Shown here: one piece after another, positions 1 through 64,000 of the stretch
How the letters are laid out: the number at the start of each line of letters is the position of its first letter
How positions within the stretch are numbered: position 1 is the stretch's first letter
DNA from: Caecitellus pseudoparvulus
Taxonomy: Eukaryota; Protista; Bigyra: Bicosoecida
Assembly: GCA_965644315.1 (NCBI GenBank)
Contig: CBFFRQ010000044.1
Coordinates: 1-64,000, forward strand
Reading direction: 5' to 3'
Length of the DNA: 64,000 nucleotides
Translations under genes and position numbers: made by a program
Notes under the pieces: generated by a model
Told to the model about the DNA's origin: nothing
What the model saw: the letters and a program-made list of their open reading frames with translations, nothing else
Databases searched by the model: none

Positions 1-835
1 TAACCCTAACCCTAACCCTAACCCTAACCCTAACCCTAACCCTAACCCTAACCCTAACCCTAACCCTAACCCTAACCCTAACCCTAACCCTAACCCTAAC
101 CCTAACCCTAACCCTAACCCTAACCCTAACCCTAACCCTAACCCTAACCCTAACCCTAACCCTAACCCTAACCCTAACCCTAACCCTAACCCTAACCCTA
201 ACCCTAACCCTAACCCTAACCCTAACCCTAACCCTAACCCTAACCCTAACCCTAACCCTAACCCTAACCCTAACCCTAACCCTAACCCTAACCCTAACCC
301 TAACCCTAACCCTAACCCTAACCCTAACCCTAACCCTAACCCTAACCCTAACCCTAACCCTAACCCTAACCCTAACCCTAACCCTAACCCTAACCCTAAC
401 CCTAACCCTAACCCTAACCCTAACCCTAACCCTAACCCTAACCCTAACCCTAACCCTAACCCTAACCCTAACCCTAACCCTAACCCTAACCCTAACCCTA
501 ACCCTAACCCTAACCCTAACCCTAACCCTAACCCTAACCCTAACCCTAACCCTAACCCTAACCCTAACCCTAACCCTAACCCTAACCCTAACCCTAACCC
601 TAACCCTAACCCTAACCCTAACCCTAACCCTAACCCTAACCCTAACCCTAACCCTAACCCTAACCCTAACCCTAACCCTAACCCTAACCCTAACCCTAAC
701 CCTAACCCTAACCCTAACCCTAACCCTAACCCTAACCCTAACCCTAACCCTAACCCTAACCCTAACCCTAACCCTAACCCTAACCCTAACCCTAACCTAA
801 CCCTAACCCTAACCCTAACCCTAACCTAACCAAAC
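1..835 (+). repeat. Terminal telomeric array (CCCTAA)n (TTAGGG on the minus strand)
   Basis: Uninterrupted CCCTAA hexamers from base 1. CCTAA/CCAAAC variants occur only in the last ~45 nt next to element A1. Confidence 0.99.
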
Positions 836-3757
836 TTTCCAAATGTCAAGCTAATCACAAGTTGTGAAGTGCTAACATTGCCTAATCCAGGCGCTCGTGC
901 ACCCAAGTGTGGTGTTGCACAGTGCTTGCTGGTTGGGTGGTGCGCACCGGGGCGGGGTAGTGCGAATTCCGCACACCATCGCACCGTGGCTCCCAGTTTG
1001 CGCCCTCGGTCGGGGCATGCACCTGGGATCGACATCAAAAGCATCATTGACAAGCATCATGAACGCCCAAGTGGATCAAGTCCTGGGGGTCCTCTTCGTG
1101 GAGGGGTGCCTGAAGCGCAAGCAAGTGCTCGGCCCCAGAACAGGTGTCTTCACTGACATGCCACGTCGGGGTGCCGCACGCACCTTCGAGCTTGGAGGAC
1201 CCCTGCCCAAGACTGATCATGATAGTTCATCTTCGGCACGGGACATGTGGCTCGAGGTCTATGGGGAAGCCGCCGAACGGCTGATCCCAGGGCTGAGTGC
1301 GGAATTCGGCAACGCCAATGCGGCCCTGCGCCAGGGACCCACCGGATCGCCAACCATCCTCGTCACGCTCGGAAGTGAGGGTGATTCACCAACAGTGGCA
1401 CGTCAACTTCGCATTCTTGCTGCTCAAGAGGACGACTTCGCCATTCGAGTCGGCCAAGGTGGGTTCGTCGCCGTGGCCTACACCAACACCAAGCAGTTCG
1501 CATCGGCGAAGGCGAAAGTGAAGGTGAAGGCCCACCCCACCGCCATCCAAGTGGCCCACCAAGTGACCAAGGAAGCAACCGAAATCGCCTGCCAGTCAGG
1601 TGATGTTGCCAAGGTCATGTGCCTCGTTAGGTCCCACTTCGACCATGGCCCCGTGCCAGCCCAAGCCGTCCGTCCCAGTGTCAGACAATCCGTCCCCTCC
1701 GAGGGTGATGCACCTGTCGACACCAAGACACCATCGACCTGGACTGACACTCAGCTCGACAAGGCACCGAAGAAGAAGAAGACCCGTCGAGGCAAGCGAG
1801 GAAAGGGCAAGTCAGCCGGACGATCCCTCACCTTCGAGGACGTCTTCATCAAGAACGTCCGGCCACCTGCACCTCGACCAACCTCACCACCTGCCACCCA
1901 AGGCTCACCCAAAGATACCGTCACCACCCCTGTGGTGCATGCCATGTTGCCTTCATCAAGGGTGCAGCGGGGCGTCGACCGCAAGTGGCCGTCCCCCACC
2001 CCGTCGGGCGAGGCAAGCCCCGAGGTGCACCGGTATCGGCCGTCTGCAGCAGCAGCATGGGAGGTGATCACAAGGGTGGTGCCTCTTCATGACAGTGTGC
2101 GGACACCCGAGCACCTGGCCGAGTACCCCATCAAGCCTGGCCCTCTGGCCGACCTGCTGTCATCGACCCACGTGTACTCTAACGTGGGGGGCGGGCCTGT
2201 GTCCAGGCCTGTCTCGAGACGGCAGCAGGGGAGAGGGTCTTCGAGGCTGGGGACCTCCTCCTACTCCAGCATGCAGCCACCATCAACGCTGCCCAGCTTG
2301 CCTTCAAGCACATGGTCAGGCAGCTGGAGGGGGTGGTCAGTGACTCGTCCAGCTCGGACATCATGGACGTCGGCCAGAAGCCACCCTCCCCCTTCCGCTC
2401 AGACGGGCAACGGGTGGCCGTCTTCCGCAACATGCTGCACCAGCACTCGCCGGATGACACCTTCCTGGCCCCAGGTACACCACCAGTCCTGCTTCCCGGC
2501 CTGCACCTGCTCATCGACCGCATCAACCAAGGGTACCGTGCCCCAGCCGGGCATGATGACCTTGGCCAGGCCGGCGTCGACCCCAGCCAGGTTGATGAAG
2601 AGGGTGACCAAGAGGGGCACCTCGACGGAGTGCTGTATGCCTTCGCACTTCGAGAGGTGTGGACCGACAACACGGCCCATCTGCAGCTCATCCTCGTCGA
2701 CCATGATCGAGGCAAGCTGGTGCTGTGGAACCCCGACATCCCTGACCTCCATGACGAGCTGCCCCTGCACAAGTGCATGACCCGGCTGGCAGCCGAAGGC
2801 ATCAACGTCTTGTACCGGATCTGGACCACACCCGAGGCGGGCAGTCCAGCACCCTTCCGGGACAGGCTTCGAGGGGCACTCCAGTCTCTCCGAGATGACT
2901 TCCCCCCCCTGCCTCACAAGGCCACCGACGGCACCGTGCACCCCCAGACCCTCATCGCTGGCAAGGGCACAAGGGTGGCCATGCCTCATGGGCGGATGAC
3001 CCGACAGCAGGCCGCCACCCTGGAGGCTGAGGTCAAGGACCCCCTCAAGCGGCTGGTGCCTGAAGACGGCGAGGGTCGCCTGCCCAAGGTCAAGGATGTG
3101 CCCCACATCTCGATCGGGCAGATGGGTGGACGCCTGATGTAAGTCACCTGTGGGGGCATACTCCCTGTGCCACACATGACTGAAGCTTTGTGTCGCGACC
3201 GACGCACATAGCTGACATCGGACATTGGAAAGTCCAACCCAACCTCACCATCACCAACCCAACATCGATACCAACACATCAGGACTCGGCTCAGTGGAAG
3301 GGGAAGGCACTTGCAGCAAGATCTGTGAGGCCGCCCCCAAACCTGAGCCGAAGGGACAGCCGGGCTGGGTCGTGTGCTTGCATCTCAGCAACACCCAGTC
3401 CGTGTCGAGTCCATATCCTCCAGCCCACACCGCCACCCAAGCCAAGCAAGTCGGGTCTCCACCCCTGGACATCGGACCGAGACGGACGAGACTGGACTGG
3501 ACGGACAAGACAAGAGTGGACCGAGACCTGGACCTACACCTCAAGACCATCCCACCGGGGCGGGCGCTGAAGCGCCAAGACAGACGGCGACTTATACAAC
3601 GGACACGAGTCTGTGCTAGTCGCAAAGCCGTGCAAGCGGTGCCGTCGTGGTGTCTGTGTCACTGCATTCTGTTGTGGCGCAGGTGGCACCACATGTCCAA
3701 GCCCAAGCTGTACCATGATGTAGCCTGCATGGAGGCAATCTGCAATGCATTGAGTAG
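836..3757 (+). mobile_element. Element A copy 1: non-autonomous telomeric non-LTR element (ORF1 only, no RT), ~2.92 kb
   Basis: Telomeric repeats on both sides; repeated at offset 3468 (4304-7225). Its protein is homologous to the N-terminal ~700 aa of element B and its last ~200 nt are homologous to the end of B. Confidence 0.9.
1059..3142 (+). CDS. Element A1 ORF1-like protein (~694 aa once a 1-nt frameshift at the G6 run 2186-2191 is restored)
   Basis: ORFs 897..2780 and 2312..3142 align in series to element B (FTDMPRRGAARTF, EDDF.vR.G.GGF, CVQACLETAAGE, PPVLLPGLH, LVDHDRG.LV.WNPDIPD). ATG 1059 is the likely start; 1017 is also possible. Confidence 0.8.
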
Positions 3758-4303
3758 CTAACCCCTAACCCTAACCCTAACCCTAACCCTAACCCTAACC
3801 CTAACCCTAACCCTAACCCTAACCCTAACCCTACCCCTAACCCTAACCCTAACCCTAACCCTAACCCTAACCCTAACCCTAACCCTAACCCTAACCCTAA
3901 CCCTAACCCTAACCCTAACCCTAACCCTAACCCTAACCCTAACCCTAACCCTAACCCTAACCCTAACCCTAACCCTAACCCTAACCCTAACCCTAACCCT
4001 AACCCTAACCCTAACCCTAACCCTAACCCTAACCCTAACCCTAACCCTAACCCTAACCCTAACCCTAACCCTAACCCTAACCCTAACCCTAACCCTAACC
4101 CTAACCCTAACCCTAACCCTAACCCTAACCCTAACCCTAACCCTAACCCTAACCCTAACCCTAACCCTAACCCTAACCCTAACCCTAACCCTAACCCTAA
4201 CCCTAACCCTAACCCTAACCCTAACCCTAACCCTAACCCTAACCCTAACCCTAACCCTAACCCTAACCCTAACCCTAACCCTAACCCTAACCCTAACCCT
4301 AAC
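3758..4303 (+). repeat. Interstitial telomeric tract (~546 bp, ~90 repeats)
   Basis: CCCTAA repeats with a CCCCTAA variant in the first unit and a CTACCC variant near 3831. Confidence 0.99.
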
Positions 4304-7225
4304 TTTCCAAATGTCAAGCTAATCACAAGTTGTGAAGTGCTAACATTGCCTAATCCAGGCGCTCGTGCACCCAAGTGTGGTGTTGCACAGTGCTTGCTGG
4401 TTGGGTGGTGCGCACCGGGGCGGGGTAGTGCGAATTCCGCACACCATCGCACCGTGGCTCCCAGTTTGCGCCCTCGGTCGGGGCATGCACCTGGGATCGA
4501 CATCAAAAGCATCATTGACAAGCATCATGAACGCCCAAGTGGATCAAGTCCTGGGGGTCCTCTTCGTGGAGGGGTGCCTGAAGCGCAAGCAAGTGCTCGG
4601 CCCCAGAACAGGTGTCTTCACTGACATGCCACGTCGGGGTGCCGCACGCACCTTCGAGCTTGGAGGACCCCTGCCCAAGACTGATCATGATAGTTCATCT
4701 TCGGCACGGGACATGTGGCTCGAGGTCTATGGGGAAGCCGCCGAACGGCTGATCCCAGGGCTGAGTGCGGAATTCGGCAACGCCAATGCGGCCCTGCGCC
4801 AGGGACCCACCGGATCGCCAACCATCCTCGTCACGCTCGGAAGTGAGGGTGATTCACCAACAGTGGCACGTCAACTTCGCATTCTTGCTGCTCAAGAGGA
4901 CGACTTCGCCATTCGAGTCGGCCAAGGTGGGTTCGTCGCCGTGGCCTACACCAACACCAAGCAGTTCGCATCGGCGAAGGCGAAAGTGAAGGTGAAGGCC
5001 CACCCCACCGCCATCCAAGTGGCCCACCAAGTGACCAAGGAAGCAACCGAAATCGCCTGCCAGTCAGGTGATGTTGCCAAGGTCATGTGCCTCGTTAGGT
5101 CCCACTTCGACCATGGCCCCGTGCCAGCCCAAGCCGTCCGTCCCAGTGTCAGACAATCCGTCCCCTCCGAGGGTGATGCACCTGTCGACACCAAGACACC
5201 ATCGACCTGGACTGACACTCAGCTCGACAAGGCACCGAAGAAGAAGAAGACCCGTCGAGGCAAGCGAGGAAAGGGCAAGTCAGCCGGACGATCCCTCACC
5301 TTCGAGGACGTCTTCATCAAGAACGTCCGGCCACCTGCACCTCGACCAACCTCACCACCTGCCACCCAAGGCTCACCCAAAGATACCGTCACCACCCCTG
5401 TGGTGCATGCCATGTTGCCTTCATCAAGGGTGCAGCGGGGCGTCGACCGCAAGTGGCCGTCCCCCACCCCGTCGGGCGAGGCAAGCCCCGAGGTGCACCG
5501 GTATCGGCCGTCTGCAGCAGCAGCATGGGAGGTGATCACAAGGGTGGTGCCTCTTCATGACAGTGTGCGGACACCCGAGCACCTGGCCGAGTACCCCATC
5601 AAGCCTGGCCCTCTGGCCGACCTGCTGTCATCGACCCACGTGTACTCTAACGTGGGGGGCGGGCCTGTGTCCAGGCCTGTCTCGAGACGGCAGCAGGGGA
5701 GAGGGTCTTCGAGGCTGGGGACCTCCTCCTACTCCAGCATGCAGCCACCATCAACGCTGCCCAGCTTGCCTTCAAGCACATGGTCAGGCAGCTGGAGGGG
5801 GTGGTCAGTGACTCGTCCAGCTCGGACATCATGGACGTCGGCCAGAAGCCACCCTCCCCCTTCCGCTCAGACGGGCAACGGGTGGCCGTCTTCCGCAACA
5901 TGCTGCACCAGCACTCGCCGGATGACACCTTCCTGGCCCCAGGTACACCACCAGTCCTGCTTCCCGGCCTGCACCTGCTCATCGACCGCATCAACCAAGG
6001 GTACCGTGCCCCAGCCGGGCATGATGACCTTGGCCAGGCCGGCGTCGACCCCAGCCAGGTTGATGAAGAGGGTGACCAAGAGGGGCACCTCGACGGAGTG
6101 CTGTATGCCTTCGCACTTCGAGAGGTGTGGACCGACAACACGGCCCATCTGCAGCTCATCCTCGTCGACCATGATCGAGGCAAGCTGGTGCTGTGGAACC
6201 CCGACATCCCTGACCTCCATGACGAGCTGCCCCTGCACAAGTGCATGACCCGGCTGGCAGCCGAAGGCATCAACGTCTTGTACCGGATCTGGACCACACC
6301 CGAGGCGGGCAGTCCAGCACCCTTCCGGGACAGGCTTCGAGGGGCACTCCAGTCTCTCCGAGATGACTTCCCCCCCCTGCCTCACAAGGCCACCGACGGC
6401 ACCGTGCACCCCCAGACCCTCATCGCTGGCAAGGGCACAAGGGTGGCCATGCCTCATGGGCGGATGACCCGACAGCAGGCCGCCACCCTGGAGGCTGAGG
6501 TCAAGGACCCCCTCAAGCGGCTGGTGCCTGAAGACGGCGAGGGTCGCCTGCCCAAGGTCAAGGATGTGCCCCACATCTCGATCGGGCAGATGGGTGGACG
6601 CCTGATGTAAGTCACCTGTGGGGGCATACTCCCTGTGCCACACATGACTGAAGCTTTGTGTCGCGACCGACGCACATAGCTGACATCGGACATTGGAAAG
6701 TCCAACCCAACCTCACCATCACCAACCCAACATCGATACCAACACATCAGGACTCGGCTCAGTGGAAGGGGAAGGCACTTGCAGCAAGATCTGTGAGGCC
6801 GCCCCCAAACCTGAGCCGAAGGGACAGCCGGGCTGGGTCGTGTGCTTGCATCTCAGCAACACCCAGTCCGTGTCGAGTCCATATCCTCCAGCCCACACCG
6901 CCACCCAAGCCAAGCAAGTCGGGTCTCCACCCCTGGACATCGGACCGAGACGGACGAGACTGGACTGGACGGACAAGACAAGAGTGGACCGAGACCTGGA
7001 CCTACACCTCAAGACCATCCCACCGGGGCGGGCGCTGAAGCGCCAAGACAGACGGCGACTTATACAACGGACACGAGTCTGTGCTAGTCGCAAAGCCGTG
7101 CAAGCGGTGCCGTCGTGGTGTCTGTGTCACTGCATTCTGTTGTGGCGCAGGTGGCACCACATGTCCAAGCCCAAGCTGTACCATGATGTAGCCTGCATGG
7201 AGGCAATCTGCAATGCATTGAGTAG
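4304..7225 (+). mobile_element. Element A copy 2 (apparently identical to copy 1)
   Basis: The internal ORF translations of 836-3757 recur identically at +3468; same 5' start (aac|tttccaaatg) and same 3' end (gcattgagtag). Confidence 0.9.
4527..6610 (+). CDS. Element A2 ORF1-like protein (same G6 frameshift at 5654-5659)
   Basis: Same translation as A1 (ORFs 4365..6248 and 5780..6610). Confidence 0.8.
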
Positions 7226-7240
7226 CTAACCCTAACCTAA
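7226..7240 (+). repeat. Short telomeric spacer CTAACCCTAACCTAA between A2 and B1
   Basis: Read directly. It is followed by 6 nt (AGAAGG, 7241-7246) that match neither the telomere nor element B at this position. Confidence 0.9.
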
Positions 7241-7246
7241 AGAAGG

Positions 7247-10200
7247 GTCACTCTCGTGAAGTCTCACTTGCGTCAAGCTTCTCCAGCTGCGCACCAAGAT
7301 CGCCAACACGTCCGACAATCCGTCCCCAAGAAGGGAGATGCTGCTGTCGACAAGGCGCCCATTCGACACAACATCAAGACATCCGCACAAACCCAACAGG
7401 CTCCAGGTAAACGCAAGAAGGTCAGGCGTGGTCAGCGCTCCAAAGCAAGCACGGCATCTACACATTCCAAAGTTGTACCAGGGCGAACCTTTGCCGACCT
7501 GTTCAAGACGCCTCCATCAGAAACGACTGCCCGAGAGAAACACCAACACGTGGTGCCATCAAGTCCTCCTGCAAGAATGCCCAAGCTGCAGACGGAGGCG
7601 GTGGTGCTTCCATCGTCACGAGTGCGAACTGGGCAACAAACGCGCTGGGACAAGCCATCAACCCTTGACCAAGATTCGAAGATGCAGGCACCTGTATCGG
7701 AGGACAGCGTGCCCGCATCTCAGACTACTACCTCCACAGCAACAACACTCATCTTGACGCCACCTGCGTCAACCCCTGAGTCGATATCAGAATCAGACAC
7801 CTCGCTCAGCCTGTCTGTACCTGACGCTGCACCTCAGCATATTGTGAAGGTTGTGAGGATGAAGGACTGCCCCCGAGTCCCTGGATCACTCCCCACCCAC
7901 GACATTCCAGCATCGTCACCGCTTGCGCGCCTGCTTGCTTCAGCGAGTGTGTACGGGAACAGAGACCAACGGCATTGTGTACAAGCCTGCTTGGAAACAG
8001 CGGCAGGGGAGAAGATCTTCGAGACTGAAGACCTCGTGGCTCTCCAGCATGCAGCTACTGTCGAGGCAGGACAGCGAGCCTATCGGAACCTGCGTCGTAG
8101 AGCTGCTGCAAACACATCGGACTCCTCCAGTTCTGATGTTCAGTGCACGATGCCAGCAGGCGGTGTCATGTCAGACTGCGCAGAGGATCAACTGGAAGCT
8201 CTTGCTCGCTTGCTGTTTCGCTTCACACCAAAGGACTCCCTTCTGCAAGCACAAGCACCACCTGTCCTTCTTCCCGGTTTGCATATGCTTCTCAACCGCA
8301 TGAACAGTGGGCACCGTGCCCTTCTTGGTGGGAGTAAACTCCATGGGGGCATCTGCCCTCAAGCAGTGATGTACGAGGACGGCCAAGACAAGTATTTCGA
8401 AGGTGTCCACTTTGCTTTTGCTCTGCATCGTCTCCAACACACTGACACTGCTCACCTTACGCTGGTTCTGGTCGATCATGATCGAGGAGTGTTGGTTGTA
8501 TGGAACCCAGACATTCCAGATGCAAGTGTTGAAGTGTCCTTCCACAACTGCATGGAACGTCTGCACGCCGATGCTGTAGAGATGGTCTACCGAGTATCAT
8601 CGACCCCCATGGTGGGCTCTCCAAGCCCCTTGAAAGAGAGACTACGCAATGTGATGCAGTCGCTGAAGCAAGACTTCCCCCCTCTCCCCTTTGCTGCGGA
8701 AGACGGGGAACTCCACCTCAAAACGTACATCGCTGGACAGTTCACCCGTGTTGCTCTCCCAACTGGACGCCTGACTAGACAGCAGGCCTCTGCTCTGGCA
8801 GACGCAAAAGAACATGACCCACTACTGAAGCTAATCCCACAAGACACAGATGCAATGCCTCCACGCTGGGAGCAAGGCCCGTGTACCCCAGTGGGAAAGT
8901 CAGGCACAACTTCCATCTCCATGGTGTCTTGGAATGTTGCAAGCTCCTGTGGGAACCACCTTCACGAAGTCATAGTCTGTGCGAAGTCGGCCTCGTCTCG
9001 ATCTTCAAGGATGGTGCTCTGCCTTACGGAGCCAGGCGGACATGGGACTTTGGACACGGAGATCATGGGACTGCAATGCTTCAGACCAAGTCCACCTGAT
9101 CGTCCACCAGGACGAAGTGAGGTCGCCTTGCTCATCGACAGAAGACTGCGGGCTCAACGGATGGGGGACCTTGGCCTTGATGGCCGCTGTGTTGTTGCTT
9201 GCACCATCCCCACAACGCCAAAGCCTCTTGCAATCATCGCGGCATATGTGCCAAACTGGCACACAGCGCAGCGAAAGAAGCCGTTAGCAGACCCAGATAC
9301 AAAGCTTCCTCACAGGCAGCAGATTTGGGAACAGCTCACAAATGCTGTTCAACATCTGAGGACAACCCACATGATCACACTCATGGGTGATCTGAACTGC
9401 CACCCAGGTCAACACGGGGTAACTTCGTGGGACACGTCATGCTGGCGCAACCAATCTGGCATCCCCGACCCGACGGACGACGTTCAGGAACTTGCGACTG
9501 TATGTGAACAGGCACAACTTCAGCCTGCTGGGGTTGGGGGACAGCCTACCCAAGCTACCTTTCAGAGAGTCTTGGATCACATCCTCGTATGTCCCTCGCT
9601 GCGGTCCCGGTTGGTAAAGCCCCTTGCTGTTGTCACAACATATTCAAGCGCCAGGAAGAAGAACCACCGAAAGATGATCCTCAGTGACCACCACATGCTC
9701 ACTGCCGGCGTTGCAGTCAAGCTGCCCCCCCGACCCAAAGCCTCCAGACAACATTCATCGACCCACTCTGTCCCCCCCTGGTGGGCATCGTCCACACGTG
9801 AGGGACTCAAGGCGCAGTACATGCACAGACGCCATCTTGATGCGTCTCTTGGGCCAGCAGACCTGCATGTCCCTGGACCTGGAGATGAGGCAGAAGCACT
9901 CCAAAGCTTGGACGCCCTCATTACTACCAGTGCTCGAACCACGCATGCCCAGTGCAAGTCCACATCACCTCAAATGATTCAGGCATTTGCTGACATACCA
10001 CGACTCAGCTCCCTGAAGAAACGCATGACAGCCAAGACGAGGTCCATACAGAAGCGACTTGTGAAACTCCGTCGGCGCAAGCATCTGCTGCGGCACTCCT
10101 CACTGCCTAGCTCGATCGAGGCTCTGCGCAAGGAGGAAGAGCGGGAACACATGCTGCTTGAAGACCTGCATGCGACGAGGACTGAAAGGAGGCAAGCGAT

Positions 10201-13200
10201 GCGCAGGTGCACCAGACTCGTGGCAAAGAAGCACCAAGCCGCGAAGTTCCAGGTACAGCACCGCATCAGGGAGCTTACACTGACCGACCCATTCACTGCG
10301 CATCAACACATCCGGAAGTTGGCTGGGAAGAAGCGGAAAGGCACAGTGTCCTGCATCCAGTCAGTGCTCGACAGCAACGGGACACTCATCACGGAACCTG
10401 CTCTCGTTCGGTCCACGGTGCGGGACCACATGTCCCAAATCATCAGCTCCCCCTCTAAAGCTTGCCCCACTGAAGTTCGGTTTGGCCCGGCTACTGCCGC
10501 CTGCACAAGATGCTACCGCCTCTCATGATGCTTGGGTCCCAAGTGTGGACCTCATCATGAGAAAGATTCAGTCACTCAACCTACACCGCAACCCTGGCAC
10601 TGGAAGCTTCCAAGCTGAACATCTGAAGTACGCCAGTGAAATCTTCAGGAAGAAGTATGCTGGTACCCTCCGCCAAGCCATCAGCACTGGCTCCTGCCCT
10701 GAGGAGTACCACTGTGGCGTCGGGACTCTCATCCCAAAGGCTGCTAGCCAACCCGGACGAGTACAGACATACCGCCTCATTGTTTGTCGCCCACCTCAAG
10801 CCAAGCTGTTCTTCTCTGTGGTAGCAGCTTGTGTGGAAGACTGGGTCCAAAGATGGATCTCTCCAGAACAAGCTGGCTTCACTCATGCTCGAAACACGCA
10901 TGAACAGATACTGGCACTACAAGAAACTTCTGCTGCGTATCTCCGAACAAAGCCGGACGCCAGTGTCCTCATACTCTTTGTTGACTTCAGAAGCGCCTTC
11001 GATACTGTCAGTCACGGTGCGATCATTGAGATCCTTGAGAGCGCAAATCTCCCGAGCGCCCTACTCGAATGTGTGAAAGACTACATGCGGCGAGCTTCTG
11101 TTGCCATCCACACGGGGCATGGCCTCTGCAACCCCCTGCCGGTGACAAACGGTGTCCCACAGGGTGGAGCCCTGTCACCTCTTCTGTTTAAGATTGCCAT
11201 AGACGTTCTCTCTCACCGGCTCAGAGAACTACCAAAGCAGGGGGTGGCGGGTGCAGGAGTGCCCACACCCCGAGGCCGAGTCACCCACACGCTGTATGCG
11301 GATGATCTGGCCTGCCTGGCTACCACACCAGCTGCCCTCCATCGAATGTTTCTCGAAGTCAAATCTGTGGGCAGTCGTGTTGGACTGACCATAAACCCCA
11401 ACAAGTCAGGTGTCATGATCTTGACTGGAGCGCAACATGTCAGAGGCACATCAGCGACAGAGAGACGAAAGCTGGTCTGGAGATCCCGCTGGCTCAAGTC
11501 TGGGGAGATGTTGAAAGTAAAGGGGGCGCCCATCCAACGTACGAGTGTCTACTCGTACCTTGGTGCTCCACTTTCAGAAAACTTCAGCCGCACCAGGCTG
11601 CTTGCCTTGAAGCATGCAACACAATCTTGCACCCGGGCTGGCTTCGCCTGCGGTGCCCTCCTTAGTGGCGTCTGGCTTAGCCCAAGTCTCAAACAGCGGG
11701 TCGGTGCTGCAGCTGTCAACAGCGCCGCCGACTATATCCTTGCCTCTCAGGTCAGCAACTCCGTGCTACCTCTTCGAGATCTTGACCGTGGACTGGCCAT
11801 TGCCTTCTCTAAGGCCCAGCTTGGCATGCAGAGTTCACTAGCTCGGATGCACAATTATGCAAAGTTGGCTGTGTGTGGCATCCTGCCAGCACACATCCGA
11901 GCGACAAGGTTACGCAGCAACATCTTCAAAAAGTTGCTGAAGAACTTGCACAACCCCACGCCTATAGTCAAAGCCCTGTCATCCAGCCTTCATCAAGCCC
12001 TGCGCCAGCTTCCGCCCACCATGGACATGGCCTTTGTCTTTCAGGCCAATGTCCGCCTGGATAGGAAAGGACCGGGAGGAATTCCAGACCCATGGGCCCT
12101 GCACGGTCTCCTTGACCTTTGGCTACATGGTTGCCTCCCTAATCGCCGGGCACTTGAGGCATCCTGTCAAGAGCCAGCCGCGGACTCATCATCCGAAGCA
12201 CAGGGGATCGACATCCTTGCTCGGTTGGATCCCCCTCCTCCCAAGGTCCAACTTCTCGGACTTGCTGCCCCGGAGCTGTCAGACCTCTCCCAACCCCCAA
12301 CCTTCCCAGACAAGACCTCTTGGTCGATCAGACAACATGTAGTCGCCTCGTTCCTCCATGTTGCACAAGCGGTTCAATGCCAAGAAGTTGGCTACACCAC
12401 CACTGGCGAGATGAAGCGCTCAAGGCGGCCTAAGGAGTTCCACGTTGGGCTGGGGGCCTGCTTCTTTACATGGCTCCACCCCATCCCCTCTTCTGTGAAC
12501 CCACTCTTTTGGGTCCACGAAGATGACCAACAGAGTCGAGTCAAGATCCACCTCTGGCAAACGCTGCAGGTCTTCAATGGGGGAGACACCCCTACACTCT
12601 TCAGCGAATGTCCCCTGTGTCATGGAGTTTCATGGTGTACACTCCATGAACATGTCCTCTTTGACTGCCCCCACTACAAACTGCAACCATCGCGGACGGA
12701 TGTGATGGTTGCAGTGCGAAACTTCCTTGAGCGGTCAAATGATGCGGTGAGGGGAGTGGCCAACGCCCAACACCTTGAAGTGCCCCCCCTCATCCTGGAT
12801 GCTGTTGTCCGGGCTGCTGAAGGCCGCTCTGTGGGCCGACCGGGTCGCTTGATCCTTCTTCGCCTGCTACTGTGCGGTCAGTGGCCCCATCGGTGGGGCC
12901 AGCCATCAGCACAGCAGCCTTGGAGTCCTGAGGCGGCCGCAGTCCTGAGCAACCCTCATGTTGCTCTCCGCGGCCCCTCAGGTCTTCTCCGTCCTCCCAA
13001 GTACTGGAAACAAGCTCTGGCTGCCGCCACGAGCTTCTCTGTATCTGCGTGGGACGTGCTGGTAACATGCATGCTGGGACGTACCTCACAGGCTGATCGC
13101 CATGTCCAGGTACACGCCAGGTACCTGTGGTGGGCTGCACACGGCCGCACGAGTCCACTCCCGGGCTTCTCCACCCCTGACCCAAGCGCTGTGAGAAAGC

Positions 13201-14250
13201 ATACACGACATGTTCGCACGCGGCGCTTTGAGCGGACTTACTTTCCTGTCAGGGCTGAACGCAGGCCCCCTCGCTCCTTCACGAGGCAGGCCACTCTCCT
13301 GGATTTTGGTCTCACACGGCCCGAAGCCCGTGATGACCCTCCATCGCCCTCTTCCAACTCGGCCATGTCCTCCGAGATGTCCTTGGAAAGTCCATCGTCT
13401 TCTGAATAGGCGGGGATCTGTGCGAGGCAAAGCGCAGAAACAGGCAAGCTTACATGTGTATCGTGGTGAGAACCACGGTCGTGGTTGGCTGTGAAGGCGA
13501 GGCTGCTACATGCGCTGTCCTTGATGCTTTGTTTTCTCTGTGAAAAGCAAGGATATTGGAAAGTGAATGTTGTCAGTACACGTACCTGTGTCTTCGGGGT
13601 CCACAGATAGATCCACTGGCGGCTCTGCGATGGTGCGGGCGGAATTTGGGACCGTGAACAGACGGGCACAGCGTGCAACGCCGCGCGCGGAACTTACAGG
13701 TTCGCCAGGTCCTGAATGATGAGATGGTTGAGTCATCCATGAACAGACGAAGGCCCTTGATGTGTTCTGGGTGGATGGGGGCGTTGTTCCGGCGGTGCGC
13801 GCTGCTACCACCGGCGTGGTGTAGTGCAGCACCGCCGTGAAACGCCACCCCCAAGGCGGCCACTGCGGCTCAGTTCAGCGCACAGTGGCCCCAGGCACGC
13901 GTGTAGTGCCTGGCAGAGGCCAAGAGATCTGGGGGACTGATGAATTATGATGCGAAGTGTGGACTGGGACGAAGTAGGAGTGGGCCCGGCCCCCTCTGGC
14001 TCAGCCGACTGAGCCGAGAGGGCGCGGGAGGGACAGTTCAGCATGTATGGGCGGGCGCGGGCGCGCCCTAGCAAGCGGCGGCTCATACAACGGACGTATG
14101 TCCGTGATGGCTGCAGACCCACGAGAGTGGGAGCCGCTGTGGTGCCTACTACAGTGCATTCGTGTGCTGTGGTACGCAAGGCACCACGAGTGATGCCCAA
14201 GCTGTACCGTGCAAGAGTGTGCGGAGGCAAGTTGCAATGCATTAAGTGAG
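7247..14250 (+). mobile_element. Element B copy 1: APE-RT non-LTR retrotransposon, 5'-truncated
   Basis: Matches B2 from position 14850 onward (offset 7602-7604); carries APE and RT motifs; ends at a telomeric tract with no poly(A). Confidence 0.95.
7256..13409 (+). CDS. B1 polyprotein (ORF1-like + APE + RT + CCHC), N-truncated, with a 2-nt frameshift at ~10449-10458
   Basis: ORFs 7256..10528 and 10482..13409. ORF1 runs into APE without a stop in this copy. Confidence 0.88.
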
Positions 14251-14316
14251 CTAACCCTAACCCTAACCCTAACCCTAACCCTAACCCCTAACCTCCCTAA
14301 CCCCTAACCCCTAACC
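14251..14316 (+). repeat. Interstitial telomeric tract (66 bp), degenerate toward B2
   Basis: About 5 perfect CTAACC units followed by CCCCTAA/CCTCCCTAA variants. Confidence 0.95.
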
Positions 14317-17300
14317 GAAAGCTCTTTGTGGATAAGTGCATTGCTGCGCGAGCAATGCGTGGGCCACGAACAGGCGGATTTACTGACATGCCGCGCCGAG
14401 GCGCTGCACGGACGTTCCAGCTTGGCGGAGTGCCAATCGACGAAGATCCTTCAACATCTTCATCAACCATTCGTGATTCTTGGCTTGAAGCCTACGGAGA
14501 AGCGGCGGAGGCCCAGTTCCCTGGCATCTGTGCGGAAGTTGGGCGTGGTGCAGTGGCGTTGCGCCGCCCACAAGGAGCCCCAGCTGCCCTGCTAGTCTCA
14601 CTCGGTGGAGGGAGTGACAGCGCAGAACTGGCACGGAGCATGCGGGAAGCAGCAGCACGTGAGGACGACTTCACTGTGCGCCTTGGAAGGGGTGGCTTCT
14701 TGGCCGTGGTGTTTCCAAACACACGCCAGTTTGTCGCTGCCAAGGGCAAGGTCCAAGCCAAAGCGCCAACCCTTGTGCTCAACGCTGCCCGGGAAATAAT
14801 GCCGCTAGCTACCAGCCTTGCAGTCAACACGGGAGATGTGTCGTCTATCGTCACTCTCGTGAAGTCTCACTTGCGTCAAGCTTCTCCAGCTGCGCACCAA
14901 GATCGCCAACACGTCCGACAATCCGTCCCCAAGAAGGGAGATGCTGCTGTCGACAAGGCGCCCATTCGACACAACATCAAGACATCCGCACAAACCCAAC
15001 AGGCTCCAGGTAAACGCAAGAAGGTCAGGCGTGGTCAGCGCTCCAAAGCAAGCACGGCATCTACACATTCCAAAGTTGTACCAGGGCGAACCTTTGCCGA
15101 CCTGTTCAAGACGCCTCCATCGGAAACGACTGCCCGAGAGAAACACCAACACGTGGTGCCATCAAGTCCTCCTGCAAGAATGCCCAAGCTGCAGACGGAG
15201 GCGGTGGTGCTTCCATCGTCACGAGTGCGAACTGGGCAACAAACGCGCTGGGACAAGCCATCAACCCTTGACCAAGATTCGAAGATGCAGGCACCTGTAT
15301 CGGAGGACAGCGTGCCCGCATCTCAGACTACTACCTCCACAGCAACAACACTCATCTTGACGCCACCTGCGTCAACCCCTGAGTCGATATCAGAATCAGA
15401 CACCTCGCTCAGCCTGTCTGTACCTGACGCTGCACCTCAGCATATTGTGAAGGTTGTGAGGATGAAGGACTGCCCCCGAGTCCCTGGATCACTCCCCACC
15501 CACGACATTCCAGCATCGTCACCGCTTGCGCGCCTGCTTGCTTCAGCGAGTGTGTACGGGAACAGAGACCAACGGCATTGTGTACAAGCCTGCTTGGAAA
15601 CAGCGGCAGGGGAGAAGATCTTCGAGACTGAAGACCTCGTGGCTCTCCAACATGCAGCTACCGTCGAGGCAGGACAGCGAGCCTACCGGAACCTGCGTCG
15701 TAGAGCTGCTGCAAACACATCGGACTCCTCCAGTTCTGATGTTCAGTGCACGATGCCAGCAGGCGGTGTCATGTCAGACTGCGCAGAGGATCAACTGGAA
15801 GCTCTTGCTCGCTTGCTGTTTCGCTTCACACCAAAGGACTCCCTTCTGCAAGCACAAGCACCACCTGTCCTTCTTCCCGGTTTGCATATGCTTCTCAACC
15901 GCATGAACAGTGGGCACCGTGCCCTTCTTGGTGGGAGTAAACTCCATGGGGGCATCTGCCCTCAAGCAGTGATGTACGAGGACGGCCAAGACAAGTATTT
16001 CGAAGGTGTCCACTTTGCTTTTGCTCTGCATCGTCTCCAACACACTGACACTGCTCACCTTACGCTGGTTCTGGTCGATCATGATCGAGGAGTGTTGGTT
16101 GTATGGAACCCAGACATTCCAGATGCAAGTGTTGAAGTGTCCTTCCACAACTGCATGGAACGTCTGCACGCCGATGCTGTAGAGATGGTCTACCGAGTAT
16201 CATCGACCCCCATGGTGGGCTCTCCAAGCCCCTTGAAAGAGAGACTACGCAATGTGATGCAGTCGCTGAAGCAAGACTTCCCCCTCTCCCCTTTGCTGCG
16301 GAAGACGGGGAACTCCACCTCAAAACGTACATCGCTGGACAGTTCACCCGTGTTGCTCTCCCAACTGGACGCCTGACTAGACAGCAGGCCTCTGCTCTGG
16401 CAGACGCAAAAGAACATGACCCACTACTGAAGCTAATCCCACAAGACACAGATGCAATGCCTCCACGCTGGGAGCAAGGCCCGTGTACCCCAGTGGGAAA
16501 GTCAGGCACAACTTCCATCTCCATGGTGTCTTGGAATGTTGCAAGCTCCTGTGGGAACCACCTTCACGAAGTCATAGTCTGTGCGAAGTCGGCCTCGTCT
16601 CGATCTTCAAGGATGGTGCTCTGCCTTACGGAGCCAGGCGGACATGGGACTTTGGACACGGAGATCATGGGACTGCAATGCTTCAGACCAAGTCCACCTG
16701 ATCGTCCACCAGGACGAAGTGAGGTCGCCTTGCTCATCGACAGAAGACTGCGGGCTCAACGGATGGGGGACCTTGGCCTTGATGGCCGCTGTGTTGTTGC
16801 TTGCACCATCCCCACAACGCCAAAGCCTCTTGCAATCATCGCGGCATATGTGCCAAACTGGCACACAGCGCAGCGAAAGAAGCCGTTAGCAGACCCAGAT
16901 ACAAAGCTTCCTCACAGGCAGCAGATTTGGGAACAGCTCACAAATGCTGTTCAACATCTGAGGACAACCCACATGATCACACTCATGGGTGATCTGAACT
17001 GCCACCCAGGTCAACACGGGGTAACTTCGTGGGACACGTCATGCTGGCGCAACCAATCTGGCATCCCCGACCCGACGGACGACGTTCAGGAACTTGCGAC
17101 TGTATGTGAACAGGCACAACTTCAGCCTGCTGGGGTTGGGGGACAGCCTACCCAAGCTACCTTTCAGAGAGTCTTGGATCACATCCTCGTATGTCCCTCG
17201 CTGCGGTCCCGGTTGGTAAAGCCCCTTGCTGTTGTCACAACATATTCAAGCGCCAGGAAGAAGAACCACCGAAAGATGATCCTCAGTGACCACCACATGC

Positions 17301-20300
17301 TCACTGCCGGCGTTGCAGTCAAGCTGCCCCCCCGACCCAAAGCCTCCAGACAACATTCATCGACCCACTCTGTCCCCCCCTGGTGGGCATCGTCCACACG
17401 TGAGGGACTCAAGGCGCAGTACATGCACAGACGCCATCTTGATGCGTCTCTTGGGCCAGCAGACCTGCATGTCCCTGGACCTGGAGATGAGGCAGAAGCA
17501 CTCCAAAGCTTGGACGCCCTCATTACTACCAGTGCTCGAACCACGCATGCCCAGTGCAAGTCCACATCACCTCAAATGATTCAGGCATTTGCTGACATAC
17601 CACGACTCAGCTCCCTGAAGAAACGCATGACAGCCAAGACGAGGTCCATACAGAAGCGACTTGTGAAACTCCGTCGGCGCAAGCATCTGCTGCGGCACTC
17701 CTCACTGCCTAGCTCGATCGAGGCTCTGCGCAAGGAGGAAGAGCGGGAACACATGCTGCTTGAAGACCTGCATGCGACGAGGACTGAAAGGAGGCAAGCG
17801 ATGCGCAGGTGCACCAGACTCGTGGCAAAGAAGCACCAAGCCGCGAAGTTCCAGGTACAGCACCGCATCAGGGAGCTTACACTGACCGACCCATTCACTG
17901 CGCATCAACACATCCGGAAGTTGGCTGGGAAGAAGCGGAAAGGCACAGTGTCCTGCATCCAGTCAGTGCTCGACAGCAACGGGACACTCATCACGGAACC
18001 TGCTCTCGTTCGGTCCACGGTGCGGGACCACATGTCCCAAATCATCAGCTCCCCCCCTAGAAAGCTTGCCCCACTGAAGTTCGGTTTGGCCCGGCTACTG
18101 CCGCCTGCACAAGATGCTACCGCCTCTCATGATGCTTGGGTCCCAAGTGTGGACCTCATCATGAGAAAGATTCAGTCACTCAACCTACACCGCAACCCTG
18201 GCACTGGAAGCTTCCAAGCTGAACATCTGAAGTACGCCAGTGAAATCTTCAGGAAGAAGTATGCTGGTACCCTCCGCCAAGCCATCAGCACTGGCTCCTG
18301 CCCTGAGGAGTACCACTGTGGCGTCGGGACTCTCATCCCAAAGGCTGCTAGCCAACCCGGACGAGTACAGACATACCGCCTCATTGTTTGTCGCCCACCT
18401 CAAGCCAAGCTGTTCTTCTCTGTGGTAGCAGCTTGTGTGGAAGACTGGGTCCAAAGATGGATCTCTCCAGAACAAGCTGGCTTCACTCATGCTCGAAACA
18501 CGCATGAACAGATACTGGCACTACAAGAAACTTCTGCTGCGTATCTCCGAACAAAGCCGGACGCCAGTGTCCTCATACTCTTTGTTGACTTCAGAAGCGC
18601 CTTCGATACTGTCAGTCACGGTGCGATCATTGAGATCCTTGAGAGCGCAAATCTCCCGAGCGCCCTACTCGAATGTGTGAAAGACTACATGCGGCGAGCT
18701 TCTGTTGCCATCCACACGGGGCATGGCCTCTGCAACCCCCTGCCGGTGACAAACGGTGTCCCACAGGGTGGAGCCCTGTCACCTCTTCTGTTTAAGATTG
18801 CCATAGACGTTCTCTCTCACCGGCTCAGAGAACTACCAAAGCAGGGGGTGGCGGGTGCAGGAGTGCCCACACCCCGAGGCCGAGTCACCCACACGCTGTA
18901 TGCGGATGATCTGGCCTGCCTGGCTACCACACCAGCTGCCCTCCATCGAATGTTTCTCGAAGTCAAATCTGTGGGCAGTCGTGTTGGACTGACCATAAAC
19001 CCCAACAAGTCAGGTGTCATGATCTTGACTGGAGCGCAACATGTCAGAGGCACATCAGCGACAGAGAGACGAAAGCTGGTCTGGAGATCCCGCTGGCTCA
19101 AGTCTGGGGAGATGTTGAAAGTAAAGGGGGCGCCCATCCAACGTACGAGTGTCTACTCGTACCTTGGTGCTCCACTTTCAGAAAACTTCAGCCGCACCAG
19201 GCTGCTTGCCTTGAAGCATGCAACACAATCTTGCACCCGGGCTGGCTTCGCCTGCGGTGCCCTCCTTAGTGGCGTCTGGCTTAGCCCAAGTCTCAAACAG
19301 CGGGTCGGTGCTGCAGCTGTCAACAGCGCCGCCGACTATATCCTTGCCTCTCAGGTCAGCAACTCCGTGCTACCTCTTCGAGATCTTGACCGTGGACTGG
19401 CCATTGCCTTCTCTAAGGCCCAGCTTGGCATGCAGAGTTCACTAGCTCGGATGCACAATTATGCAAAGTTGGCTGTGTGTGGCATCCTGCCAGCACACAT
19501 CCGAGCGACAAGGTTACGCAGCAACATCTTCAAAAAGTTGCTGAAGAACTTGCACAACCCCACGCCTATAGTCAAAGCCCTGTCATCCAGCCTTCATCAA
19601 GCCCTGCGCCAGCTTCCGCCCACCATGGACATGGCCTTTGTCTTTCAGGCCAATGTCCGCCTGGATAGGAAAGGACCGGGAGGAATTCCAGACCCATGGG
19701 CCCTGCACGGTCTCCTTGACCTTTGGCTACATGGTTGCCTCCCTAATCGCCGGGCACTTGAGGCATCCTGTCAAGAGCCAGCCGCGGACTCATCATCCGA
19801 AGCACAGGGGATCGACATCCTTGCTCGGTTGGATCCCCCTCCTCCCAAGGTCCAACTTCTCGGACTTGCTGCCCCGGAGCTGTCAGACCTCTCCCAACCC
19901 CCAACCTTCCCAGACAAGACCTCTTGGTCGATCAGACAACATGTAGTCGCCTCGTTCCTCCATGTTGCACAAGCGGTTCAATGCCAAGAAGTTGGCTACA
20001 CCACCACTGGCGAGATGAAGCGCTCAAGGCGGCCTAAGGAGTTCCACGTTGGGCTGGGGGCCTGCTTCTTTACATGGCTCCACCCCATCCCCTCTTCTGT
20101 GAACCCACTCTTTTGGGTCCACGAAGATGACCAACAGAGTCGAGTCAAGATCCACCTCTGGCAAACGCTGCAGGTCTTCAATGGGGGAGACACCCCTACA
20201 CTCTTCAGCGAATGTCCCCTGTGTCATGGAGTTTCATGGTGTACACTCCATGAACATGTCCTCTTTGACTGCCCCCACTACAAACTGCAACCATCGCGGA

Positions 20301-21854
20301 CGGATGTGATGGTTGCAGTGCGAAACTTCCTTGAGCGGTCAAATGATGCGGTGAGGGGAGTGGCCAACGCCCAACACCTTGAAGTGCCCCCCCTCATCCT
20401 GGATGCTGTTGTCCGGGCTGCTGAAGGCCGCTCTGTGGGCCGACCGGGTCGCTTGATCCTTCTTCGCCTGCTACTGTGCGGTCAGTGGCCCCATCGGTGG
20501 GGCCAGCCATCAGCACAGCAGCCTTGGAGTCCTGAGGCGGCCGCAGTCCTGAGCAACCCTCATGTTGCTCTCCGCGGCCCCTCAGGTCTTCTCCGTCCTC
20601 CCAAGTACTGGAAACAAGCTCTGGCTGCCGCCACGAGCTTCTCTGTATCTGCGTGGGACGTGCTGGTAACATGCATGCTGGGACGTACCTCACAGGCTGA
20701 TCGCCATGTCCAGGTACACGCCAGGTACCTGTGGTGGGCTGCACACGGCCGCACGAGTCCACTCCCGGGCTTCTCCACCCCTGACCCAAGCGCTGTGAGA
20801 AAGCATACACGACATGTTCGCACGCGGCGCTTTGAGCGGACTTACTTTCCTGTCAGGGCTGAACGCAGGCCCCCTCGCTCCTTCACGAGGCAGGCCACTC
20901 TCCTGGATTTTGGTCTCACACGGCCCGAAGCCCGTGATGACCCTCCATCGCCCTCTTCCAACTCGGCCATGTCCTCCGAGATGTCCTTGGAAAGTCCATC
21001 GTCTTCTGAATAGGCGGGGATCTGTGCGAGGCAAAGCGCAGAAACAGGCAAGCTTACATGTGTATCGTGGTGAGAACCACGGTCGTGGTTGGCTGTGAAG
21101 GCGAGGCTGCTACATGCGCTGTCCTTGATGCTTTGTTTTCTCTGTGAAAAGCAAGGATATTGGAAAGTGAATGTTGTCAGTACACGTACCTGTGTCTTCG
21201 GGGTCCACAGATAGATCCACTGGCGGCTCTGCGATGGTGCGGGCGGAATTTGGGACCGTGAACAGACGGGCACAGCGTGCAACGCCGCGCGCGGAACTTA
21301 CAGGTTCGCCAGGTCCTGAATGATGAGATGGTTGAGTCATCCATGAACAGACGAAGGCCCTTGATGTGTTCTGGGTGGATGGGGGCGTTGTTCCGGCGGT
21401 GCGCGCTGCTACCACCGGCGTGGTGTAGTGCAGCACCGCCGTGAAACGCCACCCCCAAGGCGGCCACTGCGGCTCAGTTCAGCGCACAGTGGCCCCAGGC
21501 ACGCGTGTAGTGCCTGGCAGAGGCCAAGAGATCTGGGGGACTGATGAATTATGATGCGAAGTGTGGACTGGGACGAAGTAGGAGTGGGCCCGGCCCCCTC
21601 TGGCTCAGCCGACTGAGCCGAGAGGGCGCGGGAGGGACAGTTCAGCATGTATGGGCGGGCGCGGGCGCGCCCTAGCAAGCGGCGGCTCATACAACGGACG
21701 TATGTCCGTGATGGCTGCAGACCCACGAGAGTGGGAGCCGCTGTGGTGCCTACTACAGTGCATTCGTGTGCTGTGGTACGCAAGGCACCACGAGTGATGC
21801 CCAAGCTGTACCGTGCAAGAGTGTGCGGAGGCAAGTTGCAATGCATTAAGTGAG
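14317..21854 (+). mobile_element. Element B copy 2: near-full-length APE-RT non-LTR retrotransposon (7.54 kb; lacks 5' UTR and start)
   Basis: Begins in a region homologous to A codon ~12 (LFVDKC vs LFVEGC); ends gcattaagtgag|ctaacc. Confidence 0.95.
14328..21013 (+). CDS. B2 polyprotein: ORF1-like, APE endonuclease (~16520-17300), RT (~18200-19170), CCHC finger (~20213-20272); 1-nt frameshift in a C run at ~16280
   Basis: APE motifs: SWNV, LTE, AYVP, GDLN, LDHI, SDH. RT motifs: QAGF, DFRSAFD, GVPQGGALSPLLF, YADD (18899), GLTINPNKS, YLG. Zinc finger: CPLC..HEHVLFDC. Confidence 0.93.
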
Positions 21855-21878
21855 CTAACCCCTAACCCTCCACCCTCA
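21855..21878 (+). repeat. Innermost degenerate telomeric remnant at the telomere/subtelomere boundary
   Basis: ctaacccctaaccctccaccctca directly after the B2 3' end. Confidence 0.8.
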
Positions 21879-23146
21879 GCGGAACTGCGAAAAAGGCAAG
21901 GAGAAGGAGCACAGCGCTCACCCCTCGGCGAAGCCTGCAAGGCAAGGAGAGAGCAGCAACAGTTCAAGGTGTTCTAATTGTATACCGTGCAGCTGTGCGG
22001 CACGCTCTAGTACAGCACAATGCGCGCCGTAGCTGGTGTCAGCAATACATGGCGCAAAACGCGGCTCCGCCAACCATGCCTCCATTCCGCAGCTCTGCGC
22101 CGCCCAGGCAGGCAAACCGGGCCGGGGACAGGCTGAAGGTCAAGGAAACGACTGCCTTGTCGCCGTCTCTTTTCGAGCGGTGGCCGTATTGGCTGCTGGC
22201 ACATGCAGCATTCCGCACCAGTTTTCCCGCGCCGCCCTGCGCGACGTTTCCCTCTTACGTCAGCGCTAGGGGCTGCCCACACCAAATTTGGCGGCACGCA
22301 CCGGTAAAGATGTGGGGCAGTATCAACTTGAGCGACCCCCATGCCGCGGGTTGGCGTCGACGGGCGTCTCTGCCACCCCCAGTGCCGGGACCACAGAGCT
22401 GAATCCCGCCGACCTCTGCGGCGAACCTCGAATCGATGCAGGAATCTGCCTTCGTGGCCAGCGTGCAGAAGCGAATCAAGCACAAGAAGCTTGAATACAA
22501 TCAGCCCGTGGATTGGAACAAAATAATTTTTGTCTTACGGCATCTGCTCTGCTCACAACAGTCCCGTCAACGGCTTTCTGGGACTCAACGTGGACTGCGA
22601 AGGAGACCGGCAGCGTGCTTCAAAAAACTCAGGTTGTGGATCAAGCTGCCATGCACAAGCCTTCATGGTGGCGAAAGAGACATGCAGTTATCGAAAGAGG
22701 CCTCCTATGTTGCCAGAACTCTCTTTCAAGGCAACTACTTGCGAGTTTCGCATACCGGCTGGTTCCACACCCCACTTGCCCAGAAGCCCCGGCAGCGAAG
22801 AATTTCACGAAGCTTCTGGAATCCAAGCACATGTAAACGGTGTTCTGTGCAAGATTTTCATACCTGGCGGCCACTGAGCTGACCCTGACCTCGGCATGGC
22901 CAGCACAGTCCGCGGGCTGTGGGTGCCGGCGTTTCGCCTGGAAACCCACCATCGAACGCGCTCCCTCAACCTACACACTTGTGGGGCAATACAGGCTGAC
23001 ACAGGGGCTATGCACTTACGTTGATCGAATACTTCCAAGCCACGGTACACCTTGGATCACCAGAACCCCCTCTGCCACATCGTCACGGCAATGCTGCTGC
23101 CTCCTCTTGCTCCAGCACTGGCTCTTGAAGCGCTGGCAGCCCACCA

Positions 23147-23938
23147 ATGGGCCCTTCCAGCCCCACCGGTGAGTGGGCGCTGTCTCCACGTGCAATGGCA
23201 GACATGGCTGAACAATCCTTCTGTCGAAGCCTTCCGAACGGCGACGGCACCACTTGGTTCCCTGGAGCCATCGACACCGCCCGAGCCATGGCGAGGGCCT
23301 GTGCTGTTGGGGCCAGCCGGCTGCTACTGGACGCCACCCCTGACCATGACGAGTTCATCCAGCAGTGCACCAAGGACGACGTGGCTCCAGAATGCCTCCC
23401 TGAGGCTCCCTCTGGCATGATCGTGCCTCCCAGCGCGGCTGCCCTGGCTGGCTCTGTGGGTTCGGTGCTGGGCATGTTCATGGCGTCTTCCTCGCAGTCT
23501 GTGACTCTGGGACTGCCTGGGGCGACTGTCATGACCACCCGTGCAGCGCTTAGCCGGGCTAGGCTGCCACCTCAGCATGGAGAAGGGGTGCTGATGGCCT
23601 TCCCTGACAACCCTGCTGAGCTGGGCGTCGCGTCGGCGCTGTGAGATGGGGGAGGCTCCGTGGACGCCGCACTGAAGGAGGATGCGACTGATACACAAGG
23701 CAACATGCTGTACAGGTACATCGAGCCGTGTGAGGCCACGAAGGGCACGGCGGGCACCCTGGGACACAAGGCACACGCCGCCACGAAGGAGTCCTGGGCA
23801 TGGAAAATATCAGTACCCAGGTGGGGAGATTGGAAAATTCCAAGAACTTTTCATCAGCTGGGGAGCAATCTGTTGCAGCTCTGTGCACAAGGGCAGGGCT
23901 GGCGTGTGTTGGCTGGTGTGACGAGCGTTTCATCCTGA
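23147..23938 (+). pseudogene. Possible degraded subtelomeric coding remnant, function unknown
   Basis: ORFs 23147..23644 and 23660..23938 are in the same frame, separated by one TGA (23642-23644). Composition is protein-like but no motif is recognised. Confidence 0.3.
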
Positions 23939-25264
23939 ATCGCGGACAATCCAAAGCCGCTTGCCGCTAGGCCTGAAACATGCTGGAGGCAGTGCACACG
24001 TGTAGCACACCGTGCTCACGTCTAGGTCTTCCTTGCCCTTCGGCGTTGGGGAACCTCGCCCTGCCATGAAGTGCCAGTGAGAACACTAAGCTGCCGAGTT
24101 GAGGCTGGCAATGGTGAGGTGAAACGCGAGGCCACTCCGTTGCATGCGCTCCTGCAACAGTACGAGGACTGTACTGAAAAAAATGAGGATGTGGTTGTCG
24201 AGATTTGTAAGTTGAACGACGGAACTAAGGAAATGTGGTAAAAGTTCTTTCCACTTAGGTGCCAGAGTCGAAAATGCTGCTTGAGGTGCTCGGATATGTC
24301 AATCAGTGGTTGGAGTGATTGTTCTTCCTCCTTTTGATTCCTCACCCTCAACAGGTACAGTTGCCTGAAGGGGCCAAGTGGGGCGTTGGCATCGTATCAG
24401 TACCCAGATCACAGCACACCTGAAAGACTGGTGTGAACAAAGTAATTGGCGGGATTCCCCCCCATCATCAGACGTTCCGCCGTTGCTACCAAGGGCAGCG
24501 ATTTAGTTCACTGCATGTGTGAGGGAGCCGCGCCCATCCCTGCGTTGCAGTGTTCAGTTTCTGTGCTTGACGAGCGGGTCTGCCAAGACTGCTACTGCTG
24601 TTGTGCGTCGCAGATTTACGTTGGTGTGCGGGTCATGCAGACTCCGGCGCAAGCTGGCTGGCAACACAGGCGTGGCATGCAAAGGAGCAGGAGGTGATCG
24701 AGAAGGCCAATCCTATCCTCGGGTACTTGACTTTGTACTCTTTCTTGATTTGCATGGTTCGAACAAGGCTGTGCCAGGTCAGCGGGCCAGCGAGCAGGGA
24801 GTACTGTGGCTGGTCCCGGGAGTCAACTCGCTAAGCTCCATGCCATGCTGACAAAGAATAGGTGACTGAGCGCACTTGACCGTTGAAGTACAGAATGTGG
24901 CCGCGGTTTGCTACTTTGCTCGCTGACGTGTGACTTCTCAGACCTTCTTTTCAACGGGGCAGCGTGGAAATGGCACGGTGTGTGTTTGACTGCTGTGCGC
25001 GGCGAGGCGCTCGCGTTGTGCTTTGTCTTGTGCTCACCTATGGGCAACACAGGGTTGGAAACGGAGAAGCTCATGTGTTTAGCTCGTTTCCCGGTCGCCC
25101 AGCGACGAATTTGCCGTGTCATTTGTAGCGCATGGCTATGTCTCGACAAGTGCCCATGCCTTCCCAAGAGCGAATGTGGAGATGGTGCATTGAGCTCTAC
25201 GCTGGAAGCAGTTGAGCACTGCACTTGGGAGAGTGACCGAAGGCATTGACGCCGCTGGGCATGA

Positions 25265-26941
25265 TCACAGGAGACTGCCCACAGACGCAGGCAACTCCTC
25301 GATCTGTGTGTGGTAGAAGGCCTCAATGTCTTGCAGGAATGGGACATCCTCGCTTGTGATGAGGTTGATGCCGACACCCTTGCGGCCCCACCGCCCAGCT
25401 CGCCCGATGCGGTGAATGTAGTTCTCCCGCTTTACGGGCAGGTCGTAGTTGACGACCAGGGACACTTGCTGCACGTCAATGCCGCGGGCCAGGAGGTCGG
25501 TGGTGATGAGGACGCGGGAGGCGCCAGAGCGGAACTCCTGCATGACCAGCTCGCGGTCGCGCTGCTCCATCTCGCCGTGCGTGCAGGAGACGGTGAAGTC
25601 CTGCTGCCGCATGCTGGTGACGAGCCAGTCCACTTTCCGGCGGGTGTTGCAGAAGATGATGCTCTGGGTGATGGTCATGCTCTTGTACAGGTCGCAGAGC
25701 ACTTCGAGCTTGAGGTCCTCGCGGTCCACGTTGTAGTAGAACTGCTTGATGCCATCCAGCGTCAGCTCTTGGCGCTTGACCAGGATGATGGCCTGGTCCC
25801 GCATGAACTTGGTGGTCAGCTCCAGGGCTTCAGAGGGCATGGTGGCGGAGAAGAGGGCCACCTGCATGTCCTTGGGCAGGCCAGCGGCGAAGATCTCGTA
25901 GATCTGCTCCTTGAAGCCTAGGTCCAGCATTTCGTCGGCCTCGTCCAGGATGAGCAGCTTCAGGTGGGACACGTCCAGGGCACGGCGGTTGATCATGTCA
26001 AAGACACGGCCGGGGGTGCCCACCACCACCTGGACGCCGGAGCGCAAGGCGGCGATGTCGTCCGCCCGTGACGTTCCGCCGATGCACACGTGAACCCTGG
26101 CCGACATGTACTCGCCAATGGATGCGACGTTGGCATGATTCTGGCGAGCCAGCTCTCGGGAGGGGGCCAGGATGAGTGCCTGCACGTGGGGTGACGCCTC
26201 GTCGATGCACTGCAGCGCGCTGATGGCAAAGGCTCCAGTCTTGCCAGAGCCATTTGGAGCCTGTGGGGGGAACGCATGTGCCGCCTTGTGAGGCGTGTGT
26301 CTGCGGGCGTAGCACGCGCAGGCGCGGATGGAGGGCGAGGCGAACGTGGCCCGCTTCGCAGTCGCAGGTGAGAGGAGTTGCCACCTGCTGCTGCCTCTGC
26401 CTGTACTCCATCCACACTCCGGCACAGCACGCACCTGTGCAATGGTGTCACGGCCTTCGATGATGGGCATGATGGCGCGTTGCTGGATGGGCGACGGCTT
26501 CTCGAAGCCGTGGGCTGTGATGGGAGTGGAAGGGGCGTGGCTTTGTTGCGAAGCAGGAGCGGCATGGCCCTCCCTCACGCACCGACGATGCCACGCTGTG
26601 AGGGAGAGATACGAGGTAGAAAAGCAGCCAGGGTAGCTGTGCATGTGGACCGCCGTAAAGCGCAGCATGCTACCCCCGCGATTAGGGTTGGAGCCGCTGA
26701 GGTGACAAGCTGAGAGTGGGAAACCTACTGCAGCAGCAGTGTCACACACACGCACCAGGAGGTCGTGCTTGAGGCCCATGCCATCAAAAGACTTGACGAC
26801 TTTGTCGTAGTTGCTTCTGACCTGGCCAGACTCGTCCACTGCAGCATCGGGGAGAGGGCTCGTATTGGCGAGTTGTGCGTCAAGTCGCTGGCTGGGTCAC
26901 TCACGGATTTCTGCAGCAGGGGCAGCAGCAGCAGCAGCCAT
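25265..26941 (-). CDS. eIF4A: Translation initiation factor eIF4A (DEAD-box helicase), 5 exons
   Basis: Motifs [56 protein letters not shown]. Exons ~26941-26905, 26838-26756, 26595-26583, 26514-26435, 26260-25265, all with GT..AG introns. Confidence 0.92.
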
Positions 26942-27889
26942 GGTTAGGATTGGGGATGTGATTTGGATTGGTATTGGGGGTAGACTTTGGATTCGTTGTG
27001 AATGAAAAGGAATTGGATATTGACGCAACCCCGGCAAGTGGTGAACAGGTGTATGACCCCCCCCCCACAAAGGGTTTCACGGGGGAGGGGGCATGCTAGG
27101 CAACGACTCTCTAGCTGCACCAAGTGGGAGCTTCCTCTGCCTCAGAAGAAGCTGTCGCTGTGGCCGGATTCGGGGGGCACCTGCCTCCACATGCCGTTCA
27201 GAGCATAGCGACCCTTTAGCACAGGTGTACACACAACGCAGTTCCAGGAAGTGAGCTCCAGCACGGGATACGACCCTATTGTGGAGTAAGCGTCTCACGT
27301 GACAACGTGTGGGCTGGTTGGGTGAGTTTCCATCCCGCATTGCACGCCGTACAGCCCATGGGCAGCTCGTCGTCTCCTCCTCCGTTCAAACATCGCGCAC
27401 AAATTGCGGGCCGGAACACCGGGGCGGGAAAACGTCAGTACGAGAACCTAATTCCTGTGCTTGTGTGAGACCTGCCGTTTTCTGGTTTGCTCGCTGAGCA
27501 GGTGTACGTGCTCGGTCCAATGCTGGAGCCTCACAAGGCTGTGACTCCGGCAGGCATGCGGCCCCGCGCCCAGCCTCAGGCCCGCACTAGACCACAATTC
27601 AGAGCAGACTTGTGGACTTTCATGGGCAATCGAACCTTACCATCAACGTGGTCTGATGGGATTGGTCACCCACGCTCAAGCAGACTCAGAGCCCCCCAGC
27701 CCCTACAGCCCGCACCTTGGCTCTGTCAGATGGGTTCCTCAAAATCACACCAGAAGGAAACCTGCAGCCACATGCTTTCACTCCAGCTGGCTTTGCCCAT
27801 GTCCCCAACCAGCTTGGCCCCAGCACAGGAGCTGTCGGCAGGAAGGTGGACTGTGCTTCCCTGGCTCGCTGTGCGGGCGGAAGGTGGGC

Positions 27890-28818
27890 ATGGCGGCGGA
27901 CCTCGACCGCCCCCTGCTGGGAGGAGAAGAGGCAGGCGTGCACATCTTCAGTTGCCTGATCGCACGAGGAAATGTGGGGCTGTCGCCCTCGCATTTCGCA
28001 ACAGCCAGCGCCACAGCACACGCCAGGTTCTGCCCCTTTCGCAGGCTGTGCTGGTGCATGCCCGGGCAGAGGGGCGGCCAGGAGCAGTCCCTACCTACAG
28101 CAAGCTGCTGGACATCATCCCCGAGCACGTTGAGAAGTTCAGAATGGCGGATCCTGACGAGTGCGTGCCCGTGCAGTCTGCCGCAGTTTCGCCTGCGTTT
28201 CGTAGCCCTCCCCTTCTCTGCATTGCTGGCTCAGGCGTCACTGTTGGCTGGGCATCTTGGGCCAGGGTGGCATCATGTACGTCGTACAAGCACAAGAAGG
28301 CACCCGTGTGGAGGTGGTGTTCAGCTTTCTGCACCGAGTGGCAGAGGACTTCGCGTCTGCGCTGGGGGAGCGTGCAGCGACGGCGCTGCCTGGCACGTTG
28401 CAGCGGGCCTATGCTGCAGAGCTGCAGCGGCACATGGTTGGTGCGGCCTGCACAGGCCTGCAGTAGCACCGGGTGCACAAGAGCCTCGGCCTTCCCTCCT
28501 GCGCAGGTGTTTTACAACTCCAACAAGCACGTGGACAAGTTCGGCACGGTGCGGGCCAAGCTGGCTCACGTGAAGGAGTTGGCAGTGGAGAACGTGGAGA
28601 AGGCCCTGGCGCGCGGCGAGCGCATCCAGCTGCTGGTGGACAAAAGCGAGGACCTGCGCACCTCCAGCACGGTGTTTGAGAAGAAGAGCAAGGAGGTGCG
28701 GGATGTGTTCTGGTGGCGCAACGCTCGGGTGTGGGCCATGCTGGCGGGCGTCGTGTTGCTAGCAGCGCTGGTGGCCACAGGCTTCGCGTGCAAGTGGAAG
28801 TTCGCGACGTGTTTTTAA
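27890..28818 (+). CDS. VAMP7: Longin R-SNARE, VAMP7-like (multi-exon)
   Basis: Longin-like N-terminus (IFSCLIARG; FSFLHRVAEDF), R-SNARE motif ENVEKALARGERIQLLVDKSEDL, WWRN plus a C-terminal TM helix. Confidence 0.85.
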
Positions 28819-28819
28819 T

Positions 28820-29848
28820 TCACTCTTGCGCGGGGCGGGCGGGCGGTGCCAGCGCCCCCTGCAGCACCCCCAGGAGCGGCTTCAGATCACTGGCCAGTGG
28901 ACTGGCCTGCACTTCTGCCATCAGCTTGGCCACGTGCAGCCCCTGTTCGTCTGCGGCTTTGGTGAGGATGCGATCCAGGCGCCCCTCGTGCTGGCCAGGG
29001 CACGCGAGGATGAGCGTGGCGTATGCGTTCACGGTGGAGGGCAGGGGAGGGGGGGGTGCCTGGGGTCCGTCACCACTGCCCTCCCCCAGGTCCACCGCCA
29101 CGAACCACGCCATGGAGAAGGGAGACCCCACCGCCGGCTGCACGGCACAGCGTGACGTGTCCCCGCCAAAGTGCCACTCGCCCCAGGAACCCTCCCCCAC
29201 CCAGTGCACGTGCTGGTCCGACGGCGCCAGGGCGCCCTCAGGCACATCCGCAGCGGGGCCGATGGGGTCGCCGTCACGCATGTGCACGCTCCAGGGCACG
29301 AAGCCCTGCGCGCCGTACATGCCGATGAGGGGCCACTTGCTACAGCCCAGGCGGGTGGGTGCGCGGCCGCCGGCAGTGGACTGCACCAGCTCCTTGTGCA
29401 GCACGCCGTGAGCCATGACGTTCAACTTGTTGTCGGGGGCGCCGTACGCGTACGAGGACACCTGCAAACCGACAGTCCAGTTCCACGTCAGCTGCTTCAG
29501 GCAGGCGTGGATCGCTTTGGGTGAGCACTTGCGCGAACCGAGGGCCGGCGCGGGCAGCACCGCGACCCGGTCTGCATCACGCAGGCTCAAGTGCTTGTAC
29601 AGGGCGTCGGCAGCGTGGGCCAGCACCTTCTTCTTGAGCGTTTCCGGGGCGTGGGAAGATGGCAACGTAGTATTGAGGAGTTGTCGTGTCTGGCACATGC
29701 CGTAGCCGCCGTCATACCTGCACAGGCAGAGAGATGGCGGCAAGGGGAAGTTCCCAGTGGGGTCTCCCCAAATAAGTGGAATGCCTGGCGCGGGTTCAGC
29801 TTCCTCGTGGGTGCTAGCTGCGCCCTCTGCTGCCGCAGGAGCAGCCAT
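28820..29848 (-). CDS. Hypothetical protein (probably intron-containing)
   Basis: 373-codon ORF with host-like codon usage; ATG at 29848; no family recognised. Confidence 0.55.
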   Translation of the reverse strand: MAAPAAAEGAASTHEEAEPAPGIPLIWGDPTGNFPLPPSLCLCRYDGGYGMCQTRQLLNTTLPSSHAPETLKKKVLAHAADALYKHLSLRDADRVAVLPAPALGSRKCSPKAIHACLKQLTWNWTVGLQVSSYAYGAPDNKLNVMAHGVLHKELVQSTAGGRAPTRLGCSKWPLIGMYGAQGFVPWSVHMRDGDPIGPAADVPEGALAPSDQHVHWVGEGSWGEWHFGGDTSRCAVQPAVGSPFSMAWFVAVDLGEGSGDGPQAPPPPLPSTVNAYATLILACPGQHEGRLDRILTKAADEQGLHVAKLMAEVQASPLASDLKPLLGVLQGALAPPARPAQE

Positions 29849-30139
29849 TGCGTTGCGGCGTTTCTCTGCCCAGTTCAGCACTTGTGCTTTGCACTTCGCA
29901 GGGCGACAGACAAAACAAAAAGCCAAGCAGCTGAATTCCACTCAAGCACTCGAGGCAATTTGTTCCTTAAACCTGGGGATTTGCTCCCTGCATGCGTTTG
30001 CCGCCGCAGCCTTGTGTGTCGAGCAATTTCCGCAGCTGGGGCACCCGGGCGCGGACTTTGCACCCCCCCCACGCCCGTGCACACTATCACTCCGCGCTGG
30101 CGAGCCACCCAAACACGTTGAATACACTCAACAGTCACC

Positions 30140-31186
30140 ATGTCGTGGGGAGGTGCTGAGCGTGGCCGTGCCCCGCGGGGTGTGGATGGCAACTTGTACG
30201 CTGCGTACGACCCTCAGCATCGAGATGGTCGAGACGCAGAGCAGTGGCGGGGCGACCACGGACCGCCACGCCGCCAGCCATGGAGCAGGGACGCCCCTCC
30301 TCGACGCGAGGGAGGTGGGCGTGCCCCCCGCCCCAGTGGCAGCAGCAACCCGTACACGCAGGCCAGGCTGGCAGAGCGGTACCGCCGGCCCATCCCCAAC
30401 ATCTGGTCCCGTTCCCCCAGCCCACCCCCCACCCCACGCTCCCAGCCGTCGTCCCCCTCTTCAATGTCATCCGTGGCATCACCTGCATCCCCTGTGCCAC
30501 CAGCCACGGCTCTCCCAGCACCTGCAGACGGTGGGCACGACAGCCCAAGCACCGCTACGGCGCCTGCTCCCCAGGTGTTCGTGGCGGTGAAGCCAGCCGC
30601 CGAGGCGCCTGCCGCCCCTCCAGACACCCGCCACACTGGCCCCACTGGGGACACAGACTCGGATGCTTCTGATTCGGATGCCTCTTCGGGCGTGTTTGGT
30701 CCCCAGATCCCCCCTGCACTGCAGGGGGGGGATGCGGGGCCCGCGTCCACTGCCACCGCCCCCCTCCGCACCAAGCCTGGCGGGTACGGCGGAGCCTTGC
30801 GCCCTGGAGAAGGAGAAGCCATTGCGCAGTACGTGCAGTCAGGCCAGCGCATTCCCCGGCGCGGTGAGGTGGGGTGGGACACTGAGAAGATCGAGAAGCT
30901 GGAGGGGCTGGGGTACGTCATGTCTGGCAACCGGAACAAGCGCATGAATGCCGTGCGCCTGCGCAAGGAGAACCAAGTGTACAGCGCCGAAGAGAAGCGA
31001 GAGCTTGCGCGCTTCAACTTCGAGGCGCAGCAGGCGCGGGAGGCACGCCTCATGGACCGGGCACGAGACACGCTGCGGAAAAAGGGCTTCCTTGACGCGG
31101 GCGAGGGTGGGGGCGCCTCGGCGCCAGAAGGCGGTGCTGCCCGCAAATCCGGGAGCCACGCTGCGCCGTGGAACATGGCAAAATAG
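30140..31186 (+). CDS. NKAP: NKAP family protein
   Basis: Conserved C-terminal domain YGGALRPGEGEAIAQYVQSGQRIPRRGEVG...GYVMSG...MNAVRLRKENQVYSAEEKR, plus an IWSRSPSPP motif. Confidence 0.92.
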   Translation: MSWGGAERGRAPRGVDGNLYAAYDPQHRDGRDAEQWRGDHGPPRRQPWSRDAPPRREGGGRAPRPSGSSNPYTQARLAERYRRPIPNIWSRSPSPPPTPRSQPSSPSSMSSVASPASPVPPATALPAPADGGHDSPSTATAPAPQVFVAVKPAAEAPAAPPDTRHTGPTGDTDSDASDSDASSGVFGPQIPPALQGGDAGPASTATAPLRTKPGGYGGALRPGEGEAIAQYVQSGQRIPRRGEVGWDTEKIEKLEGLGYVMSGNRNKRMNAVRLRKENQVYSAEEKRELARFNFEAQQAREARLMDRARDTLRKKGFLDAGEGGGASAPEGGAARKSGSHAAPWNMAK

Positions 31187-31231
31187 TGAATGCATTTGCA
31201 GCCGCCCGTGTGCCCTGGCTGACGCCCTGGC

Positions 31232-32282
31232 TCACTCCGAGTGCCACACACAGTCCGGGCCGGACATGGCCCCCTCCACCTCCGTCGCAGCCAACGCGTC
31301 CAGCGCAGCGAGGCAGCCCGCCATCTCCAACGCGGAGAAGTCGGCCATGTCCACTGTGGCACCCGTCGCGCGGTTGCTCATGGACAGGGCCGCACCGCCT
31401 GCCTTGATGGGCACCGCAGCACACGTCGCCAGGTCCAGCAGCTGGAACGTTTCCATCTGGGCACAGGCAGCGCCAGGCACCTCTGCTTCAATGGTGTCCA
31501 GGAGGCCCGTGTTGGCGTCGCCGAAGGCCTCCACTTGCCGCCCCTGGGACGAGTAGAAGCTGTCGCAGGTGACGTCAGTGCCCTGCAACACGGCGTACGG
31601 TCCGCCCTCCCCCACTGGCTTCACAGCCGCCACACGGGCTTCCAGCGCAGCGACGTACGCTTCCGTGATGCCTGCGTCAGCTTGCACAGGGGCGCTGATG
31701 CTGTACGGCTTGACATCAGTCGCGCCCTTGCGAAACGCATCAGGCTCCCGGCGCACCAGCACGCTGTCTGCCGCCACGACCACGTTGCCGGCACCAGTGC
31801 TGCCCAGGCCGCCGCAGGTGCCGAAACGCAGCATGGCCATCTCGCCCGTCACCACGGCGCGTGTCTCCCGCACGACAAAGTCCATCATCGCTGTGCCCAT
31901 GCCAGTGGCCACAATGCTCACAGGCACGCCTTTGTACAGGCCAGTGTAAGTGGTGAAGCCGCGGGAGCTGCCCACGACAGTCACGCTGTCCATGTGCTTG
32001 GAGGCACGCTCTGCACGCCCCGCAGAGCCCACTGACAGCACCCGGTTGGCAACTGCGGCAGGCAGGCAGGCAGGCAGGCAGTGGCGAGCGCAGGCGGTCA
32101 CGGAAGCGAGTTGCCGCCACGCACCTTCGCCCTTCTTCACGTTCAGGTGGTGCACACGGCCGTCCTCAGTCATGGGGAAGTTGGGATCATCGTACACTGC
32201 CGTGGGGCGCGTTGTACGTCGGCTGTGCGGCGCCGCGAGTCGTGGCTGTCGTCTGTATGCGCCGCTCACCTTTGGCTGCCAT
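31232..32282 (-). CDS. Uridine phosphorylase / nucleoside phosphorylase (PNP_UDP family), 3 exons
   Basis: GRVHHL, SSRGFTTYTGLYKGVPVSIVATGMG, RFGTCGG, DSFYSSQGR, QMETFQL. Confidence 0.88.
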
Positions 32283-32485
32283 GGCGCATCAACTTCCGCA
32301 GCAGGGCAGCGTCAACTCTGGCAGACGCAGCTGGCGAGCAACTCAGGCGGGGCAGTCACTTTTAAGATTACGAACATGCTTATCGTGTCAAGTTTTGACC
32401 AGTCTGACTGCTTGCAGTGCGCTGGTGTGGCTGGCGTGCTGCCGCATCAGCGTGGGCACCGCGCTGGTGCACAGTGCTCGGAGCC

Positions 32486-34396
32486 ATGTTCCGCGCACAC
32501 ACAGCCTGGCGCAGGTGTCTGCAGGCTTGCGTCGCAGGCAGCGCGCTGTCCTTGGGAACAGTGCAGGCAGAGGTGCTGCCACAAGGCTGGCGCGGCAGCA
32601 GCCCCAGCGCCAACAGCAGTGACGTGCGGCAGACAGAGGCAGCGCTACGGCGCCTGGCGGAGCAGGGGCCAGCTCAGGCGGCGCAGGGCCACAGGGCGGT
32701 CGTGCGTGTGGAGGGCAGGGGCGTGGACGGCACTGGCGTGTGTGTGTCGCCGGCGGGCCACGTGCTGACTGCCGCCAGCGTCGTGGCAGGCAACACCCCA
32801 CTGCGCGTGAGGTTCGAGGATGGGCATGTGTACGACGCAGTGCCAGAGGGCGTGGAGTGGGCCGCTGGACTGGCCCTGCTTCGGCTGCACGGACCCGGCA
32901 CCTTCACTCCTGCTCGCGACTTGCAGCGGCTGCTGGGGCTGGCACACCACAAACAAGGCATGCTGGGCGCTGAGCATGCCCGCCGCCCATGGCAAGGCTG
33001 CAATGCGCTGGAGGACCTACTGCAACATGATGCTCCTCAGGCTGTCAACCCCATTCCAGGCATCGTTTCGCACCTGGCGAGCCAAGTCCGCGCCCTCTGG
33101 CGTGGCGTTTCGTCTGGAGCAGCGTTTCACCCTGCTTGGTCCGTGCAGTCGCCGCTGAGCGCCACTCGGCTCAACGCTGGACTCGAAACACAGCAAGACT
33201 CTGCACGTGTGCATCCATTTGCGGGCAGCCTGTTGGACGAGTCCACGGCACCTGCCCCCTGCATCACAGCCTTCCTGCCGCTGGCCAGTACTCTCCCGAG
33301 CACTCTGTACCTGCTCGCCGCCGACCCGCTCAGTGTGGACCCGGCCGCCTTTAACTCCACAGTGGACACCACACGCAGTGTAACTCCCGCTGGCCTGCGT
33401 TGGCACGGCCCCATGGGCGAGGCGCCCCCCCTGCAGCCGTCTTCACGTCACCACTTCTTCGGCTGCACTGGCACGCCCCTCTCCCTCCCAGCCCTGCACG
33501 CCCAGCCGACAGTGTTCACGACATCCCCAGGCACTCCGCTGGTGTCTGCTGATGGCTGCTTGGTGGGGCTGGTCCTGGGCGGCTGTGACACCGCCCTGAC
33601 TGCAGTGGATGTGACCCACTCTGCAACGCAACGCCTGCTTGGCGCTCTGCGCCACAGCGATGCCCCCACCAACACCGCTTCATGGCAAGCCTTGCATGGC
33701 TTGGGCCTTGCAGTGCGTACATCTGATCCCGAAGTCCTTGGGCCAGCCGACCTACCCGCCCCTCACGTGGAGCCACCGGCACATGTGCGCGCGCAGGAAA
33801 CGCTCGCACAACTCATGTCACAGGAGCAAGAACAAGCGCTTCTCGCCGACTCGACACGCGCCGACATTCTTCGCCAGCGTAAAGAAGGCGGCGTCACGGG
33901 CATGCTGGCTCGCAACATGCCGCTGCCACTGCACGGTGTGCCTTCACCCACTGCCGCCGCTGCCCGCGCAGCAACTGCCGCGGCACAGGCCAAGGCACCC
34001 ACTACACCCACCACCTGTGCCGTCGTCTCAGCTGTGCAGCAAGGCAGCGTTGCGTGGACGGCCGGACTGCGCCCTGGCCAGCTGTTGCTGGGGGCTGATG
34101 GCGCTCCGCTGCACTCTGCCCTGCAATTGTCCGGCCTGCTGCAGAGCAGGGCTGGGCCCGTGCAACTCACTGTGGTTGTTCCTGCGGCGCAGTTTGTACA
34201 GCAAGGCCTGTCAGAGGCTGTGGACACCTCCTTCCTTCCGCAGTCGTGGCGGGAAGCGGTGGGCGGCGCGTGGGCAACGAAGCGCATTTCGCTGCCCTGT
34301 GCCGCACAGCACCAGGCAGATGCCACCCAAGGCTGTTGGCTCACGGAAGGGCAGGTGGAGGCTGCAGCAGCCTTACTGCCTCCACCTGCCTCCTGA
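32486..34396 (+). CDS. HtrA/DegP-like protein (trypsin-like + PDZ), probably catalytically inactive
   Basis: GTGVCVSPAGHVLTAASVV, GLALLRL, PGTPLVSADGCLVGL; PDZ-like VSAVQQGSVAWTAGLRPGQLLLGADG. Confidence 0.7.
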   Translation: MFRAHTAWRRCLQACVAGSALSLGTVQAEVLPQGWRGSSPSANSSDVRQTEAALRRLAEQGPAQAAQGHRAVVRVEGRGVDGTGVCVSPAGHVLTAASVVAGNTPLRVRFEDGHVYDAVPEGVEWAAGLALLRLHGPGTFTPARDLQRLLGLAHHKQGMLGAEHARRPWQGCNALEDLLQHDAPQAVNPIPGIVSHLASQVRALWRGVSSGAAFHPAWSVQSPLSATRLNAGLETQQDSARVHPFAGSLLDESTAPAPCITAFLPLASTLPSTLYLLAADPLSVDPAAFNSTVDTTRSVTPAGLRWHGPMGEAPPLQPSSRHHFFGCTGTPLSLPALHAQPTVFTTSPGTPLVSADGCLVGLVLGGCDTALTAVDVTHSATQRLLGALRHSDAPTNTASWQALHGLGLAVRTSDPEVLGPADLPAPHVEPPAHVRAQETLAQLMSQEQEQALLADSTRADILRQRKEGGVTGMLARNMPLPLHGVPSPTAAAARAATAAAQAKAPTTPTTCAVVSAVQQGSVAWTAGLRPGQLLLGADGAPLHSALQLSGLLQSRAGPVQLTVVVPAAQFVQQGLSEAVDTSFLPQSWREAVGGAWATKRISLPCAAQHQADATQGCWLTEGQVEAAAALLPPPAS

Positions 34397-34608
34397 CTCC
34401 GTGAGTGCCCCTGCACAGCCCACTCTTGCTTCGCCGCACCTTGGTGCCACTGCCACTATCCTGCAATTTTCCGACTACCCCAGGAAAACCGCACTTCAAA
34501 CTCCGTGCTGAGAAGCCAAACACCAATACGAAAGTAACTAGGCCACTCTCCTAAGCCAGTCCAGGTTCACGCCGCTTGTGGCCTCGCCGGAATCACCACC
34601 GACCCCCA

Positions 34609-37600
34609 ATGGGCTTCCCAGCTTCTCGCTCGTCGGCAGGAAGCCTTGAGCCGGGGGCTCGAGCTGGGACTGGCGTTCAAGTACATGGGGGCGCTTCGTT
34701 CTGGACACAATGCAAGGAAGCGTTGTTTGGGGTGCGTATGAGGCGGGCAGGGGCAGAGCAGGGCTGGCATTCATGCGGAGGCACGCGGCGTTTCCCGTGC
34801 GCCCACTTCACCACCTTACATTGCTCGCTCTCAGGTGCTCTTCCTAGCTGCTAAGGATTCCCACGTCACCAACACGGGCACAGTGGTGCTGCTCACCATC
34901 ACCACGGCACAGCTGTGCTCGTTTGCCGTGGCAGGCCTGCTGGCTGCCGCCGCTGCGGAAGATGCGCAGACTTGTGAGTTCCCGCCGCCAAGCACACTCC
35001 ACTCCACTCTCCTGGCAGCGCACTCCTTCGCACTTCACTTCCCAGACAGCGGCATGCGTGAGCTGTCTGTGATACTGGACTCTATCAAGGTCGGCAGCAT
35101 CGTGGGGGCCCTGCAGCTCTCGGCAAGCCTCCTGCAAGTCTTGCTGTGGCTGAGTGTAGCGTTTTCGGCCGGCTCCACTGCCCTCCTCGCATCAGTTGCC
35201 ATCACCCTCGTCCGTGGCCGGAGGCAGGCGGGGTGGCAGCTGAAGCTCATGCGCACTGTAGCCTTGTTAGGCTCCACGGTGCTCTTCATTCCCATTGTCA
35301 GTGAGTGCTGCTTGGCTGGCCCCGCCCCCTGCGCGTGGCAGCTTGGCGTCTGTGAGAGCTGCCTGCCCTCACAAGCCACCACAACTCCTGTGTGTGCCGC
35401 ACCTGTGCTCCACTCACCCTCTGTCTGTCGCGCGCACTTCAGGTCTGCAGCTCGGCTGGGTGGCCTGTGCCCAGCCTGCCGTGCATGGCGCCATCGGGGG
35501 CCCTGCCCAGTGCTTCGTCGGCGGTCACCTCGCAGGCATGGTCCTCTGCCTCTTGACGCTGCCCCCCTTCATCTGCACCGCTGGCGCCACTGCAGCCTGC
35601 TACGTGGACCACTCCCTGCGCGGATCGCGGTTCAACGCCAAGCTGCATGGCCGAGCCGATGCGGTGCTGCTGATCGGGCAGGTGCTGACCATCGCCGTCT
35701 TCGACTTGCTGCCTGCCAGCTCGGCGCTGTGGCTGAAAGTCATCCTGCTGCTGGCCCTAAGCGCATACTGGCTGCGATCCTTCATCGTCACTCAACCTCA
35801 TATTCAAGGCACCATGAATGACATCCGGGCTGCGCAAGCTGGGGCGTTCACGTGGTGCTCCATCAGCCTGACCATCGCAGTGCTGTACCCCCGCGGGGAT
35901 GCAGGTCTGCTCCTTCTTGGCGGGGTGCTGCCCGTCTCTGTTCTTGCTGCCACAGCTGCCCGCATGCGGCGCTCCCGTGTCGAAATGGCACGGTTCTCTG
36001 ACTTGCTGTCCATGGCAGACATGCACCGTTGGGGGCTGGCACGGGTGCGGCAGTACGTCGCACTGCACACATCCCAGGAGCAAGCAGAGGCGTTGTTTGG
36101 CCTGCTGGGCGAGCTGCGCTTGCTGCCAGCGCAGTCGGAGTCCCTGCAACAAGACATGAAGCCCATGCCCAACTTGCACCGAAGCACCCCCAGCTCGACG
36201 CTCCAGTTGACACCCAAGGCACCTGTGAAGGGCGAGGCTGGCAGGGGAGCGGACCCCGAACATGTCCCTCGCGCGAAGATCGTGTCGCACGGGCACATGA
36301 TGCTGGACGACAGTAAGAGCGCTGCTCCGGCAAGCCGACCGCCGCGCATGACTCCTTCCCACTCCAGCATCACACGCACCAGCTCCCTGGACTCTGCAGC
36401 AGGGCAGCCAGAGCGTGAAATCTCCCTTTCACACACGGGGCTTGATACGGTGTTGGAAGTGGGCGACTCGTCTGGCGCTCACAGCCCGGCCAAGCAACCA
36501 AGCAGACAGCCCCAAGCTGCTCTTGCAAGCGCACACCCTGTAGTTTCCAACACCGGCATAGCAGCTCGAGTTGTGGCGACAGAGGGGCCAACCCACAGAA
36601 CCCCACTTGAGCGAGCTTTGCTGACAGCAGCAGACCGTGCATTCAAGACTGCAGCCGCGGTGGCGGGCGCCAGCACCCTGGCGCACTTCACGAAGGCGTC
36701 CTTCTACAGGTACTACCGCTCCAGCCGCTACATCGAGTACGTCGCCTTGAATGATGCCAAGGCAGGTGGGCCTCCCCTGGATGTCGCTTTCTTCGTGTAC
36801 CAGCGCACACGCCAACTGCAAGAAGCACAAGCAGGGTTTTCGTCAGTGGGGGAAGCCAAGCTGTCTGCCATCGACCGGGTGCTGTACGACCAGCACTGGA
36901 CCGCTGCAGTGAAGGCGGAGGTGGACTGGCACACGGCACAGGTGCGAGTGTGGAGCGTTCTGGCTGCGCCTGATCCCAGCGCCGAGGAGCTGCACCTGGC
37001 TGGCATCCAGCTCACGCGGGCTCTCATCACAGCCCAGACGTCATACGACGCCATGCTGGCCATGAACCCAAACTCGTCCCGCCTCCTGCGCGCCATGGGC
37101 TCCTACCGCATCCGCATGTGCGGCGACGTGGACGCCGGCAACGCGTTGCTGTCCCGGGCGGAGCGCATGGATGCGGCGGCCTTCCAGCGCAGCCAGGCCG
37201 AGCTGCCCTTCTTCCAGTATGGCGCCCACATGCCCACAAAGAGCTTTGTCGTGGACGAGTCCTGTGCCCTCATCACGGCCTCTGGGTCCCCCCACAGCAT
37301 CGGGGAAGTCACTGACGCCAACGCGACGGCAGCTCGCATGTTCGCTTGCACGGTGCCCACCCTCATCTCCAAGGCACTGCCAGACCTGCTGCCGCCCATT
37401 CTGGGGGAAGCCTTCGAGGCATCCATGCTGCAGTACACGACCTCAGGCGACGGGCTGACCTTTGACAAGGTGCGCCTGATGCTGATGGAGGATGCTTCCC
37501 AGCACCTGCTGCCTGTGGCGGCCCTGCTGCAGGAGACGCCCAGCGTGGACACCAGCATGACCATGAACTTCACCCTGGCCCTGCAGAAAGTGAACACGCC

Positions 37601-40600
37601 CTTCGACATGCTGCTGTGCGCGGGGCCGGACAATGACTACCGCATCGTGTCCGCGACAGCCTCAGCCCGGAGCACACTGGATGTCACGGACAGTTTCGGA
37701 GAAGGGGAAGGCGGCGCGGTGTCCCTGCTCCGGTACATGCCCCAGCTGGACGAGCCGGCAGCAGAGGCACTGTTCGGCTCCGACAGTGTGGAGGAGGTCG
37801 TCGCAGCTGTGCACTCCAGCGCCTCTCCTCGTGCGCGAAAGGCTGGGACTGGAGCTGGCCATACGACGCAGGGTGTCGCCTTGCGCCGCACTGGTTCCAC
37901 GGCATCCATGCGCACTGCTGCAGCGCTGCAAGGTGCACCACACCAGAAAGGAGGTGGGCCTTTGGTGTTGACTGACATGATGCGCGCCTGCCCTGTGCCG
38001 CTCGCGACAGTGCCAGTGCAGACACAGGCCATCACAGGCGGCGTCGCGCCGCTGCTGCTTGTGCTGTGGCCACGAGCAGGCGTGAAGCGCCTGTTGCCGA
38101 CCTCTGCTCGCCCTGCAGTGGAGGGCATGGTCAACAAGGCCTCCATGTCCACTCCCACCCACGGCCAGCTTGTTTCCTTGCCGGTGCATTCGCGGACAGG
38201 GGACCCTGCGCTTCACAGGGGGGGTGCGATACCCCTCACACCGCTGGGGGTGCCCACCTCTCACACGGGCCCTGACCTGGGTGCGAGTCCAAGGCCGTCC
38301 CCTGCCATGTCCAGGGGTGTTGCAGACGTGCGGAGCCAGGATGGGGACAGCGCTGGTGCAGACAGCAAGGCTGGGGAGCCAGCCTCACCTCACCTGCCCA
38401 AGGTGCCCAGGGCCTCTCCCACGGGTTCGACGTTCACCGGCGAGCCAAGGCACAGCCAGGCACCAGCGACGTACCCACCACCGCACGGGAAGCCGGGTAT
38501 GGGGAGCCCCGAGCAGCACCCCACTGCGAAACTCGAGGCAGAAGGGGGCAGTGCTCGCAGTGGGAAGCTGAAGGGCATCCTCGTGTCTGGCCGTGACGTG
38601 AGCGAGGGGGGCCGAGCCTCCGCCGCCTCTGCGCGGGATGGGGGTGACGACATGACCGACGGCGGCGGGTCCGTGCGCTTCCAACGCCTGGCCATGGACA
38701 TCATGGCCGGCAAGGGTCGAGCTGGGCCGGGTTCGTACCAAGGGTCCTTTCGCGGCGGTGGCAACTCGTCTGCCAGCAGTGGCTCCATGACTTCCCACAC
38801 GCGGCGGACTCGGTACCTCCTGCGGTCAGTGCTGGGGCAAGGCAGACACCCCGCAGTGACGGCCATCGTTACATCCTTGGCACTGCTGTTCGGCACCCTG
38901 CTCCTGTTGGCCATCGTGTTCTGCGTGGCCCTGCTCACAGAACGAGACACGTCCGAGCGGTCAGAAGCGTCCCTCACCACTGGCTTTGCGCGCACAGCGC
39001 ACATGCTCGCAGGTGCGTCAGGTGTTCAACACTTGCTGCTGAACCACCATGGGAGCTACCCCTTGCTTGGCTCGGAGCTGTCGTACTACACCGTGCAGCA
39101 CTCAGCCAGCGAGTTGGAAGCAGACCATGCCCAGCTGACAGCCGACCATCGGCTGCTGTACAACAAGGGCGGCAAGGCGGAGGTGGATGGGGAAGTCACG
39201 ACCATTCTCGACCGCACTGCCTCGGGCCAGGATGTGGGCATCAACCTGACTGTGCCAGAGGCCACACAATGGTTCGCCGGCCTTCTGCGCAATGTTGCCG
39301 ACCTGCCGCCTTCCTCCATCACGCCCACTGAGCCTCACGTGGCTGCGGTTGTGCACAATGCCTTGCTGGTGATGCTGCCTGCGCTGGACGCCAACTCCCA
39401 GAACAAGCTGCGGGTGTATTTGAACCACGAACACGAACAGGATGTCTTGCTGCTGGGCACGTTCATTTCCCTCTTCCTTGTCTTTGTCGTCGGGTCGTCA
39501 ATGTTTCTGTGGTGGCAGACCAGCACCCTGCGAGCCCACCGCGTGAAGCTCTTGAATACCTTCCAGTTCGTGTCGCGCAAGGCGAGCAAGAAGCTGAAGC
39601 GCCTCGCACAGACTGCACTGCTGACCTCTGTCAGTGCCGCCCAAGTGGAGTTGGGGGGCGTGGACGACGAGCTGATGGAGCTTGTGGGAGAGGGGCTCAT
39701 GGACGACGAGCGAGGAGCTGATGGGGCCGGTGACGGTACGGTGGAAGCAGGCTTGCACTCCACAACCCGCATTCGCGAGCGCCATGCCGCCAGCAGTGAC
39801 CGTGACCCCCTGAAGCACTCTGTGCAGCAGGACGTTGTGGCAGGCGTGCGCCTGTGGCTACCGGTGCTGTTCTTGGGAGGTTACCTCGCGGGTCTCTTCG
39901 TCATCAACGACTCCTTCCGCATACAGCGCAAGCAGGTGGCGCAGGGCTCCTTCTTTCGGCAAACGCTGCTCATTGGCTTGTTTCGCATGGACATGACCTT
40001 CGCAGCTGAGCTGTACGATCCCATTCGTGCCTTGCAGCTGAGTTCAAGCGCGACCGATGATGCGCTGAAGGTGCGGTTTGACGATGCGCACGCACTGGCA
40101 CATGAGGAGCTGTCCATCGTCATTCGGGGCACTGCACATGGACCCATTGATGGCGTGTCCACGAGCGGGCCATTGCCGGATTCCCGCGCGTTTGATCTCA
40201 TGCTCGGCGATGCCTGTGAGTTCATTGAGGCCGAGTACGCAGTGCACTCAACCAACGACAGCTTCCTGGGCCCCGACGCTTGTCGCCAGCTTGATAAGGG
40301 CATCCTGCGGTCAGGCCTACAGGCAGGAGTACTGCGCTACCTGTCCCTCGCCTCCAGGGCCTTTGCAGAGGTGTACGAAGCCCGGAAGTCCGGAGGTGGG
40401 ACGTTGCCAGGAAACTATTCAAACTCCGATGCCGTGCTGGGTGCCAGCCAGGCTGCACAGCTGCTGACCCCGTACCTCTCCCGCCTCGCATCACTGTCCA
40501 CGACTCAAGCACGCGACGAAGTGCATGCGCTAATGTCGCAGGAGATCGCAGTGATTTTCGGGCTGTCGGCAGCTGTTGTGGTGCTGCTCCTAGCCTCCCT

Positions 40601-40805
40601 GCTCACCCTTTTCATCCCGCACGCGTACCAGCACGGTGAACAAACCGTCGCGACGCAGATCTTGTTGACAGTGCTGCCACCCAGCTTGGTGGGCGTGAAC
40701 ATTGACCTGCACGAAGCCGTCGTGGAGGCTGTGGAGATGGTGGAGCAGGCATTCCCAGACACTGGCGTCATGTCCAATGCGCACAAGTACATGCTGGGCG
40801 CCTAG
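34609..40805 (+). CDS. TmcB-like multi-pass membrane protein with PAS domain (multi-exon)
   Basis: N-terminal TM cluster, helical TPR-like region, PAS-like GEVTDANATAARMF...LPDLLPP and C-terminal TM helices. First exon ends KEALFG|gtgcgt and splices to VLFLAAK. Confidence 0.7.
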
Positions 40806-41003
40806 CTGCTTCAGCCCAAGTGGGCACGAGTGCCTCTGATCATAATGCATTCACTTGCCTTGGCCAACGGGGTCTGGAGAGCACCGTTCCCCGCAGTGGC
40901 AGCCTTCGCAAGGCACGTGGCACTCAGGAGACTGAGCCAATTCACGAAAACTTATCCCGGGCATGTGCGCAAGCGCAACGTTTCATTGTCACACCCTCTC
41001 ACC

Positions 41004-42677
41004 ATGAAGGTGTTGGGCTCCTTGCTGGCCCTTGTGGCCACGGCTGCGGTGTTCGCGCCTGCTGCCGCCCTCTACTCCAAGTCCGATGACGTGATTCAGA
41101 TCACGTCAGACCGCCAGTTTGAGAAGGACGTGCTGAAGTCAGACGGCGTCTGGTGCGTGGGCTGCGCCACGCTGTGCCCAGCGAGCTTGAAGCGCATGCC
41201 CATTTCCACCCATGCACAGGCTTGTCGAGTTCTACGCGCCGTGAGTGCTGCGTCAGCGCGCGGGTTTCGACTGGCGTGGTGGTTTTGTCAATTTCCGCGC
41301 CAGACCAAGTCCCCCACCCCCTGTATGCTCCTCAGGTGGTGCGGGCACTGCAAGAACCTTGCTCCAGAGTGGAAGAAGGCTGCCAAGCAGCTGAAGGGCG
41401 TCGTGAACGTGGCTGCAGTCGGTGCGTGCCACTGGCGCGGGAGTCTTCCGCGGCCACGTGTGCCACCCTCGAATTCTGCGAGCACCGCCCTCCACCGCCC
41501 CCTGCTGCAGATGCCACGGTCGTCGAGAGCCTGGCGGCAAAGTACCAGATCCAAGGCTTCCCCACCATTAAGGTGGGTGCCTATGTGTAGCTGCCCTGCC
41601 TTGCACCCGCCTCACTCGCTCCTTCCCTGCCCACGTCAGGTCTTCGCAGGCAAGAAGAGCGCCGGCAAGGACTACACTGGCGGGCGCGATGCACCTGCCA
41701 TCGTGAGCGCTGGTCTGCGTGAGGCCAGCTCCCTGGTCAAGGCCCGTGCCGGCGGCAAGAAGGCCGGTGGCGGGGGGAAGAAGGCTGGCGGCAGCGGCGG
41801 CGGCAACCGTCGGCGCGCAGGGGAGCCAGGGGGCGGGAAGCACGTCGTGACGCTGACAGAGGACAACTTCGACGAGCTGGTGCTGGGGTCAGATGACCTG
41901 TGGCTGGTGGAGTTCTACGCGCCGTGGTGTGGGCACTGCAAGAGCCTGGCCCCCGAGTGGGCGGCAGCGGCAGAGGAGCTGGAGGGGGATGTGAAGCTGG
42001 GCGCTGTGGATGCCACTGTGGCGTCCAGCCTGGCCTCCCGCTTTGGCGTGCGGGGGTACCCCACCATCAAGGTCTTCCCAGCCGGGCTCAAGGGCGGTGA
42101 CGAGTCGGCTCAGGAGTATCAAGGTGGGCGCGACGCTGGCTCCATTTCTGCATACGCCATGACCAAGCTGGAAGAAGGCGGCGCGTCGGCGCCCGTCACA
42201 CAGATCACCGACCAGGCCTCCTTCGACGGCATCTGCAACAAGGGCAAGGGCAGGCGCGTGTGCATCGTGGCCTTCCTGCGGAATTTGCTGGACGACGGCG
42301 CCGCTGGGCGGCAGGCGTACCTGGACATGCTGGAGGGCGTGGCCAAGTCGCACCGCAAGGGCCCGTACAAGTTCATGTGGGCGGCATCTGGTGACCATCC
42401 CGAGCTGGAGTCGGCACTGGGCGTGGCTGGCGCAGCTCCTGCGGTCGTGGCGCTGTCCATTGGCAAGAAGCGCGCTGCCCGCCACGCCGGCGCCTTCGAC
42501 GCGCCCAGCCTGGGCAAGTTCCTGCGCGCGCTGTCCTCTGGCAGCGCCAAGCCCGCCAAGCTGCCCAAGGACGTCGCCTTCACTGTGGCCACTGTGCCTG
42601 CGTGGGACGGCAAGGACGCCACCGTGCAGGTGGAGGAGGAGTTCAGCCTGGACGACATCATGGGCGAGGAGCTGTGA
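41004..42677 (+). CDS. PDIA6: Protein disulfide isomerase A6-like (multi-exon)
   Basis: Signal peptide, two WCGHCK thioredoxin motifs, acidic C-terminus ending EEL. Confidence 0.92.
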   Translation: MKVLGSLLALVATAAVFAPAAALYSKSDDVIQITSDRQFEKDVLKSDGVWCVGCATLCPASLKRMPISTHAQACRVLRAVSAASARGFRLAWWFCQFPRQTKSPTPCMLLRWCGHCKNLAPEWKKAAKQLKGVVNVAAVGACHWRGSLPRPRVPPSNSASTALHRPLLQMPRSSRAWRQSTRSKASPPLRWVPMCSCPALHPPHSLLPCPRQVFAGKKSAGKDYTGGRDAPAIVSAGLREASSLVKARAGGKKAGGGGKKAGGSGGGNRRRAGEPGGGKHVVTLTEDNFDELVLGSDDLWLVEFYAPWCGHCKSLAPEWAAAAEELEGDVKLGAVDATVASSLASRFGVRGYPTIKVFPAGLKGGDESAQEYQGGRDAGSISAYAMTKLEEGGASAPVTQITDQASFDGICNKGKGRRVCIVAFLRNLLDDGAAGRQAYLDMLEGVAKSHRKGPYKFMWAASGDHPELESALGVAGAAPAVVALSIGKKRAARHAGAFDAPSLGKFLRALSSGSAKPAKLPKDVAFTVATVPAWDGKDATVQVEEEFSLDDIMGEEL

Positions 42678-42706
42678 AGCAATGCATTGCCGGCCGCCGC
42701 CACGCC

Positions 42707-42725
42707 TCACATCATGCGGATGCCA

Positions 42726-42763
<38 letters not shown>

Positions 42764-42775
42764 CCCCATCCCACG

Positions 42776-42808
<33 letters not shown>

Positions 42809-43810
42809 ACCCCCCGCTTGGGCTGAGAGAGCGCCACCCAGACTCATCTCCGCGGCCACGAGCGTCTGCGAGCCCCAGTGTGCGAACTGCTGGATGCGTG
42901 CCTTGGACATCTTCGTGAAGTTGGTGCGGAAGTTGGAGTTCACGGTGAACTGCACCAGCATGTTCAGCGTGAACAGGTCTTCCGACAGCCCCGCCTCATC
43001 CAGCACGCCCGCCACCGCCTCCTGCTCCATGCTGGGCAGGCGCACAGACACTTCCTTGGCGAACGCCTCCGTGCCTGGCTGGATGTCCTCAGCCTCCAAC
43101 GCATCTGTCAGCTTGGTGTGTGTCTCTGCCTGAGCCTTCATGACCCGAATGTGCAGGAGGGTGAAGGTGTTGCTGTTCAGCAGCAGGCGCACGTGCATGG
43201 CTTGGATGGCCTGTGTCAGGGCCGCCACCTTGGGACTGCCGCTGTACGCTTGCAGGGCGGTCTCCAAGTCACTGCTTGCGACGCCACTGCTACGGGTGAC
43301 GGCGGTCTCAGCTGCTGCCACGTGGGCGTCCAGCTGGCGCTGCATCTCCAGGAGGGCGCCTGTTGAGATACGAGTCTTGCGAGGGCCAAGTGCGTCCTCC
43401 ACCATCTTGTGCACGGACGCCATGGCGCCTTGCTGCAAGGGGGGGGATGGGGGTACGGTGTTGAGGGAACAGCGCCAGCCAGCCTGCAGCCTCGCGCTCG
43501 CTTACGTATTGGGGTTCCAGCTTGGCCTTGAGTTCCGACAGCATGCCCACGAGCTGCTTGCGGCTGATGGGGCAGGATGCAGCTGACGGCTTCATCCACA
43601 TGCCAGTTTTGGAGGCCTGCCAGGAGGAGAGCGTGTTGCGGAAATTGGTGCCAACGCGACGTGATACGACCTGCGCAACAGCGCCGCCACACCCACCGAC
43701 TCAGCCCAGTAGTACACGCCTGCTGCGAGAGCAAGGGCTCCCGTCAGAACTGCGCCAGCCATGAGGCGGTCCCGGTTGCCACCGCCAGCGCCTGGCGCGG
43801 AAAATGCCAT
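42707..43810 (-). CDS. Hypothetical protein with a C-terminal (GGM)n tail (multi-exon, start uncertain)
   Basis: 243-codon terminal ORF plus upstream exon fragments, including an N-terminal hydrophobic helix (AVLTGALALAAGVYYW). Confidence 0.55.
42722..42812. repeat. 9-bp coding tandem repeat (GCCCATGCC)n encoding GGM
   Basis: Read directly. Confidence 0.85.
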
Positions 43811-44280
43811 GTCCGTGTCCGGTCCGTGGTGGAGTGCTGCGAGGCGATATCTGCCCTGTCGGCTCACCGAGCACGGAGAGAGGCTAACGCAGAAAATTTC
43901 TATGACTTGCCGATTCAATTGATGTGTCGTGGGTCTGCGCGGCGATGTTTTGTGCAGCGCACGCGGCGTTCCCCGCCAGTCACACTGGCAGCTGGCCTTG
44001 GTCACTGGCCCCCCCGTTTGCTGGCTCACGAAGACCAGCAGAAGCAGTGGCGTCCGCACTCAGATTTCCGTGCATCACAAGCACCTGTCTGGCCCGAGCA
44101 GCGCTTGCAGCGTTTCTTGGCCAGGCGTGCAGTGCTGTGCACGAGGCTGCCGGGTGTTTCGCGGCTGTGCCAAGTGAAACGCCGCACCTGCCAAACCAGG
44201 CGACATTGCAGCTTCCCTGCAGGTGCGCACGCTGTGTCGAGCACACGGACGCGTGACACAGGCACGACGCGTCGAGTGCC

Positions 44281-47200
44281 ATGCCGGAAACCAGCGAGGC
44301 CGGCGGCGCTGCCCCGCCAAGACCGGGCAGCACCAGCCCACCAGGCAGCATGGACAGCGGCAGCGTGGCGTCCGACCAGGCCGACGCTGTCGTGGAGCTG
44401 GAGCCTCGCCATGGCGAGTACCACCCCTTTGGCGCATACGAGACGGCACTGGAGTGGGGCCTCGTGCCTGGGGTGAAGGAGACCGCGCCGGGTGCTCTGA
44501 CAGCGGCGCCATTGCCACTGCCTCCACTGCGGAGGTTCGTGCCTCAACCTACAGTGCCAGTGGAAGACGCGGCACGGGCAGTGGCGTTGGGCCTGCGAAA
44601 TCCGCACACCACCGCCAGCCAGGGACAGGTTGCTGTTGTTGTACGCAGTGGCACGGCGTCTCTGGACTGCCAGTACCACGCCGCTGACGCTGCCTTCAGG
44701 AAACGCGCTGCAGCAGCCGGCACCAAGCGCCGCGCCGACCCGTACGCGCCGAAGCGGGACGCCAGCGGCACTGAAGCACGGGCACTGTCTCACACAGACT
44801 TTCTACGAGCGTATGCCGGGGGCGAGGGCGGCTTGAACCCCCTCACTCTCATCCAAATGGGCCGGTACAAGGCGCCCGAAGCTGGCGCTGGCGGCGGCAC
44901 CAGCTCGTCTCAGCCAGCCAGCTCCGAGCAGGCGCCAACCCCGCCTGACGAGGTGGGGGAAGGCGAGGCGGGGGAAGATGCTGCCGCGTCGCAAGACTCC
45001 GTGCGCCGGTCTCGGCGTGGCGGTGGCGTGCACCACCTCCCCGCACCCACGCCCACCCAGAGCCTGCGCGTGCAAGTCATGCCCGAGGCCGCCCTGGTCA
45101 TGGACGTGCACGCACACATGGCCCTCAGCGAGGTCATTGGCCTGCTGGGCGGCACAGTGCAGCCGGGCGCTGACCCTGGCACACCCGCCCTCATCACAGT
45201 GCACCGTGCCTTCCCCTGCGCCGCTCTGCCCATCGCCGACGACCAGCTGGTGAACGTGGAGATGGACCCCGAGTCGGAGGTGGCTGTGCGGGGTGAGATC
45301 GCATCCCGGGGCCTGCAGTGCGTCGGGTGGTACCACTCCCACCCCACCTTCAAGGCCACGCCCTCCGTGAAAGACGTCGAGAACCAGCTCTCCTACCAGG
45401 CCTTCATGTCACCCTCGGGGTCAACGCCCCCCGTCCCACCCGGGCCAGTGGCCTCTGCAGGCGCTCCCGCGAACCTGCATGGGGGCGCACCCGCTCCGTG
45501 CTGTGCCGCCGCCACACCGGCCTCACAGCACAAGGCCGTGACCCCCCCCGCAGCGACGGGGGAGGGGGCCCCCCCGACTCTGCCCTCAGGGGTGGTGCCG
45601 TTCGTCGGCGTCATCGTGTCGCCCTACAACACGGACTACATGCCAGACATCTCGGAAATCGCCGTGTTCAACGTCACCCCCGCGCCCACAGCGGTGCCCA
45701 TGGCAGTGGAAACGTCCTTCCCCGCCTCTGGCGAGACTGCACTGGCTCAGCCCCCCACGCCCACCGCTGAGGGTGGACCGCCCCCCCCCGCCCCCGCCTG
45801 TCCCAAGCTCCTGCGCACGGAGGGCGTGCTGACGGCTGAGTGGCTGGTGCGAGCCATCGCCAGCATCTCTCAGGCAGCCGACAGCCACCTGCGGTCCACC
45901 TGCTGCGAAGTGGAGGAGGCGGCTCTGCAGGACGTGAACCCCGCCAACGGCCCTTTCTTCACCATGATCCCCGCCACAGAGGTGGTGGACGCCGCCACCC
46001 TGGCCGCGTCCAGCCGCGTGGCGGGCAAGGCCACTCTGCGTGCCACGACCAAAGCTCGCAAGGGCAAGGCGGGGCCTGGGCGGAGCAAGGGGGGCGGTGC
46101 CCGGGACACCGGCGCCGGGGGCGCTGCCGGTACCCCTGGTCCCAGGGAGCCTCGCCGACGCAAGGCCAGCGCGGCAGACAAGGCGCCACCCGGCGACCCC
46201 ACGCCGCTGTCTGAGCTGGTGACGGCTGAGATGGGCATCGTGCCGCTTGCCCCCGGCAGCACCCTGCCCGACATCCCCGCTGAGATCACCGCCGTGTGCG
46301 ACGCCAAGGGCTGGGACATCGGGGACATGCGGCAGCTGGAGCGGGAGATCAAGCTGCGCGGCGTGGAGAGCATGCGCGGCAGCATGTGGCGCGTGCGCAT
46401 CTTCCTGCACTCCAAAGTCGTCTTCGAGGGGCGCGGCTCCAACTTCGTGCAGGCGGCGCGCCTGTACGACCGCAAGAGCCTGGAGCTTCGGCGCGAGGAC
46501 GCGGAGGTGAACTTTCCCAGCGAGGCGCCAGTGGCGGCGCCGCCGGGCCTCGTGGCTTCCATGCGCGCCAGTGGGCGGCCGCTGGTGTGGAAGCTGGCCC
46601 GTGGACGCCGGCGGCGGGTGAAGGACAAGCCCGCCGCCTCCCCTGCCCTGACGCCGGGCAGTGCCCCAGCCGACAGCTCCCAGCCTGGCACGCCCCTGGT
46701 GGGGGGGACACCTGTGCCAGAGGGCCAGCCAGACACGCCCACAGGGGGCAAGAAGCGGCCTCGGGCGGAAGGAGGCCCAGAGGGACCGCAGCCCCCCCTG
46801 TCGACAGCCAAGGCCCCCCGTGCCGAGGGGGGGGACGGGCCAGGTGGCGCTGCACCCCCCCTGCCTGCAGGAACGGTGCTGGCGGCAAACCCCTCTGCTC
46901 CAGCTGCTGCATCGCCTGCACCGCCACCCGCCGAGACACCAGCGCCAGCACCCACCCCGTCACCGGCACCTGCCCCAGCTGTGGAGCTAAGCGAGCCCTA
47001 CCCCCACGCACGCACGCCCAACCCATTCCGCGAGGCGGTGAATGTGGACTTGCAGGCGTATGCGCGGAGCGTGGCGGGGCCGGGGGCGGACATGGGCCCA
47101 GCCCAGCTGGCTGCTGTGAAGGACATGATGACTCGCCACCGCTTCGCCCGCCTGGTCATGGCGCTGGCGGCGGCGGGGCAGAACGCCCTGCAGACTCTGC

Positions 47201-49143
47201 AGCGGGCTACTGTGGCGGCAGGGCAGGCCGTGGCGGCGGAGGCGGTAGAGGCGGGCGCCGTGGGTGGCCCAGGTGCGGACGCCGCCGCCCCTCCCCCCGC
47301 CCCCTCCGGCCAGGACATCACAGAGGCGGCCCAGGCGGCGGGGCAGCCCGTGTCGGCCTTGCAGTACACCGTGTTGCACTACCTGCAGCAAGTACTTGCC
47401 GTGGCCAAGGCCTCTGCGGAGAGCGACCTCCGCGTCCTAGCGCACCCTGCGGCAGAGACGGTGGTGCTGGAGGCAGTGCAGGTGATGCGCGTGCCGTGGC
47501 TGAACGCGCTGAATGCGCTAAACGCGCGCACGGCAGAGACCATGCCGCCCAGCCCCTGGAGTCCCGAGGCTGAGGTGAGTCTGCGGCAGGCCATCATGCT
47601 GCTGCGCCAGCTGCGGGCGGCCTGCATCCGGGCATGGAACACGGCCCGGGAGCGGGGCACGCCTGCTCACCCGACAGCACCCAGCGCCATTCTGGACGGC
47701 TCCCACGCCGCGGCAGCTGGCGTGGAGGCTGAGGTGTCCATGGAGCACGCCGTGCTGTCCATGCGCCTGCCACTGCTGACACCCACCCTGCCCACTGCGG
47801 CGCAGGGCGGCATGCCCGCTGCAGTGCTGCCTGTCCTGGGGCAACAAGTGCCCATCATCGCCGACGCAGCCCTGCGCCTGCGCATGGTGCACACGCTGTC
47901 GGCGGCGTACCCGGACGTAGTGCGGGGCACCCTGGCCCAGGTGGCTGACGTCATCGAGTACTACCGCGTGCACCCCAGTCGGGTGTCTCTCGTGCGGCCC
48001 TGGCGCAGGGCTCTCACCAACTTCACCAAGCTGGTGGTGGTGGTCATGGGGTGGGCCCACCTGCTGCCCCTGCCCCCTGCCCTGCGCACCACCTTCGCCT
48101 GGGACCTGGGGTGTCTCCTGTGGCACAGCTGGCACGGCGTGTGGCACCCGACACCCCAGGCCACTGCCCTGCCTGCTCTGCCCAGCTCACGCATGCTGGC
48201 GCTGCTGGTGGCCTGTCCCAACCGCCGTGCCCAGGGCGGCGCCCTGCGAGTCATGGTGGGTCGCCTGGAAAAGGAGGTCGCAGCCGACGACGCCGTGGCG
48301 CGCCACCACGCCGTGCTCTTCGGCGCAGCCGCTGGCTGGGGCATTGGACCTGGCAGCGCGCCTGAGGGTGGCCCCCCCTCACCCCCCCCTGGGCTGGACA
48401 CGGAAGCCCCCCCCACGGCAGAGGGCGCGGCGAAGCGTGCCTCGGAAGCACGCAAGCTGCCGCCGCAGAGCAGCAGCGCGGGGGCCGACGCTCAAACAGG
48501 TGCGGCAAGTGTTCGCCCCTTGCACAGCCAAGTGCAAGGGCAACAGCACCTCCTCGCCAGTGCGCTGTCTGCCAGTCACACCAGCGCCTTCGCCCAGGCT
48601 GCGGCGGCAGGCGGAGTCAACCAGAAGTGCAACCCCACCCTGCTCAAGCCGGCCGTGTCGCCAGCTGCTGCCAAGCACCTTGCAGCAGCGAGCGCTCAGT
48701 CAGCTACCGCCGGCGCCGGCGGTGGCAGTGCCTCGGGCACGCCGGGCCAAGCCACTCCCACGTCTGCTGCCACCGCAGCGACGGCAGCTCAGGCACCAGG
48801 GCAGGATGCTGTGGGGGTGGGGGGCCTGACGGGGCCTGAGGGGGCGTCAGCCCCCCCTCCCGGTACTGTCGTGGTGGTCATGCTGGGCGGGCAGACCACC
48901 ACCACCACCTACCCCGTCGCGCTGGCCCACGTGCAACGCAGCAACGGCGCGCTGACCCTCGTGCGACACCCCATGACGCAGCAGATCACGCTGGTGCCTG
49001 CCGCCGCCGCAGAGACATTCCTGCAGCATGCACGGGCCATGATGCTCAAGCCAGCGGCGGCGGCAGCTGCGGCAGCGGCGGTGACCAAGGCAGCCGCAGC
49101 GGCTGCCGCCGGCAAGCCAGCAAGTGCGCCCAGCGCCCCCTAG
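44281..49143 (+). CDS. MPN/JAMM metalloprotease (MPND/MYSM1-like) with an AP2-like domain, 1620 aa
   Basis: MDVHAH..EVIGLLGG and VGWYHSHPTFKATPSVKDVENQ (JAMM HxHx7Sx2D); AP2-like segment at 46351-46518. Confidence 0.82.
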   Translation: MPETSEAGGAAPPRPGSTSPPGSMDSGSVASDQADAVVELEPRHGEYHPFGAYETALEWGLVPGVKETAPGALTAAPLPLPPLRRFVPQPTVPVEDAARAVALGLRNPHTTASQGQVAVVVRSGTASLDCQYHAADAAFRKRAAAAGTKRRADPYAPKRDASGTEARALSHTDFLRAYAGGEGGLNPLTLIQMGRYKAPEAGAGGGTSSSQPASSEQAPTPPDEVGEGEAGEDAAASQDSVRRSRRGGGVHHLPAPTPTQSLRVQVMPEAALVMDVHAHMALSEVIGLLGGTVQPGADPGTPALITVHRAFPCAALPIADDQLVNVEMDPESEVAVRGEIASRGLQCVGWYHSHPTFKATPSVKDVENQLSYQAFMSPSGSTPPVPPGPVASAGAPANLHGGAPAPCCAAATPASQHKAVTPPAATGEGAPPTLPSGVVPFVGVIVSPYNTDYMPDISEIAVFNVTPAPTAVPMAVETSFPASGETALAQPPTPTAEGGPPPPAPACPKLLRTEGVLTAEWLVRAIASISQAADSHLRSTCCEVEEAALQDVNPANGPFFTMIPATEVVDAATLAASSRVAGKATLRATTKARKGKAGPGRSKGGGARDTGAGGAAGTPGPREPRRRKASAADKAPPGDPTPLSELVTAEMGIVPLAPGSTLPDIPAEITAVCDAKGWDIGDMRQLEREIKLRGVESMRGSMWRVRIFLHSKVVFEGRGSNFVQAARLYDRKSLELRREDAEVNFPSEAPVAAPPGLVASMRASGRPLVWKLARGRRRRVKDKPAASPALTPGSAPADSSQPGTPLVGGTPVPEGQPDTPTGGKKRPRAEGGPEGPQPPLSTAKAPRAEGGDGPGGAAPPLPAGTVLAANPSAPAAASPAPPPAETPAPAPTPSPAPAPAVELSEPYPHARTPNPFREAVNVDLQAYARSVAGPGADMGPAQLAAVKDMMTRHRFARLVMALAAAGQNALQTLQRATVAAGQAVAAEAVEAGAVGGPGADAAAPPPAPSGQDITEAAQAAGQPVSALQYTVLHYLQQVLAVAKASAESDLRVLAHPAAETVVLEAVQVMRVPWLNALNALNARTAETMPPSPWSPEAEVSLRQAIMLLRQLRAACIRAWNTARERGTPAHPTAPSAILDGSHAAAAGVEAEVSMEHAVLSMRLPLLTPTLPTAAQGGMPAAVLPVLGQQVPIIADAALRLRMVHTLSAAYPDVVRGTLAQVADVIEYYRVHPSRVSLVRPWRRALTNFTKLVVVVMGWAHLLPLPPALRTTFAWDLGCLLWHSWHGVWHPTPQATALPALPSSRMLALLVACPNRRAQGGALRVMVGRLEKEVAADDAVARHHAVLFGAAAGWGIGPGSAPEGGPPSPPPGLDTEAPPTAEGAAKRASEARKLPPQSSSAGADAQTGAASVRPLHSQVQGQQHLLASALSASHTSAFAQAAAAGGVNQKCNPTLLKPAVSPAAAKHLAAASAQSATAGAGGGSASGTPGQATPTSAATAATAAQAPGQDAVGVGGLTGPEGASAPPPGTVVVVMLGGQTTTTTYPVALAHVQRSNGALTLVRHPMTQQITLVPAAAAETFLQHARAMMLKPAAAAAAAAAVTKAAAAAAAGKPASAPSAP

Positions 49144-49203
49144 ACTCACTCCTCTGCAATGCATTGCGCCATTTCTTGGCGGGTTCGCTCGGGTTCGCAG
49201 CGG

Positions 49204-50013
49204 CTAGACACGCCCGCGCAGGTCCATTCCCAGTGCGCCCACCAGGCTCTGTGCCACCTCCCGCTCACGCTCAGACATGCCAGCCATGGCAGGGTGCACG
49301 CCAGAGGGGGTGGGGGACGCCGAGGCTGCGGGGGAGGGGGCTGCGGAAGGGGGGGGAGGGGGCATGGCCACCCCCCCCGAGATGCGCACGACCAGCCCCC
49401 CCTCGCCCGATTTCGAGGGGGGGTCAGACACGCCAGGGGACGGCGCAGGGCTGCTGCTGCTGCCATCAGGCGCTGCCTGGGGCGAGGCGGCGGGGGGCAC
49501 CGTCTCGCCTGCTGATGTGGTGCTCTGGGCAGAGGGTGTGGGGAGGGGAGCCGTGGAGGGGGGGGGTGATGGGGCGACACCCCCCCCCCCTCCCGCGAGC
49601 GGTGACGAGGCGGGCAGTGTGGCCATGCCTTGGGGCATGCCCATGGGCAGGGACCCAGCAGCACCCGGGAACATGCCCCCCAGGCCCGGTGCAGGGAAGG
49701 CCCCCCCCCCTGGCATCATGTTGAAGCCAGGCATGCCTGCAGCTGACACGATGCCAGGCGGCACGCCCATGCCGGCGTCCAGCGGCAGAGGCAGGGACCC
49801 CGCGCCCATGAAAAAGCCAGGGATCTGCATGCCTGGGTAAAAGCCCTGCAAAGGAGGCCAGGAAGGCGGCAGGCAGCGTGGGCGGGGTGTGTGGCGTCGC
49901 TGCAGTGTTCGAATTTCCGCACCGCAGCTCCGTGCAGGCCCATGAGAGATGACGTCGGCGTGGACGGCTCCCCGCGCGCCCAACTTGGAATAACTGAGTG
50001 GACAGGGAAGCAA
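49204..50013 (-). CDS. Hypothetical Pro/Gly/Met-rich protein (5' exons uncertain)
   Basis: 269-codon low-complexity ORF with an apparent splice acceptor near 49846. Confidence 0.45.
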   Translation of the reverse strand: MLPCPLSYSKLGARGAVHADVISHGPARSCGAEIRTLQRRHTPRPRCLPPSWPPLQGFYPGMQIPGFFMGAGSLPLPLDAGMGVPPGIVSAAGMPGFNMMPGGGAFPAPGLGGMFPGAAGSLPMGMPQGMATLPASSPLAGGGGGVAPSPPPSTAPLPTPSAQSTTSAGETVPPAASPQAAPDGSSSSPAPSPGVSDPPSKSGEGGLVVRISGGVAMPPPPPSAAPSPAASASPTPSGVHPAMAGMSEREREVAQSLVGALGMDLRGRV

Positions 50014-50195
50014 ATGAGTGCATGGGGGGTGTTCCGGCCGCGCAACTTCTCGCAGGGCCGTGGGGCGGCAAGTTGAGGAAGGGCCATCGCAGTTTCCGCA
50101 CTTGCCCTCGCAGGCTGCGCCGGCGAGCTGAGTCAGCTGGCGAGGCAGTGGCGCCCCCCCGCCAGCGCCAGAAACTGGACACCACGCATGTCAAG

Positions 50196-50823
50196 TCACT
50201 CACTGCTGTCAGGCAAGTGCCCGATGTCGCGCAGCCGTAGCAGACTCCTGCGGCCGAAGCTGCTGCTCATCAGCCGCTTCGTGTACCGCTGGCTGTTGCG
50301 GACCTCTGGCATGCACCAGTTGCACGCGATGGCAAAGCTGCGCACCTGGGCGCCATCTGGACGCAGGTCCTCTGCGAGGGGCAGCAGCCTGGCGTGGCGC
50401 ACTGCGGCGGCGTGGCGCAGGAGCCACCTACGCACCTGGCAGGGCTCCTGGGTGCATTGGCAGCGGCAGCAGTGCGGCCAGGGCCGGCATGTGCTTGTTT
50501 TGGACGTGCAGGGCGACGGAGGAGATGGAGGAGAAGCGCTTGTCGCACAGTCCACATCGGAAGGTCGGCCCCGAGTCCTGGCTCGTCCTGTGCAGCCGCC
50601 AATGCGTTCGGGACACACACCGTGCCGCCGGGCGACGAAACGCTGAGGGCCGCGCAGCTTACCCTTTCTTGCGCCGCTTGGCGGCAGCTGCTGCAGCGGA
50701 CGCCGCTGATTCTCCAGCTTTGCTTGAAGCTGCTGCCTCTGCCTTGCTCCGTTTCACGCCCCCGACCTGCCCTGCGCCTTTCCCGCCTCGGGCAGGCGCT
50801 GGCTTCTCAGCACTGCTCATGGT
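50196..50823 (-). CDS. Small C2H2 zinc-finger protein (multi-exon, model uncertain)
   Basis: FRCGLCDKRFSSISSVALHVQNKH; basic N-terminal exon MSSAEKP...KRRKKG|gtaag. Confidence 0.55.
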
Positions 50824-50942
50824 GCTTGCACGAGGCCGCCACTTCAGCAGCTGCAAGCTCGCGCGTGATGAGGTGGCAGTGGCACTATCCGCTCTGCATG
50901 GAAAGGTGGCAGAGGGTCGTTGGATTGTGTTGCGCAGGCAGC

Positions 50943-52527
50943 TCAGTCGGCACGGGGCCCCTTGCCGGGGCTCGCCACTGCGCCAGGCACCAGCCCAGGC
51001 TCAACAGGCAGCCCGCCCTCTGCCACCACGGCAGCGTGTGCACCCTGCGCCTCGTCCTGAGACACGTCCACTTCCAGGCGCCCCGACCCCGTCAAATCGT
51101 GCTCGCTCCGAGCCACCTTCCCCGGCGACAGCACTGTCACCGGCTCCTCCACACCATCACCATCCGCGTCACCGGCCTGCGCCGTAGCACCCTCTTCGGC
51201 AGCTGGGGACGCTTGCCCAGGACTTGCAGCTGGCGTTGTCTGAGTTTCTGCCGTGCTGTCCTCTTCCGTGGCGCGGGGTGCGGCCGGCGCGTCAGCTGGG
51301 CCGCCTGCCGCTTTTTCCGCTGCCAACGCAGCACGCACCTGCTCCGCAGTCTCTCCACCTTGCAGCCGCCGCTTCAGCTCCCCAACAGTCAGCTGCCCAA
51401 TGATGTCTCCACATGCGTCGCACACTGCCTGCCACTGGGCGTTGTGTGCTCGCCGCACGGCAGGCTGCCCACACCCTGCCACAAAGCACAGCGGGCCGGA
51501 GGCTGGCTTCTTCGGCGCGCTGCTGCTTGACGGCGCCGCGTCGCCGCCTGCCGGTGAGGAAGCAGCGCCATCATGCGCAGCATCCTGCTGTGCCGCCGCA
51601 GAGGCCCCTGCGCCACTGGCGTCGCCCTCAGCAGCCTCTGCAGCGGCCTTACGTGCGGCGAGGTTGGCCAGGCGTTTCTTCTTCAGCTCGGCGGCACGCT
51701 TGGCGTCAGCTTCGTCGTACTCCTTGGTCTGCGCGTCAATGCGTTTCTGCAGGTTGGCAAAGTCCGACGCGATGACCCGCACCAGCCAGTCAAAGCCTTC
51801 GGAAATGGCTGGGTCCAGGGTGTTGTCCAGCAGACTGCCCGCTGCAGTGCACTTGGTCACGTGGTGACTCGTGAGCGTCAAGTTCTGCACGCCCATGGCG
51901 GTGCTGATGGTGTCTTCGTCCACGCTGGCGGGCAGGTCCGCCTTGTTGGCCAGGCTGTGGGGGAGTGGCGAGCGTGCGTGACCTGAGGCCGCGGCGCGTG
52001 AAGCCAGGGGCGCGGACCACGCACATGAGCAGGGGCTTGCCCACCAGCATGCTGTGGGAGGCAACCTCTGCCAGCTCCCCAGCAGCTTCTTCGAAACGGT
52101 CAGGGTCTGCAGAGTCCACCATGAATACAGCGCCGTGCACCTGTGCCGCGCGGGTCGTGCCGTTGGCGCCGGGACGAAACTCCCACTGAAAACGCCGGCA
52201 CTCACCTCGTGAAAGTACTGCTTCCAAAGCCCCCGAATGCGGGCGCCCCCGCCAACATCGTACAGCTTCAAGGACTCCTTTCCATGCTTCAGGTGTGTGG
52301 GCTGGGAGAAGCCCACGGTGGGCACCGTCACCTTGTCAAAGTCTGTGCAGTTGGGCCGGCGTTTCTCTGCGGTCCCCGCACAGCAAGCCGGCGCCCTCGC
52401 CCCACACACCTGACTTGAGGCTGTATGTGAGCGTGGTCTTGCCGCTGTTGTCAATGCCCATGAGCAGGATGGTGAGCTCGTCCTTCGGCCCCGCGGCGCC
52501 AGACGGCACTGAGCTTCCACACCCCAT
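50943..52527 (-). CDS. ARL13: ARL13-like ciliary Arf-family GTPase (multi-exon)
   Basis: MGC acylation start, GIDNSGKT, PTVGF, DVGGG (Gly for Gln, typical of ARL13), NKAD, then a coiled coil and a long C-terminal tail. Confidence 0.82.
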
Positions 52528-52743
52528 GCCTACGCGCTTGCTGCTGCCTGTGGCCTGTGCAACGTGGGCAGTGTCGTGCATTCAGGGGCAGGCACTCCAA
52601 CTCCAGTGGAACACCATGCAGCGTGCATGCCAGGGTGGAGCTCCAAGTGTGATATGCCACCAGCCGCTCACCTGCACTGGGTCGCTCACTCCGCTCGCCT
52701 GGCGCACAGCGACAGCACCCATCGCCGGCACAGCACGAGCACC

Positions 52744-54264
52744 TCACGAGGCAGCCTCGCCCTCGCCGGCGTACTCGTACTCGCCTTCCTCCTCGTACTC
52801 GCCCTCCTCGGCGTACTCCTTCTCCTCCTCCTCCAAGTCCCAGTCGGCGTCCACCTTGGCAGTCACTGCAGGGTCATCCAGCTGGGGGTCCTCGCCCAGA
52901 CTGCCCCACACCTCCCAGTCATCCTTGAGGTTGTGCAGGCGCACATACCCGTCCTCACCACCCGTCGTGAAGGACAGCCCGTCAGGGTTCCAGGCGCAGG
53001 TGTTGATGGGCCCGAAATGCCCCTGCAGCGTGCCCAGCAGGTCGCCCTGCGTCACGGAGTGAATGCGCGCTTCGAAGTTGCCAGCGCCGGCGGCAGTCGT
53101 GGTCACGTCACGGGCCTCCTGACCACCTCCCATCAGCAGCAGCTCCCGAGTGGGGTGCAGGGACGCCGCGTTGATGCGCGCTTCCCCCTTGTACGACTTG
53201 AGAGCGCGCAGCTCCTTGGTGTCCCACAGCGTCGTCGTGGCGTCTGAGGAGGTGGTCAGGAAGCACGTCTTGTCGTAGGAGAAGACGAGCGAGGTGATGG
53301 TGTGCCCAGTGTGGGCCTCCATCTCCGTCACCTGCGCGCCAGTGCGCGTGTCGAACACCTTCAGCCCGCCCTTCTCCATGGCCACCAGGATGCGGTCGTT
53401 CAGGGGCAGCCACAGGGCGGCGGTGATGCGGGCACGGGGGTCCTCCGACACCGTGATGCGCAGGTACGGCTGGGGGCCCTCTGCCTCCACGCCCTCTGCG
53501 GCCCCAGACCCGCCAGTGGCCTCCTCCAAGTCCAGCTTGTACAGGGCAATGCCACACGGCACACCACCAGCGGACTCCTTGAAGTTGTCGTGCACGACCA
53601 GGAACTCCTTGCAGCCCTCTGACAGCGCCACCCAACGAGCAGGCCTGCGGGGCGGGGGGGTGCCGTAGTGTGCCGAGTGTGCCCCAGCATGCAGAACAGG
53701 CCTGAAACGCCAGGCGCAGCGCGAAGTGGTCAGCAGGCGCTGGGTGCGCGGCAACTCACCCGCCAATGTCATAGTTGCACAGAACCTTGCCAGTCTGGGT
53801 GCTCCACAGCTTGGCAAACTGGTCGGCGCTGGCAGTCAGCAGGTACATGCTGTCGTCTGCGCGTGGGCGAGGGCGGATTTTGAGCTGCACTGCCACACAC
53901 GAGCACCGGCGGCAAAGCCTGTCGCCTGAGCCACCCTCGCCGCGGAGGGGCTCAAGCTGCCCAGCGTATGTACGCATGAAGTGCGCCCCACCTGGCTTTG
54001 CCCTGCCACGCACCTGTGATGTCGCAGTTCCACACAGTACCGCGGTGCCCGTCAAAGGTGCCCAGGCGGGAACCATCGTCCGTGAACCAGATGTTGGGCG
54101 CGTGGTCCTTGCTGCAGGTGATGAGCAGATCGCCCCCAGCGTTGTACTTGACAAACGTCAAGGAGCGCTCGTGGCCCTTGAGCACGATGGGCTTCTGTGA
54201 GAGCGCAGGCGTGGCGGCGTGAGCGGCGGCAGAGAGGCGCAGTGCGGCGCCCAGCACACACCAT
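52744..54264 (-). CDS. eIF3i: Translation initiation factor 3 subunit I (WD40), multi-exon
   Basis: M|KPIVLKGHERSLTFVKYN, GGGQEARDVTTT, GHFGPIN, GGEDGYVRLH. Confidence 0.93.
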
Positions 54265-54392
54265 GGCTGAAGATGAGGCGGCAGGCACGCAGCTCAACAG
54301 CACACGTAGAGCTGTGCAGAGTGTGGATGCGGTGGGTCGGCGTGGGTGGTGAGAAAGTGCCGAGCACGTCTGCATTGCGTGGCGCGGGGCCA

Positions 54393-56084
54393 TCACTCAG
54401 CCTTGGCCTTGGCTGAGGCGGGTGCACTGCTGGACACCGTGCCAGTGACGGCGCGAGAGGGCGTCAGGCGCACCCACACAGCCGAGTTCACCTTGAAGCC
54501 GGAGCCAAAGGCGATTTGCAGCACGCGCTCACCCTGCTTCACGTGGCGAGTGGACTTGTGCTTGCACGCATCCCCCGCAAACCGAGCCTCCTCCGCCTCC
54601 ACATACGCCATCTCGTACCAGACAGAGGAGGAGGAGGTGTTGCCGTAGTGCCACAGGGTGTTCCGGCTTGGGGCCAGGTGTTCCGGGGACAGCCCCAAGT
54701 TGGCCTCCACGCCATCAATGACAGCGCGCCCGCCAGCGTGAATGCAAAAGTGATGGATGCCCAGCTTGAAGTCAGGCACGTAGGGCGCCACGGTGGACAC
54801 GTCAGGCAGCAGAGCAGCCGCCCAGGCAGGCCCGTGCTTGCCGTGGGCCCACTTGAGCAGGGCGCGCCAGAGGGAAACGGAGACGACCTTGATCTGCTCC
54901 CGCAGGGGCAGGACGTGGGGGCCCAGCAGGGTCAGGTTGTCCTTCAGGCCCCGCCCCGCCACCTTCGTGATCTCCTTGCTCAGGCGCACGCCCCGCAGGC
55001 CCTCGTCGTCCTGGCACTGGTACACCGCGTTGAAGGCGTCCTCCTCCGCATTCTGCGTGCGCACGGTGTGCAGCAGCTTGTACTTGGCACGCCAGGCGTC
55101 CATGGGCTTGTTGGTCAGCAGCACGGCCGCGCCGCCGACCCGGAACAGGGTGTTCTGCACCAGCATGTTGCGGTGGTTGCCAGTGTACATGTTGGGCGTG
55201 ATGATTTCCGTGCTGATGACGACGGCGGTGGAGTTGGGGCGTGACTCTAGCAGGCTCTTGGCCAGGTCCACGGAGATGAGGCCGGCGCTGCAGCCCATGC
55301 CGCCGATGTTGAAGGAGCGCACGTCTCGGCGCAGGTTGTACTTTTGCTCCACCATGGCGGCGAGGGAGGGCGTGGGGCAGAAGAGGGAGCAGTTCACGAC
55401 GAGGAAGTCGATGGCCTTGGGGTTCAGGCCCGTCTTGGCGATGAGGTCGTCCATGACGCCGAAAATGACGCACTCCGCCTCCCCTCGGGCGGCTTGCATG
55501 GACACGTCCAGCTTGGCGGTGGGGTCCCGCAGGAGGCCGGAGGTGCCGGGGGGCCAGTGCGTCGCCTCGCCAGTCCCACTGCGCTTCAGGATGCGCTCCA
55601 TGAAGGACAGGCTCTCGTCCGTGTAGCAGCCGTACTTGCGCATGAGGTCCACGCAGTCCTGCTGCGACACCTTCCACTCGGCGGGGGGCTGGTACACGGC
55701 GAAGTCCATGAGGTACACCGCAGGGCGCGTGGCGTTCAGCAGCAGCAGCAACGCCACGCCCGCGATGGTGTACAGGTACCAGTGCTGTGCCAGGTGCGCA
55801 GGTGCGGCAGAGGCGGTGGCCAGGACATCTGCGCCAGTCACGCCTTGCGCCTGCAGAGTCCAGGAGCTCTGCAGGACCAGCAGCGCCAGGATGCCGGCGA
55901 TGATGTAGGGGAAGTAAGACCCTGCCACATGCAGCCAGTTGATGATGTTCAGGCGGTACGACTCGCTGCCTTGGGCGATGTAGATGTTGTGGTCGCCTGC
56001 ACCAGTGCCGGATCGTGCGCGGCACGTGGTAGCGCAAGGCGCTGCTTGCTCGCCCGCGGCAGCGGCAGACGCAGCGGCTGTCAT
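54393..56084 (-). CDS. KCS: 3-ketoacyl-CoA synthase (FAE1/KCS-type elongase condensing enzyme)
   Basis: VNCSLFCPTPSL, GGMGCSAG, HFCIHAGGRAVI, YGNTSSSS, QIAFGSGFKVNSAVW. Confidence 0.92.
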   Translation of the reverse strand: MTAAASAAAAGEQAAPCATTCRARSGTGAGDHNIYIAQGSESYRLNIINWLHVAGSYFPYIIAGILALLVLQSSWTLQAQGVTGADVLATASAAPAHLAQHWYLYTIAGVALLLLLNATRPAVYLMDFAVYQPPAEWKVSQQDCVDLMRKYGCYTDESLSFMERILKRSGTGEATHWPPGTSGLLRDPTAKLDVSMQAARGEAECVIFGVMDDLIAKTGLNPKAIDFLVVNCSLFCPTPSLAAMVEQKYNLRRDVRSFNIGGMGCSAGLISVDLAKSLLESRPNSTAVVISTEIITPNMYTGNHRNMLVQNTLFRVGGAAVLLTNKPMDAWRAKYKLLHTVRTQNAEEDAFNAVYQCQDDEGLRGVRLSKEITKVAGRGLKDNLTLLGPHVLPLREQIKVVSVSLWRALLKWAHGKHGPAWAAALLPDVSTVAPYVPDFKLGIHHFCIHAGGRAVIDGVEANLGLSPEHLAPSRNTLWHYGNTSSSSVWYEMAYVEAEEARFAGDACKHKSTRHVKQGERVLQIAFGSGFKVNSAVWVRLTPSRAVTGTVSSSAPASAKAKAE

Positions 56085-56497
56085 AGCGGGGTGTTTTTGG
56101 CGTGAATGGGCTCTTGCAGAGCTTTGCCTCCCGGGACTGCCTGCAAGGCAAGAAGGGAAGCGCTTGGCGTGAGGCAGTGTGCAGTGGCAATGTGCGCTCG
56201 CGCAGCGTTGCGCATGTTCCGAGACGCACCCGGGGCAATGGGAGTGGCAAGGCCAGGACACCTCCTACGCACACACTCCGAAGAGATGCATGTCGAGGTG
56301 GGTGAGGTTGAAAGTGGCGCAAGCGTTCGAATGTGGCGCCTCGGGAAAGGCGGGTTGCCCTCGAATTCCGCACTGCTCCCAAACGCGGTAACCACACACT
56401 GCCGCCCTGGAACGGCGCGACCCGCCCCCGCCCCGCAGCGCTCTGCAGGCAGCACTCACACTTGCATTCGCCCAGCACGCACTCTGCAGCCCCCGCC

Positions 56498-57736
56498 TCA
56501 CTGCACCATGCCTTCAGCCCCGGCAACGCTGTACAGCACACCTGTTTCGCTCACACCGGAAGCGACACAAGGCGACTGCACGTCTGCACTCCACACGTCG
56601 AAGCCCACCCAGCGCGCACCACCCCTGAACCCACTCTGCCGCCCTGCTTTGATCCTCGCGGGTGTGTTGTCCACAGTCGACGCAGCAGCAGCGGCCGGCG
56701 CCGGTCCAGTGTACCCACCCACATTGGCCTCTCGCCCAGTGCCGCCGCCCCCCCTGCGCTGGCGCTTGGCGGGCTGGGTGGCTTGGGCGTCTGCCTCCTG
56801 CCCCGGCAAGTGCCCCGCAAGGACGTCGTTGTCCGTGCCTGCCACCCACACCTGGCTCCCACTCGCACTGGCCCCCATCCGCTCAGCAGTGTACTTGCAG
56901 GGAGCACGCCACACTGCCTGCGGGCGCCATACACGCGGATCCCACCGCTCCACGATGCCCTTGCCTGTCAGCGTCAGCAGCGAGCCAGCTGCCCCCCCCT
57001 CCGGCACCCACAGCATGTGCACGAGGGAGCCAGCGGACGGCTTCAGCGAGGAGCAGGGTCCGCTGCCGGATGCACCTGATGTGCCGCTGATGCGGCTGTC
57101 GTACACGAGGGCCTCGTCCGCCGTGCCCAGCACCATCATGGGCGCATCAGCCAGGGCCCCCGCAGCCATGGCAGCCACACAGGTTGGGGCAGCTGGCGTG
57201 CCGACTGCCACGAGGGGGTTCAGACCCCCCCCCTCGCCGACGGACCACAGGCCTCCAGTTTGGGAGGCACTGTGGGCACCAGCCACCACAGCTGGACCAG
57301 TGGCGCCGACAGATGCTGACACGTGTCCCCGGCCAGCTGCTGCGTTTCCGCTGGGTGACCCCAGCGTCGCCCAGCCCACTTCAGCGAGGTCACCCGTCTC
57401 GCCCACACCACCCAGCCACACCAAGCCGCCTGTGTCGGCGAGTGCGACGCTGTGAGCTGCGCCACCATGTGTCGCGACCTGGACATCACATAGGAACACG
57501 CTGGTCGGCAACTCCAGCACGCGTGTGGACGAGGCGGCCGGGGATGCGTGGGGTGTGCGCAAGCTGTCAGACTCCGCACTGCCGCTGAATGGCTGCCACT
57601 GCACCTGGTGCACGCTGTTGCCCTGCACCACAACGGCGGAAACTGGCGACAACATGCCCAGCTGTGAGATGCCGTGGCCCATTCCCGGCAGCACCTCCCC
57701 CACTTCGCAGGTTGTGAGGAACAGCGGCGCCGCCAT
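56498..57736 (-). CDS. WD40-like repeat protein
   Basis: Beta-propeller-like segments (ALVYDSR, VERWDPR); family not resolved. Confidence 0.55.
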   Translation of the reverse strand: MAAPLFLTTCEVGEVLPGMGHGISQLGMLSPVSAVVVQGNSVHQVQWQPFSGSAESDSLRTPHASPAASSTRVLELPTSVFLCDVQVATHGGAAHSVALADTGGLVWLGGVGETGDLAEVGWATLGSPSGNAAAGRGHVSASVGATGPAVVAGAHSASQTGGLWSVGEGGGLNPLVAVGTPAAPTCVAAMAAGALADAPMMVLGTADEALVYDSRISGTSGASGSGPCSSLKPSAGSLVHMLWVPEGGAAGSLLTLTGKGIVERWDPRVWRPQAVWRAPCKYTAERMGASASGSQVWVAGTDNDVLAGHLPGQEADAQATQPAKRQRRGGGGTGREANVGGYTGPAPAAAAASTVDNTPARIKAGRQSGFRGGARWVGFDVWSADVQSPCVASGVSETGVLYSVAGAEGMVQ

Positions 57737-58180
57737 GTTGGAACTGATTTCCGCACCTCTGGCCGTCAAGCTGCACGGGGCACACAGCTCAGAGCGCACT
57801 GCCGTGCAAGCGAAATACGAAAGTGTGCATGTAGGAGCAACTGGCTCAGGTGCGGGGGAGTTCAGTAAATCTGTTTTGGTCCGGAATGGGGCGAAGTGTA
57901 AACAAGGAAATGATCTGCGCAGTGAGCTTCCAACAGGGCCCACACGCCCACGCACTTGCCAAGCCACCCTTTCTCTCAAAACCGAACACCCTCCACTCGT
58001 ATGGAGAGTTTCACACTTCGTCATGGTCTGCTGATCGCGAAGGCTCACGCCAGAGAGGCTTGTCACCTCACAGCGCCAGGAGAGCGAATTACCGCGACGC
58101 TTGGCCCGCCTGCTCCACGCCGCTCGTGAGCAAGGACAGCGGTATCAACTCTACCCAGCTCAGGACCAAGTAGTGAAAAC

Positions 58181-61100
58181 ATGGATTCCGCGGCGTTTCC
58201 TCGCTTCCGTTTCGCCATCGATCGTGGCGGCACCTTCTGTGACTGCCTTGCGGAAATTGTGGCAGCCGACGGCACGGTGCAGCGACAGGTGGTGAAGCTC
58301 CTGTCAGAAGACCCAGAGTGCGTGCAGCAGGGTGGAAATGGAGGAGACATGACTGTATCCCCTGCTCTCCTCACCCCGCCTTTGCCCGCAGCCAGTACGC
58401 TGACGCCCCCACGGAAGCCATTCGCCGGGTACTCGTGCAGCATGTGCCGGGCTTGCACTGTCCACGGGGCACGCCCGTCCCCACTGCCCACATCGACAAC
58501 ATCCGCATGGGCACGACAGTGGCGACAAATGCCTTGTTGGAGCGGGAGGGTGCGAAAACCGCCCTCTTCATCACCAAGGGATTTCGCGACCTCCTGCACA
58601 TCGGCAACCAGTCCCGCCCCTCAATCTTCGACCTCACGGCTGCAGCGCCAGAGGTGCTGTACAGTACCGTCGTCGAAGTGGACGAACGCATCGTCGTGAC
58701 AGAGGTGCCTGCTGGCCCCGGTGCGCCGCAGGGTGCGCCCACTTCCCCGCAAGCCCCTGCGCCAGCTGCAACCCTCGAATCCCCTGCTGATGCCGCCTTG
58801 CATCGCTTGCAGCAGGTGGAGGCGCAGTCTAGAGTGGACCTGTCCCAAAGCTTTGAATCCTGCCCTGCCATGGTGTCTGTTGCCGCCGCTGTCATGCTGG
58901 CCCGTGGACTGCCAGCCTCCACAGACGGCTTCCTTGCGTTGCTGACGGAGTCGCACGGCGGTTCACTGGCTGATGCGCTGCAGGCGACACACGACGCGCT
59001 GCAGGCCCCTAGCAGTGTGGATGACGTGGCATCTGTGCTGAATCTCGTGTCTGCAGAAGACTTGGCCGCGCTGCACCGCCAAGTTGCGCAGGAAGCTCCA
59101 GCCACCAGCATGGCGCACTTGGCGCTGCCGGCGTTTCTGTGGACCTGTGCCGCAGCAGGCAGGGACGTCGAAATACCCCCCAGTTGGACTCAGCGACAGG
59201 AACCAAGCACTGATGTACCTGCAGAGCCAGTGGCCAACTCACCGCCCCATCCACAGAGCACGCAGCGCCCACTGCCCGTTGTGACAGGCGTGAACGGGCA
59301 GCATTTCACTGTGCGCAAGGCTTTGGACACCCAGCCCCTGCAGGAGCGCATGGCGCAACTTGTGGCCGAAGGGTACACATCAGCCGCCATTGTCTTGCTG
59401 CACGCATACGCGTGGGACGAGCACGAGAAGGCGCTGGCAGCTGCAGCACGAGCCGCAGGGTTCGCGCAAGTGTCCACTTCTGCTGACGTCATGCGCATGG
59501 TGAAGGTGGTGCCACGTGGCTTCACCACGTGTGCCGATGCGTACTTGACCCCTCACATCACAAAGTACGTCGCTGGGTTTCAAGCCGGCTTCGATGACGG
59601 CATGCGCAGCGGCAAGGTGCAGGTGCAGTTCATGCAGTCAGATGGTGGACTGACGCCCGTGTCCGCATTTTCCGGGCACCGCGCCATCCTGTCTGGCCCA
59701 GCCGGTGGTGTTGTGGGGTACGCTGTGACCACCCGCCGCATCCTGCGTGACATGGCAGCGTGTGGTGTGCAGTTACCGCCAGGCCTGGACTCGGCAACAG
59801 CCCCTGCCGTGGTTGGGTATGACATGGGTGGCACCTCCACCGATGTGTCGCGTTTTGCGGGGCAGTACGAACACGTCTTTGAGTGCGTGACGGCGGGAGT
59901 CACCATCCAGGCACCTCAACTGGACATCTCCACTGTCGCTGCTGGCGGGGGCAGTCGTCTGTTCTTCCGAGAGGGCATGTTCGTGGTGGGGCCCGAGTCT
60001 GCCCGAGCACACCCCGGACCCGTGTGCTACCGCAAGGGCGGGCACTTGGCCATCACGGACGCCAATGTGCACCTGGGCCGGGTGGTGCCTGAGCACTTCC
60101 CTGCTATTTTCGGGCCTGGCGAGGACGAGCCGTTGGACGCAGAGGGCACAGCGGCAGCGTTTGAAGCTCTGCGGGAAGAGATGGCTGCGTGGACTGCGCA
60201 GCATGGGGGGGAGGTGGGCACTCTGGATGACATTGCGTACGGCTTCGTGCAGGTGGCCAACGAAGCCATGTGCCGGCCCATCCGGGAGTTGACGCAGATG
60301 AAAGGGCACGACTTGTCATCGCACATCCTGGCCTGCTTCGGCGGCGCAGGCGGACAGCACGCGTGTGCCATGGCGCGCAGCCTGGGCATGCGATGTGTCG
60401 TCGTGCACAGGTACTCTGGCATCCTCTCTGCACTGGGCCTGGCCCTGGCAGATGTCGTGGAGGAGGCACAGGAACCACTCGGGCAGTGCTTGGGCCGGCA
60501 GACGCCTGTGTCGGAGGAGGGCATCGTCACAGACACCGACGTCCTGACATCAGTGGGCCAGCACTTGCTGAAGCTCACCCGCTCGGCAGGAGACGCCCTC
60601 GCCAAGCAGAGCTTCGACACTGCCGCCATGCACGTGCAGGCGTTTGTGAACCTGCGTTTCGTGGGCACTGACACGGCGCTCATGGTGCCCGTGCCAGTGC
60701 AGGGTGGCTCAGCGGCGGCAGAGGGGGCGCCTGCTGGCAGCGCGCCCATGGCCAGCGTGCTGGGCCCTGGCTTCCCAGGACTGGTGCAAGTCATCACAGA
60801 CTTCATCCACATGTTCAAGCACGAGTACGGCTTCACGTTCCCGGGGCGCGCAGTGGTGTGTGAGGATGTGCGGGTGCGCGTGACGGGACTGTCCCAGTCC
60901 GCGGCAGTGACAGACGCCCTGTCTGACCCAGGGACGCCACCCCCCCTGCCTGCCCCCATCAAGACGCACTCTGTGTTCTTCGAAGGCGGCCGAGTGCCCA
61001 CACCCTTCTACAGGCTGCAGGACTTGGCACGAGGACAGGCTGTGCCCGGTCCAGCTGTCATTATTGACGCCACTAGCACCCTGGTGGTGGAGCCAGCCAC

Positions 61101-63003
61101 TGTGGCTCACATCGGGACGGGGGGTGACATTCTGCTGCTCCTGCAGGATGTGGACGTGGCAGGCGCTAAGGAGGGTGCCGTGGACACCACTGTGGACGTG
61201 CCGTGTGACCCCATCCAGCTGGGCCTGTTCAGTCACCGCTTCATGAGCATCGCAGAGCAAATGGGGCGCACTCTGCAGCGCACGTCCATCAGCGTGAACA
61301 TCAAGGAACGCCTGGACTTTAGCTGTGCGCTGCTGACGCCTCAGGGCGACCTGTGCGCACATGCACCGCACATCCCCGTGCACCTGGGCGCCATGTCGGC
61401 AGCCGTTAAGTTCCAACTGCAGCACTGGACACAGGCTGGCGCAGAAGGGCTGCAGCCGGGAGATGTCCTGGTGAGCAACCACCCGCAGCTGGCAGGTGGC
61501 TCGCACCTGCCAGATATCACTGTCATCACGCCCGTCTTCCTGCATGACGACGTGGACAGCGGAGGGAGCGACAACCCCATTGTCTTCTTCGTCGCATCTC
61601 GCGGGCATCATAGCGACATTGGGGGCATTGCCCCCGGCAGCATGCCCCCCACCTCCACCTCTCTGGATCAGGAGGGCGCTGTCATCGTCGCATGCAAGCT
61701 GGTGCGTGCTGGGCAGTTCCAAGAGGATGACATCCTGGCCCTGCTCCGGGCACCGGGCACTTCCGGTGTACCCGGCAGCGTCGGCACCCGGAACGAACCG
61801 GACGTTCTCAGTGACTTGCGGGCACAGGTAGCTGCGAACAACAGGGGTGTTGCGCTCATCCGGGACATGGTGCGCCTGGCCGGCCTGCACACCGTGCACT
61901 CGTACATGCGGCACATTCAGGCCAACGCGGAGTTCTCAGTGCGCACCATGTTGAAGGCGCACGCAGCCGCCGTGCCTGGGTCCGAGCCCACTGTGACGCT
62001 GCGCGCCAGCGATAAGATGGACGACGGCAGCGTCATCAACCTGACTGTCACCCTGCAACGCGCCACAGGTGAGGCGCATTTTGACTTCACCGGCACCAGT
62101 CCCCAGGTGCTTGGCAACACCAACGCGCCCCCAGCAGTGACGGCGTCTGCGGTCATTTACTGCCTGCGCTGCATGGTGGGGCGTGACATCCCCATGAACC
62201 AGGGCTGCCTGGCCCCTGTCACCGTCACGCTGCCGCCCGGCTGCCTCCTGAACCCCTCCCCCACCGCCGCAGTGGTGGGGGGCAACGTCCTCACTTCCCA
62301 GCGAGTCACCGACGTCGTCCTCCGCGCCTTCAGCGCTGCCGCTGCCAGCCAGGGCTGCATGAACAACCTGACCTTCGGCGACGCCACCATGGGTTACTAC
62401 GAAACCATCGCAGGCGGCGCTGGGGCTGGTCCCACCTGGGTCGGGCGCTCCGGCGTGCATACGCACATGACCAACACCCGCATCACAGATCCAGAGATCC
62501 TTGAACGGCGGTACCCCATCGTCCTCCGGGCATTCTCCTTGCGGCAGGGCTCTGGGGGCTCTGGGCGCCACCCCGGCGGGGATGGTGTCGTGCGAGCCCT
62601 GGAGTTCCGCAAGCCACTCAAGTGCAGCATTCTGTCAGAGCGGCGGTGCTTCCAGCCGTGGGGACTGAAGGGCGGAGGCAGCGGCGCAGTGGGCATGAAC
62701 CTCCTGTTCCGGGCACCGGCTCCAGGTGGGGAGAGCGCAGAGCCAACCAGTGTGCTTGGCGTGCAGGTGTGGGAGGGCGGCCAGGGCGGTCGGGTCGTGA
62801 ACGTCGGCGCCAAGAGCACATTTGACGTGGCTGCCGGGGATGTATTTGTCCTGGCCAGCCCTGGGGGGGGTGGGTATGGGTCACAACCTGACACGGGCGC
62901 CGGCGACGCTGCAGCTGCCACACTGGACAGCCCAGCGCCACCCACTGCTGTCGGCAGTGGCGGAAGTCTCGGGCTGCTCAGAGCCGAGCAAGCATCCTTC
63001 TAA
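58181..63003 (+). CDS. OPLAH: 5-oxoprolinase (ATP-hydrolysing; hydantoinase A+B fusion), one 5' intron (~58318-58391)
   Basis: [71 protein letters not shown]. Confidence 0.95.
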
Positions 63004-63077
63004 GCAAGGCAGGCACGTGGGCCTGCCAGCAGCTGGCGCCACGCTCTCTGCGCGCTCAATGCATGCACGTGCTCCTT

Positions 63078-64000
63078 CTAACTCTGCCCCGCGTGGTAGG
63101 ATTGTGCGTGTTCCTTCATCGCCTTCACGTAATCCATGCGCCGGTGCTGCACCGACTGCAGCATGTCGCCAAAGCCGCCCCGGAACTCGCCCAGGGGCAC
63201 GGTGGTGTAGTCGCCGTTCTTATCGGTGCGGAACTGGGGCGCAGTGCCGCTGGCAGCCAGCCGCCCGTAGGCCAACCCCGCCCAACGAGCCATGTGTTCA
63301 AAGCAGCGCCACATGTCCGTCGGCTTGGGCCACAGCTCAAACACGCCACCCCACGGCGGCATGGCCAGCATGTGGCTCAGCGCCGCGCCGTGCATGCCCA
63401 CCAGGACGTCGGAACGTGCGATGAGACGCACTTGCTCCTCCAAGCTCAAGTGCACCATGTCTACCAGTTGCACGTGCAGTGTGGCCTTGCGAAACCGCCC
63501 CGTCTCCAACATGGCCCCCACGAGCTCGGCTTCGTTGTCGACCTGGCGCCCCACGAAGGCGTGCGAGACGTGCTTGTTATAGGGCCGGCGGGAGATGAAG
63601 GTGACGGTGATGACGTCACCCACGGGGGCGCCCCGCTGGTTGGCAGGCACGGCCAGTGCGGAGCGGGGCAGCATGTGTCGCACCCCCATGCCTGACAGCA
63701 GGAACCTGCGGAATGCCCGCATCAAGTGCGTGGCGGCGGTGCAGTGTGCGTCCTGCGTCAGGGTGCTGAAGAAGAAGGAAGTGTAGCCTGGGGGCGAGTA
63801 CACCACGTGCGGGAACTTCACACTCTGTCCGCCTTGCACATACTCCCCTCCACGGTGCATGCCGTGTGATGGCGCGTACACTTTGCTCCACACACTGTCA
63901 AACGGCCCCTCTGCCTGCTCGTCCATAATGAGAACACCCACGTTGCCAGCCACGGCAGCCCGCATGGCCTTCAAGCCAGCGCCGTGAGTCGTCAAGGGCG
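63078..64000 (-). CDS. Glycosyltransferase family 61 (EOGT-like), 3' part; runs off the window
   Basis: SLEEQVRLIARSDVLVGMHGAALSHML..PP..VFEL. Confidence 0.8.
   Translation of the reverse strand, partial: PLTTHGAGLKAMRAAVAGNVGVLIMDEQAEGPFDSVWSKVYAPSHGMHRGGEYVQGGQSVKFPHVVYSPPGYTSFFFSTLTQDAHCTAATHLMRAFRRFLLSGMGVRHMLPRSALAVPANQRGAPVGDVITVTFISRRPYNKHVSHAFVGRQVDNEAELVGAMLETGRFRKATLHVQLVDMVHLSLEEQVRLIARSDVLVGMHGAALSHMLAMPPWGGVFELWPKPTDMWRCFEHMARWAGLAYGRLAASGTAPQFRTDKNGDYTTVPLGEFRGGFGDMLQSVQHRRMDYVKAMKEHAQSYHAGQS

What the first reader, a model, noticed from the sequence alone, without database searches (positions are those of the whole stretch)
836..21854. Two-component telomeric retrotransposon system: an ORF1-only element plus an autonomous RT partner in a polarised array inside TTAGGG telomeres
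Seen: the outer 22 kb reads telomere-A-telomere-A-telomere-B-telomere-B-telomere. All four elements lie on the C-rich strand with 5' ends toward the tip, and none occurs elsewhere in the window. A and B are diverged relatives: A's protein aligns with B's first ~700 aa and stops (..GQMGGRLM*) just before the point where B's APE domain begins (..GKSGTTSISMVSWNV). A also keeps B's 3'-terminal RNA domain. Known parallels are Drosophila HeT-A (gag only) with TART/TAHRE, Magnaporthe MoTeR1/2, Bombyx TRAS/SART and Giardia GilM/GilT. Inference: A is a long-diverged, protein-coding non-autonomous family mobilised in trans by B's RT. That would be a convergent HeT-A/TART-like partnership coexisting with telomerase-type repeats in a protist. 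I do not recognise it as a described family.
Basis: partly seen in the sequence, partly recalled or inferred. Interest (0 to 1): 0.92.

Follow-up and report, generated by a model that had tools for sequence, protein, structure and literature searches.

The report
Telomere-specific retrotransposons with a protein-only partner
The chromosome end of this marine protist carries a one-way stack of jumping genes that land only in telomere repeats: a reverse-transcriptase-bearing family, and a far more abundant relative that keeps only the front third of the protein and must borrow the enzyme, a fruit-fly-like set-up in a cell that still has telomerase.

Summary
The outer 22 kb reads telomere, A1, telomere, A2, telomere, B1, telomere, B2, telomere. 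All four elements have their sense strand on the C-rich strand, with 5' ends toward the tip.

B is an APE+RT non-LTR retrotransposon. A (2.9 kb) encodes only the N-terminal ~694 aa and stops 5 aa before the APE domain. A shares B's conserved 5' leader and a ~180-nt structured 3' RNA domain with clear covariation.

Genome-wide there are 71 A 3' ends. Every junction inspected or pattern-matched reads ..GAGTAG|CTAAC. All 59 forward ones lie within 30 kb of a contig start. At least 20 different downstream contexts and graded 5' truncations point to repeated retrotransposition.

- The autonomous elements have one giant ORF (~2,150-2,250 aa), not ORF1 plus ORF2.
- All four window copies are frameshifted as assembled. 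Short-read contigs restore three of the four frames, so these look like homopolymer errors.
- B2 is also 5'-truncated.
- The genome holds at least four autonomous families (B, C, D, E), about equally distant from A. The partner need not be B.

A TERT gene is present. A's protein looks like an RRM plus a papain-type cysteine peptidase; this is a weak lead.

I found no description in the papers searched. First-stage notes on other pieces of this genome describe the same system. I class it as a new variant of a known kind.

The parts
1..831 (.). Terminal telomere tract, (CCCTAA)n on the + strand (about 138 units). This is the left chromosome end.
832..3757 (+). Element A1, the non-autonomous family (2,926 nt). 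5' leader 832-1058. ORF from ATG 1059 to stop 3140-3142. 3' UTR 3143-3757. No poly(A); the element ends ..GAGTAG and runs into CTAACCC.
2185..2190 (+). G6 run that splits the A reading frame in both window copies (also at 5653-5658). At least 20 other genome copies have G7, as do short-read contigs from three runs. G7 gives an uninterrupted 694-aa ORF.
1167..1481 (+). A protein residues 37-141: candidate RRM-like domain. This is the best-predicted part of the model, with beta-alpha-beta-beta-alpha-beta order.
   Evidence: (2w7a, L1 ORF1p central domain: Z 5.9, 91 aligned, rmsd 3.6). Weak lead.
2145..2914 (+). A protein residues 363-619: candidate papain-fold cysteine peptidase. Invariant Asn375-x5-Cys381 (Cys codon 2198-2200), His541 (2678-2680) and Asn558 (2729-2731). 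The G-run frameshift lies inside this stretch.
   Evidence: invariant columns, including the distant P0002; Josephin, calpain, GtgE, YopQ; Z 5-7.3; Peptidase_C58/C39 neighbours, 0.82-0.86. Weak lead.
3558..3736 (+). Structured 3' RNA domain of A1 (10 helices). The same domain is at 7026-7204 (A2), 14049-14228 (B1) and 21652-21831 (B2).
3758..4303 (.). Interstitial telomere tract between A1 and A2 (about 90 units).
4304..7225 (+). Element A2, identical to A1 apart from the 5' junction nucleotides.
7226..7240 (.). 15-nt telomeric tract (CTAACCCTAACCTAA) between the A2 3' end and the truncated B1 5' end.
7241..14250 (+). Element B1, an autonomous-type element that is 5'-truncated (lacks 533 nt present in B2). 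The N-terminal region and APE are in one frame (7241-10528). A 2-nt gap near 10448-10454 shifts the frame as assembled; short-read contigs carry 2 extra nt there.
14251..14316 (.). 66-nt telomeric tract with CCCCTAA variants.
14317..21853 (+). Element B2 (7,537 nt), 5'-truncated by ~250 nt relative to full-length relatives. N-terminal region 14319-16376. A C5 run near 16288, where B1 and the short-read contigs have C6, breaks the frame. The APE-RT frame runs 16136-21013. 3' UTR 21014-21853.
16526..17326 (+). APE endonuclease domain of B2. All catalytic motifs are present (SWNV, LTEPGG, GDLN, LDHI, SDH).
18335..19048 (+). Reverse-transcriptase domain of B2 (RVT_1, E 5e-30), with YADD at 18902-18913.
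20213..20281 (+). C-terminal Cys/His knuckle (CPLC..H..C), as found in many LINE ORF2 tails.
   Evidence: read from the translation.
21854..21870 (.). Last short telomere-like tract (CTAACCCCTAACCCT), followed by unique subtelomeric DNA.

Best explanation
This is a clade of telomere-specific non-LTR (LINE-type) retrotransposons in a telomerase-positive marine protist, together with a protein-coding non-autonomous derivative.

Autonomous elements (B here; related families C, D and E elsewhere in the genome) are ~7.6-7.8 kb. Each encodes one polyprotein: an N-terminal ~700-aa region, an APE endonuclease, an RT and a Cys/His knuckle. The ORF is flanked by a conserved 5' leader and by a 3' UTR whose last ~180 nt fold into a conserved multi-helix RNA.

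Element A keeps the leader, the N-terminal region (694 aa, stop just before APE) and the 3' RNA domain. It has no enzyme.

Proposed mechanism (inferred):
1. The RNA ends in ..GAGUAG followed by CUAACCC(UAACCC)n, with no poly(A).
2. This tail pairs with the telomeric G strand ending ..GGTTAG-3'.
3. The RT, bound to the 3' RNA domain, primes cDNA synthesis there. This gives one fixed orientation (5' end toward the tip) and one fixed 3' register.
4. Incomplete copying or later erosion gives 5' truncations.
5. Telomerase then re-extends the new end. Full-length 5' ends read (CTA)ACTTTCC, so the cDNA ends ..GTTAG-3', in register with the repeats.

A's RNA is copied by an RT made by one of the autonomous families, through the shared 3' domain. 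A is currently the most successful family.

Whether the primer is an APE nick inside the tract or the natural, possibly critically short, chromosome end is unresolved.
For: Shown:
- Domains and catalytic motifs.
- Single-ORF architecture. P0001 (called at 2,159 aa; open from an upstream ATG for 2,192 aa) sits on a metagenome scaffold flanked on both sides by CCCTAA repeats. B1's C6 version fuses the N-terminal region to APE, and short-read contigs agree.
- A is colinear with the N-terminal region and ends at the APE boundary.
- The A ORF is intact with G7 in at least 20 copies and in contigs of three runs.
- There are 71 A 3' ends. All 59 forward ones lie within 30 kb of contig starts.
- All 30 inspected 3' junctions read GAGTAG|CTAAC, with at least 20 different downstream contexts. 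A further 65 match the same junction pattern genome-wide.
- Graded 5' truncations keep intact 3' ends, down to 25-nt stubs.
- 31 element 5' ends are capped in register by telomere repeats.
- The 3' domain has 49 pairs, 96% paired against 32-46% in slid controls. 14 pairs carry compensatory changes, and 0 of 500 shuffles reach the observed values.
- The first ~100 nt of the 5' leader are nearly identical between A, C and D.
- The genome has a TERT gene.
- The same A-to-telomere and A-to-A junctions occur in independent runs.
- Of 24 listed between-strain differences in the A ORF, 12 are synonymous and 12 are not, which indicates purifying selection.
Against: - No RNA data exist: no RNA run holds the element. 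Transcript ends, expression and the pairing step are therefore inferred.
- All four window copies are defective as assembled: each has a frameshift, and both B copies are also 5'-truncated.
- Identical copies and identical A-CTAAC-A junctions could also spread by break-induced replication or gene conversion between chromosome ends.
- Contig lengths were not available, so the terminal position of the 12 reverse-strand copies is inferred from orientation and adjacent repeats.
- No autonomous family has a 3' domain close to A's (56-65% identity). Cross-recognition is assumed, not shown.
Confidence: 0.8

Rival explanations
1. Endonuclease model. The elements insert inside existing telomere tracts, as Bombyx TRAS and SART do. 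The APE nicks the G strand after TTAG, TPRT follows, and CTAAC is a 5-bp target-site duplication.
For: All APE catalytic motifs are conserved in B, P0001 and the distant P0002. Full-length copies are flanked by ..CTAAC on the left and CTAAC.. on the right. SART1 and TRAS1 work this way (PMC7265360, PMC2868851).
Against: Most tracts downstream of 3' ends are very short: about 19 of 30 distinct tracts are 26 nt or less, and many A-to-A joints have only CTAAC. Terminal tracts, by contrast, are 0.3 to over 1.5 kb. Random nicking in such a tract would not give this pattern. SART1 needs at least 3 repeats (PMC7265360). 5' junctions carry irregular first repeats and extra A's, as expected for de novo telomere addition.
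Confidence: 0.45
2. End-priming (healing) model. The RT uses the natural 3' G-tail, preferentially of critically short telomeres, with no nick. Each element was once the chromosome terminus and was then re-capped by telomerase, as with Drosophila HeT-A/TART attachment and endonuclease-independent L1 insertion.
For: The interstitial tracts are mostly very short. The A-CTAAC-A joints fit priming on a previous element's ..GTTAG-3' cDNA end. The first repeats at 5' junctions vary (CCTAA-A, CCCAAA). The youngest family, A, is usually the most distal.
Against: The APE domain is kept intact. The short tracts could have shrunk after insertion. No direct observation of a terminal addition exists.
Confidence: 0.45
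3. The arrays are mainly a product of recombination (break-induced replication or unequal exchange between chromosome ends). The elements themselves are now inactive relics.
For: A copies are 100% identical. The same A-CTAAC-A junction recurs on many contigs. All four window copies are defective as assembled. MoTeR arrays are known to expand by BIR (PMC7367193).
Against: At least 20 different 3' flanks and many different 5' truncation points, each with its own telomere junction, need independent events. Short-read contigs restore three of the four window frameshifts. Intact ORFs of 694 aa and ~2,190 aa exist. Related strains carry 1-3% diverged but still open copies.
Confidence: 0.1
4. A is a recent internal-deletion derivative of B, or of another RT-bearing element in this genome.
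For: A and B share the same order of parts and the same boundaries.
Against: A is only 43-45% aa identical to B, C and D, and 56-65% identical in the 3' domain. That is as far apart as those families are from each other. No element with A-type ends and an RT was found.
Confidence: 0.03

Closest known systems
Drosophila HeT-A / TART / TAHRE (Jockey-clade telomeric LINEs)
   Same: Head-to-tail arrays with 5' ends toward the tip. The most abundant element (HeT-A) codes only for the non-enzymatic protein and depends on an RT-bearing relative (PMC4700185, PMC5537684). The long 3' UTR matters for recognition.
   Different: Drosophila lacks telomerase and TTAGGG-type repeats, and its elements end in oligo(A). 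Here a TERT gene and canonical repeats are present, there is no poly(A), the autonomous elements have a single ORF, and the protein has no Gag-type knuckles. No sequence relationship was detected.
Magnaporthe MoTeR1 / MoTeR2 and Fusarium FoTeRs (CRE/SLACS-like, REL-endonuclease)
   Same: Inserted in TTAGGG telomeres of a telomerase-positive organism. Always 5' end outward. Head-to-tail arrays separated by tracts from half a repeat to over 20 repeats. 5' truncations with telomere seeds. A non-autonomous partner shares the 5' and 3' termini. The 5' end is telomere-like (PMC7367193, PMC12857005).
   Different: Those use a C-terminal restriction-enzyme-like endonuclease, whereas this clade has an N-terminal-side APE. 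The MoTeR2 insert has no obvious function, whereas A keeps a conserved 694-aa ORF. Here the 3' end is a ~180-nt structured domain rather than 77 nt of shared sequence.
Bombyx TRAS1 / SART1 (R1 clade)
   Same: APE-type LINEs that insert in telomeric repeats at one register and in one orientation. The RT recognises the 3' UTR (PMC7265360, PMC2868851).
   Different: Those have two ORFs with a Gag-like ORF1 and a poly(A) tail, and no protein-only partner is described. The APE here is too diverged to match any solved endonuclease by sequence. The RT does not group with any labelled clade.
Mammalian HAL1 ('half-L1') and stringent LINE/SINE pairs such as UnaL2/UnaSINE1 (from my own knowledge, not checked in papers here)
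   Same: HAL1 is a LINE derivative that keeps only the ORF1 coding part. Stringent pairs are mobilised through a shared structured 3' tail.
   Different: None of these is telomere-specific. A corresponds to the N-terminal part of a single polyprotein rather than a separate ORF1.
Giardia GilM/GilT and Chlorella Zepp (from my own knowledge; only GilT is mentioned, in PMC12857005)
   Same: Protist or algal LINE-like elements stacked at chromosome ends in one orientation.
   Different: No protein-only partner and no structured shared 3' domain are reported for them, as far as I know. No similarity appeared in the searches.

Membership tests
Non-LTR (LINE) retrotransposon, APE type | Reverse transcriptase of the LINE type with an intact active site | tested here: met
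   RVT_1 E 5e-30. Best solved relatives are L1 ORF2p (E 9e-19) and R2 (E 3e-16). YADD is present.
Non-LTR (LINE) retrotransposon, APE type | APE (Exo_endo_phos) endonuclease N-terminal to the RT, with catalytic residues | tested here: met
   PF03372 E 2e-6, above the curated cut-off. The N, E, D-N, D and D-H motifs were read in the translation.
Non-LTR (LINE) retrotransposon, APE type | No LTRs; copies 5'-truncated with a common 3' end | tested here: met
   B1 lacks 533 nt of B2. A copies start at positions 246, 528, 1028, 1185, 2425, 2758 and 2825, all ending at 2926.
Non-LTR (LINE) retrotransposon, APE type | Poly(A) or simple-repeat 3' tail | tested here: not met
   There is no poly(A). The 3' end runs into CTAACCC repeats. 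Some LINEs do have repeat tails, so this does not exclude membership.
Telomere-specific LINE (functional class) | All copies in telomeric repeats, with one orientation and one register | tested here: met
   71 3' ends; the 59 forward ones lie within 30 kb of contig starts. All 30 inspected junctions are GAGTAG|CTAAC, and 65 match the same junction pattern genome-wide. 31 5' ends are capped in register. The terminal position of reverse-strand copies is inferred only.
R1 clade (TRAS/SART) | RT and APE group with R1-clade references; two ORFs with Gag-like ORF1; poly(A) | tested here: not met
   Single ORF, no poly(A), and no sequence match to solved TRAS1 or R1 endonucleases. A phylogeny with curated references was not possible.
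Jockey clade HeT-A/TART/TAHRE | Telomerase absent; the elements themselves form the telomere; oligo(A) junctions; Gag with zinc knuckles | tested here: not met
   Telomerase_RBD E 7e-21 in a 1,389-aa open frame. Canonical repeats cap every array. No knuckles in the A protein.
MoTeR/FoTeR (CRE-like) | Restriction-enzyme-like endonuclease C-terminal to the RT | tested here: not met
   The endonuclease is APE and lies upstream of the RT. Pfam scans found no other domain in B, P0001 or P0002. The REL motif was not searched by pattern.
Non-autonomous partner mobilised through a shared 3' tail (stringent LINE/SINE logic) | Partner lacks RT but shares a conserved, structured 3' end with the autonomous element | tested here: met
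   Ten helices are shared by A and five autonomous lineages, with 14 covarying pairs. Actual trans-mobilisation cannot be tested with these tools.
Papain-fold cysteine peptidase (C-terminal half of A's protein) | Asn/Gln-x5-Cys at a helix start, then His and Asn/Asp on adjacent strands; papain-like fold | tested here: inconclusive
   Invariant N-x5-C, H and N/D, including in the 23%-identical P0002. Fold hits are Josephin, calpain, GtgE and YopQ, but with Z at most 7.3 on models of pLDDT 45. No Pfam or PDB sequence hit.

The most novel reading that the evidence does not exclude
The elements are not mere telomere parasites. They act as a back-up end-healing system that works with telomerase.
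- The RNA's 3' tail (CUAACCCUAAC, the same word as a TTAGGG telomerase template) lets the RT prime on critically short G-tails without a nick.
- The element's 5' CUAAC end hands the new terminus back to telomerase in register.
- A's RRM-plus-peptidase protein is the telomere-targeting or end-protecting factor, and the autonomous polyprotein releases the same product by self-cleavage at the G-x-x-G site just before APE.

That would be a HeT-A-like mutualism caught at a stage where telomerase is still present.
Probability: 0.2. Interest if true: 0.85.

Novelty: new variant of a known kind. Interest (0 to 1): 0.62.

Why it matters
Telomere-dedicated retrotransposons have arisen several times: in Drosophila, Bombyx, Magnaporthe and Fusarium, Giardia and Chlorella. 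This one combines features so far seen separately:
- an APE-type enzyme, as in TRAS and SART;
- coexistence with telomerase and short interstitial TTAGGG tracts, as in MoTeR;
- a dominant, protein-coding, enzyme-less partner, as in HeT-A.

It adds a single polyprotein with a possible built-in cysteine peptidase and a covariation-supported 3' RNA handle.

It offers a natural system for three questions: how an RT-less element wins against its helpers, how a LINE RT and telomerase share one substrate, and whether the Drosophila arrangement can start while telomerase is still there.

The element family also marks chromosome ends in marine metagenomes. Finally, its homopolymer frameshifts are a caution for annotation of long-read assemblies.

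Tried and rejected
- **Remote homologues of A's protein.** phmmer against 1.84 billion representatives returned only a 48-aa fragment of A itself. Pfam found nothing. A profile against PDB sequences found nothing.
- **APE against PDB sequences.** No meaningful hit.
- **Rfam on 1-22500 at E up to 1.** Nothing, so there is no known ribozyme or RNA family in the leader or the 3' domain.
- **AlphaFold models.** Models of A's protein and of its C-terminal domain came out at pLDDT 45. Foldseek gave no hit better than E 0.075. VIA hits were Z 7.3 or below. I treat the domain calls as leads only. The Atlas feature search on residues 1-200 gave no usable hit.
- **Organism identity.** The oxoprolinase gene's best named relatives are only 52-56% identical and spread over algae, stramenopiles and holozoans. 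Run names are coded. I considered a bicosoecid such as Cafeteria, because other notes on this genome mention Ngaro elements and virophage fragments. I could not test this, and the Cafeteria paper does not describe telomeric LINEs.
- **RNA evidence.** No RNA run holds the element.
- **More genome loci.** B, C and E copies elsewhere were mapped by coordinates only, and contig lengths are unknown.
- **RT tree.** It could only use unnamed database hits labelled by Pfam architecture, not curated clade references. The first tree run did not finish.
- **Programmed frameshifting at the A G-run.** Rejected, because short-read contigs and most copies simply have G7.

Full report
**1. What is in the window**

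Tandem-repeat and pattern scans show CCCTAA repeats only in the C-strand orientation. They lie at 1-831, 3758-4303 and 14251-14316, with short tracts at 7226-7240 and 21854-21870. Four elements lie between them:
- A1, 832-3757
- A2, 4304-7225
- B1, 7241-14250
- B2, 14317-21853

A1 and A2 are identical over 2,922 nt. B1 and B2 are 99.9% identical, and B1 lacks B2's first 533 nt. Neither family recurs in the remaining 42 kb. That region carries ordinary intronless eukaryotic genes. The sense strand of all four elements is the C-rich strand, so their 5' ends face the chromosome tip.

**2. What the elements encode**

B has an APE endonuclease and a LINE-type RT.
- All APE catalytic motifs, the RT YADD motif and a C-terminal Cys/His knuckle are present.
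- The nearest solved RTs are L1 ORF2p and R2.
- The nearest database proteins beyond the clade are only 22-28% identical.
- In a quick tree, B groups with P0001 and P0002 on a long stem. It sits outside the groups marked by DUF6451 (RTE-like architecture) or RNase H. Curated clade references were not available, so the clade remains unassigned.

A has no enzyme domain. Its protein is colinear with the N-terminal ~700 aa of B at 44-45% identity. It stops 5 residues before the SWNV start of APE.

**3. Frames, and a correction**

As assembled, every copy in the window is frameshifted.
- A has a G6 run at 2185-2190 and at 5653-5658 that splits its ORF.
- B2 has C5 where B1 has C6, near 16288.
- B1 has a 2-nt gap near 10448.

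At least 20 other A copies in the genome have G7. That gives one 694-aa ORF.

I laid Logan contigs of four runs on 4500-10499. The contigs of the probable source sample (X1), a marine metagenome (X5) and another organism (X7) behaved the same way:
- all carry the extra G;
- all carry 2 extra nt at 10448;
- none shows an indel at B1's C6.

The A and B1 shifts, and by inference B2's C5, are therefore most likely long-read homopolymer errors or minority variants.

The intact autonomous form is thus a single polyprotein, not ORF1 plus ORF2. This agrees with two proteins found in metagenomes:
- P0001 is called at 2,159 aa and is open from an upstream ATG for 2,192 aa.
- P0002 is called at 2,150 aa.

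P0001's 7.7-kb scaffold is a complete element flanked on both sides by CCCTAA repeats. It has the same 5' and 3' termini as A.

**4. Genome-wide behaviour**

The genome is 30.6 Mb in 215 contigs.
- A has at least 45 full-length copies at ~100% identity, plus copies truncated at seven different 5' positions.
- Its 3'-terminal 17-mer occurs 71 times: 59 forward, all within 30 kb of a contig start, and 12 reverse.
- 65 of these continue directly as CTAACC. The rest I looked at are head-to-tail joints, GAGTAG-CTAAC-TTTCC.
- In 30 fetched loci every 3' junction has the same register, and the DNA beyond the tract differs in at least 20 ways. These are independent events.
- 31 element 5' ends are followed by telomere repeats in register.
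- k-mer depth in the source run is ~3,100-3,800 for A against ~230-270 for B.

B-like copies are few. Other autonomous lineages exist at other chromosome ends:
- C, about 74% nt identical to B;
- D, 97% identical to the metagenome scaffold;
- E, known here only from its 3' ends.

Full-length B relatives carry a ~250-nt leader that B2 lacks.

**5. The RNA ends**

I aligned the last 260 nt of A and of six representatives of the autonomous lineages. RNAalifold gave ten helices with 49 pairs.
- On that structure 96.4% of cells pair, against 32-46% when partners are slid.
- 14 pairs show changes on both sides, against 0-5 in the slid controls.
- No shuffle of 500 reaches the observed values.

In the window the domain lies at 3558-3736, 7026-7204, 14049-14228 and 21652-21831. 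Rfam has no match.

The first ~100 nt of the 5' leader are almost identical in A, C and D. The coding parts of these families are only 43-45% identical at the protein level.

A is about as far from each autonomous family as those families are from each other. No RT-bearing element with A-type ends was found. A is therefore an old, independent lineage that must borrow an RT. Which helper it uses is open.

**6. A's protein**

Sequence searches find no relatives outside the clade. Both AlphaFold models are poor, at pLDDT 45. Two patterns nevertheless recur across two aligners.

Residues 37-141 are the best-predicted part and resemble RRMs.
- The L1 ORF1p central domain matches at Z 5.9 with 91 of 99 residues aligned.
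- Foldseek probability for the same match is 0.77-0.87, but at E about 0.2-0.3, which is not significant.

Residues ~356-600 repeatedly hit papain-clan cysteine peptidases.
- Hits include Josephin at Z 7.3, calpain, staphopain, Cif, GtgE and YopQ.
- The language-model neighbours are Peptidase_C58, Peptidase_C39 and YopQ, at 0.82-0.86.
- The alignment has invariant Asn-x5-Cys, His and Asn/Asp, even in P0002 at 23% identity.
- The Cys sits at the start of a predicted helix, and the His and Asn on neighbouring strands.

I rate a papain-fold peptidase at roughly 55% and an RRM at roughly 45%. If the peptidase is real, it could free the N-terminal product from APE-RT near a conserved G-x-x-G site just upstream of APE. 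A's own stop codon lies at almost the same place. This is speculation.

**7. Mechanism**

Two things are shown: one orientation, and one 3' register with no poly(A). The rest is inferred.
- The RNA carries a CUAACCC(UAACCC)n tail that pairs with the G strand ending GGTTAG-3'.
- The RT is held by the 3' domain and starts cDNA synthesis there.
- Telomerase later extends the new end. TERT is present: Telomerase_RBD E 7e-21 in a 1,389-aa open frame.

Is the primer an APE nick or the natural end? For a nick:
- the APE domain is intact;
- CTAAC flanks full-length copies on both sides, like a target-site duplication.

For end-priming:
- About 19 of 30 distinct tracts downstream of 3' ends are 26 nt or shorter, and many joints have only CTAAC. 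Terminal tracts are 0.3 to over 1.5 kb.
- The first repeats at 5' junctions are irregular.
- The youngest family is usually the most distal.

I leave this at about even odds. Recombination between chromosome ends surely adds to the arrays, as in Magnaporthe (PMC7367193). It cannot explain the many distinct junctions.

**8. Comparison and novelty**

- The array architecture and the autonomous/non-autonomous pair match MoTeR1/MoTeR2 (PMC7367193) and FoTeRs (PMC12857005). Those elements use a REL endonuclease, and MoTeR2's insert is non-functional.
- The protein-only dominant partner matches HeT-A with TART/TAHRE (PMC4700185, PMC5537684). Drosophila, however, has no telomerase, and its elements have oligo(A) junctions.
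- The APE and the fixed register recall TRAS and SART (PMC7265360). Those have two ORFs and poly(A).

No paper found in four literature searches describes this system. The organism could not be named.

First-stage notes on other pieces of the same genome describe the same arrays. They are unchecked and agree with what I measured here.

Verdict: a real, active-looking, telomere-specific LINE clade with a protein-coding non-autonomous partner. It is a new variant of a known kind.

Noticed in passing
G000:C77:25738-26142 (- strand), outside the window: A telomerase reverse transcriptase candidate: Telomerase_RBD E 7e-21 inside a 1,389-aa open frame without stops.
   Followed up: partly
L026:1460-1500, L001:1485-1500, also G000:C177:9363-9422: Extreme 5'-truncated A stubs of ~25 nt (just the terminal ..GGCAATCTGCAATGCATTGAGTAG) sit between short telomere tracts. 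They look like aborted reverse-transcription events followed by re-capping.
   Followed up: partly
window 2185-2190, 5653-5658, ~10448, ~16288: All four frame-breaking differences lie in G or C homopolymer runs. Short-read contigs directly contradict three of them, and B2's C5 near 16288 was not covered by the stretch laid. The assembly probably carries systematic homopolymer errors that will break gene models elsewhere too.
   Followed up: yes
L032 (coral metagenome contig, 7,899 nt): A distant relative (P0002, 31% identical in APE-RT and ~20-23% in the N-terminal region) has the same single-ORF architecture. Its contig has no telomere repeats at either end. The clade therefore extends to another, unidentified organism associated with corals.
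   Followed up: partly
L006:4431-4490 (G000:C34, near 228 kb): Downstream of one A copy, the telomere tract is followed by an AT-rich stretch (..ACCTATTTTTTTATAAATG..) unlike the GC-rich host DNA. It may be the low-GC viral-type insert that other notes on this genome mention.
   Followed up: no
window 25265-63003: The subtelomeric genes are long, apparently intronless ORFs: a DEAD-box helicase, a trypsin-PDZ protease, a 1,836-aa TPR protein, a protein disulfide isomerase, a 1,620-aa JAB/MPN protein, an FAE1-type ketoacyl synthase and a 1,561-aa oxoprolinase. The oxoprolinase's closest named relatives are only 52-56% identical.
   Followed up: partly
window 3758-3770, 14251-14316, 21854-21870: The telomere units next to element 3' ends often carry an extra C (CCCCTAA), and those next to 5' ends often lack one (CCTAA). 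This suggests imprecise first repeats at the joints.
   Followed up: partly
window 826-930; L031:44-150; L015:4430-4530: The first ~100 nt of the 5' leader are almost identical in families A, C and D, although their proteins are only 43-45% identical. The leader contains telomere-like words (CTAATC, CTAACA, CCTAATCC). Either selection on it is strong (promoter or telomerase seed) or it is exchanged between families.
   Followed up: partly
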